The notes: generated by a model not told the origin, from the sequence alone. DNA of 64,000 bases from Phoronis australis (GCA_002633005.1 NMRA01000499.1:1-64000); one strand, 5' to 3'; shown: positions 1 to 64,000, numbered from the stretch's first letter. Numbers and translations: made by a program.

Positions 1-85
1 ACAGTAGTATATCAATGCAATAATTACACAGTAGTATATCAATGCAATAATTACACAGTAGTATATCAATGCAATAGGTGGACAT
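1..85. repeat. Tandem satellite, 27-bp unit ACAGTAGTATATCAATGCAATAATTAC (about 3 copies, truncated by window edge)
   Basis: Direct repeats start at 1, 28 and 55; same family as the 30650-31520 array. Confidence 0.9.
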
Positions 86-836
86 GATGGGCCCGTCGGA
101 CGACCATCATCCGACGGTTGGCTAGCAAATGCGAACACAATAGCCCATGGTATTGGTCACGTATATAATCCTTTAATGACACCTCATTATGCCATAAAAC
201 TAAGTACCTGTCGACTGTTTGCAAAGAACTAAAGTTTATTATAACATCTAGCTCCTTTGTTGACTGCCAAGCACAGTCTTTTGTCTGGTATGACAACAGG
301 CAAGTCAATTATCTACCAGGCTTATTATAGACCACCTATGAACACGGTCAAACCCATAGCGAATTGGTACGTTCTGAAAGAATAGATTGTTGTAACTTCG
401 GTTGTAGTTGGGCGATTTTGGCGATTCAAAATCTAGACATGATCAGCGTTTGACGAGGAATTCAGAAACGCAATTGGTTTATGTTCAAATATGTTATAAC
501 TTAATTAACTTTTATTTTTAACAGCACAGCCCAGTCAGACTAGATACGATCTTATTGGAGACTAGAGCAATTATCGAGCAAAAGAGACCTGGTTCTCCAA
601 CCGTAATGCCAGACTGGAGTTAATCAATCGTCTAAGATATTGGCCACAGGAGCTTGTTGTTGGGCTACAGAATCGAATAAGTTAGGATCAGCGGGAAAAC
701 GCCGTAATGATTTTTGGCCAGTTAGAGTAAGCCGCTCTATTCACGACCAAACGGCTTTTTTATGACCGTATAAACAACTGCATGACGCTGAACCTTTGAC
801 ACACTTCGTAGGTCAATGGCGACTAAAAATGATGTT

Positions 837-1026
837 GACAAAAGAGTTCAATGAATGCCCTGTCGAGTGTCAAAAGCAAATACTCACGTCACAGGCTTAC
901 GCCCTAATATACAAGAGAAGGGTGGTCGACCCGGATCTTTAACAGCGCATACCAGAATCGCTTCCCTACTTTTTACGTAGGATCGCCATTTTGGTTATTT
1001 ATCGCTAACGAGAACGCACAGCAAGA
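837..1026 (+). promoter_or_regulatory. Putative proximal promoter/5'UTR conserved between paralogs (copy B 34520-34724)
   Basis: Homology between the copies starts at TGACAAAAGAGTTCAA. Both share CACGTCA (CRE/ATF-like), an AT-rich ATATACAA/TTATACAA box and CGCCATTTT (YY1-type) about 40 nt before the ATG. Confidence 0.5.
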
Positions 1027-1083
1027 ATGGTGCTGCGCCTTCTTCTTTTAAGTTGGGTAGTGGTGTTAACTGTCGCAGTCTCG
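1027..1083 (+). other. Signal peptide coding region (copy A; copy B at 34725-34780)
   Basis: MVLRLLLLSWVVVLTVAVS / MVLRLLLLTWVVALSVADT: basic n-region, hydrophobic core, small residues, then an acidic mature N-terminus. Confidence 0.8.
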
Positions 1084-4000
1084 GATGAAAATCTGTACTT
1101 CAACCACGAAAATTCTGTGAAGCATGAGAAGAGCGGAGAAGAATTTTACATGAAGAAGTCCGGCAAAGTGGCCGGATTGATTGATCTTGACGACAGCGTT
1201 CAAAGACATGACATGATCACGGTAATGGCTGTTTTTTTGCTGTAAAATTTGGCGTTGAATCTTTTGATCAAATCAACAAAAATAAGTTGTAGAAGTGGCC
1301 ACTTAAGAGTGGAACAGGTAATTTACTTTGTTTTCTATCAATACCGTTAAAAGTGACATCTGCAATCATTCCTTCACTTAAGGTTATCTCCAACCTTATT
1401 TAGCGACCATCACTGTAAGACATTTATCACAACAACCAAGCTACGTCAACAAGTAAAAGTATAAATTTTCTGAAAGAAAGAAGAGATTATAAAAATATGT
1501 TTTATATCAATGTTTTTATTATTATTATTACGATACAGTTTTTTTAAAGAAAAAAATCCATTTTAAGAAAGCTACATCCATTGATTGCAAAATAACTTCT
1601 GGGAAGATTTTAATGAAACTCTTTTTAAACGAAAACTTCGAAAAAGTGTACCTCAAAAAACGCTGTTTGGAATTTTCGATTACTCATTTAGTTTTGTTTC
1701 TTTGCCAAATTCACTCGCAAAACGTAACGTATTTTTGCAAAAAAATAGCAGTCGCGTTCCTTTTTGTTACATTTGAGAACTTGTGTTCCTAAACTCCAAA
1801 TTAAACTTTCATGTTATAATGTCAGATCTGAAAATGAACTTGCTATATTTCCTTTTAACGCTTTCGGCCATGGCTTCAAATCTATGTGCTTCAAGACTAG
1901 CAAACTATGAAACAAAACGTCCTGAAACTAGCAGCTACAGACCTTGACACGTTTGTTCGGGGCATATCTGATGAATGAGTATAACTCTCATCTGAATGTG
2001 TAGATTCTACATGTGCTGCCTTAGCATTATATTAACCATAATTATGTCAACCATAATTATGTTCTGTTCCACTCAGATGCCTATTGCCAAAGAGGACAAA
2101 ATTTTAAGACACAAATTTTATATTCAAAAATATCTCTTGGGTCAAAAGCAACCCAAAACTAGAATTTATCAACAAAAAACAGGAAACCAGAATTTATCAC
2201 AACAGGTCCTATAATTTATCCCGTCAGGAGAAAAACTGAACACCTCTGGACCAAAAATTTATCACTCCAAGCTAGGAACCAATATTGCTGGTTCCTTGCA
2301 CAAGGACTGAAAATTTTAATCCCAGTGGCCGTTTGTATGAAATAGTCCCAAGTAGGGACTCATCTGAGGTCCCTAAGTCTTTTTGCGTATTTCTGTCTTT
2401 ATGGACTCACGGTTGTAATATTTTTTTATCATTTCATCTTTATTACGAGCTCTTCTTTGATTAGTGACATTTTCTACTATAACTAAACACTGGGCTCAGA
2501 GTTTATTGAAAATAAATAGAGACTCAGTCCTTAAATTGGGGGTGTTGCATGAAAATATCCCTAATTATTTTCGATAATATTGACAATTCAACGTAGAGTT
2601 CACTCTCGATTTGTATAAAAGTCAAAATTTGACTTAAAATGAAACTAAAACAATACAAGAAAAACAATCGATGTTTTCACAAGCCCAAAAATACACTCTA
2701 GACTTAGGGAACTTAGTTGAGTCCATATTTTTGGGACTGTTTCATGGAACCAGGCACAGGAGACCACGTATCCATGCAATATGGCGATCCGCTGTGTCTC
2801 TGCCATACTCAGTCGTATTCCGTGTTAACAGTCATTAACAACATTGTTCATCCAAAGACAGAAAATAAAACCAGCATAGTTAAAGCTTTATGTAGTTGTT
2901 TGGTCAGGGACCTAAGTCTCGTGCTCTCAATTCATAACTCATGAAAAAATAACTAGTATAGTATTTATTAGCTGATCACAAGTTCACAACCTAAAAATTT
3001 GCCACAAAATTATCTCAAAAACTGGAATTAATGTGTACATTCTCATAGACTTTGTATATTTGCCAAAATGAGATTAATTTTTTTTCACCAGTAGTTATGA
3101 GGAGCGCCAGTCGCTTTTGACGAAACACTAGATCCCTCAACACGAAAACAAAAATTTCAATGTCGGAAATAATATTTAAAAAGTTGCGTAGGCACGTGAT
3201 TTGTTAAAATGTAATCTGGGTAGAGTTTAATGACTCTAGGACCTTGGTACAAAAGCAATACATTGCGTGATTACCCGAGATATTGCCGTGTATTTAATAA
3301 TGACACGTGATTTTGGTTAGATTTTCTAGCCGCCAGATAGCTACTGAACTCTACCGTGGTCTATCGGATCTCATGACCCGTAACAATTGAATTCGTCTCG
3401 CAAGCTGTCATTTAATTTACAAATACGGTCTACTATTTCCAAATGGTCCACGCAAATGACGTCACCTATGCCGAAGTTAGTGGATAACACCTGTGTTTGT
3501 TACCAAAACAGGATGCAGTTAGAATAAAAATCCTTGAAGATTTGATAATCAAATTTGAATCTCCAACTATGAGTCGTCAATATAGTGGTTTCATTAAAAC
3601 TTTGTCATCATATAAATATAGGTGATTGGTGGGAGTTATTTCATCTTTATTATGGAACAAACGTCCTGAAACTATATATATTGATGTAGGTCCTAGGTGA
3701 TTGTTATTTTTATACAGTGGAGCCCTCTGTCGTTCTAACTCTGGCCTTTGATATTCCTGTTGTTCTCCTACCGTGTGTGCTTCATTTATTTCCATTGTTG
3801 AAATAAGGCGCGAATTTTACTCACACCTTAGATGAACCCAATGACCCAAGTACCGCGTTTTGTATTGTGTATTGTTTAATTCGTTGTAGTGATATTTTGG
3901 GTCAAATGCTATAAGATCTGATCCAGACGATAGAGGGAGAGGGCGATGAAAAACTGCCGATTAAACGGGAAAATCAGAGTCAAGTCGTGTGTTCAATGAG

Positions 4001-7000
4001 ATTGTCAGTACAAGTACTTTGAACAATTTAAACCGTTAGACATTTACACTATACAGTGTCGTTAAAACACCTGGTCCATACCCCGACCCGTTCAAGTCTC
4101 CTCGGAACAATCCCTTTTTCATCAACAATGCTCACTTAATAATGATCTTCAGGAAAAAGGATAACTATTTTTATTGTTAAAATACCCTCGAAAATAATAG
4201 TGGCCTATTTCAGTGGGGGTAAACGCTATCGGTTTTTCCCCATAATTTCAGGCGTTTCTTTGTTTGTGCTGCACAGCGATACTACTGTGCTTTGCAAGAA
4301 CATGGTCTGCGTTGTTTCGTCCAATTTTCAATCTTATCTACTTTCTCAGGTAAATAGTTGACAGAATCAAACGGGGTGTAAAGGGGAAATTGACCGAGCC
4401 TCTCGTCTAAGAGAGGACCACGTCTGAAAGGGGACTCCTTAACACGGACAGTTATATTGTAAAAATGAAAAGAGTAACAGTTAATTCTATCATCTTCCTT
4501 AACATAAACAATTGTACGATTGCACAGAAACAGAAAAATAGAGAAAACTGGTTTCATCATTGGGGGTCTTTGAGCTTAGAGTTCTTTCTATGCAGGTAAG
4601 TTTTTAGTGGAGAATGGTACGTATTAAGCTTGTGATAAAGTTGTGTACCATGACTGGCTGGTTCAAAATAAACTCACTCTTAACGTTTGTAAAACCAAGT
4701 CCTTGCTGTTGGTAATCCACCAGAAATCAACAGAAACTGTCCGTTTCTATCAAAGGTTCCCCTATCGAGAGCGTTGACCGTAAGTTTAAGTAGTTGGGCC
4801 TTATTTTAGATCCCAATTTTAAATTTAATATGCACATAAATCACATCACAAAGAAATTATCAAAGAAAATCGGTAAATTTCTTAATGTCAGCACTCTTAG
4901 TTTACCATTCAATTATGCAGCCTCATTTTGATTATTGTTTACCGGTTTGGGGACACACCAGCGACACACTTATTAATAAAGTCCAAGTAATCCAAAATAG
5001 AGCTGCCAGGGCTATCCTGGGTACTAGAATTAGGGACACCCGGGTCGACGACCTGTACTCCAAACTTGGAATCATGAAAGTAAAACAAAGAAATAAATAT
5101 CTCTCTGCCCGTTGTTTGTACGTGTACAGATGTATCAATGGCTTGGCTCAAGCATATCTCATCCCCAGTCAAGGTACATACTCTACACGTATTGTTTCCA
5201 GAGACCGGCAAGAAATCTTTTATCTATGCTGCTGCTGCAATATGGAACTCTCTTAGCCCTGGAATTAAGCGGTCCGATTCAATTAATACTTTCAAAATTA
5301 ATAATAAAAAGTGGCTGTAATTTACTTAACCATCCTTACCCCGTAGCTGTCTTAATTGTGTCATTTTCATTATTGTAAATATTCTCGCTATTTAGTATCA
5401 TCTCTTTATTTATTTCATCTCTCTTAATAAACTTTTCATCATCCTTCGTCATTTATTAATTATCTTAATTCTTAACTTTTTTAATTGTATCTTTGTTACA
5501 TTTATTTAATTATTGTTTCACTTTGTTATTGCATTATCCTCTGTTTTATATTTTGTTGTTGAGGGCCCTGTTGGAAAGCAGGGCTATCACTAAAGAGGCC
5601 ACCCTCGTTTTAAATTTTACAATAAATAAATAATTGGTAAGCGTATTTAAGGGTAGGATCAGCACCCTTTGTTGTAATGCGTTTTTTTGTACGCTTTAAG
5701 GATATAAAATGCGTACGCAACGGAATTCGAGTATACATAGACCCAAAAGACAACGCCGACCCTCATGCGGCGCTGGGAGGTCATTACGACATCACGCAGG
5801 TGTGGTTACCTGGAATGATCGTCCGCTCAAGGAAGACCTGGAACAATTGCAAATCCATGGTCGACGGCACTGAAATTGATGGAATTTACCAGAAAGTTAA
5901 GGAAGTCTTGTTCGGCATGAATAACCTATTTATATCTACCGTACCAGCAGGGTAAGTGGAAATCACTTTCTTGAAATTTGTTTGCAGATTGTGGAAAAAC
6001 TGACTAAAAAGGTGAAAACGCCAAGGAAGACAGTCGCATCGAGCAAAACCTTATTACAATATAGGGAAAAGCGCAGAAATCAATTCATACCTAGAACAAT
6101 AGACTGCTGTTTTATAGTTCTGATCAAAGCCAACGTCTGGAAGCCAATGCAATCCAAGATAACCCCAAAACGATTTTTTCGTCCGTAAAACCGTTTATAT
6201 CTCCTTAAATGCAGACTGAATGGACAGTATGTAATGTACTGCTAAAACGCACATGCGCAACCCAAACTCTGCCACTCAAAATAGAATTTGTTATTCGAGT
6301 TCCTCCATTTTTAGTTTCATTGAACTTCGTTGTGTATGTTGCAAGAAGCCATGTTGCGTTTCCCTCAGGAATTTTTAATCCACGGTATAGCATCAAGCAA
6401 GTCAAACATTTCATGCTAGAAATACGGTGGTAAACTTGGACACCATTGGTTTAATTTTGTCGTCGTCGTCGAGAACATTTCCAAAAACTACAGCACGCGG
6501 ATACTCAAGCGTTAAATACAAGTCACTGCTACCATACCTTCCTCTGCGTACACTATACCAGATGTAACAACTCTCTTCAGATTTGCTGACAACTTCGAGG
6601 AACTAGAATACACCGTCCACCACAAGAGAGGAGACTGGACGGGAGTCCCTGATGCGGAGAAGGAAGAGCACAGACACCGTGTCCGCCGATCAGTGATGAC
6701 CAACGACGACCTTATTCTGAGACTCACCCAAGGAACGCGAACCAAGTCAATCTTCGAGCCAGATCAACATCTTTCGCTGTCATCCAACTGGAATAGTAAC
6801 ACAAAAAAGTTTGACAAGAGTGCACGCATTGACTCATCTGAGAAGCAGGTTAAGTTCTACGACCAGTCGCAACAGTCTCAGTACTCTCCGAAGAACAGCA
6901 ACAACTGGTGGGACCTTTACTGCAAGGAATGCTACGCCACACTTGAGGGCGATACATCCGCGTGAGTATTCTTTATCAAATGCACCTGGTTTCGTCTCAT

Positions 7001-10000
7001 AATAGCTTGTCAATGATTTACATACATGCAAACTTATTACATAAAAATCCTACACGAGTGTCAAGTTTATGGCATGGGCAAAACCTCTTGGAAATTTTGT
7101 CAAAGTCCCGAGGCTTTTTAAAGGGGCGCCGGCCCTCTGAACATCTTTAGGGATATCGCGAACTTTGATCCTTCGGAAATTGTGTCCTAGCTTCCTTTGT
7201 AAATTCATGGATCAGGTCGTGCTATTCATATTTTGTTCTTAAAGGGAGACTCGTTAAATGAGGAAACTCCTGGTCGAAAAATAGATCTGACACTGTCTTT
7301 TCTCGTATCTTGCAGCAAACTGGTGATCAAAAAACGTGAAATCGTAGATTTCGAAGTGAAGGTAAGGGACACAGATGTATGACACATTTGAAACTGATAC
7401 TTTACAACATGGAATGAGTTAACTGAGTATTAGGCATAATTATAGTTTATTGCGCGTGACTTATTTCGAAAAGGGTGTGCCTGGAGTAAACGAACTTACG
7501 AAGCAATTTTATTAGGATTTCACTCCACTTGTAAAAATAACTGTGCAGGGCGTCTAGAAGTTCCTTCGAAAATGAGAAGACAACATTTAGGGGGATGAAC
7601 GGCTATTTGGATTGGTAGAAAGTAAATAACTCCACAGGTTTCTGCTTTTACTGAATTAAAATCTATAGTTTGTAGGCATTTATCTAAATACGCAAGCTTG
7701 TCAATATGGTCTTACATAATCTTAAGCATATTCAACATTACTATGAGCGTTGAAATATCAGATCATGTCATTTTAGATTAATGGCATCATCAAACTCAAG
7801 CGGAAGTTCAAAGTTCACACAAAGGGTGACAAGAGTGAGAAGGTTGAAGTTATGATCAGTAGCTCCAAAGGCAAAATCGACATACCAGTGATGATATTTG
7901 ATGACGTTCTTAAGAAAGACGTCATGATGCATCTGAACTATGACTTCGCTCAGTACATCAATGCGGACATAGATTTCGAAGCAGTTAAGTCCGAATTCGA
8001 ATTCGACATTTACGAAGAGGGAATTTTGAACATGAGTAAGTACAGTCGTTTTTAATTTGATGTTGAAATTTACCGATGCTATTGGTAATTAGGGTAGAGT
8101 CGGACGAGATGCCCAGTTTTACGGTCAAACACCCCNGCACCACATCGCCACGTGCTCTTGAAAGCGCCCGGTTCAATAGACACTTTGCTTGCTCAACAAC
8201 ATTTTGTAACCTCAAATTTGCGTCGATTACAATATGTCTAATAGCGTTAGTTGAACATTTGGATGTTCTCTCCTTGTTGATTTCCTAACTTCGAATCTCA
8301 TTGATGTAGTTGACATTAAGTCTTGATCTCGATGAGCAACTATCTTCCTCTTACTGAATATAAAGCCGAGATTTTGTGTGCCCTTCACATAAATTGATAT
8401 TACATTGTAGACAGTTAAAAAGTTTTTAGAACCTATATGCAGAGTGCACTGTGTTGACTGTGACAAGCAGGGTATATCTGCAAATAGTACGTCGTCATGT
8501 GGCAGAACCAGAGAAATTTCATAAAAAGATAAACTAGTAATTAAAACCATCAGATAATGGAAAGTGCGTTAACCTGAAGGCTTTTGCGTTTACAACACGT
8601 GGTACAGATGCTTTGCCAAAGCGGCTTACGACATGCCCGTAGTCTTGGGTCATCACTGTTAATTGAGATCCCCAAGACAATCGAAAGTTGAAGAATTGAA
8701 ATATGTTTTACAGGAATTATTTCACAGTTCATTACTAATAGCTTACCGTGTTATGTCATCATTGCTCTAAGATATATATGTCCCAGGCCTCATTGTTGCA
8801 GCCGTATTACTGCGTCTCCTCTGTCATCACTTCACTATAGTAATTAAAACTAGAATAAACCTAGTAATCATAATCTGGATAAATTTATTGTGAATTATTT
8901 ATATAATTTGATCAATATGAAACTTTCAGCCTTCACTCGTCAGTCCAACGGCAGCTTGATGATGGATCACCAATACACGCAAATCAACACAACAGCTGTG
9001 GACCCAATATACGACTTCTCGGCTGTTCTTTCGCGAGGCAAAGCCAATTTCAAGGCTAAGGTACGGAAAACTCAATAACTACAAGGAACTTGAATATATT
9101 CGTAATAGAGCTGTCATGTATAGACAAACCGCTAGAAGAGCGACTATATATTGAGGTGATGCAGGCTTTGCACGGTCTTAATTTCCAGTTATTTGGAAAT
9201 GGAGCAACTTGCAATGAGAAACGTTGGAGCCGAGCAGTTGAGAAGAATGACACTAAAGCGTATAAGGCGCTGTACATGACGTAACTTTTGCTAGAATCTT
9301 CGCCCTATATCCAAATTTTTTTCAACAGCTGGACCTTGACTTCACCATCAGTTGGGCCGATCAAAAACGTGAAATCGACGGAAAGAAGACTTTCTTGTTT
9401 CAGCTGGGAACCAACATGAAGTATAAAGTTGGGTAAGTGTCTTGCATAGTCGCAGGCGTTACATCACCTAGACACTTACGCGATGTTTTAGCTGGCAAAA
9501 CGTACTAGTTCAGCGGGTTCATGTTTGCTCGGTATTTGCGCACTTTTCATGTACGATTACGAAATGTGCTTGACAGAAATGGACTGCAATGGCACGTTGC
9601 TACTCGCAAAAGATTATGTATTGTTCACGCCACAATCTGAGAGCCCGGATGATGGCAAGCATTAGCCGCTGTCCTCTGGTATAATTTGATATGCTGGCTT
9701 TAGTTTGAAAGTAGTTCCCTGCTTGGATCAAAGGTCATCATTAGCTATGCATAGCAGGCCTCACTGGGTAATGCACCGTGAAGTTTCAATTAGATTGGTT
9801 CAGTTGATAAGGACTTAATGAACCCCTGAGAGACTTTTCAGACCAGGCCCGAAATGTCACATGTACGACTTATTAGAATGCAATAATATCATTCAAGCTG
9901 GGTTCTCACAAATCGTTGCATGATAACATTGATAACATTTCGAAAGTTCTCCCTATCGCAGGTTTCAGAACTCCATTCTCATTCCCGCGGTGTTTGATCA

Positions 10001-13000
10001 TTGCCACAATGATTTTTGTGTCAATGCGCGTCACCTTATAGTGCAAAAATCTATTTTTATGAAGTGATCTAATGACAATGTTTTACGTCGAAACAAATTT
10101 GAAACTTTTGTCGAAGACCGAATCCTTTTATAACATGTGATTAAAATGATTAAAAATTCGTCGACAGTAGTCGACAGTTCTTGAGATAAACTGTTCCACA
10201 AATTTCGGCCCTGAACGTATTAGTCTTTTTGGTGGCCTTGAGCAAAGACGAATCTGAGTCTACTTTATCTCTCTCATCAGCATAAGACACCGCTTCAGTG
10301 ATACGACGAATTCCTTTGATCTCTTACTCCGTCCTCAAAGATTTGAAGACTTCCTGTAAATGAGTTTCCAAATCTCTTCGAGTGAAAATGTTTTTCATAT
10401 AAATTGTTGGTAGCTTTGTCCTACGTACCTCCACAACAGTTTCCGACAGTCCTACAGTCGAAATGCAACATGACTGGTCTCGCTGGTTCCCTGCGTGCCG
10501 CTAGGTGGGGCTGGCTGGGCTAAGCACGCAGGGAACCAGCGAGCATGACTGGTGTGCATTCGAATATAGAAACAATTGGGTCGTGAAAATAACAACAAAA
10601 AGCGCACAGCACAGCCAGTGCTGACTGGATTTGGTTGAAATGGAAACAGTTATTCAGAGGCGGATCTACGGGGGGGGGTTCAGGGGGTTTAAACCCCCCC
10701 CTCGGGCCAGGACCCAAAAATTAAAAAAACAAAAAACAAAACAAAAACGTCTCCAGCAAAACAAAAACGCCGGCACCGCCAAGTAAACCAACCTGGAAAA
10801 AAATGAGGGGGGGGGGNNNNNNNNNNNNNNNNNNNNNNNNNNNNNNNNNNNNNNNNNNNNNNNNNNNNNNNNNNNNNNNNNNNNNNNNNNNNNNNNNNNN
10901 NNNNNNNNNNNNNNNNNNNNNNNNNNNNNNNNNNNNNNNNNNNNNNNNNNNNNNNNNNNNNNNNNNNNNNNNNNNNNNNNNNNNNNNNNNNNNNNNNNNN
11001 NNNNNNNNNNNNNNNNNNNNNNNNNNNNNNNNNNNNNNNNNNNNNNNNNNNNNNNNNNNNNNNNNNNNNNNNNNNNNNNNNNNNNNNNNNNNNNNNNNNN
11101 NNNNNNNNNNNNNNNNNNNNNNNNNNNNNNNNNNNNNNNNNNNNNNNNNNNNNNNNNNNNNNNNNNNNNNNNNNNNNNNNNNNNNNNNNNNNNNNNNNNN
11201 NNNNNNNNNNNNNNNNNNNNNNNNNNNNNNNNNNNNNNNNNNNNNNNNNNNNNNNNNNNNNNNNNNNNNNNNNNNNNNNNNNNNNNNNNNNNNNNNNNNN
11301 NNNNNNNNNNNNNNNNNNNNNNNNNNNNNNNNNNNNNNNNNNNNNNNNNNNNNNNNNNNNNNNNNNNNNNNNNNNNNNNNNNNNNNNNNNNNNNNNNNNN
11401 NNNNNNNNNNNNNNNNNNNNNNNNNNNNNNNNNNNNNNNNNNNNNNNNNNNCAGGTCTTCGTTCTTAAACAACTTGAGGCTGCTGTTACGCGATCATCTG
11501 ATATTCAATGTTTTACTCCCCGTCGGGTGCTCCTTATGCTCTTGAATATTTGGTAGTTGTCTAACCCCCCACACACACCACACTTTTTCATATACGACTT
11601 TTCGTATGCTAAAAAGGTGTGTATAAGCAGATGTTCCAACAAAAATTTTTGCTGGTGGCGTGATTCATACCCAGATGTGCACAAATATGATTTCACGAAA
11701 CTTGTGAGCCACGTTCATGCGACGAAATCGAGAAGGGTTTTAAATTATCTTAAGAAAAACTCAAGAGACATGTTATTAGTGCCAGAAACTTACCAGGATG
11801 CATGGAAATTTCACTATTTGGCTACAAAAACAAAAAAATGGTCTTACACGGAAGGGGGAAACCCCCCTCCCGACCTCCCCCCTCTCGGCGCCACGTGCCT
11901 CGGATTCGACCTTTGCGGGAATCCTAAACCCCCCCTTACTGAAAACGTAGATCCGCCCCTGTATTTGTTGCCTTTTGTGCTCTTACGTTAAAACGTGGAT
12001 TAACCATGACTCCAATTCAATTCAATTGAGAGGTAAAATGAAATGTACATGTATGTCTACATTTCAGATTGTCGCAGACAGTCGACTTTTCCACCTACAT
12101 CTACGGCTACGGAACAGTCTGCACGCGACCAACTCATGATTTATGGCTGTCCTCTGACGTTTCTCTGTCGACGTTAGAGTACAAAGTATTGGGCAAGATC
12201 TTCTGGTAAGATTTGACTATTAAATCTTTACTCAGATAGGAAAACCCGATCATCATTATGTGCTGCTGTAGTTTGAAAATGATGGTGATTGATGAAGTTG
12301 ATGTACAGATATTATTATATATGGTACAACTGACGAGGATTTTGGGACAAATGAGACTACTGCAGAGCCGCCTGGTGGCAATTTTTGAGTTTGCCTTGAT
12401 ATCCACCAAGTTTCATGATTTTGCAAATACGTCACTCTCACCTAGAAAACAGCACTGGCGCATCTTAGTGACCTGTGTTGCGCCAACTAGTGCACTTTCA
12501 ATTGCTTTTGTGTTCTTTATCGTCCGCCTCCCTATCCTCCAAGAAGCACCATTTCTGACTTACTTCGCTCACCCTAGTGACTAATACTAAGTTTACAGGC
12601 ATTGCACCGTTTTATGGGAATGTTTGTTGTATGTTTGCAAGCACACGGGGGGTGCATATAATCGCTTGCATTGCTGTTGCTGTGTTAATTTCAAATATCT
12701 TCAAGTAATGTTTATCGTAATCTATTTTGCTAGGGGTACGCTACGAGCTATGTTGCAGAGTAAAACAAGACGCTATTTTCATACCAGTGCGCCTAAATGT
12801 GGCGCTGCGTATAAATGAGAAATGATGCGCATATGCCTTTATGTGACAAATTTGAATTAAACTGAACGCATTTCATAGTCAGACAAACTTGACTTATCCG
12901 CCAAAAATGAAGCAACTAACGCGTGTTTCTTAATTATTCAATGGGAAGTATTCAATTAACAAAAAACACCAAAAACACTCAGCTTAGAGCATGCGCCTAT

Positions 13001-16000
13001 GCAAGGGGTAAATCAACTGCTCTTACCAATAAGTTGGTCTTGGACACGTGCGCGGGGTATGCAGAGCAGTTGATTAAAATGATTTTGAAAAAACGCATAC
13101 TATCGTTTGTAAGCATGCATATATAAATTTCAAAAGGTAGCGTAGTCTTCCCGTCCGTACCACTGACCTAATACGCCCTCATACGGTATTGACAAAAATA
13201 ATGTGCTGTGTTGGTGGTTTCATTCCTCCTTACTTACCGACAGGTGGGGCAATTTATACCCTGCTATGGCAACAAATACCCAGCTTAGAACAGCGACTGA
13301 ATTTGCATTGTGCCAAGACGCTGTGGATGAGACGACGTGTTGCTTTGTCCAACTGACCGGCGCTGCAGAGTTAAATGCAGACAAGACACCGGAGCAAGCT
13401 TGTGGTAAAATCATCCGACAGGTGGATAGGACCACCAATGAATTCTTCTCGTAAGTTGTAAACTGACAAAGCAATAGTCATAATTAATCCATAAGAATGA
13501 TAAAGTAATTAGTCGTAATTTAAACCGTGTAACTGATCGTACGATACGATGCCATCATGTCAATGTATTCTTCTATAACCCCAGTGCAACCTGGAGTGTA
13601 TTTAGGCCAAAAGGTGTAACGAGTTGGCAACTAGAGTAAAGCAGCCCATGGACACTCACATGTGTTCATTAATGCTGTTCGTCGTAATATTGTTGACAGT
13701 TTGACGTTTGTCACCCACATTCAAATATTCTGCAATTTTAGTTCGTGCCCAACTGCAGTGAACGGATCAACCGCGTTGACTTTTCTCTAGTCTTAGCGAA
13801 AAACGCCAAAGAAGATACAAAAACCTCGATGAGCGAAAAGTTAGACGCTCATAGGCGACATCGTTTTGTTTTTACCACTGATATCCTTTCTTTTCACTTT
13901 TTGTAGAGTCTGATGACTTCGGTATTAAGTCTACCAGATGTAGAACATTTTTATCCTCCTGGATGTACCTTTGTTACGTCACATCAAATAGTGAAGTTCA
14001 CCCAAAATTTCGAAGAAGCACCACACACGCACAAATGTTTTGATTGTTTAAAAACATGTACTGAAAACAGTTCTGTCGAAATATTATTTGCCGTCATTAT
14101 CAATAACACAAGATAAAACAAATAAATGGACGTAAGTACAATTTATGAATTAGTTCAAACATGTATGGGCGAATTCAGTAGCAAAAAGTCTCGGTTGCGT
14201 GGGTATAATGTGTTTGCGCTGACGGGGGTTCGACTCCATTCACTGGATGCTCGGTTTTAACCACCTGCGTGATTAATGTACTTAAGTCCACTAATCTTGC
14301 TTATTCTTATTGTTTATATTCCATGTTATCTTTCATAGAGACTGGACCATGTGCTCGTGATATTTTAGTGGTGACACCTGCCAGCAGGTGCCGCAAAAAT
14401 TCAAAAAATCGTAGCTGATAACTCCAGTGAAGATGTACATTTTGAAGCAAATCAAAGCATACCATTTCCTGTGATTCTGCGGCACTAAATGCATGATTGG
14501 CGTTTCTGTTTTCTGACTCCAGCATTAAAAAACAAAGCAAGAGCACGATTTTTATTCCAGAAAAATGATCCAGCTAAAATCCAACAAGATCCTGTTTAAA
14601 AACGAGGAGCATACACAGGAATGGTGTGGATTTTTTGGCAACCGTTGTACGGATTGTCGAAAGGATGTCGCCGGGTATACAAGGAGCACGATATGCGCTG
14701 ATCGTCACATGTCGTTAGACATGTCGGAGGCAATCAAATCTCTTGCAGAATTAGTAATGAAAGACCCTCGATTGAAAAACCGTAAGTGGCAACTCGTTTA
14801 CAACTGTTAACTCTGACTATTTTCCATGATTAGAAGTGCTTTAAAAAGAGCTGAATTGATTTATGCTATTACTATTGGTAGTCTGTCACTATTTCAACAC
14901 AAAATTTTATTAGTACGCAACTCAATGTAAAAAGCGCTTACACTGAATTCGTGACTTTCTCAAAGGGAAGCTGATGGTTATTAACGCATTTGACGAGCCG
15001 ACTGAGCTGAACCCAATCCAAGGAAGCAACTGGGGAAAGTTTGCATGGAATTCAATCCACCAAGAAGGTAGAGCAGCCCAGATAGCCATCTCAAGAAAGC
15101 TAACCGACAACGAAATGAATTACATATTCACTACAATGCCGAGTGAAGATAAGGATGCAGGACTAATGCGCAAACTTGGTCAGATGGCAGTCATGGCGGA
15201 GTTTGACTACGTCAAGATTTACGCAGATTACGTGCATGTTGGTGTAAAGCATGGTTCGTGGATAACTGGAGTGACCCCGGCGAACACTCACTTTGCAACT
15301 TTGATAAATTCAAGTAAGTCCGACGCTCTGCAGTTACGTAATGGGTCATCTAAGAAAAGTGTCAACCGCCAGGAAATTCCGCAAGGTGGCATTGTCGGTT
15401 TGGGCCTAAGGTCTGATCTTTGTACTGGAGATCGAACTCAAAAATATATTATTCATTTTGGATGGCTTACCATGAAAAACCTGATATGGGGGAACGACTT
15501 TGCCATAAAAGCAGATTTAGACGGCCTCTGAGTCTGCCTGGCTAAATATCCGGCATCCATAACAGACCAGTTTCAAATCAGGGCACAATTGAATGAGTAC
15601 AGTAAGAATAATATTTATGAAGTGTTACATATTTGTTGCTTGATCAATGTTCACGTTTAAGCAGTGTGAGTAGATATATTCCGATTTGTACGTGGTGTCG
15701 CATGACCTGTATGAGTTGCCCAGCGGACGCTGAAGTCTGATACATCCAGGACAATTTCGATTTTACTTGATTCAATGTTGTCTGCATTTTTATAAATGCA
15801 CGAAACGGTGTTGCTGGGTAATTTCAAGGAGGCATTGGACGTAGTTCTATAGCAAGGGAGTAGGCTAACGAAGAGCTGCTGGAGACAGGAGTTGTTGCGC
15901 AATACTATTACTCGCACAGAGAAACTCGTTGTGTTTAATCTCATTTCTGTGCAATTGCACATTTGTCTTTCAGCGTACGCTGCCGGAATCTCTGTGGCCG

Positions 16001-19000
16001 AGTGCAACAAATTCTTCACCTTTTTTCCGCAACTGCTTCGCGGCATGCAGCGGCCCAAAGGAGCAACAATGGACAGTGCCTGTGGCAAGATAGGGATCCC
16101 CGTCACCCGCTACCACAAGCGACAGTTCAAAGGGCAAGTGAAAAGAAATGCAACAATAATATTGGAATACCTTTTTTCATTTTGTTAGATATGAAAATAC
16201 GATGTCGTTCAAGATAATGCGACAAGCATTCTACCATCGCTAGTATTTTCTCATTATCGATGCCGCCATCTCTGTCGTCTTCGTTGCAGGCATAGTCACT
16301 ACTTTGACAACCATTATAAATTATATTGGTCACAATTTCTGTATATGGTAAAAAGGCATAGTTAGCTCTGGTGTGCGCTGTTTTCGAAAATCGTTTGGGT
16401 GGTGCGGTATGCTCACAAAGGAAACTCCAACTGATGTTTGCTAAAATGATGCAGGATTTATCTTTTACTCGTCGCTAGGCAAGACATGGGGTTTCAAATC
16501 TTGCTTAACAACGCCTGCATGTATCAATCAGAAAAATGGCCCTGAAGTGGGTTCATGACTCGTCACGCATTTTAACATTGGTTTCGCATTATTGACGTAA
16601 CTCCAAAAATGAAAATTTGTTGTGTCATTAACCTCTTTGTACAAAACAAAAAATCAAGAAATTCATCACAGCTTTGTCGCCATTCTTGCACAAAAAATAG
16701 CCATGTTCTATGATCAATAAAAGACTTTAGATGTATATCTGAACAAATACACCACTGCCTGCATAGATCCATCCCAAATCACCACAGGCCAAAGTTATCG
16801 TAAATTACTGTTTGTAGTACTTATATTTTGGTTTTGTTGGCCATTTGCACTGGTTGAAATCACAGTAGCTCAACTCGGAGGCATCGTGAAAATCCTGGGA
16901 AACGTCTATTAGAACATAATGTATGTCTAGATACATAGGTGGATCCAGGGGGTCAAGTGCGTCCGGACCCCTCTTTTTTCCCTTGATTTTGGTAATATCA
17001 AATCTATAATTTTCAGATTGTTGACTTGAACCCCCCTTTTTAAAAATCCTTCAACCGATCTCCTTTTAAAAAATCCTGGATCCGCCCCTTAGATACCAAT
17101 CAAATGTCAACCCCACTTTCGTTTCCGTGGATCCAGTATTTTCTCTTCCACATTCCAAGTATTAGTGAAGGCAGTTGACGTTGCTTTCCATGAGATAATG
17201 CTAAAAGATGGCGCATAAGCCGTTCGTGCTTCACTACTTGTAAGCTAAAACGGTTATCCAAACTAGTTTCAAAACTTCCAACAGTTGTGGCGTTTTTGAT
17301 AGGCATCAGTTTAAACTGTCTCACCAAGCGAAAACTAGGTCACATTAATCGGAGAAATACTACGGTGTTGCACCAAACCAACATAGCGATTTACAAGACA
17401 AGACAATTAAATACATCACCAGGTGGCAGTGTGCTTTTTTTGAGAGAAAAGCTTCAAAATGATGAATTCACGCTAAAGATGTTTTTTTATCCACCCCAAA
17501 GTTAATGTCCAAGCGATCTACCTAATTCAAGTTCGTTTACCGACTGATCGTCAAATTTTGTTATTTTATTGTGGAAATTACGGTAACGCATCTTCCGCCG
17601 TCTAGCGGGCATAAAAGGACACTCGAGTGGTTATGTTTAGTCGGTGGCCACGGAGTGCACAAGAACAATCCACGGAAATGTTTACATCAACTGATAAATG
17701 AAGGGATTCTCTTTCAGATGTGATATATCTTTTTTCTGTGGAATATTGCCCACTACGTACACATGCACTTGAATGTAGCCTATGTTCTGAGCGCGAAAAC
17801 GCTTCAAGAGCCAAGGTTAAATCCTGGATGAAATGAGGGACTGTTAATGCAATTTTGATTAATGACTACCTTGGGGTAGAAACATCCATGATAGGAACAA
17901 TAAGAAATTTTCTTCTACTGATGTTTTGCGGCCGTTTCTAAAGCTGGCGTTATCACCGATCAAAATTCATACCCAAAATGAAAGAGAACCAGTTTTACAG
18001 AAACTGCTATGCTTTTCAGACTAAAAACTAAAGCGATTGATAGATGAGGTTAGACACCAGATGATGAAATTAACTGCCACAATTTATCTGTTTCTGTGAA
18101 ATTATACACGCCCTCACTGATGTTAAGGAGTGCATCTTTTGCCAAGCACTCTGACTGACAAAAACAATTCTCTATCTTATCCTGTTTATATTGTTGTATG
18201 TATTTATATATTATAGTGACAAGTACAATTATACGTTCTTTCGAATAGGAGGGGTTAGGTGCTGGGCTATGTTCCCCTTACTGTAATAAGGCAGTGATTG
18301 TCATCTGTTCGTTATTGTTTTAATACTTTCACCACGAACCGTCGTAATTCCACGTCCCTCTTAACGGCCATCGCTCTATTCACGGTTGCATGGCGTCATT
18401 ACATTTAACGACATCGAATTGCTCATATTCGCCACTACCAGCACGGTCAGTATGTCACCATCGTGAACAACACTATCCCTACAGTCAACACGTCATCGTC
18501 GCCGTTTATTTAACTTGATTTATTTTTCTTTCTTTAGCTTATACTACTATCCATATAACGATGTCGTCTTCACTAACCCAAAGCGCAACGATGCCTGGTG
18601 CGGAATGCCGGGCAGAAGCTGCATCGACTGTAGAACCCACAACGGAAGTGCAAATGTATCTCCTTCGAAACGTTGTAGAGATCGTGTGATGACGCACAGG
18701 CTAGCTTTCAGGTAGACTGTTTTGCTACTGGTTCATGTTTAGTAATTGTAAAGATCCATGGGTCGAAGTACAAGTGGCACTGAGTCGGGTTTTATTTGCG
18801 TACGGAAATCGCTCTTATCAGTGGTTGATGAAAATGACAAATTTCACGTTACTTCATAAAAAGTTTAAATTGTGCAACACGTCCCCTTTGATAAACAAAT
18901 AAGTATTTTTGGCGTTGCCTTCGTATATTTCCCTGACTTGTGATTGTCCACTTTTTAGGCTCCGTCGTTTGGCAAAGCTTGTTGAAGAAAAGTGGAGTGG

Positions 19001-22000
19001 AGCCAACAAGCTGGTTGTTGAGTTTGCGTGGGATGAGCCAACGGAGACTGCTGGTTTCAAGTGGGGAACCTGGAAAAACGAAAATTCGCACCATCGTACG
19101 GCACAGTGAGTACACTTTGCAGACGTCTTGCGTGAGTTGCTTGCGAACTGTAAACCTATGAACATCATAATTGTACATGGCCATGGACTTACAAATGAAA
19201 CCAACTGTCCGTCTGTGAGTACAATTTATAGACGTCTTGTGTGAGTTGTTCGCGAACTGTTTGCTCAAACAACATTTGGTGTAGCTTTTTATTTATGCCC
19301 CAAAATTTTACACATTTTCACTACAGGTAGTCATGGTGTCACAAATATTACCAACAGTTTTTCTGAGCAGAATCGTAGTTTTCGCCATCCACCAGGCAAT
19401 TCTACTGGCTTGGGGTATGGGACAATGGTAGCCACAGCCCACAGAATCCCTTTATACACTCCGACGGTTAAGCAGCCTAAAGTGAATTCAAGTTGCGTCA
19501 AAGGCTGTCTAAATTTTATAAGTCATGAACAACTTCAAAGTACTCCCATGTAACCCTGAGAATCCACATGTACGCATCAATGTAGTATCAATTTTCATAA
19601 TCGCTGTCATGCATTCGGGTCAGTGACAAGTACTGCATCTAAACATTTCCAAGCCTTCATGAACAAAAGTATTCTAATAGCTCTGACCTTTAGATTGACG
19701 TGCAGTTCTTCAGATGACCCAGTGAATTATTAGGGGTGTTGAGATTAATCGCGATACTATCGAATCGCAACACTGGGTCGTTACGTATTTCGACACACTT
19801 ATAATGTTGACAACAATTAAACAGTCACTTGAGAACAAACATCAAACAAGCAAATGCCGCTTCAAAGAAGCGCAGCAGATCACCGTTTGTTTTTTGTGTG
19901 CACTTTCATTCCTAACAAATTTAATAACTGACAAATCTGGCTATACCTATATGGTCCTGTTGTCACGCATCCCGGCTGTTGTATCTCCTAAACCCCTTGC
20001 AGGACGTTCATGAATTTTTATACATGTAGATGTGCACTATGAAGAAAATATATTATACTTACACCAAAGGAACTATGGCATCTTTGTATGAAGCTAACAA
20101 GGGACTACGGCAACTTTTGGCGAATTCTATTACCGTTGTTCCCCCTGGTGGCAATATTTCATTTTTTTACGCTTGCCTCTTTACAAAACTCTTTGACGGA
20201 TTTTTTATGAAATCTGGCATTTGGTTTTTTATTAAGATAACGCATTTTGGGTTACAAAATCGGCTCTAGTTATGAAAATTTGCTCAGACTCGGTTTCTGA
20301 TTATTTCTTATCAAAGTTTAATTGAAGAGAAATTGATCAATACTGGTGGACTTTCTACCCATCAATGTGCGTTTCAAAACCAATTTTTCACAAAAAACGC
20401 ATAGTCACGTGACAACGAGGATGGCACACTGTTGTGAATGACGTGAATGGCTTTGCTTCGATTCCTAGGTTAAAACACGTGTGTTTTATCACTTGGAAGT
20501 TGCTGTTGTTTCGCCATTGTAGGGTGAATCATGCTTGAAGTAGGGGTACACGTAACCTTTAATAACTTGTTTATTACTACCCCATACTTTGACTGGTTTA
20601 CTATTACGAAGCCTCCTCGCTTGACTAGAACCCTGCCATAACGACTTTGTGGAACTTATCCATTCTTTGTCTTTCTTCTTCACTTTGCCAGATGATGTTA
20701 CATGGATAAGAACGCACACACAAAAAGTACCGAGAGTGGCGTGAATGAAATAATGTCCCACGAGACATTATTACGCGTATCGACCGAGACCCAGGGTCGC
20801 GGTCGATACGCGAAAGAAACAGTTTTAAATGTAACGATTTATTACTTGAAAGGAGAGAACAAAGATGAAAACAACGGTAACTGTGCATTGAACTTGTAAC
20901 AGCTATTGAAAATAGTTAGATAACAACAATATTTGATAGTGTAGAATAGATACCGAGGAATCGGCGCCTGAGTTGCAGACGATATAATATTTAGCAACTA
21001 AAAACTGAGACTGAACTGTCATATAATTAACAATACTGTTCCAGATGCTACGATTGGGACCTGGCCAGGCCAGGCGTAATGGGCATGTGCAAACCATTTC
21101 TTCGACAAAAACTGATTATGCTCATCGGCTGTTTTTACCAAACGCTAAGTTGAAACTCTGTAACTACGCGTTTCTGATTACAGGGCACTATGGCTCAAGT
21201 TAACAGGGAATGATGGCGTAGGTAAACTCGTTCAGTTGGGCCAGCTTGCACAATGTGCTGGCTTTGACTTCGTCGAGTACCCTCCTCCTCCTAAACCTCA
21301 GGTCATTTGGGTGTGCGTCAAGAGAGAAAACAAACCTCGTTCGTTTGTTGTGCCATTCCCAACTGCGCAATTACAAGCGTCAAGACCGGGCTTTTTCGCC
21401 GTCAACGGCAAGTACGCCTATCCAGGCAGATGCGATGAGAACATTCCATGGTGTGGAAAAATTGATCCTAAAAAGGAACCATACCTTAGCCAGTTTTTTG
21501 ACTCGTCAATCTATGAAAAAACCAAACTTGTCGGCAATTTAACACTAAAGAATTTCACCGAGGAGCGGTTTGCTAGGATCGACCAGTACCTCGTTGAATG
21601 CGTCGGCAATCTCATAGCGAAAGGCGGCCTCAACATCCGGGTGACAGCTGGATTTAGAAATCAGCTGGACAACGAGAAGAATCGAGAAACAAAGCATGAT
21701 GAAGAGAAGATACGTCACCAGTCTGGCCACGCTGTAATTGTTGAAATGGCTAAGGGAACGACAGGTGAAACTGAACTCATAACAATTGGAAAGGTTAGTT
21801 TATTTGATACCTGGAATATTATGTATGACTTTTCGATTCCAATAATTTTTCGTTCTAAATTGTACTTCCTACATAGTCCATCTCGTTGTCACGATTTCAA
21901 TGAAGTGCGTTTTACATTCTCAAAACCAATCCGCAAAATCAAGCCTTGTCATTCACATTATTTGGAGCTGGGACTGCCGAAAGAAAGCACGGGCGGAAAA

Positions 22001-25000
22001 TGAGAAGGACTAAGAGAAATGGGCAGGAGTAATCCTGATACGCCGACAGAATCGATTAACAAATAGGAAGAACGGGTGAGAAAAATAATGGGTTTGTGAT
22101 GGAAAGGACCGGTGGCCATTTCGCCGTTTTGCAATCCGAGTCGCTGTACCCGAAGTCGCTGTCATGTTGCGTGTCAATCGTTTTAACGATGCAGTTTTAA
22201 AAATCCGTATTCACTTAGCCGACATATGGCTAAAGATGTATATCACATGAAAAAATAGAAAGCTAACTTTTCTTGTAAAAGTTCAATCCAACTCCCGAAA
22301 ATATATGGTTCGACCTTCATTTTACACTGTTGTTGAAGTATCCATCGATAACGGTGGTCACGTCAAAATCTGATAACCACAGCAGATTTTAATGGCGTAC
22401 TAATAAATCAAGCAATGGCACTACTTTCACAACCCCCTCTTTTTCATTGCATACCCCTCCTTCCTGTTTGTGAGTCCGTCTTTCTTATCGCAAGGTCCGC
22501 CATTTCCACCGGCAGTCCAAACTTCACTTTGGACGGTAAAAACTGAAAACCTGTCGGGTCAAATTACCCTAGATTTCACCTAATGGACATCGCTCTTCAA
22601 GTTGAAGAGATCGGGGTTCTGATATTGCAATCGCTGTTGAGTGACTAACGTGTCTGACAATTAGATAATTGTCAAGGTAACGGCGTTCAGTCAAACATCA
22701 AACATTTACATCCAGACGTTATTGGACATCTTGATCACGTTGTCTGTGAATGCCGATCCAAATAGTCACAGCCGTGCCGTGACCATTTGAGCAGCGAATG
22801 CCGGTCCACTGGACACAGTGGGATGTTGTGGTCATTTGGGCGTATCTATAGAGGCAACATTTAGAACACGTACAGAATGACAGACGCTGCAAATTTTGCT
22901 AATCAAAGTGAATGAAAATAATTTGTTTATTTTCAGGCTGTCATTAAAATCTGTGGCAACCAAATTAATCCTCAACAGCGTATGTTGGGAATTGGTGTCC
23001 ATAAGAACGAATTATATTTCGACTTCCGCCCTAAGCCATGGACAGATCCGCCGTCGGTGCAGGCCAAAATGTGGACTCACGATGGCGGCAGCGCGAAAGT
23101 CGTCACTGAACTAGAAAAATGGCTAAAGGTTGTTCAAGGTAAAGTGTCAAAATGGAAGGAAATTGTACTTTCTCAAGAGCTTTATTAATACAATAATGTA
23201 CCCACATAATAAATATGTGGGCATATAACAAAAGAGAATCCAAAAATACACGGGGCCCTTTTCATAAAACTGATTTGAGGCTACGTTAAGATGGGAAAAG
23301 TTTCATGAACCAGGCTCATGGAATGTGATCAAGGATATTTTCGGGACAAGTGGTAAGTTTTCTAAATTACCACAAACGTGCCAAGTGTTGAAAATTATTT
23401 TTTGCAAACTTTATTCTGCTTCCTAGCAGTCAGCATCAATGTTGAGCTCGTAGCGTAGCCGACCTGAGCATGGTAAACATATCCCATTCGTACTTAACTG
23501 TTTTCGTGGACAGCATCTTCAACAGGCAGCAGTCAAATTTTGCATTCGGTGTCAGTGTGTGCATTGGATTTCTAAGCGATCGTGGTACAGAGAGTGATCA
23601 CGAGACCTCGCGTGAGTTCGCAAAAAGCTGTTCAACAAGCGAGTGTACGCCTTCCCTATTGAACAATCTTTTGATGCTAGATCCGACTGCATCCAATTGA
23701 CTGTTCAGGGCAAATGAGATGTCGTGCTTAGCAACATTTGTTACCTAAATACTGTATAATCAAACTGATTAGAAAAGGCAAATCCATGATTGTTATAGGA
23801 AACTTGCTTACCATGCCTCACTTTGATTCCTTTTGGAAAAAGTTCCGTCAAAAAGGCGCAGTAAATTTTTCGGCTTTTGTATGAACACTTGTCTCATCGC
23901 GTGCTTTGTTTACCAAGGTAGACCAAAAACTAAATGAAATTGCCATGTACGTTCGCGTTTTAGGTGGTCCGGCTATCTCTGCTCTTGATGTCGATACAGC
24001 GTGTACCTTCAAGCTAGGGGAAGAGAACTACTATTTCAACTTTAAGACAGATGCTGGATTGTAAGTACGGGGTCTCCGCGTCCAAAGTGTCAAAATATGC
24101 AATCTAAAATCGAAATGACCAGTTGTTCAGTAACTCGGTGAAATGAAAATTCTCCAAGCATGGTGCGCACATCAAAATTTTGCTTCCCACAAGTATTTCT
24201 TTTTTTGTGCCGACTGCCTCTCGATCTTTCGGCTAGAATCGTTATGAAATGTGGCAGATGGCTTCCAGCAAGTCCGACTACAACAGAGACGTTTTTCCCT
24301 CTGCCTCTATCTACTAAGTTACTTGATGGAAGAGATTTGATTTACATGTTCTTGTTGAGAACACGATGACGATTCAGCCGCTCGCACACACAGCTGTTTG
24401 CTTTGGGCGACCTGCTCACAGCGCCAAACTTCGGGTTTGAAGAATTGTTAATTTTGTTTTATAAAACCGACTAAAAGGTCTAAATACCGTTCAGAGTAGT
24501 CTCCTAAATCAAATGTATCAAATTGATGAAAAGCGCTTTCAATGTAATAAACAGAACTGCTTTCACGTTGCAGTTCAGCAGTGTCGAAGCGTCAGTGCAA
24601 TCGTTGCAGAGATCTAAAAAAGAATAGTCCCTTATTGTGTTAACTGGTTACTGTTTAGGCACACAATTTACTCAGCTTGTGTACAATGTATGTATTTCTA
24701 GTTTGAACTAGATTAACCCTGGGTATTAGGACTTTAGGCTCATGCCCGTGTCAGAGTAACATTAAGTGGCTTTTCAAGCTTCGAAGCCAACTGTGATGAG
24801 TTTTAAACATTAAATTGACTTGTTTCGATGCAAACTCGATTTTGTACTCCTCTAACTTCCAGTTTTGCCGACCTCGATTGCACCAAAAAGAAGTACTCCC
24901 CCGAATTTTGCAAGAAGACGCAATCTTACAGAAAGCAACAGATGAAGAGGGTGGAAGACATGTTAAAAAAGAAAGCTCAGCTCACTACCAGCCATCGAGA

Positions 25001-28000
25001 CTACGCAAAAGTGAAAAAGGCACTAATGGGATGTCTCGTTGACGATTGCAATGAATGCAACGAAGGTTAGATGCTGAAGTATACTTTACAAAACGCGTGT
25101 AGGCCTAAGACTAAAAGCTTCGCTTGCATTTGTGATTGATAAATTTAGCATCAAGTGACCTTGACTATGGAATTCCAAGCCTGTCAGTAGATAACGCGTG
25201 CGGGTTTTACACATTTACGCATAAATGCCTGCTGGTTTTACACGTTTATGCGTAAGCACGCATAGATTTTACTCGTTTACGCGTTAGGCGAACTTTTATA
25301 TTAACACGGCTTCCGATTTCAGAGCCCGATGAATGGAGCCAGTACATGACACAAGATTACGTCAACGATGGTGTAAAGTGATTGGTTAGTTAGTCGTCCA
25401 CATATCCGTAATTAATACGCCCACTTGACCCCTCCACTAACGCATAAAATTCAGACTTGTACTATCGAATGGCTGACAAGCACTATCATTAGGAAGGCAA
25501 AAGGGCTTTTGAATTGGAAGTCGAACACCACGGGGAACGGATGTCTCATAAGGGCGTCTAAGTTTTAAGTTTTAGCAATAAGCTATCCTTGTACTGGAAT
25601 ACTCTTATAGTTATATTTAACATTCCAGGGCCAGTTTGGACGAGGAAAGTAGAGAACTGTATGACCCTCTTGAACTTTTACAAGAACAACTCTGGCAATC
25701 CATTCGGGAATCTAGACAAGTTAAGCATTTACAACATGAATACTGAATCAGCGATCGACAGTGTCAGTTCGTTTGCCTGTGACGACAGAAAATACGTGTG
25801 TGTGGAAAAAACGGAACTGTTTGGCATTTTCGGTAAGTTTATGTTCTTTTAAGCTCATTAGCATTTGTAACGTAAATTCGCGACAAAGCGATTAGGGCGA
25901 AGTATCATTAGACATCCTGTTTTTTCTTGCATTGTCATCGCTCGTATTGCATGTTCAACAAATTGTATTCTAATTTTGCTGATAAATTTTAGGAACTCCT
26001 GGGCTGGGTTGCATAAACCTTCAAAATTATCCGCTGGATAACTTTGATTGTTGCATGACGTCAGGTGCAATTTTCAACAATAACAAGATGACACGTGTTT
26101 AGCGTATACATTACTATGCAACTTTTCCCGGGACGTTATTGGCCGTATTCAAGATTGGAATCCATCTCTGATTAGAGGCTTTGTAACCAGGGCTCTTGAC
26201 TAGGTGATCGAAATGTGGGCGTGACTTTAACAGCCGTGTCCTCTGTAATGCATTTTCTCTAGAAAAGTGGTGACATGGTTTATTTATGGGAACGAGAGTG
26301 CAACCGCCGGAGGCGTTGCGACTCTGTTGCACCAAATATCCCAACGATTAGGCGAAATTCGTCCACAAACTCCCTAGGCAATTCTACGGAGCCTGTTTCA
26401 ATACACGCATGTAGGCCACGCGTGGCACGTGTGCAATGGCGTGGGTGATAGCATTTAACCCCCTTCGCAGAAAGTGTGTGGCCAGATGTCCACCATAAAT
26501 ATCAGTGCCATGAAACGGGCGTTCAGTAAAAACTCGCAAAAACGCAAGGTCACGCAAATTTTGGCAGAGATATTTTCAAGCATTCAAGCAAAGCCTGAGA
26601 TCACACCAATGACACCTTTGGCTCAACCAAGGTATTTTGAATAAGACAGGCAGAGTTCCATGTCGATGAAAGTAGAAAAAAACTTGTTAGTTTCCATGCG
26701 CCCACCCAGCCTTCAATATGGGGGGGCTCGAATTTCTGACGATGTGGACCTTTTACTAACAAAAAAGCGGGAGGACTAAAAAACGGGGTACCACGTTCTG
26801 CTAATTTTGCGTTTGCGCCTTTTTAGTGTTTTTTGTCTCGTTTTCTCGGACTTTTTGTTTCTCTGAGGTGGAACTTTTTGCCCACTTCGCCAAAAGGGGG
26901 CTCGCCCGAGCCCTTCCCCCCTGGGTGCGCGCATGGTTCCTACAATGCTCTCTTTGAACATGCAGGTTACTCTTTAAATAGCGAGTAGAGAACGAAAACT
27001 CCGCCTGATAACAAATTTACGCCATTGGTGAATGTTGGTTGCTAGTTTGAATAGGGAAGTTTTCAGGTAGTGCATTAAGTTAACTTATATGCTACTAATC
27101 TTGACTTCTCTGTTCTTATCCCGGCGATAGTGATAATTTGCGATTCTCGTGAACCATATGAAGCGCTAATTAGGTCAAGTCGAAATCGCAAACTTCAAAC
27201 TTCAAAATAATCAAACCAACGGTGGAGAATCTTCCCGTCGTCCATTACAGCCCGTTTTAAACTCCATCTTCATTTCAGATGTTACTCGTGCACAATGAGC
27301 TGTATTCAACTGAGTTTTTTTACCACATTTCAGCTCCAAGTATCCGTGCGCGGTACAAGCCGAATAGGGATAGGAGTATTGAAGTTGAACTGTATGGTGA
27401 GAAAAACCCTTCCCCGCTTCTGGAAATGATACATCAGATGTTAGCTATGAATGCTAAAGGAAACGTGACTTTGTTTATTGACAAGTACGGAGACCTCGGA
27501 ATCATGAAGAAGCTGATGAAGGTAAGTTGAGGCTGGAAGCCGTTACATTTGGTGAGTTTATGACCAACTCTTACCGCATTAGAGTTGTTGTTTGTTTCGT
27601 TATGCGAAACACAGGGCACATAAAAGTCATCAGCACAATAGCGGTGAAACCATAACGACGTGTGAGACAAGATGAAAGGAGAAATACAAAAAAAACGGCT
27701 ATGTCGGCGATATTTATTAAAATGTCTGTACGCTCCAACCCCTCTTCGTCAGTACCATAGTAAAATTCGGCATTACTGGGGCATACCACACGAACATTCA
27801 AAACAATCAATAGAGTGCTCTTGCAATTCCTTATTGCTAGTCTTAGATAAATCGATTTTACTAGAATTGTCACCCTGGACTGCTGACTCAAAATAGCCTT
27901 GTCACGTTTCTGGTGTGATTGAACAACATATTTCCAATGCAGGATTTAACATTTTTTGAAAAATCCTTTGGATCATGTGCACTGGCAGTGCTGTTTCTTT

Positions 28001-29484
28001 GAGTCCTTGATTTTCTACTAAACGTGTTTTTAAAATCAGAACGACATCGGAACCTGACATCGTTTTTGAGTATTCAAGTTTTCTTGTATGAGGCAATGAC
28101 AGTCAACAGTGAACCAGCTATGGGGTGGGATGACCTTCCCCCCTGGGTGGCACCCATGGGCGGCTGGGGAAAATTTGATCCGCCTGTATAACAAATGCTT
28201 GATTGACATAACGTCCCTTGTTTTAAAACTTTGCCCTGTACTGCATAGGTGACTAAAAGCAGAAGAATCACCTGTGGTCCCATAATTGAGACGACGGCCG
28301 TGACACATATGTATCTAAAAGGACTGTTTTGTTTCACCGAATAAATTGTCCGAACACTGAACGTCCTTACCTTGCACTCAATAAACTTCATGTGATTTGA
28401 GTAATGTAAAGTTATCTTTTGGAGTCATGGATTTCATTAAAGCCACTAGCTTTCGATCTAATCTCGAGACCTTTGTCGGATGGAATGGCGAGTAAGCCGG
28501 ACACGCTCCATCCCTTAATAGACACTCGAGCTACGGTCTTCCCACCACCTAGCAGAACTTATTCCTGACCAACCGACAGAGGTCACGTCGCATTACGCAC
28601 GACTGATGACGTAACAGACACAGGCGGGGCCTCAGTTGCTCGCCATTCCACCCGACGAAGGTCTCGAGACGACACCGAAACTTGTGGTTTCTGTAAAGTT
28701 CATGATTCCTAAATCTGACTTTAAATCATTCATATTCTAACGGAGTCATGAACATTTATTGTTCTAGTTCATGTGTCTTGTTTTTTGTACGGAGTTCTGT
28801 TTTTGGCAAAGGTTCCTTCTGTCGGCCAAAACATCGGCGTCAAACTGAAGTCCGCGACCTGCGGACGCAACGTCGCTAAATGAGAAACCTTTATTCCAGC
28901 ATTTGATTTATTTCTTTCATAATATCGACGCTATTACATGGGCCGCTTCCAACTTGAGTGAGCTCATTTTCACAGTCCAGTTCAGAATTTCTTGGGAAGG
29001 AAATCGTGCAATATTTTTATTTCAAACCAAAATGGCGATTTAACCAATATCTACATCAGTTCCTTACTAGTTACGTGAATGAATGCTGAAATCGGTACTT
29101 TGTCAGAAATAAAACACCAACAGCACAAAAATATGAAAATTTCCGTTTCAGATTATGATGACTTACAACACAAAGGTCGACCTGATCAAGGTCTACTTCT
29201 CTCCTTCGCTGTCTAAGATGAAGTCGGTAAACAAAAAAGCATACGAGATCAAAGAAAACATGATTATGAGCTCCATTGTCAACTCTGCTGACATCTGGGC
29301 TGGTACTGTTTGTCCCAAAAAGGCCCGACCCGCTCTCACGCCGTACGCTGTCGGAGATCCGAAAGACCTAGAGGAGAAGAAATCCAAAACGGTTCTCGCG
29401 CAAGAGGCGAAGGATGTGGCGCAACGAAAAGCTATTCTGAATTGGGAACTGGAATGGGTTGATAAGAGAATGAACCCATCTTAA
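1027..29484 (+). CDS. Copy A: 21-exon gene for a 1532-aa secreted protein (signal peptide - furin-site pro-region - beta-rich region - Hedge-like x2 - peptidase M15A-like - Cys-containing C-terminus)
   Basis: Exons: 1027-1221, 5701-5951, 6581-6961, 7316-7361, 7777-8035, 8930-9060, 9329-9432, 12068-12205, 13244-13450, 14561-14781, 14966-15313, 15974-16133, 18538-18711, 18959-19105, 21184-21793, 22937-23138, 23964-24060, 24863-25065, 25629-25832, 27334-27521, 29152-29484. Acceptors are pyrimidine-rich and end in AG; donors are GT except one GC. Phases match at every junction, the total is 4599 nt ending in TAA, and exons 1-20 are far better conserved in copy B than the introns. Confidence 0.9.
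4651..5633 (+). mobile_element. 5'-truncated L2/CR1-clade (Crack-like) LINE 3' end, copy A-specific, frameshifted
   Basis: Translates to DWLVQNKLTLNVCKTKSLL, YHSIMQPHFDYCLPVWG, VQVIQNRAARAILG and KSFIYAAAAIWNSL..IKRSDSINTFK, followed by an AT-rich 3'UTR and an (AATA)n tail. Copy B has the empty site (..TTGTGTACCA|GGGTAG.. at 38160). Confidence 0.88.
10655..11961. mobile_element. Non-autonomous TIR DNA transposon, copy A-specific, containing the assembly gap 10817-11451
   Basis: TIRs CAGAGGCGGATCTACG / CGTAGATCCGCCCCTG are flanked by duplicated TATT; copy B has a single TATT at ~42878. Confidence 0.85.
13388..15247 (+). other. Hedge (Hedgehog N-terminal signalling / Hh-DD-peptidase fold)-like domain 1, exons 9-11
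   Basis: PEQACGKIIRQV..EFFSKMIQLKSNKILFKNEE..[Cys insert]..ADRHMS..IKSLAELVM..KLMVINAFDE..SIHQEGRAAQI..LMRKLGQMAVMAEFDYVKIYADYVHVGVK is colinear with Shh-N GRYEGKITR..FKEL..DIIFKDEENTGADRLMT..LNALAISVM..KLRVTEGWDE..SLHYEGRAVDI..YGMLARLAVEAGFDWVYYE..HIHCSVK. Confidence 0.88.
16072..21322 (+). other. Hedge-like domain 2, exons 12-15
   Basis: DSACGKIGIPVTRYHKRQFKGLYYYPYNDVVFTN..[Cys insert]..RDRVMTHRLAFRLRRLAKLVEEKWSGANKLVVEFAWDE..NSHHRTAQALWL..KLVQLGQLAQCAGFDFVEY..VIWVCVK: same Hh landmarks (DIIF, DRLMT, LA..V..QW.G.KL.V, WDE, S.H, LA..AGFD.V.Y, VK). Confidence 0.85.
16936..17090. mobile_element. MITE (AGGTGGATCCAGG...CCTGGATCCGCCCCT) shared by both paralogs (copy B ~48832-48961)
   Basis: Terminal inverted repeats at the orthologous intron-12 position in both copies, so the insertion predates the duplication. 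Confidence 0.8.
21510..23035 (+). other. Peptidase M15A / YcbK-like (LAS, D-Ala-D-Ala peptidase fold) domain, degenerate, exons 15-16
   Basis: RIDQYLVECVGNL..NIRVTAGFRNQLDNEK..RHQSGHAVIV..LGIGVHKNELYFDFRP resembles the bacterial M15A pattern ID..L...L..L....I.I.SGYR....N.....H..G.A.D....GIG.Y...F.H.D.R. Confidence 0.7.
28396..28733. repeat. Imperfect ~95-bp inverted repeat pair around a ~145-bp spacer (MITE or Penelope-like inverted pLTR relic)
   Basis: GGAGTCATG..TTTCGAT..TCTCGAGACCTTTGTCGGATGGAATGGCGAG pairs with CTCGCCATTCCACCCGACGAAGGTCTCGAGAC..CCGAAAC..CATGATTCC. Confidence 0.7.
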
Positions 29485-30649
29485 TCTCCATTTCTCTCGT
29501 ATTAACGCACTCACTTTGAACTTTTATTTTGATATCAACGAAAATCACGTTTTAACTTTCTCAAGTTTTTACTAACACAGGCTTTTACTAAAAGAAAATG
29601 AATCATTCCTGAAACTCTCAGCTATTATTACTGTATGGGCCAATATGACACAATTGATTTTGTACGAGTGTTTTTGAAGTAGGTCTATCTACAATGCGCT
29701 TACCTACTAAATATTCTTGCACTCTTTAAAGTAGACGGTTAGTCCCGGCCTTTAAATGAAAGCCCATGTAGACATGCACTGAGGTGGTCAGGCCTGCAAC
29801 CATCTAAGGAAATGGGGATGCAATATATTTGATTAATAGACCTTTTGCTTGCTCTTCGGCAGCCTCACCCGATCAGCAGTTTTCTCTAGTCGTAGTCGGT
29901 CATTTTGTCCTACATCGCCTACTCTATTCTCTTACTCCACGTTTTTCTCCTTGTACACTCTTGTCGTTAAGATGCAGACTCTGTTAAACCAGTTAGAAAC
30001 AAATTGATATGACTTACACGACAATATATGTCGATTGGAAAATCTCAAATACCGGTGAATGTTGGGATTTCATCCTTTGGATATCCCCCTGGCTGCAGGC
30101 ATGACGTTTTTGGAATACTTGCAAAATATTTTTTTTGTATAATCTAGGCCGCACAGCGCTAACTACTGCAAAAGTTCTCCAGTTTGGGACAGTGAAAATT
30201 AGTTATTTTGGTCAAGACAAGAGCTTATACTAAAATTTAGAAATACGCAATATTGGTCATCCTCTAAATTCAAGAATCATAAGAAAAGCGTATTTTGCAG
30301 TAGCATCTATTTTCGACGATTTAATCTTAGACTTTGTGGATACAAAAAACAATTTCCAATATTTGAGAAATTTGATGAATGCCAACATTACCCATAATCC
30401 CAATATTCAGAATAAAGAAAATTCAATACTGGCTTGAATTTCAATGTCCCAAATGTTAAAGACTGTCTCACACTCGGGAATTTTACCAAGTTAAGTTAAA
30501 CCTGGAATGTTTAAACTGGAATAAGTTAGCGGCAGTGATGCTTCCCGTAAAACATGTTCGTGCACGCATTTCAAACAATAAATAATAAAATGATACATAG
30601 CTACACCATTTTATTTGTAATCTTTTGTGTAAACTAAAGCAAATGGTGG

Positions 30650-31522
30650 GTGTACAAATTACACAATGCAAAGGGTGGACATCCTAATTACACAGTAGTG
30701 TACCAATACAATAGGTGGTTATCTTATCCTAAGTACACAGTAGTGTACCAATACAATAGGTGGTTACCTTATCCTAGTTACACAGTAGTGTACCAATACA
30801 ATAGGTGGTTACCTTATCCTAGTTACACAGTAGTGTACCAATACAATAGGTGGTTACCTTATCCTAGTTACATAGTAGTGTACCAATACAATAGGTGGTT
30901 ATCTTATCCTAATGACACAGTAGTATATCGATGCAATGGGTGGGTATCCTAACTACACAGTAGTTATTGGTGTGGGCGATAATATAACGCGTCAGCTTCG
31001 TTCACCAGTTTTATTCTTGAAGCGACGGTTATCTACAAACGATAAATAAAGTTTGTCAGACAACAGAACCAAACAATATTCTCAAAACGTTACTCAATAT
31101 CGCTAGTGCACGGGGCTCGAACCAGCATTTGACGAAACCACCACAAAGCAGTCGTTAGAGTTTAACAATGAAACACTAGGCATACAATATCCAGCTTGAA
31201 TAGAGTATAAACGTGAAGCCTTAACTGAATTAAACGTACTTACTGGAGTTTGTCGCGTGGCCCAGCTAATAATTCCTAGTGCATCACAACATGCCGAGAA
31301 CCGATATTAGAAATGAACGCTGCAAACGACTGCAATTACGATGCATTCTGGAAACGCCCCAAGCGTACATACAACGCCCAAGTGGACATATAGTTTTCTG
31401 AACAAAGAACTAATGCTCCTGCATTAACAGTAGTATATAAATACAATAGGTGGGTATCCTAATTTCACAGTAGTGTATCAATGCAATGGTTGGGCATCCT
31501 AATTGCACTGTGGTGTACCAAC
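30650..31522. repeat. Tandem satellite, 45-bp unit TACACAGTAGTGTACCAATACAATAGGTGGTTACCTTATCCTAGT (about 6 copies), interrupted by a ~460-bp unrelated insert and resuming at ~31427
   Basis: Adjacent units without spacers give the spurious (YTVVYQYNRWLPYPS)n ORF; degenerate units resume at 31427-31520. Confidence 0.9.
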
Positions 31523-33299
31523 ACGCCCCCAGGGAGCAACTTTTTAGGGGTCTTGACAAGAGGTAGAACCCAGTGACTTGAGATGAGGACAAAAAACGAC
31601 AAGAATGGTGGGTTACACCTAAAAGTAAAATTAATTGGTATTGAAGAAACACACAACGTCAACATACAGTGCAGGACAGTAGCTACATGTAGAACAAAAA
31701 GAAACAATGAACGTTTCTCCGAGATGGTTCGGGGAAAAATAAGTAAGCAGTGGCAGAGCGTTCCCTACTGAAGATGGCGTTACCAAAAATACACGCAATG
31801 CCGAACAGCGACACTAGATGACGCGGATGACAATAACTATCAGCAAGACCGTTGAATTAACGGATAAGTAGCGACCAAAGTACAAAGGAGTGAGTATTCT
31901 AAAAGCACAATTATGGAGCAATAGCATGAACGGTGATATTGAATGGTGGTCCAAAATAGCAAGCACCAGTGGACTTGGTCCTTATAGTACAACGAACGGA
32001 TATGATATATGATAAACATGTAGAAATAGAAAAACACACTAAAATAACAATTAGAATGTGCCAAGATTTAACATAAATTTATTAAAAAACGATATTTCCT
32101 ATCCGAAATCTCTTGTGTTCATTCTAACGACAACTTTTAGTTGGTAAATCCTTGACATTTTGTGCTAATGAAAGCGTCGAGAGTTAAGTTTATCGAAAGA
32201 AGGAAGAAACACGTCTTCCCATTCTGGGTACATTTTCTTGAATATTGCGAGACTGTTTTTACTTAATCAGACAAAACGGGTAAGTCTACGAGTACACACA
32301 ATCTTATCAGAACTAGCCGAAGTTTTTGTTAGAACGCTCGAAAAGTGATCTAAATGCTCAAATCTGAAGTCTTGGAAACTCAATTTTTTTTAAACTGCCC
32401 GCTTTTATTTTTGGACCACACTCGTAAGTGCAGGTTTGTGTACTCGCAGAACTGATGCCTTGAACTCTTCCTGAACTAACTCGTGCGCTAACGTATGTCC
32501 TTTCGTCACCCCAACTCAATAAGCACGCCTAAGCCAGACTGCGGCTAACTTGTCCTTTCATAAAAGTTAATTAATCCTCGTGGCTTCTTGCTCGTGGCTT
32601 CTTGCTCGTGGCTCAGCCGCGCTGCTGAAGAAAACGTATCCTATATAGTTTTTCTTATAAAGCACCGATTTCAAAAATTCGAAAACGGATTTTACTTTTC
32701 GATTTTATTTACCTTTAGCCTACTTATTGTTGTTTATTTAATTGGAAACTAGCATGCTAAAGAGGCGTATTGGTTACGACGGCAATTATCTCATCCAATA
32801 CACATTCGGTCGAGCCAAGAATAGAGATAAGCTCACTTTCAAGTGTGATGGCGCAGTGAATCTTTGGTGTGCCGAGACATTTGCTTGAGATTGTGGAGTG
32901 AGTGATGCAAGAATTTTCTTCCACTTGCGTGCAAATGGTGTGAGTGTCCGAGTTGCTCAAAACCACCACTTGCCTTGTTTTGATAAGTGACTACACCGGC
33001 TGTCACTCTATACCACAGTCGTGAATTCATTATCCCAAAAACGAGAAAACTGAAGACAGGCGATTGAAAATTTCTTAGCTCCACGGACATGAGTCTGACG
33101 TATGAACGTACCTAGCGCCAGCGTGTCATATCCACCAACACGCGAGTTTCTTGTACAAACTAGTGTTCCATATCCGTGCATATCTGATGTCCGTCGGCCT
33201 GCGGAAAAGCAACACGAGTTGCATTGTGGTCAGACACGAAGTTGCCACAACTTCCACAAAAGCAACGCCTCAGTCGCCATTCCTTATGATACCACAATC

Positions 33300-34300
33300 C
33301 ACGGGAAACGAGCCGCAAATTGACGACTTTTCCCAGCAAACACAATGGAGGATGACTAGTGTTGTGATTGGTTGTCCCGATTTTACGTAGGTATATTTCG
33401 CCCAATTTAGTGCTCGTAACTCGAGATTGCCTAGTTAACATATCGGTCAAGTTGTGTTTGCAGGTATTCTAACTTGACAGCTGATCGATTAGTGGGGTTG
33501 GTGTGTATGTTATGAAATTAGTAACTTTAATCATCTGTATGGGGAGGGGACTTTGGAATTCCGTAACTTGTGAGTCAATTAGAAGACGGTCGCCGAAGCT
33601 TGCCAGCTTTACCACAAACTGAAAGCGAGCGCGTGTCCCCGCACAATTTAGATCGCCCACAGAACATTATCTTGGGGTTACTCTCCGCGTTACTTCACAT
33701 GAGTTGAAAACGCAAGAGCCAATTTTTCTCCTGAGACATTCGAGAGACCCGAGTTTTCAGCGGCTCACTGCGGTCGGGTACGATCAGCCGTGGTTGACGT
33801 CAACACTTCAGGTTTTTAGCCGGGTCCTTCAGTGAGAGGCAGTAGCGGCGCCTCAGATGTCGATCCAAACGGGTTATGGCTGTCCACTGTTAAATTTTAA
33901 ATTCGCGCTATCCACGGCAGACGCGACTCGGTTCAATTGTTTTTGTCTTTGTCTAAAGTGCACTGTACATTCCAGCAACTTTGTATGAAAAAGTTCACTG
34001 GAAATTTGTGGCACGGCTCCAGATATTTACTACATCATACATGTGCAATTGAATTATGCACGCCAAGATCCAGACAAAAATTGCGTAACTCAAAGCAGCT
34101 CGTTTGTCCTCAGGGGAAATCTTGGTTATGTCACTAGGTATACTAGCTGTTCTCTTCACAATGAACGCTGGCTTCTATGGCATTGTGTACCAACACAAGT
34201 AACACAATAGCGTGTATTATTCCGGCCAAACTTACGAGAGCCCTGAGAAAGCTAGACTCAGCAGACCCCAGTGGCTTTTCTTTGGACGAGCTACGTTCAC
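33300..34300 (-). mobile_element. Possible highly degraded DIRS-type retrotransposon fragment (RT C-terminus/RNase H/methyltransferase)
   Basis: Minus-strand peptides in DIRS order across frameshifts: LRALVSLAGII, NLKFNSGQP, LALAFS..QDN..LNCAGTR, HN..HPPLCLLGKVV. Motif resemblance only. Confidence 0.35.
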
Positions 34301-34724
34301 TTCTTTGGTGACGTAAATGGGGTAAGACTGGGTAGATTCGGTAATCATGAAACATGGGTCCAACAAACAGTGGAAAACTTAAGGGGGTGCCATGCATTTG
34401 GCTGAAGACCGCCGAGCGGCGGTTTTCGAGTGCTCAAGGCAAACTGCTTCGTAATGCTCTCGAAATGGCGTTTTATTATGTTATCCATGAAGCACGTAAT
34501 TACCGGTCCACTGGACACTGACAAAAGAGTTCAACGAATGCACTCTCGAGTTTCAAAAGCAAAAGTTGCTACCCACGTCACTGGCTTACGCAACATTATA
34601 CAAAAGGAGGCTGGTCGACCCCGATCTATTATAATAGCGCATTGGCCTACTAGTCTCGTTTCTCAACTTTATACGTAGAATCGCCATTTTGGTTATTTAT
34701 CGCCAACGAGAACGCACAGCAAGA

Positions 34725-37700
34725 ATGGTGCTGCGCCTTCTTCTGTTGACATGGGTAGTGGCATTATCTGTCGCCGACACGGATGAAAATCTGTACTTCA
34801 ACCACGAAAATTCTGTGACGCACGAGAAGAGCGGAGAAGAATTTTACATGAAGAAGTCCGGTAAAGTGGCCGGATTGATTGATCTTGACGACAGCTTTCA
34901 AAGACATGACATGATCACGGTAATGGCTGTAAAATTTGGCGTTGCACCTTTTTATCAAATCAACAAAAATAAGTTGTAGAAGTGGCAAATTAAGAGTGGA
35001 ACAGGTAATTTACACTGTTTTATATCAGTGCCGTTGAAAGTGACATCTGCAATCACAATCAAGCTATGCCAACTTGTAAAAATATAAATTGTCTGAAAGA
35101 AAGAAGAGATTATGAAAAATGTGTTTTATATCAATGTTTTTATTATTATTATCATTATCATTATTATTATTACGTTGCCATATTTGTTAAGTAAAAATTC
35201 CATTTAAGAAAGGTACATCCATAGCAAAATAACATCTTGGTAGATTTTAATGAAACTCTTTTAAATGAAAACTTCTCAATGTACCTCAAAAACGCTACTT
35301 GGAATTTTCGATTACTCATTTAATTTTATTTCTATGCCAAATTCATTCGCAAAACGTAAGTTTTTTTTGTAAAATGGTTCATCTTTGTTACATTACACAA
35401 GAACTACCCTTTATATCGAAAATCCTAACAGAGTTTTTGAGACTGATGAATAAGAACTAAGTTTGGAAAGTTTCAGCGAAATCCACCGACCGACCCGTTT
35501 TCGAGAAGTCGTATTCCCAAATTCCACATTAAACTCTTATGTTATAATGCCAGATCTGAAAATGAACATGCTATAACTCATTTGAACGCTTTCGGCTATG
35601 GCTTCATATCTGAGTGCTTCAAGACTAGCAAAATATGGAACAAACGTCCTGAAACTAGCACCTACAGACCTTGACACTTTTTGCTCGGGGCATGTCTGTT
35701 GAATGAGTGTGATTGTCATCTGAATTTGTACATTGTACTTGTGCTACCTTAGTATTACGTCAACCATACATGTATGTTCTGTTCCATCTACATGCCTGTT
35801 GCCAAAGCTGAAAATTCCAGAACACGTATTTTAATGTATATTCAAAAATAACTTCTGGGCCAAAAAACCCAAAACAAAAATTTATCTACACAGAACCAGA
35901 ATTTATAACGCCAGGGCCAATAATTTATCACGTCAGGAAAAATTGAATACCTTAGGACCAGAAATCTATCATACCAGGCTAGGAACAAACATTACTGGCT
36001 CCTCAGCGTCGGGACAGAAAATTTTCATGCCTAGAGACCACTTACCCATCCAAACGGCGATCCGCCGAGTCTCTGCAATACGCAGTCGTATTCCGTGTTA
36101 GCAGTGAGTCATTAACAACACTCTTCGTCCAAAGGCAGAAAATAAAACCAGCATAGTTAAAGCTTTATGTAGTAGTTCGATCAGGGGTCTGTTTGTTGAT
36201 AAGTGACTTAAGGCAGAAATTAAGTCTTATTCTCCCAATTCATAACTAGTGAAATATAACTAGCATCGTAATTAATAGCATATCACAACTTAGAATAATT
36301 TCTACAAAATTATCTCAAAAACTAGAACTATTGGGTACATTCTCAGAGACTTTGTATATTTGCCAAAATGAGAATAAATTATTTTCACAAGTGGTTATGA
36401 GGAGCGCCAGTCGCTTTTTATGAAACAGACCCTTGAACATGAAAACAAAAACCTCGTTTTCGGAAATAATACTTGAAAAACTAGCACGTAATCTGGATAG
36501 GACCTTGCCAGGAAACAAAACTTCGCGTGATTACCCGAGGTATTGCCATATGTTTTAAATGAAGATACGTGATTTTGGCTAGATTTTGTGGCGGCGAGAC
36601 AGCTATTGAACTCTACCGTCGTCTTTCGGATCTTATGATCCCTTAACAATTGAATTCGTCTCGCAAGCTGTCATTTCATTCACAAAACGGACATATTATT
36701 TTCAAATGGTCGGCGCAAATGACGTCATCCGAAGCTAGTGGATAACACCTGCGTTCGTTACCTAAACTGGATATATTTAGATTAAAAATTCTTGAAGAAT
36801 TGATAATCAAATTTGAATTTCCAACTATCAATCGTCAAGACATTGGTTTCATAAAAACTGTGATTAATAGGTGATACAGTGTTGTACTCTGTCGTTCTGA
36901 CACTGGCCTTTGACATTCCTGTTGTGCTCCTACCGTGTGGCTCATTTGTTTCCATTGTTTGAAAAAGGTACGAATTTTACACCTTAGATGGACTACGACG
37001 ACCTAGTATGTACATCGTGAAGGTGTTAAAATAGGACATATCATAGTTTTATCTTGCGGATTGTTTATTTCGTTGTCGTTTGGTCAAATGTCGTAACATC
37101 TTACACAGACCATAGAGAGACAGGGCGACGAAAAACTGGTTACTAAACGGGAAAATCGGAGTCAAGTCGTGTGTTCAATGAGATTGTTAGTACCAATAGT
37201 TTGGGCAATTTAACCCGTTAGACATTTACAAAACCATCGAAAATATTAGTGGTCTTCAATTTCAGTTGGGGGTAAATCCTATCGTTTTTCACAAAATCTC
37301 ACGTTTTCTTGTTTGTGCTGCACAGCGATACTGTGTTTGCTCGAACATGGTCTGTGTTGTTTCATCCAATTTTTGATTTTATTTACTTTCTCAGGTAAAT
37401 AGTTGACAGAACCAAACGGGGTGTAAAGGGGAAATTGACCGGGACTCTCGTCTAAGAGAGGACCACGTCTGAAAAGGGACTCCTTAACCTGGGCGGTTAT
37501 ATCATAAAAATGGAAAGAGTAACAGTTAATTCTATCATCTTGCTTAACATAAACAATTGTACGATTGCACAGAAACAGAAAAATAGAGAAAACTGATTCC
37601 ATCATTGGGACAGACTTTACAGTGACTAACCAATTTTTCGTTGTTGTCTATATTGTTCTTCTTAATTGTTAATATCTATTTAATTTATTGTCACTCGATG

Positions 37701-40700
37701 GTCAGCTATTAGATGCATGTGCCTTTGCTGGCCACCCAGTCATATAACAATATATGTTTTTATAAGATTTAAAAAATAAAAGTTCTCTCTAAAATTATTG
37801 CTCTGAATCTGAGCTCAGCGTCTCAAAAAGCGTCATTGTGATAAAACATGGGAGGAATGAATCAAATTTAGAACTTGTTACCTCTAATCAGGGACGGTAG
37901 CTGAATTTTCGCTACCGGCGCAACCACTGATCATAGGACAAAAAACTTACCATTATATCCCCGGGAATCCCAACTACTCTTTCTTAACCGAACAAGTAGT
38001 ATTTACCGCGCACAAGGAAACTTCACCACGCACGCTTTCAATACATGTTGAACTTAGCATTGTGCTTGCTAAGGGGGCTTTGAGCTTCGAGTTCTTTCTG
38101 TGCGGGAAAGTTCTTAGTAGAGAATGTTACGTATTCTGCTTGTGATAAAGTTGTGTACCAGGGTAGAATTAGCACTCGTTTGTAGTAATACGTTTTGTTA
38201 TACGTTTTAAGGACGTAAAATGCGTACGCAACGGAATTCGAGTGTACATAGACCCAAAAGACAACGCCGACCCTCATGTGGCGTTAGGGGGCCACTACGA
38301 CATCACGCAGGTGTGGTTACCTGGAATGATCGTCCGCTCACGGAAGACCTGGAACAATTGCAAATCCATGGTAGACGGCACTGAAATTGATGGAATTTAC
38401 CAGAAAGTTAAGGGAGTCTTGTTCGGCATGGATCACCTGTTTATATCTACCGTACCAGCGGGGTAAGTGGGAATCAGTTACTTGAAATTTGTTCGTACAC
38501 TGTGGCAAAAGATGAAATCGCCAAGCAAGACAATCGGATTGAGCAAAACTTCAATACAATGCAAGGAAAAGCGTACGAGAATAACATTTTCATGCAGAGA
38601 TCAATACATACCTTAGCGCAATAGATTAGTGTTTTACAGCTCAGATCAAAGCTAACGTCTGGAAGCCAATTCTATTCAAAATAACCCCAAAACGAGTTTT
38701 CGTCCGTAGAACCGTTTGCATCTCTTCAAATGAAGCACTTGTGCTGAGACTTATCAGTAATTTTGCATTGACAATCTACTTGCATTATATACTGAACTTT
38801 CATAGATTGAAATTTCATTCTGCAGATAATGTCTTGTAGACTGAATGGAATGTATGTAATGGTACTTATATACTGTTAAAACGCATGTGCGCGACGCAAA
38901 CGCTGCCACTCGAAATCGAAGTTGGCATTCAAATTCCTCCAGTTTTTTATTTCAATGTTCTTCGTTCTGTGTGCTGCTAGAGGCCATGTAACGTGACCTT
39001 CAGGAATTTTTAATCCATGGTATAGCATCAAACTAGTCAAACAATATCATGCTATAAAGACGGGAGTAAACTTGGACCCCCAATTGGTATAATTTTGTTG
39101 TGGTCATCCAGAACTTTTCCAAAAACTACAGCACGCGGATACTCAAGCGTTAAATACAAGTCACTGCTACCATACCTTCCTCTGCGTATACTATACCAGA
39201 TGTAACAACTCTCTTCAGATTTGCTGACAACTTCGAGGAACTAGAATACACCGTCCAACACAAGAGAGGAGACTGGACGGGAGTCCCTGATGCGGAGAAG
39301 GAAGAGCACAGACACCGCGTCCGCCGATCAGTGATGACCAACGACGACCTTATTCTGAGACTCACCCAAGGAACGCGAACCAAGTCAATCTTCGAGCCAG
39401 ATCAACATCTTTCGCTGTCATCCAACTGGAATAGTAACACAAAAAAGTTTGACAAGAGCGCACGCATTGACTCATCTGAGAAGCAGGTTAAGTTCTACGA
39501 CCAGTCGCAACAGTCGCAGTACTCTCCGAAGAACAGCAACAACTGGTGGGACCTTTANAAGCGTGAAATCGTAGATTTCGAAGTGAAGGTAAGGGACACA
39601 GATGTATGACATATTTGAAACTGATACACTACAACATGGAATGAGTTAACTGAGTATTAGGCATAATTATAGGTTATTGCACGTGACTTATTTTGAAAAG
39701 GGTGTCCCTGGAGTAAACGAACTTACGAAGCAATTTTATTATGATTTCACTCCACTTGTAAAATAATTGCGCAGGGCGCCTGAGCGTTCCTTCGAAAATG
39801 AGAAGGCAACATTTAAAGTTAGACGTGTGCTTGGATTGGTAGAAAGGAAAAAACTTCTCAGGATTCTCCTTTAAAAAAATATAGACTTTTACTGAATAAA
39901 AATCTATAGCTTGTAGACATTTATCTAAATACGCAAACTTGTCAATATGGTCTCACATAATCTTAAGCATACTCAACATTGTTATGAAAGTTGAAACATC
40001 ACTTCATGTCATTTTAGATTAATGGCGTCATCAAACTCAAGCGGAAGTTCAAAGTTCACACAAAGGGTGACAAGAGTGAGAAGGTTGAAGTTATGATCAG
40101 TAGCTCCAAAGGCAAAATCGACATACCAGTGATGATATTTGATGACGTTCTTAAGAAAGACGTCATGATGCATCTGAACTATGACTTCGCTCAGTACATC
40201 AATGCGGACATAGATTTCGAAGCAGTTCAGTCCAAATTTGAATTCGACATTTACGAAGAGGGAATTTTGAACATGAGTAAGTAGAGTCGATTTTAATTCG
40301 ATCTTTAAATTTACCGATGTCTAACGCCATTGATAATTAGAGGAGAGTCGGACGGGATGCCCAGTCTTACGGTCAAACGCCCCCCCCCATGTTAAAAATA
40401 AAAAGCACCACTTCGCCACGCGCACAAGGGTCCGGTTCAATAGACACATTTTGTAACCTCAAATATGTGTTGATTACAATATGCGTTATAGCGTTAGTTG
40501 AACATTTGGATTTTCTCTCCTTGTTGATTTCCTAACTGCGAATAAGCGTGTCGCTCATTGATGTTGTTGTCATTAAAGCTTGATCTCGTTGGACAACCAT
40601 CTTCCTCTTACTACGCGTGTTGAATTTCCGCTGTAGCTTAAAGTACAAGATGGCTAGGGACAAAGCATGTGTCATAGCATTATTTAAACCCTTTGATGTT

Positions 40701-43700
40701 CTTTCCTTGTTTTAACAAATATCCTAATAAGGGTGCTACTCATTGATGTCGTCGTCTCGTCGTTGATCTCTGTGAACAACCATCTTGCTCTTACTGTATA
40801 TAACGCGGAGATTTTGTGTGCCCTTCACATAAATTGATATTACATTGTAGCTTGTATTACAAGGTGGCTAGGTGCAAAGCTCATAAGTTCTTAGCATGAG
40901 ACAAAGTGCCCTGAGCGGGAGGCCTTTACTCATCCAACACCACTGAGGTTTATCAAAGGGCATTACGTTTTGAATACATGTGCTTCATGCACGTGTACAG
41001 AGCAAGAGGGCAGCGTGGCGACGAGACAGCTAAAAACTTTAGAACTTGTTATATGCAGAGTGCACTGTCTGCGTTGACTGTTGACATTGCTCTAAGATGA
41101 ATTTCTCCTTGTTACTTTGAAGCCGCGTTTTCTCTGTCATCACTTTACTGTAGTAATTAAAACTAGAATAAACTTAGTAATCTCGATGCTGCTCGCTTTA
41201 ATACCGACTTTATAACCTGGATAACCTTTACTGTGAATTATTATTATATTCTTAGCAATATGACACTTTCAGCCTTCACTCGTCAGTCCAACGGCAGCTT
41301 GATGATGGACCACCAATACACACAAATCAACACGACAGCTGTGGACCCAATATACGACTTCGAAGCTGTTCTTTCTCGAGGAAAAGCCAATTTCAAGACT
41401 AAGGTATGGAAAACTCAGTAGCAACGATCAATTTGAATCTATACGTAATACAGTTGTCATGTACACAAACCACTATATATTGAGGTGATGCATGCTTCGT
41501 ACGGTCCTAATTGCCAGTTATCTGAAAATGGTGCAACTCACGATGAGAAACGTGGGAGCCGAGGAGTCGAGAAGAACTATGCTAAAGCGTAGATGGTGCT
41601 AGACATGGCGTAACTTTTGCTTGAATCTTCGACATAAATCCAAATTTCTTTCAACAGCTAGACCTTGACTTCACCATCAGTTGGGCCGATCAAAAACGTG
41701 AAATCGACGGAAAGAAGACTTTCCTGTTTCAGTTGGGCACCGACATGAAGTATAAAGTTGGGTAAGTGTCCTACACAGCTGCAGACGTCAAGATACTTTG
41801 ACACTTGCACAACGTTTTGGCGTGGCAAAACGTACCAGTTCGACGGATTCATATTTGCTCTGTATTTGTGCATTTTTCATGTATGATTACGAACTGCTCT
41901 TGACAGAAATGGACCGCAATGGCCAGCGCTCGAAATACACGTTGGCCCGGAGCCAGTGGATTTGCGGCCGGGCCAATAACTTTCACATATAGGCCCTGAG
42001 TGGATGTGGTGTCATATTCAAGTAACTAGCCCAGTGGGCCAGCACATTTATTTGTTAAAGCTCGAACACTGGCAATGGCACGTTACTACTCTCAAAAGAT
42101 TACGTACTGTTCACGCCTCAATCATAGAGCACGGACACCATGTCAACACGTCTTCACATGTACGACTTATTAGAATGCAATAATATCATTCAAGCTGGGT
42201 TCTCACAAATCGATGCATGATAACTTTTATAACATTTCTACTAAGCACTACCGCACAGTTAAGAAATTCATTCTCATTCCCTCGGGATTTGATCATTGCC
42301 AAAATGATTTTCGTTCCAATGTGCGTCACCTAATTGCGCAAAATCTATTTTTATCTGAAATGATCTACTGACATGGTTTTACGTAGAAACAGATTTGAAA
42401 TTTTTGTCAAAGACCGAGTCCTTTAATAACGTGTGATTTAAATGAATAAAAATTCGTCGACTACTGTGGACAGTTCTTGAAATGAACTGTTCCACAAATT
42501 CCGGCCCTGTGTGTATTAGTCTTTTCGGTGGCCTTGAGCAGAGACGAATCTGTTAGATTACTTTATCTCTCTCAGTAGCATAAGACACCGCTGCCGTGAT
42601 ACGATGAACTCCTTAGACCTCTTCCTCCGTCCTCAAAGACTTCGAAGACTTTCTGTAAATAAGTTTTCAAATCTCCTCGTGTGAAAATGTCTTCAATATT
42701 AATTGTTGGTAACCGTATCCTCCTTCATTTCACAACATTTTCTGACAGTTCTGCAGTCGGAATGCAACATGACTTGTGTGTATTAGAATGTAGAAACAAT
42801 TGAGTCGTGAAAAGAACAAAAAACCAAAAGCGCACAGCACAGTCAGTGTTAACAGGATTTTGTTTAAATGGAAGTAGTTATTTGTTGCCTTTTGTGCTCT
42901 TACTTTAAGACGTGGATTAACACTCCATTTCAATTCAATTGAGAGGTAAAATGAAATTTCTGTCTACATTTCAGATTGTCGCAGACAGTCGACTTTTCCA
43001 CCTACATCTACGGCTACGGAACAGTCTGCACGCGACCAACTCACGATTTATGGTTGTCCTCCGACGTTTCTCTGTCGACGTTAGAGTACAAAGTACTGGG
43101 CAAGGTCTTCTGGTAAGATTTGACAATTAAATCTTTGCTCAGATTGGAAAACCCGATCATCATTGTGTGGTGCTGTAGTTTGAAATTGATGGTGATTGAT
43201 GTACAAATATTTGTATGGTACAACTGACCTGGATTTTGGGACAAATCAGACTACTGGATAGTGGCCTGATGGCAGTTTTTTGAGTTTGTCTTGATATCCA
43301 CCAAGTTCGTTGATTTTGCAAATACGTTACTATCACGTAAACAACAGCATCGGTTCATTTGACCTGTGTTGCGTCAACTAGTGGACTTTCAATTGTTTTT
43401 ATGTTCTTTTCCGTCTGCCTCCCTATCCTCCAAGAATCACCATTTCTGACTTACTTCGCTCCCCTTAGTGGCTATTACTAAGTTTGCTAGATCGCTCGTT
43501 TAGTGGAAATGTTTTAAAGTAATGATCACCTGTTGTATCTGCACTGTTTGCAAGCACATATCAAGTTGCTCTACGCGTTGTGTGTTAATTTCTAATATCT
43601 TCATGTAAAGCAAGCTTATCGTGATTTATTTAATACCCGGGGTACGCCACGAGCTGTGTTGCAGAGTAAAACGAGACGCTATTTTCAGACCATTGCGCCT

Positions 43701-46700
43701 AAATGTGGCGCTGCGCATAAATGATGAATGATGCGCATGTCCCTTTATGTGACACACTTGAATAAAACTGAACGCATTTCATAGTCAGCCAAACTTCACT
43801 TATCCGTCACAAAATGAAGCAACTAATGTGTGTTTTTTAATTATTGAATGAGAAGTACTTACAATTAACAGAAAACACCAAAAAACACCCAGCTTAGCGC
43901 ACGCACACATGCAAGGGATAAATCAATCACCCTTATCTATAAGTTGGTCTTGGGCACGTGCACGTCTATGCAAAAGTAGTTGAGTAAAATGATTTAAAAA
44001 ACGGATACTATCGTATCTAGGCATGCATTTACATATTTCAAGAGGTAGCGTGATCTTCCCATCCATACCACTTACCTAATACGCCCTCACACGGTATTGG
44101 CAAGAATAATGTGCTGTGTTGGTGGTTTCATTTTTCCTTACTTACACACAGGTGGGGCAATTTATACCCTGCTATGGCAACAAATACCCAGCTTAGAACA
44201 GCGACTGAATTTGCATTGTGCCAAGACGCTGTGGATGAGACGACGTGTTGCTTTGTCCAACTGACCGGCGCTGCCGAGTTAAATGCAGACAAGACACCCG
44301 AGCAAGCTTGTGGTAAAATCATCCGACAGGTGGAGAGGAGCTACAATGAATTCTTCACGTAAGTTGAGTTGTAGAACTGACAAAGCAGTAGTCGTAATTG
44401 AACCGTAAGAATGATATAGTAATTAGTCGTAATTTAAACCGTATCCTACGATAAGATGTCATCACGTCAAGGTATTCTTTTACGGCCCCAATGCAACCTG
44501 GATTGTATTTATAGATGAAGCGACTGGATTAAATTTTGGCAACTAATGTAAAGCAGCCCATGGACCCTCAAATGTGTTCATTAATGCTATTGATCGTAAT
44601 ATTGTTGACAATTTGACGTTTGCCACCAATGGTCAATATGTTGCGCAATTTTAGTTGGTGGCAAACTGCACTGGACGGATCAACCGCGTTGACCTTTCTC
44701 TAGTCTTCGTGAAAAACGCCAAAGAAGAAACAAAAACCACGATGTACGAGAAATTGGACGCTCATAGGCGACTTCATTTTTGCTTTTACCGCTGATATCC
44801 TTACATTTCACTTTTTGTAGAGTCTGATGACTTCGGTAGAAGTCTACCAGATGTAGAAGAACATTTTTATCTTCCTGATAGGATGTGCTTTTTCTTACGT
44901 TTCATCAAATAGTGAAGTTCAAATGTTTTGATTGTTTTTTCAAAAATATCTAGTGAAAGTAGCTCTGTCGAAATATTGACATCAATACTTTTAACTTTCA
45001 ATATCACTAACACAAGATGAAATAAATAATTAGACGTTATTACTAAGTTTAAGCATATATGGGCGAATTCAGCTGCAAAAACTCTCGGTTGCGTCGCTAT
45101 ATTGCGGTTGCACTGACGGGGGGTTTGACTCCATTCAATGAATGCTCGGTTTTGATGACCAGCGTGACCAACGTATAAAGATGCTGAGTGGAAGGTTTTA
45201 GTCAGCTAATCTATATTACTCTTGCTTACCCTTGTATTATTTATATTCCACGTTATCTTTCATAGAGGCTGAATCATATGCAGGTGCTGCAGAAATTCAA
45301 TAAGTCGTAGCTGATAATTTTTAAAGTACCATAATTCCAGTAAAAATGTATATTTTGAAGCAAATCGAAGCATACCATTTCCTGTGATTCTGCCGGACTG
45401 CATGCATGATTGGCGTTTCTACTTTCTCACTCCACCATCAAGAAAACAAGCAAGAGCACGATTTTTATTTCAGAAAAATGATCCAGCTGAAATCCAACAA
45501 GATCCTGTTCAAAAACGAGGAGCATACACAGAAATGGTGTGGATCGTTGAACTACAGACCTTGTGCGGATTGTCGCAAGGATGTTGCAGGGTATACTAAG
45601 CCCAAGATATGCGCTGATCGTCACATGTCGTTAGACATGTCGGAGGCAATCAAATCTCTTGCAGAAATAGTAATGAAAGACCCTCGATTGAAAAACCGTA
45701 AGTGGCTTCTCGTTTACAATTGGTAACCCTGACTATGTTCCATGGTTAGGAGCGCCTAAAAAAGAGCTGATTTGATTTGTGCTGTACATGTAAATATTGG
45801 TAGTCTATCACTATTTCAACACAAAATTATTTTAGTACGCAACTCAATATAGAAATTGCTTACACTGACGTGGCATTTTCAAGGGAAGCTGATGGTTATT
45901 AACGCATTTGACGAGCCGACTGAGCTGCACCCCATCCAAGGAAACAATTGGGGAAAGTTTGCATGGAATTCCATCCACAAAGAAGGTAGAGCCGCCCAGA
46001 TAGCCATCTCAAGAAAGCTAACCGATGACGAAATGAATTACAATTTCACCACAATGCCGAGTGAAGATAAGGATGCAGGACTAATGCGCAAACTTGGCCA
46101 GATGGCTGTCATGGCGGAGTTTGACTACGTCAAGATTTACGCAGACTACGTGCATGTTGGTGTAAAGCATGGTTCGTGGATAACTGGAGTAACCCCGGCG
46201 AACACTCACTTTGCAACTTTGATCAATTCAAGTAAGTTTGTTGCAACTTTAGAGGCTTATGTCTGTTCGGCAGTTACCTAAAGGGACATCTAAGAAAACT
46301 GTCAACCGTCAGGAAATTCCGTAAGGTGGCAATGTCGTTCTGGGTCTGGGGTCTAATCTTTGTACTCAAAATCGAACCTTATAATATTTTTGATATTTTT
46401 GGTTTTACATTGTGTGCTAACTCAAGACAAGTGTCTGCTATTCTGGGCTCTGTGCGCATTAATTTCTAGTCCACGTTCAAAATTGACGACCTCTTGATTG
46501 AAACTACAAACTTGTATGAAGTCGAGATTCCTAGTTCAGAATCGAAACTTTGAAGTTTTTAATGCTGGATCATCAGGTGCAAAAATTATTAGTCACCCAA
46601 GTTAACCAAACAGCACAGAATAATGGGCGTGTAAGTTTATATATTTTGAGTTCTGATTTCGAGTGCAAAGAACAGACGCCAGTGTCGAAATCATGTGTGT

Positions 46701-49700
46701 TGAGTAGTGAGCAGGCGGTCGCAGGACTAGTAGGGTCACGTGGTGAATTGCGGGTTATAGCATAGCGTTAACCCTTACGTGCCGGCTGTTTCGTGCTAAA
46801 CGTTCCAATTCATTTTTGGATGGCTCACCATAAAAAATGATATGGGGGAACAACTTTGTCATGAAAGCAGATGTGGACGGCCTCTGAGTCTGCCTGGCTA
46901 AACGTCCGACATCCATAACGGATCAGTTTCAAAGGAGTGCACAAATGAATGAGTACATTAAGAATCATATCATTCTAAGAAGCATGGGCGGCGGACCATA
47001 CGGGACTGGGCGAGGGGCTATAACCTCCACTTTTTCAGTGCTGCGCAGTCCATGTGAAGTGAATGATTATGTATATGCGTTACCTACTTGTTTCTTGATC
47101 ACTGTTGACGTTTATGCGATGTAAGTGGACATATTCCGATAACTAAGTGGTGTCACATGCACGTGTTAGACCTGCCTCCCGTTCAGTAACGCTAGGACCT
47201 CGCTAAAATGCAGGACTTCGAGAGATTGCGTGAGATATTGCCGTTCATTTTAAATGACAACACGTGACTTTGGCTAGGTTTTAGCTTAGACCTAGCGTAG
47301 GTCCTACAGGGGCGGTTCCAGGATTTTGTGTTAGGGGGGCCAGGGCACAGGAATAACCAGAATTTCGCCACATGCGCGCGTCCAGCCTAAAATGTAGGGA
47401 TGCAGGGGTCTCGTTTGAAGACCTTGTTATTAAAAAAACGGTAAACGGGGTTTGTTCAAGGCCTATGCATTGGGCATTCACCCCCCGAAACCCCTGGGTG
47501 TGCGCATATGCTACTCAGCAATTCGCACCCCGAACTCCCAAATGGTATCTGGGAGAATTTTAGGGGGGCATGGCCCCCTTGCCCCCCANNNNNNNCCCCT
47601 AAATACGCCACTGTCCTAGCGTTACTGAACGCACGCCAGTATGAGAGTTCAGCGGAAGTTGAAGTCGGATACACGCGATATTCAAAGTTTGCATTTTTAT
47701 AATTCACAAAACGGTGTTACTGGGTAATTTCAAGGAGACATTGGACATAGTTCTATAGCTAGGGAGTAGGCTAACGAAGAGCTGCTGGAGACAGGAGTTG
47801 TTGCGCAATACTATTACTTGCACAGAGAAACTCGTTGTGCTTAATCTCATTTCTCTGCAATTGTACATTTGTCTTTCAGCGTACGCTGCCGGAATCTCTG
47901 TGGCCGAGTGCAACAAATTCTTCACCTTTTTTCCGCAACTCCTTCGCGGCATGCAGCGGCCCAAAGGAGCAACAATGGACAGTGCCTGTGGCAAGATAGG
48001 GATCCCCATCACCCGCTACCACAAGCGACAGTTCAAAGGGCAAGTGAAATGAAATGCAAAAAATAATACTGGAAAACCTTTTTAACTTCTTAGACATGAA
48101 AATACAACTCCGTTCCAGAAAATACGACAAGCATTCTGCCGTCGCTTCTATTTTCTCATTATCGTTGTCGCCATCTTGGCTGCAGTCTTAATCACCACCA
48201 TGACAACCACAATTATAATGGTCACAATTTCTATATAAGATATAGCGGCACAGTTAGCTTCGGTGTGCGCTGTTTTCGCAAATCGTTTCGGTGGTTCGAT
48301 ATGCTCACAAACGATAATCCAACTGAGGTTTGCAAAAATGACGCGGAAATTATCATTTACTCATCGCTAGGCAAAACATGGCGTCTCAAATCCTGCTTAA
48401 GAGTGCCCGTATGTATCGATCAGGCAAATGGTGGTCCTGAGCTGGGCACATGACTTGTCACGGATTTGAACACTGGTTTCGTATCATTGACGTAACTCCA
48501 AAAATGAAAAATGTCTGTGTCCAGAGTCTCTTTGTACAAAATAAAAAATCGAGCAACTCATCGCAGCTTTGTTGCCAATTCATCGCAGCTTTGTCGTCAC
48601 TCTTGCACAGAAAGTTATCCGTGTTCTAGGTTTAATAAAAGTATATCTGAACAAATACACCACTACCTGCACTGATCCATCCTAATTCACCAAAGGCCAA
48701 AGTTAACGTAAATTACTGTTTGTACGTACTTATGCTTCGGTTTTGTTGAAGGCGCAAGTACTAGCTTAACTTGGAGGCATCGTGAAAATCCTGCGAAACG
48801 TCCATAAGAACATAATATATGTCTAGATACGTAGGCGGATCCAAGGAGGGTCAAGGGTGTCTGGACCCTCCTTTTTCCCTAAATTTTCAATTGGTTGACT
48901 TGGACCCCCTTTTAAAAAAATCTTCATCCGATCCCTTTTAAGAAATCCTGGATCCGCCCTTGAGATTCTAACCAAATTTCAATCCCACTTTCATTTCCGT
49001 GGATCCAGTGTTTGTTCTTCCACAGCCCAAGTTCTAGTGAGGGCAGTTGACGTTATTTCTCATAAAATAAGTGATGCTAAAAGATGAAATGTTGCCCACT
49101 CCGTACACATGCAGTGCACTTGAATGTAGCCTATATTCTCAGCGCAGAAACGCCTCAAGTATCAAAGTTGAAATCTGGGTGAAATGAGGGACTGTTAATG
49201 AAATTTTGATTTATATTTTTGCGTATTCTGACTACCTTGGGGTAGAAACATTTAATTAAGTAATTTTCTTCCACTGATGTTTCGCGACAGTTGGCTAGAA
49301 TTTTCTAAAATTGGCGTTATCACCGATAAAAATTTACCCCCAAAATGACAGAGGACCATTTTTTCTGAAACTGCTATCCTTTTCAGACTAAAAACTAAAG
49401 TGATTGATCGACGAAGTTAGGATATTGTATTTTATGATAGAATTCATGAGATAAATTCACCATAAGCGAAGATTTCTCGCCGCAAGTGCAAGAGTAAAGT
49501 CTCCGGTCTATGAATCCCGGCACTGGTTGACGGAGATAAATATGGTGGTTAGAGGCACTATCGCAGATCGCAAGGAATGTTCGTGTGCAAATTAGGAAAA
49601 TCTTGAGATACTGGTGGTGTTTATTTCTGTAGCTGTCAACAACATTAGTGAACGTTTCGTAAAAGATGCAGATAACCTCTGCCTTCCGTCATTTGAGTTG

Positions 49701-52700
49701 TTCCGGAACTGCCTGCATGGTGAGCGGTCATATTTATTGAAACCGGCATTGTTGTATACCTTTTACTATTTTATTGCCACGTAGATCGAGTGATAAAGAT
49801 TGCCTGCGCTTACAGGGTCCACTCCCAAAGGGGACACCAGATGACGGAATTAAGTGCCACAATTTATCTGTTTTTTGTTATATTATGCATCCCTTTACTG
49901 ATGTCAAGGAGTGCACCTTTTGCCAAGGGCTCCGGCAATGACAAAACCAAATTCCTTTGTTATTCAGTTTCTATATGTTCTTTCGACAAGGAGGGGGTAG
50001 GTGCTGGTCAATTTTCATCCTATTGTAATACGGCAGTGATTGTCATATTTTCGTCGTTATTTAAATACGTTCACCACGAATCGTCGTAATTCCACGTCGC
50101 TCGTAACAGTCAACGCTCTCTTCACCGTTATATGACGTCATCACATTTAACGCCATTGAATTTCTCATATTCGCCATTACCATCACTGTCATTATGTCAC
50201 CACGGTGAACAACACCATCCCTACAGTCAAACCGCCACCATAGCCATTTTTAACTTGATTTGGTTCTCTTTCTTTGATCAGATTCTACTACTATCCGTAT
50301 AACGATGTCGTCTTCACTAACCCAAAGCGCGACGACGCCTGGTGCGGAATGCCTGGCAGAAGCTGCATCGACTGTAGAACCCACAACGGAAGTGCAAATG
50401 TATCACCTTCGAAACGTTGTAGAGATCGTGTGATGACGCACAGGCTGGCTTTCAGGTAGACTGTTTTGCTACTTGTTCATTCTTAGTAATTGTAAAGTTC
50501 CACGGGTGACAGTGCCATTGGCACTGAGTCGCGTTTTTATCTGCGTACAAAAATCGCTGTTATCAGTGGTATGTGAATGACAAATTTCACGTTGCTTCAT
50601 AAAATGTTTAGGTTGTGAAAGACGTACTCTTTGAAACACAAATAAGAATCAAGGTGACTGCAGAATATTTGGTGTTGCCTTCGTATATTTTCCTGACTTG
50701 TCATTGTCCACCCACGATGGTTTCCGCTTTTTAGACTCCGTCGTTTGGCAAAGCTTGTTGAGGAAAAGTGGAGTGGAGCCAACAAGCTGGTTGTTGAGTT
50801 TGCGTGGGATGAGCCAACGGAGACTGCTGGTTTCAAGTGGGGAACCTGGAAAAACGAAGAATCTCACCATCGCACGGCACAGTGAGTACACTTTGCAAAC
50901 GTCTTGCGTGAGTTGTTTGCGAATTGTAAACCTATGAACAACACATCGTGCGCTGCATTGTCTCTAAATCTTAAAACACACTGTCACTACAAATGAAACC
51001 AACTGTCCGTCTGTGAGTTGTTCGCAAACTGTTTGCTCAAACAACATTTGGTGTAGCTTTTTAATTATGCCCAAAAATTGAATCTTACCAACAGTCCTGA
51101 GCAAAATCGAACTACCATGTACATATAGTTCTCCAGGCAATTCAACTGGCAAGGGGGTGTGGGGCAGTGTTCGGGCACAGGGATCACTTTATGCACTCCG
51201 ACGCTTAAGCAGCCTAAAGTGAACTCACGTTGCGTCAAAGGCTGCCTAAATTTTCTAAGTCATGAACAGCTTCAAAGTTCTCTTCATGTAACCCTGAGAA
51301 TCCACGTCTACGCATCAATGTAAAATAAACTTTCATAATCGCTGTCATATACCATGCATTCGGGTCAGTGACAAGTACTGCATCTAAACATTTCCAAGCC
51401 TTATTGAACAAAAGCATTCTAATAGCTTTGACGTCTAGATTGACGTGCTGTTCATCAGATAGCCGTGTCAATTATTAGGGGTGTTGAGACTAATTGTGAT
51501 ACTATCGAATCGCAACACCGGGTCGATACCTATTTCAACACAATTAATAATGTTGACAACAATCACAAAGTCACTTGAGTACAAACGTCAAGCAAGCGAA
51601 TGCCGCTTCGAAGAAGTGCAGTAGCGAGGGAGGGATCATTAATCTTTTGTTTTTCATATACACTTTCATTCCTAATAGATTTAATAACTTCTGATCAATC
51701 TTGGCTATAACCTGGTGGTCATGGCATCAAACACCCAGGCTGTTGTATCTCCTGAACCCCTTGCAGGACGTTCATGAATATTTTTAGATGTAAAGAAGAA
51801 AAGATATTCTTACACCAAAGGAAATATGGTATCGTTGTATGAAACTTACAAGGATCCTACAACCGTTGTGCCCCCTGGTGGCAATATTTCATTTTTAAGC
51901 GCCCACATATTTATATGTGGACGCATTATGCGTCATCTCCGTCGGTCCGTCCATCCGTCTGGCGTCCGCTGCTCTATCTCCAAAACCCTTTGTTGTACGT
52001 TCATGAAGTACGTTCATGAAGTTTAAATTTGGCACATATGTTCCTTTTAAGGATGGGACGGCATGAGCAAAGTTTCGGACGGATCCGACTACTGGTGTGC
52101 TCCCTGGTGGCAATTTTACCTTTTAACGCTTACTGCTATGTCTTCAAAGGTCCTCAACATATTTTCAAAAAGAAATTGGCATATAGAAATCTGTGACAAG
52201 TGAGATGACGCTATCAGAGATCCTTCCGTTTTCGGATGGATTTGACGAAGTTTGCGACACCTAGTTGCCATTTTTGCTGTTTTCGAGTCTGGTTGATAGA
52301 GGGGTGGACGCCAAAAAACAAACTGCTCTGAGGATGATTGTTAAAACTGGCATGTATGCTCTTACTCTGAAAAGGACGTCTGACGATGATTTTCCGACGG
52401 TTTCGTGTACTGTGGCGCCTCCTAGTGGCAGGGTTTTTTGCACCCATGGCTGTATCTCCTAAATTGTTGGCAGGATTTTTACTAATTTGAGCAAGTGTAT
52501 TTATATGATGTTGACAATGGATGACGACTTTCGGCAATTTCATTTTTTACGTTTACCTCTGTATCATCAAAGGTCCTCAGCGTATTGTCATAAAATTTGG
52601 CGTATAGGTATCTGTTAGTGATATGACGCTATCATCCTGTTTCGGATGGATTTGACGTGGTTTGTGCCACCTAGTGGTCATTTTATCGTTTTTAGTCTGT

Positions 52701-55700
52701 TTTTGGCGTCCATCCCTCTATCAACCAAACGGCTCTACGATGATTATGAAAATTGGCGTTTATGTTCTTACTACGAAGCTGACGATGATTTTCCGACGAC
52801 TTCCACTACTGTGACGCCTCCTAGTGGCAGTTTGGTTTTTTTGGCTGCATCTCTTAAACCGTTTGCAGGATCTTTACTAAATTTAGCAAGTGTATTTATA
52901 TTATGTTCACAGCGAACGACAACAACTTTCGGACGGATCTGACTACCAGTGTGCCCCCTATTGGCAATTTTAGTCTTTTGTGTTTAACTCTGTGTCTTCA
53001 AAGATCCTCAACAGACTTTCAGAAAATTTGGAATATAAGCATTTTTGGTGAGAGGATGCTATCATCCCGTTTTCGGATGGAATCGAGGTACTTTGTGCCA
53101 CCTAGTGGTCATTTTTTTCTGTTTTCGAGTCTGTTTTTGGCGTGCACCCTTCGATCAACCAAACCATTCTAAGGATGATTTTGAAAATTGTTTTGTATGT
53201 TCTAAGTCGGTGTGAAGAGGGCGGTTGACTATAAAGAATTCGATTGCTGTGGCGCCTACTAGCGGTAGTTTTGTTTTGTTTTGCAAGTTTCATTGAAGAG
53301 AAATTGATCAATGCTGGTGGAAGATCTTTCTACCCAGCAATCTGCGTTTCAAAAACGATTTTTCAACAACTACGCATGCTCTCGTGACCACGAGGATGGC
53401 ACGGTGTTGTGAACGATGTGAATGGCTTTGCCTCGATTCCTATGTTAAAAAATGTTTGTTTTATCACTTGGAAGTTGCTGTTGCTTCAACGTTGTAGGGT
53501 GAATCATGCTTGAAGTAGGGGTACACGTAACCTTTAACAAATTGTTTATTATTACCCCACATTTTGACTGGTTTTCTATTACGAAGCCTCCTCGCACGAC
53601 TAGAACCCCCTTTTGTTATAGCCATAAGGGCTCCGCGGAACTAATCCATTTGTCGTCTTTCCTTTTCGCTCTGCCCAGATGATGCTATATGAATTTAGAG
53701 GTTATCTAGGTAAGAAGAGTTTTGCAGTTGCTATGCGACGACATCATTGTTGTATCCGTATGTACCCAGCTTGTGTCTGAAAGCTTGAGACCAGGCGTAA
53801 TGCGCATGTGCAAACCATTTTTTGACAAACTGTGATTATGTTCATCGACTGTTTTTACTGAACGCGAAACTCGATCTGTAGCTACTCGTTTCTGATTACA
53901 GGGCACTATGGCTCAAGTTGACAGGGAATGATGGCGTAGGTAAACTCGTTCAGTTGGGTCAGCTTGCTCAATGTGCCGGCTTTGACTTCGTCGAGTATCC
54001 TCCTCCTCCTAAACCTCAGGTCATTTGGGTGTGCGTCAAGAGAGAAAACAAACCTCGTTCATTTGTTGTGCCTTTCCCAACGGCACAATTACAAGCGACA
54101 AGACCGGGCTTTTTCGCCGTCAACAGCAAGTACGCCTATCCAGGCAGATGCGATGAGAACATTCCTTGGTGTGGAAAATTTGATCCAAAAAAGGAACCAT
54201 ACCTTAGCCAGTTTTTCGACTCTTCAATCTATGAAACTACTAAACTTGTCGGCAATTTAACACTAAAGAATTTCACCGAAGAGCGCTTCGTTAGGATCGA
54301 CCAGTACCTCGTTGAGTGCGTCGGCAATCTAATAGCGAAAGGCGGCCTCAATATCCGGGTGACAGCTGGATTCAGAAATCAGCTGGACAACGAGAAGAAT
54401 CGAGAAACGAAGCACGATGAAGAGAAGATACGTCACCAGTCTGGTCACGCTGTAATTGTCGAAATGGCCAAGGGAACGACAGGTGAAACTGAACTCATAA
54501 CAATTGGAAAGGTTTGTTTATTTGATACCTGGAGTACTATGTACGACTTTTTCAATAAGAATAATTTTTTGTTCTGAACCGTTCTTCATTTCCTAAGGTA
54601 GTTCTTTTTGTTGTCATTATTTCAATGAAGTGTGTTTTATGTTCCCAAAATCATTCACTCTGGAGCAACGACTGCCGAAAGGAAGGGCGGACCAAAATTG
54701 AGAAGGACGGAGACAACTGGGAAGGGTAATCTTAGGAAGAGGACAGACTCAACTAATGAGAAGAATGGGCGAGAAAAATAATGGGACCGGAAAAGACCGG
54801 CCATTTTGCCGTTTTGCGATCTGCGTCGCTATACCGGAAGTCATTGCAATTTGCATTTGACGGCAAAATGAATGCGGTTTTAAAAAACCGCATTCAGTTT
54901 GCAGTTATATTACTAAAGATGTACTTCACACGAAACAAGTAGAAAATTAAAATTTCTTGTAAAAGTTCAATCCAACTCCCGCAAATATGGTTCTACCTTC
55001 ATTTTACACTGTTGTATCCGTCAACAACGGTGGTCACGTCAAAAGCTGATAACCACTGTAGATTTTAATGGTGTACTAATAAATAAAAGATGGCACTACT
55101 TTCACAACCCCATCTTTTCATTACATGCCCTCCTTCCCGTTTGTGAGCCCGTTTTTTATCGAAGGTCCGCCATTTCTATCGACTGTTCAAAATTCACTTT
55201 GGACGGCAAAGTTTGAAAACCTGACGGGTCAAATTATCCTTGCTTTTACCTGATGGACATCGCTCTTCAAGTTGAAGAGATCGGGGTTACTGATATTGCA
55301 ATCGGTGTTCAGTGACTAACGTGTCTGACAATAAGAAAATGTTCAAGGTAACGGTGTTCAGTCAAACATCAAACATTTACATCCAGACGTTATTGGACAA
55401 CTTGATCATGTTGTCTGTGAATGCGGTTCCAAATAGTCACAGCCGTGCCGTGACCATTTGAGCCACGAATGCCGGTCCACTGGACACGGTGGGATGTTGT
55501 GGTCATTTTGGCACATCTATATAGGCATCGCTTAGAACACGCATAGAATGACAGACGCTGCATTTTTTTATCAAAATGAATGAAAACATTTTTTTTATTT
55601 CCAGGCTGTCATTAAAATCTGTGGCAACCAAATTAATCCTCAACAACGTATGTTGGGGATTGGTGTCCATAAGAACGAATTATATTTCGACTTCCGCCCT

Positions 55701-58700
55701 AAGCCATGGACAGATCCGCCATCGGTGCAGGCCAAAATGTGGACTCACGATAGCGGCAGCGCAAAAGTCGTCACTGAACTAGAAAATTGGCTAAAGGTTG
55801 TTCAAGGTAAAGTGTCAAAATGGAAGGAAACTGTACTTTCACAAGAGCTTCATTAATACAAAAAAGGTACCCAAATAATAAATATGTGGGCATATAACAA
55901 ACGAGACTCCAAAAAGAAATGGGACATGCTTCATGAAAGATGACTTCAGGCTACGTTAAGACAGGCAACGTTTCATGAAACAGGCCCGTGGAATGTGATC
56001 AAGGATATTTTCGGGACAAGTGGCAACTTCTCTAAATTACGACAAACGTGCCATGTTGAAAGCCTGTTCCAATTAAAGCAGTGCTAAGTGGGAACATTAT
56101 TTTTTGCAAACTTTATTCTGCTTCCTAGCAGTCAGCATCAATGTTGAGCTCGTAGCGTCGGCGACCTAAGAATGTTAAACATGATATTCCAGTAGCCCTT
56201 GACTGTTTTGATGGACAATGTCTTCAATAGGCAGCAGTCAAATTTTGCATTCGGGGTAAGTGTGTACATCGGATTTCTAGCTAGAGAGAGTGATCGCGAG
56301 GCCTCGCGTGAGCAAAAAGGTCTTCAACATGCAAGCGGACGCCTTCCCTATTGCCGTCAACAGACCGTTCTATACAACTGGAATTTCGTGCTTAGCAAAA
56401 CTTTTTACTTAATTACTGTATAATCACATTCATAAGAAAAGGCAAATCTATGCCCGTTATAGGAAACTTGCTTGCCAATCCTCACTTTGATTCATTTTGG
56501 AAAAAGTTTAAACGTTGAACTTTCCGTCAAAAAGTCAAGGAATCGCGCGCAATGAATTTGTTGGCTTTCGTATGCTTTCTATGGACACTTGTCTCACCGC
56601 GTGCTTTGTTTAGCAATGTAAACCAAAAACTAAATTAAGTTACCATCCCGATACGTTTGCGTTTTAGGTGGTCCGGCAATCTCGGCTCTTGATGTCGATA
56701 CAGCATGTACCTTCAAGCTAGGGGAAGAAAACTACTATTTCAACTTTAAGACAGATGCTGGATTGTAAGTACGGGGTCTCCGCGTCCAAAGTGTCAGAAA
56801 TATGTAATATAAAATCAAAATGACCAGTTGTACAGTAACTCAGCAAAATGAAATTTCTCCAAGCATGTTGCGCACATCAAAGTTTTACGTCGCAATTGTT
56901 TTTCATTTGTTTTTTGCGACTACCTCTCGATCTTTCCTCCAGGATCGTTATAAAGTGTGGCAGATGCTTTCCGGCAAGTCCGACTACAACAGATGCAATT
57001 TTCTTTTTCCTCCGCCATTATCTACCAGGTTCCTTGTTGTATGAGATTTGACTTGTATGTTCTTGTTGAGAACATAATAATGATTCAGCCGCTCACACAC
57101 AAAGCTGTTTGCTTTGTGCGACTTGCTCACAGCGCCACACTTCGGTTTGAAGAATAGTTAATTTTGTTTTCTATAAAATCGACTAAAAGGTCCTAAACAA
57201 CTTTCAGAGTAGTCTCAAATGTCAAATGTATCAAACTGATCAAAAGCGCTTCCAAGGTCATAAACAGAACTACTTTCATGTTGCAGTTCAACAACGTCGA
57301 AGCGCCAGTGCAATTTTTGCAGAGATCTAAAAACAACATCTTCTTGAGTTAACTGTCTTGACTACGAGCCTGTGCTTGCAGTAGTCTTCCTAAAACTGGG
57401 GGTACCATTCTCTCATAATACAAAATGCCAAATTGACAAATACGACTTTAAAACGCTCTATTTCATGTAAAACATGCAGTTTACTCTCGACTTTTGCACC
57501 GTGTATGTATTTCTAGTTTGAACTAGATTAACCCTGGATCAGGACTTTAGGCTCATGTCCGTGTCAGAGTAACATTAAGTGGCTTTTCAAGCTGCGAAGT
57601 TAAACGTGATGAGTTTTAAACCTTAATTGACCTGTTTCGATGCAAACTCGATTTTGTACTCCACACTTCCAGTTTTGCCGACCGCGACTGCACCAAGAAG
57701 AAGTACTCCACCGAATTTTGCAAGAAGACGCAATCATACAGAAAGAAAGAGATGAAGAGGGTGGAAGACATGTTAAAAAAGAAAGCTCAGCTCACTACCA
57801 GCCATCGAGAGTACGCAAGAGTGAAAAAGGCACTAACGGGATGTCTCGTTGACGATTGCAATGAATGTAACGAAGGTTAGATACTGAAGTATATTTTACG
57901 AAATGCATTAAGGCCTAAGACTAAAAGCTTCGCTTGCATTTGTGATTGATAAATTTAGCATCAAGTGACCTTGACTATGGAATTCCAAGCCAGTAAGTTG
58001 GTAGCGCGTGCGGGTTTTACACGTTTACGCATAAACGCCTGCAGGCTTTACACTTTTACGCGTGCGCACGTATAGATTTTACTCGTTTACGTGTTAGGCG
58101 AACTTTTAAATTGACGCGGCTTGTTATTCCCGAGCCGATAAGATTACGTCAACGATCGTGTAACGTGTTGGTTAGTTAGTCGTCCACATACCCGTAATTA
58201 ATACCCCCACTTGACCCCTCCACTAATGTGTAAAATTCAGACTTGTACTCGACAATGACTGACAGGGAAAATCATTCGGCAGGCACTTCATGTCAATCAT
58301 ATATAACTTGGGTTCAAGCGCCTGCGTTCAGGTACCAGCTTAGGTCGCGTTAACTCCTCTTTGCAGCGCATTAACCCATTACAAAATCGATTAACGCTTA
58401 AGTGATTAAACAAGTAAAACCCGAACGATTTATCTACTGACAGGCTTGGAATTCCATACTTGACTGCATTAGTCGCTTAAATAAAATTTATGAAGGATGC
58501 CACAGTCAAGGTCGACTGTTAGTTAGTATATTTTAATTATACTAGATATTAGAATAAATATTCTGTCAATTAAGGCTTTTTGACCCAAGATCACTGGTGG
58601 CGACTTCTGGTATACAGCATGCAGACGATACTGTCCTCTGAGTCTGGTGATTATGTGCTCATTAAACTTCTACAGTATGCAGACGATACTGTCCTCTTTT

Positions 58701-61700
58701 AGACGGAGACCAAATTGTGAAGAATTTTGAGAAAAGCACAAACTTTGCAAATTAACTACACTTCTGACGTTCAACTTCGATGGATCAAGTTTCCTATAAC
58801 ACAAAGAATATTAGGTTTTAACAGACTTTTGACACCTCTAATATTTATTCATGTAAGTTTTTTTCTGAACAACGAGGATTTGATGCATCATTTTTGGAAT
58901 CATTGTTTTGTATCCTCTTTTTGGTCGAAATGTCGATTTATGAATTGAAGAATTGACAACGCGAAATTTGAGTTGCATCGACGCAACTATCCTTTATGTC
59001 TTGCTAAACTTTATAACTACAAACAAAATTTCATAACTCCAGACCATGTTTTACCTAGTTTAAAGGATAGATTTTTATTATAATGATGTTGAAAAGTTCA
59101 TTTTGCTTCAGAATTCTGAACATCTGCTATAAAATGAAATATGGCGCCCCCTAACGTTTTGTTTCGTAACCCTTTGTTTTATTGGTCCCTGGTCTGAAGG
59201 AGAGCGCATGGCATGTTCGTTATCATTGTTACATTTCCAGTTAATGTTTAATAAACTTCCTTAAATAATATTAACGGCACGAAGTAGCTGTTTACGTAGG
59301 TTAATTGTTTAATTTTAGTCATTCATAATTAATTTTAGTCGTTAATCATTGATTTACTTGCGTAATTTACGCAACACGGCTTTTGAATTAAAAGTCGAAC
59401 ACCACGTACTGGACGGGCGTCTCATATAAGGGCGTCCAGTTTTAACAATAAGCTATCCTAATAATGGAATACTGATATCATTGTTATGTAATATTCCAGG
59501 GCCAGTTTGGACAAGGAAAGTAGAGAACTGTATGACCGTCTTGAACTTTTACAAGAACAACTCTGGCAATCCATTCGGAAATCTAGACAAGTTAAGCATT
59601 TACAACATGAATACCGAATCAGCGATCGACAGTGTCAGTTCGTTTGCCTGTGACACCAAAAAATATTTGTGTGTGGAAAAAACGGAACTGTTTGGAATTT
59701 TCGGTAAATCTATGTTCTTAAACTCATGAGCATTCAGTGGCGGATTTAGTGGGGGGCCAAGGGGGCCATGCCCCTCCCCTAAAATTCTACCAGATAGCAT
59801 TTGGTAGTTCGGGTGCGAATTGCTGACAAGCACATGCGCGCAACCGGGGGGGGTTTTGGGCGCTCGCGGGGTGAATAAACAATGCATAGGCCCTAAACAA
59901 ATCCCGTTTACCGTTTTTTTGGTTATTTTAGTCAAAAGGTCCGCAAGCCCAAAAATTCGAGACCCCACATCCCTACATTTTAGGCTTGGCTCGCGCATCT
60001 GCCGAAATTCTGGTGTTATTCCTGTGCCCTGGCCCCCTAACTCAAAATCCTGGATCCGCCCCTGGATTTGTAGTGTAAGTTCGCGGCAAAGCAGTTTGAT
60101 CGAAGTATTTTTAGACATCCTGTTTTTCTTGCATTGTCGTCGCTTGTATTGATTGTTAAACAAAATATATTCTTGCTGATAAATTTAGGAACTCCTGGAA
60201 ATTTTTTGCCATATTATTGGAATCCATCAGTGATTTGTGGCTTTATAACCAGGGCTCTTGAGTCACGGATTCGGTGAACGAAATGTAGGCGTGACTTTAA
60301 CAGCCGTGCACTCTATAATGCATTTTCTCTAGGAAAGTGGTGACATGGCTTCCTTATCGTGCAAGTGTTGCAATTCTGTGGAACCAAATATCCCAACGAT
60401 TAGGCGAAATTCATCCACATTCTCATGAGGCAAATATAGGGAGACAGTTTCAACACACGGTTTTGTAAGGAACGCCACTAGCGTCACCTTGTGACGGTTT
60501 TTTTTTGGCACGTGACGAGTCATTTCTAACACGCTGGCGCGTCAGTGATGCTGTCGATGTTCTTAAAAAAACCAATCAGTGTTAAGGTTATACAATGTGT
60601 TGACCAAAGCAATGAGATCTTCATGTTTTGACGTGACTGACAATTACAAAGAAAGCATTTGACACAAAGAAAAAATATAAAATATGGCCAGCACTGCGCA
60701 TGTCTCGCACAAAAACTACCTACACAATGTCCTGTTTCCACTGAGCAAAACTAGTACATCTTCACTGATTAAGCAGACAGAACCTACAAGGACTCAACAA
60801 CTGTTGGCACAGCACTGAGAAAATCATCCAAGGTCACAGACATGAAGTCCTCGTCACTCACAGCGTTGGCCTCGTTTATTTGGATAAATAGTCTTTCGCT
60901 TATAACATTTTTGACTGTACATGCGACTCTAACGCAGAAGCCACCGTTGTACTTTTGCAGTGTGCTACACTCCTTAGATGTTAACTTGTCCCTTGTTGGT
61001 CAAATGCAAAGTGGAGGGCTAATAACCTTTTAGGATAGTCAGATGTTGGGTCCGTTGGGACGTGAACTGACTGACATCGAAGCATACATCATTGCTAGTC
61101 AAACCACAACGTCTTATTGGTCGCACAGTATTGAGACGGTAACTTGACACACTTGGGAAGTACCTTTCGAGTCAAGTCTGACGCGCTTCGATGATTCGTA
61201 ACGTTTCAGAAAAGACCCGTCACAAGGTGACACTAAGGGCGTTCCGTAATTTCGAGTTGGCCACGCCTAGCACGTATGCACTGGCGTGGTAGAGAGAAAT
61301 GCCCCTTAGCAGAGCTCGTGTATAGAGAGTTGCCATGACACCGTGCATTCTGAAAAACTCGGGAAAACACAATGTCACGCAAATTTTCGCAGAGATATTG
61401 TTAGCTTATATCCCACTGATCTTGGCTTCGCTGTTCTTATCCTGGCGATAGTGATATTTTGCGATTCATATGAAGCCTAAGAAATGCTAATTAGGTCAAG
61501 CCGAAATCATCAATTTCAAACTTCGGTGGAGAATCTTTTACAACCGGTTTTAAACTCCATCTTCATTTTAGAGGCTACTCATGCAAAATGAGCTGCGTTC
61601 AGCTGAGTTTTTTTACCACATTTCAGCTCCAAGTGTACGTGCGCGCTACAAGCCAAATAGGGATAGGAGTATTGAAGTTGAACTGTATGGTGAGAAAAAC

Positions 61701-61814
61701 CCTTCCCCGCTTCTGGAAATGATACATCAGATGTTAGCCATGAATGCTAAAGGAAACGTGACTGTGTTTATTGACAAGTACGGAGACCTGGGGATCATGA
61801 AGAAGCTGATGAAG
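34725..61814 (+). CDS. Copy B: tandem paralog of the same gene, exons 1-20 (terminal exon beyond window; exon 3/4 junction lost at an assembly N)
   Basis: Exons: 34725-34919, 38212-38462, 39219-39557 + N + 39559-39588, 40018-40276, 41273-41403, 41658-41761, 42975-43112, 44152-44358, 45474-45697, 45884-46231, 47880-48039, 50282-50455, 50735-50881, 53902-54511, 55605-55806, 56668-56764, 57673-57875, 59500-59703, 61627-61814. Exon lengths and phases equal copy A except exon 10 (+3 nt) and the exon 3/4 gap. I saw no stops or frameshifts. Confidence 0.88.
35137..35172. repeat. (ATT)n microsatellite, longer than the copy A counterpart (~1516-1530)
   Basis: TATTATTATTATCATTATCATTATTATTATTA. Confidence 0.8.
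41924..42071. mobile_element. hAT-type MITE (148 bp), copy B-specific
   Basis: Termini CAGCGCTCGA...TCGAACACTG with a perfect 8-bp TSD GCAATGGC (41916-41923, 42072-42079); copy A has a single GCAATGGC at ~9586. Confidence 0.88.
47172..47639. mobile_element. Nested MITEs, copy B-specific: outer element with TIR CGTTCAGTAACGCTAGGACCT, inner CAGGGGCGG..CGCCACTG element at 47307-47613
   Basis: The inner element is flanked by TCCTA on both sides and splits the outer right TIR (AGGTCCTA|GCGTTACTGAACG). Confidence 0.85.
51892..53285 (+). mobile_element. Helentron-associated (HINE/DINE-1-like) non-autonomous element with tandem internal units, inserted in an older relic also seen in copy A (~19975-20300)
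   Basis: T-run start, 5' hairpin GCCCACATATTTATATGTGGACGC, (GTCC)-type microsatellite, and repeated AAATTTGGC / CCTAGTGGC units. Confidence 0.65.
57964..58515. mobile_element. Partial TIR element with TTTACACGTTTACGC subrepeats (left part also in copy A 25150-25490)
   Basis: TATGGAATTCCAAGCC near 57977 is inverted as GGCTTGGAATTCCATA near 58443; the copy A left end CCAAGCCTGTCAGTAGATA matches TATCTACTGACAGGCTTGG. Confidence 0.55.
58600..59260 (+). mobile_element. Degraded L1/Tx1-clade LINE fragment, copy B-specific
   Basis: IKLLQYADDTVLF (RT YADD motif, ~58661-58699; locally duplicated at ~58612), then LRWIKFPITQRIL..LMHHFWNHCFVSSFW resembling the C-terminal zinc-knuckle region. Confidence 0.65.
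59735..60064 (-). mobile_element. MITE of the same family as 47307-47613, opposite orientation, copy B-specific
   Basis: Ends are CAGTGGCGGATTTAG...CCTGGATCCGCCCCTG. The internal sequence is a reverse-complement homolog of 47307-47613, and the element is absent from copy A (~25865). Confidence 0.85.
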
Positions 61815-62464
61815 GTAAGTTGATGCTGGAAGCCGCCACATTTGATGAGTTTTTGACCAACTCTTACCGCTTTAGAGTTTTTTTTTTTTTTTGGTTATGA
61901 GAAACACAGATAAAGTAGGTCGTCAGTACTGTAGCGACAAAAGCATCACCGACACATGTGATTTCATAAAACAAGAAATACAATAAGACGGCTATGCCGG
62001 TGATATTTATTAAAATGTCCGTACGCTCCTACCGCCTTTCGTCAGTAGCATAGCGCAAGTGAAATAGGTTAGAGAACGAACAAGGGCTAACAATGTACAT
62101 GAAATCAGAAAAAGGATAAATGCTTGCATGGAACATTGGTTCTGCTGTGGCACGATAACTTTTGCGTTTTAAATGCACTCGCGAGACCCACAATCGCCTG
62201 AGTAAAAATTCGACTCAATCACATTAAAAGGCGATATGGTATATGAAGCTTCTCGTTTGGGATGCGCGGTGAAATATAAGTTATGTTGGACCATCTCTAG
62301 GCGTTAGTAAAAGTCGAATTTCGTTACCTTGACATCATTTTTGACTTGAAAATGATTCTTTCACTGTTGTGTTAATGGAGACGCGAACAAAGAAATGCAC
62401 GTGAGCTCGGGAGGGATGCTACACTCTATGAATTTAATTATTTTGTCACGAAGTAACTTTTCAT

Positions 62465-64000
62465 ACGCCTGCATATTTATATGTGGGTGCATATTGCAGT
62501 CATCTCTGTCTGGGTGTCCTAAACCCTCACAGGATCTTGATGAGATTTAACAGATGTGTTTCTATGAAGCTGACGACAGATGACCACGAATTTCGGACAT
62601 CTCTGACTACCGGTGTTCCCCTATTGGCAATTTTAATTTTGTACGTTTTCCTCTGTATCTTCAAAGGTCCTCAACGGATTTTTATGCACCCACATATTTA
62701 TATGTGGACGCATTATGCCGTCATCTCTGTCCGTCCGTCCAGCCGTCCGGCGTCCGCTGCTCTATTTCGGAAACAGTTCAACGTATGTTCATGGAATTTT
62801 GCCCACATGTTCCGTTCACGCATGGGACGGAATGAACGAACTTTTGGACGGATCCGACTACCGATGTGCCCCCTGATGGCAATTTTAGTTTTTACGTTCT
62901 GTATCTTCAAAGGTCCTCAACATACTTTCATAAAATTTGGCGTATAGAGATCTATTAAGGAGATGACGCTATCCTTTCGTTTTCGGGTGGATTCGATGTA
63001 GTGTGCGCCACCTGGTGGCCATTTTTACTGTTTTTGGCGTCAGCAGCTCTGTCAACCAAACCACTCTAAGGATGATTGTGAAAATTGCCAAATGCTTTCG
63101 TACTGTGAAGAGGACGGCTGACGATGATTTTCCGACTTCGACTACTGTGGCGCACCCTAGTGGCGGTTTTGTATGCGGCTGTATCTCCTAAACCCTCTGC
63201 AGGATCTTTACTAAATTTAGCAAGTGTATTTATATGAAATTGACAATGGACGACGACGACTTTCGGATGGATCTGACTACCGGTGTTCTCCCTAGTGGCA
63301 ATTTTAGTTTTTTACGTTTACCTCTGTATCTCCAAAGGCCCTGAACTGATTATCATAAAATTTGAAATATAGGCATCTATAGGTGAAATGACACTGTCCT
63401 TCCGTTTTCTGACGAATTAGAAGTGGTCATTTTTGCTGTTTTCAAGACTGTTTTGGCGTTCTTCCATCTATCAATCAAACCAATCTGAGGATGATTTTGA
63501 AAATTGGCGTGTGTGTTCTCAGTGTGAATAGGACAGTTGATGACTACTTCGACTACTGTGTCGCCTCCTAGTGGCAGTTTTGTTTTGTTTTCCGCCCATA
63601 GCTGTATCTTGAAAACTCACTGCAGAATCTTTATGAAACTCAATAAGTGTAGGTAACAACAGACGGCGACGACTTTCAGACGGATGCGACGAACGCTGTG
63701 CCCCCTAGTGTCAATTTCATTTTTTCCGTTTTCCTTTGTTTCGCTGAAGTTCCTAGTAAGATTTTTTTTTGAAATTTCTTAAGTAGCTCTGTATTAAAAA
63801 TGATGACAGGTTCCATATTTAGGATGGTTTTGGCGAATTTTGGGCCAACTAGTGGCCATTTTTATTATGCAAATAAACAACCCCAGTAGCACATCGTTTG
63901 TGGTGCATTCGTGGGCGCATTTCAACGCTCCTCGTTCTTGTCATAAAATTTGGCAGTTGGGCATTTGTTAGTGAGATGACGCTATCCTCTCGTTTTTGGA
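62465..64000 (+). mobile_element. HINE/DINE-1-like element(s), same family, in intron 20 of copy B
   Basis: TTTTTATGCACCCACATATTTATATGTGGACGCAT at ~62679, then CCGTCCGTCC and tandem units. The 3' subterminal IR GTGGGCGCAT at 63911 is complementary to the 5' end. Confidence 0.65.

Follow-up and report, generated by a model that had tools for sequence, protein, structure and literature searches.

Several described animal proteins carry a Hedgehog-type (Hedge) domain. Hedgehog itself evolves slowly, with annelid Hedge 72-82% similar to that of mouse (PMC9695228), and Hedgling joins Hedge to VWA, cadherin and transmembrane (TM) segments (PMC2362128). The Hedglets, named in 2021 (Jaegers and Roelink, PMC8052667), are non-catalytic Hedgehog-like cores of lophotrochozoans, amphioxus and echinoderms; in the excerpts of that paper considered here, only cores of ~105 residues, lying at residues ~270-420, are aligned and no domain architecture is given. 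Animal proteins with a bacterial- or phage-type M15 domain are represented by rusticalin (PMC6339383), and M15 enzymes act on peptidoglycan (PMC6027127).

A 64,000-nt window of Phoronis australis DNA (the whole stretch analysed) contains a gene for a 1,532-residue protein with two Hedge-like domains, a likely M15/LAS-type domain and a predicted CD38-like domain. Its product shares with Hedgehog the Hedge fold, the N-terminal arm and part of the Ca site, and differs in having two internal Hedge copies and in lacking the N-terminal Cys, GCF, Hint, zinc triad and catalytic Glu. Like Hedgling, it is a large, predicted extracellular protein with a Hint-less Hedge and an incomplete peptidase motif, but it has no cadherin, EGF, Ig or TM segment and carries tandem Hedge, likely LAS and predicted CD38-like domains instead; VWA was found by Pfam in only 1 of 30 family members. 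With the Hedglets it shares an Hh-like core, without catalytic residues, that occurs in molluscs and, as judged by eye, a Cys before the AD-R motif, an insert after the WDE motif and a Cys in the last helix. The listed oyster Hedglet core, also compared by eye, shows no close likeness to the oyster homolog of this family, and the Hedglets may be a sister family of these twin-Hedge proteins. Compared with M15 peptidases and rusticalin, the M15-like domain has lost its zinc ligands, matches weakly and has other partner domains. No description of a twin-Hedge/LAS/CD38-like architecture or of a Hedge-CD38 fusion was found in the open-access literature. An earlier note on this DNA had proposed a third architecture, and the difference from Hedgehog and Hedgling stands; the predicted CD38/ADP-ribosyl-cyclase fold at the C-terminus had been missed.

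Gene structure and expression

1027..29484, + strand: 21-exon coding gene; 4,599-nt ORF, 1,532 aa plus stop (RNA junctions and open frame for all exons below)
Exons 1-7, + strand: 1027-1221, 5701-5951, 6581-6961, 7316-7361, 7777-8035, 8930-9060, 9329-9432
Exons 8-14, + strand: 12068-12205, 13244-13450, 14561-14781, 14966-15313, 15974-16133, 18538-18711, 18959-19105
Exons 15-21, + strand: 21184-21793, 22937-23138, 23964-24060, 24863-25065, 25629-25832, 27334-27521, 29152-29484
29485..30600, + strand: 3' UTR, unspliced, with AATAAA near 30580 (X1 contig 29150-30552, read depth, sequence)
1027..1083, + strand: predicted signal peptide, aa 1-~19, no Cys directly after (hydropathy)

The 21-exon gene is real and expressed. 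All 20 introns have RNA support, 19 of them from raw stranded reads of one or more of the runs X2-X4, while the exon 9-10 junction is seen in a single X1 contig, X1 being taken as RNA by guess. The intron 16133/18538 is of the GC-AG type, and read depth was modest in the three raw-read runs. Exons 11-21 lie on one single contig, and the remaining transcript is a chain of junctions, with no molecule covering all. Splicing by these junctions gives the product length stated before. The stop codon falls within exon 21, the X1 contig across 29150-30552 is unspliced and an AATAAA follows, so that no downstream Hint or TM exon is seen.

The product is predicted to be secreted. A hydrophobic stretch opens the sequence (the best 10-residue hydropathy being 2.99), and the first Cys from residue 20 on is C69. 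Past residue 40 no segment reaches TM level, the highest 19-residue hydropathy being 1.05, and the GCF motif is absent from the model and from 25 homologs. These values bear out the earlier picture of a signal peptide without a directly following Cys and of a protein with neither GCF/Hint nor a TM tail. The absence of VWA and cadherin repeats, also claimed there, is in line with the regions after the Hedge domains being predicted to fold as LAS-like and CD38-like.

Two Hedge-like domains without a zinc centre

13371..15258, + strand: Hedge-like domain 1, aa ~545-742, with Cys-rich insert (profile, homolog model, residue columns)
16051..21331, + strand: Hedge-like domain 2, aa ~787-970 (hhalign to domain 1, second HH_signal stretch in homologs, residues)

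The two Hedge-like repeats were recovered. Hedge-1 and Hedge-2 align to each other in hhalign profile-profile comparison (probability 99.9, E 3.7e-36), the family profile has two matches to Shh-N (E 7e-19), a second HH_signal stretch is present in homologs, and Hedge-1 in the AlphaFold model of a homolog superposes on Shh-N with Z 20.8 and rmsd 2.2 over 145 aligned residues. The exon 11 ORF of the window alone reached HH_signal at E 0.0011, below the Pfam cut-off, and the PDB sequences searched with single exons yielded Dhh rows alone, none of them significant.

The Ca-site acids of Hedge-1 are mostly retained in the window protein (E586, E587, D618, D654) and are conserved in 19-23 of 25 homologs, with the Cys-rich insert placed in the Ca loop; in Hedge-2 the Ca site is mostly lost across the family. 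The Ca-site region is the one contacted by CDO/BOC. Active LAS enzymes have an H-x6-D and H-x-H zinc motif plus a catalytic Glu (PMC6027127), a combination found in neither Hedge domain nor domain 3, where the ligands are also unconserved in homologs. The zinc columns hold H676/Q683/H735 in Hedge-1, where the catalytic Glu is absent, and H917/W924/W963 in Hedge-2. None of the 25 homologs has Asp at the zinc Asp column of Hedge-1, Hedge-2 or domain 3, and the last zinc His is kept by 4 of them in Hedge-1 and by none in Hedge-2 or domain 3.

Given the fit to Shh-N and the Ca-site acids, the protein could be a soluble Hedgehog-pathway modulator, acting as a decoy or co-receptor bridge with Hedge-1 binding Cdon/Boc/Ihog, Hhip or Patched. 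We regard this as improbable, as an N-terminal Cys, Hint and a zinc centre are all missing, while Hhip binds Shh via zinc (PMC8052667). The insert in the Ca loop and an identity to Hh of ~30% also speak against it, as do the CD38-like and beta domains, which it leaves unexplained, and the paralog expansion and fast evolution of the family.

A likely degenerate M15/LAS-type domain

21479..23119, + strand: likely degenerate M15/LAS-type domain, aa ~1020-1185 (VIA, PHROG, Pfam, Atlas)

The third domain is likely a degenerate M15/LAS-type fold, weakly supported by several searches. Its only structural rows, obtained with the domain as part of a longer model, are phage L-Ala-D-Glu peptidases at VIA Z 5.7-5.8. 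The endolysin family phrog_894 was seen in 7 of 19 proteins, with E 2.3e-4 for the best match, and the window exon itself is not among them; Peptidase_M15_3 was found by Pfam in 1 of 30 members at E 0.052, and the Atlas gave a lead of 0.88. The zinc columns are H1099/I1106/Y1151, and the triad is not conserved. An M15A-like domain had been proposed here, and its LAS type is retained as likely; the D-Ala-D-Ala label is too specific, since the rows are L-Ala-D-Glu peptidases and the zinc ligands are lost. A reading of the domain as a third Hedge copy is not supported (hhalign probability 0.4-2.2%).

A predicted CD38-like C-terminal domain

24879..29415, + strand: predicted CD38/ADP-ribosyl-cyclase-fold domain, aa ~1230-1510 (homolog P0044 model, residue columns)

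Folds were predicted on the homologs P0044 and P0035, and the CD38 link is a prediction from a single AlphaFold model, compared by two structure aligners. In the P0044 model (pLDDT 85.8), the last ~280 residues take the whole CD38/ADP-ribosyl-cyclase ectodomain fold, with the two lobes of the ARC fold present. Foldseek matched the model to CD38 at E 2.4e-5 and probability 1.00, and VIA gave Z 12.0 and rmsd 4.0 with 198 of 229 residues aligned, followed by Aplysia cyclase (Z 11.2) and CD157 (Z 10.7); these three CD38-family members rank 4-6 of 48,161 chains, ahead of other Rossmann-like rows. Structural identity to CD38 is only 11-13%. At E<=10 the family profile picked up no CD38 sequence from the PDB, Pfam (0/30 members) and NCBIfam gave no match for the C-terminal domain, and the ESM Atlas gave no usable match, its own model having pLDDT 0.48. 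No other part of the family is as conserved as this domain, with median identities of 45% between homologs and 32% between the window protein and homologs.

Active ARC domains are defined by two Glu and two Trp (PMC12605009). By an indirect mapping, from published residue spacings and predicted secondary structure, one of these four catalytic residues appears to remain in the CD38-like pocket. The signature Glu is present in the window protein (E1351, 25805-25807) and in 25/25 homologs, preceded by a hydrophobic residue, while the other positions of the TLEDTL signature differ. By the same indirect mapping, the catalytic Glu is apparently replaced by M1421/K1422 (27516-27521) in the window protein and by L/I in homologs, and the two pocket Trp columns apparently hold F/Y and mostly L/I. 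A Glu occupies the column mapped to bovine Ser185, adjoining the catalytic position, in 21 of 25 homologs, where the window protein has His1393; in bovine CD38, the catalytic carboxylate is 3.7-3.8 A away from Ser185. Homologs also have an invariant His and Glu spaced 12 residues apart, like bovine CD38 His126/Glu138, and the window protein has Ser at the His column. The family shares with CD38, CD157, Aplysia cyclase and bacterial Tox-ARC the predicted ectodomain fold, the signature Glu, a Cys-rich helical subdomain and, in homologs, the upstream His, and differs in placing them within a multidomain protein of 1,400-1,530 aa with a degenerate TLEDTL and the apparent loss of the catalytic Glu and both Trp.

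The conserved Glu next to the catalytic position raises the possibility that homologs are active enzymes. If so, the domain would be an ecto-NADase/cyclase whose catalytic carboxylate has shifted nearby, targeted to bacteria or cells by the Hedge and M15-like domains and consuming NAD or making cADPR/NAADP. The high conservation of the domain, the His/Glu pair and the use of C-terminal ARC domains as effectors of bacterial polymorphic proteins (PMC12605009) agree with such activity. We nonetheless consider it unlikely, because both pocket Trp are apparently replaced, the window protein lacks the substitute Glu and the invariant His, Pfam gave no ARC-family match among 30 members, and structural identity to CD38 is low.

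A likely pro-domain and a beta domain

1084..6689, + strand: small beta domain, aa ~20-170, then furin-type R-x-[KR]-R site, aa 182-185, 6678-6689 (homolog model, site conservation)
6897..12200, + strand: long-stranded all-beta domain, aa ~255-500 (model of homolog P0035)

The small N-terminal beta domain is likely a pro-domain, with cleavage suggested by a furin-type site that follows it in 20/20 homologs having that domain. Another furin-type site precedes the C-terminal ~30 residues in 20 of 24 homologs and is absent from the window protein. The model of P0035 residues 21-480 (pLDDT 80.6) shows the ~480 N-terminal residues as all-beta, and no solved fold was clearly matched by Foldseek at E<=0.001 or by VIA, whose best Z was 6.5 among 48,161 chains; the window protein is ~12% identical to homologs in the all-beta domain. 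Likeness to perforin/MAC/aerolysin, seen in weak Foldseek rows of probability <=0.10, was not counted, and a possible likeness to fungal DUF7029/DUF7223 proteins had no support from Pfam.

The long-stranded beta domain, the apparent degeneracy of all catalytic sites and the conserved convertase sites at both ends, which resemble polymerisation control, would suit a structural or adhesive extracellular protein of mucus, cuticle, shell or egg coat, with all enzyme-like folds serving as Ca2+-dependent blocks and the beta domain polymerising. This is quite unlikely in our estimation, given the modest read depth, the high conservation of the CD38-like pocket residues and a sequence with neither repeats nor biased composition.

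A fast-diverging mollusc family

34725..61814, + strand: second gene copy, exons 1-20 inside the window, exon 21 outside (exons ~90-99% identical, introns ~75-88%)

The window gene is no orphan but a member of a conserved family found across molluscs. Its homologs are already present in databases, as the earlier note had thought possible. Twenty-five co-linear homologs were aligned, all the named ones being uncharacterised mollusc proteins. Hedgehog evolves slowly in comparison with this family, where homologs are 35-45% identical per domain, Haliotis and Saccostrea have paralog sets, and a quick IQ-TREE run placed the window protein on a long branch. A profile search aimed at amphioxus and echinoderm members returned 6 proteins only, the named ones molluscan, and with exon 15 as query, a search by words for longer proteins gave 0 of 984 candidates. 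As to bacterial or phage relatives, metagenome contigs queried with P0044 gave none, and phage tblastn gave chance rows only. Three of 13 matches (P0002, P0011, P0013) were bacterial YG-repeat proteins aligning over ~40 residues and were judged to be chance.

The second copy is either a tandem paralog or an uncollapsed haplotype. Between the two copies dN/dS is 0.13 and dS 0.155, with 0 stops in 1,204 codons, and the purifying selection that this points to fits any function. Fast divergence and tandem paralogs are a better fit to an immune role than to Hh modulation.

Proposed function and implications

The reading we favour, with a little less than even confidence, is a secreted, furin-processed, non-catalytic pseudo-enzyme scaffold for microbe recognition, whose predicted CD38-like tail would bind rather than cleave NAD-type nucleotides. 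After secretion, a convertase would remove the N-terminal ~185 residues. The three dead LAS folds, derived from peptidoglycan peptidases, would retain a cleft in which wall peptides or glycans of bacteria bind, Hedge-1 being tuned by Ca2+, and the long beta domain would anchor or oligomerise the protein on mucus, matrix or membranes. The CD38-like pocket would hold NAD/ADP-ribose-type molecules or dock partners, linking recognition to a downstream response; ARC enzymes take part in animal antibacterial responses (PMC9503650). A more far-reaching version, which we consider unlikely, is a previously undescribed family of animal effectors organised along the lines of bacterial polymorphic proteins. 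It would combine a pro-domain released by a convertase, an unmatched beta fold, three dead folds of the peptidoglycan-peptidase kind, two of Hedgehog type, for recognising bacteria, and a CD38-type NAD enzyme whose catalytic Glu has relocated. If true, a single chain would link the Hedgehog-N fold with innate immunity as well as with NAD/cADPR signalling.

The scaffold reading aside, the locus provides a full, expressed and conserved architecture for Hedge proteins beyond Hedgehog and Hedgling, where the Hedglets had been enigmatic cores, and a predicted fusion of Hedge to a CD38-type fold that sequence libraries had missed. Two questions become testable: whether outside development the Hedge fold of animals has kept a role in binding bacterial walls, and whether there are ARC folds that act as pseudo-enzymes or use an active site in a shifted position.

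Transcript structure and second copy

RNA from four public runs (X1, contigs presumed to be RNA; X2-X4, raw stranded reads) was mapped against 600-15400 and 11500-31400, and splice junctions were found for 20/20 introns of the plus-strand gene, which lies in eukaryotic, intron-rich DNA. Raw stranded reads backed 19 of these, and the exon 9-10 junction was present only in one contig of X1. Joining the 21 exons yields an uninterrupted protein of 1,532 aa, the length predicted in the earlier note. One contig covers exons 11-21, and the 5′ half is connected only junction by junction. The stop lies within exon 21 and the transcript runs on unspliced to ~30550-30600, in keeping with the absence of a downstream Hint or TM exon. 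The protein starts with a signal-peptide-like hydrophobic stretch, its first Cys being residue 69, and neither GCF nor a TM-level segment was found in the whole product. Features of the region are as follows.

1-80: short units similar to the ~45-bp repeats behind the gene
1027-29484, plus strand: window gene, 21 exons
4840-5300: within intron 1, a degenerate reading frame with no Pfam match, resembling the terminal part of a protein from a non-LTR retrotransposon
10818-11452: 635-base N gap in intron 7
11450-11960: repeat after this gap, high read depth on both strands
16133/18538: GC-AG intron, likewise in the second copy (48039/50282)
29416-29481: conserved C-terminal amphipathic helix (~25 residues), W-E-x-x-W pattern
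30638-30980 and 31423-31524: tandem repeats of a ~45-bp unit, 3′ of the gene
34725-61814, plus strand: near-complete second copy
39558: single N in the second copy, with exon 3 ending on one side and exon 4 on the other, probably an assembly gap

Since RNA connects exon 7 straight to exon 8, no exon is hidden in the intron 7 gap. Wherever splice sites of the second copy were mapped they are intact; its 1,204 codons contain no stop, and dN/dS is 0.13. As 16 of 30 mappable RNA variants agree with it, reads may derive from both copies or alleles, and the copy may be either a paralog or a haplotype.

A family of mollusc homologs

An exhaustive phmmer search of 1.84 billion representative proteins with exon 15 gave 13 matches, ten of them family members, including two full-length mollusc proteins; the other three, bacterial repeat proteins, were left out. 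Searching with one full-length mollusc protein returned 23 proteins (901-1,752 aa), and all 19 that were named are uncharacterised and from gastropods or bivalves. The window protein is co-linear with its homologs (29% to P0005 over 1,020 aa; residues 6-1529 covered by P0042) and, in a rapidly built tree, falls outside them on a long branch. HH_signal was detected in 26 of 30 aligned members and Hint families in none. Of homologs P0046, P0047, P0048 and P0050, one, from Tegillarca, has a VWA domain; the other three, from Saccostrea, contain a long insertion behind Hedge-2. Both features may be genuine or may reflect errors in the gene models.

In 20/20 homologs that possess the first domain, it is followed by a furin-type site (R182-R185 in the window protein). 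A second, before the last ~30 residues, occurs in 20 of 24 homologs and is missing from the window protein; lying just ahead of the C-terminal helix, it would free the helix as a peptide in most homologs.

Domain folds

In homolog P0035, the N-terminal stretch of 460 residues was modelled (pLDDT 80.6) as a small beta domain followed by a long-stranded one, with no clear fold match in structure searches. In the model of homolog P0044 (equivalent to residues ~531-1527; pLDDT 85.8, pTM 0.70), the first domain matched Shh-N (Z 20.8, rmsd 2.2), and Hedge-2 is homologous to Hedge-1 (probability 99.9), confirming the two Hedge repeats proposed earlier. The third domain, previously called M15A-like, is only weakly LAS-like: its structural matches, to L-Ala-D-Glu peptidases of phages, reach no more than Z 5.7-5.8; a PHROG endolysin family matched it weakly in 7 of 19 proteins. 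As a candidate third Hedge copy, it showed no detectable homology. Active LAS enzymes carry H-x6-D, H-x-H and a catalytic Glu (PMC6027127); none of the three domains has this motif intact, either in the window protein or across 25 homologs. Hedge-1 keeps most Ca-site acids and Hedge-2 does not.

The C-terminal ~260 residues of P0044 matched human CD38 in Foldseek (E 2.4e-5, probability 1.00) and in a second structural alignment (Z 12.0, rmsd 4.0, 198/229 aligned). A search that covered 48,161 chains independently of Foldseek placed porcine CD38 (Z 11.3), Aplysia ADP-ribosyl cyclase (11.2) and CD157 (10.7) at ranks 4-6, with TIR and similar Rossmann-like rows at a Z of about 6. Sequence libraries and ESM Atlas did not detect the link, which counts against the assignment. 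Within the family no other domain is as well conserved, with medians of 45% among homologs and 32% against the window protein.

Active ADP-ribosyl cyclase (ARC) domains have two Glu and two Trp (PMC12605009). The pocket was mapped via bovine CD38 numbering (PMC3329556) by spacing and predicted secondary structure. In this inferred mapping, His126/Glu138 correspond to a His and a Glu that are invariant in the homologs and spaced by 12 residues (S1338 and E1351 in the window protein), Trp118 to F/Y (Y1326), Trp181 mostly to L/I (L1389), Glu218 to L/I (M1421, adjoining a conserved Lys, K1422) and Ser185 to Glu in 21 of 25 homologs (His1393 in the window protein). The mapping suggests that the domain would be a pseudo-enzyme in the window species; in molluscs, the catalytic acid may be shifted. 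A rival reading, in which the protein would be an active, targeted NADase/cyclase, is held to be unlikely.

Relation to known proteins and possible function

Hedgehog joins Hedge to Hint, and Hedgling joins Hedge to VWA, cadherins and TM (PMC2362128, PMC9695228). Jaegers and Roelink gave the name Hedglets to non-catalytic Hh-like cores of molluscs, amphioxus and echinoderms and termed their distribution enigmatic (PMC8052667). Compared by eye at the level of their cores, the present family and Hedglets are alike. ARC domains are described in CD38/CD157 and bacterial polymorphic proteins (PMC3482391, PMC3417536, PMC9503650, PMC6368836), and rusticalin is an earlier case of an animal protein with a domain of M15 type (PMC6339383). 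No description of a tandem Hedge and CD38 fold fusion was found in the open-access literature; subscription papers or supplements may have one. The window protein is a variant among Hedge-domain proteins, with a CD38-like domain unreported in open-access literature. The earlier interpretation is supported in part and extended.

The most economical reading, which we hold tentatively at somewhat under even odds, is a secreted scaffold that would be processed by convertases and whose dead enzyme folds would putatively bind microbial wall ligands, with NAD-type nucleotides as further putative ligands. A putative structural matrix protein seems improbable. A putative Hedgehog-pathway modulator, a role to which the Shh-N-like fold might point, is doubtful: family divergence is fast and tandem paralogs occur in Haliotis and Saccostrea, and both fit immunity better than morphogen signalling.
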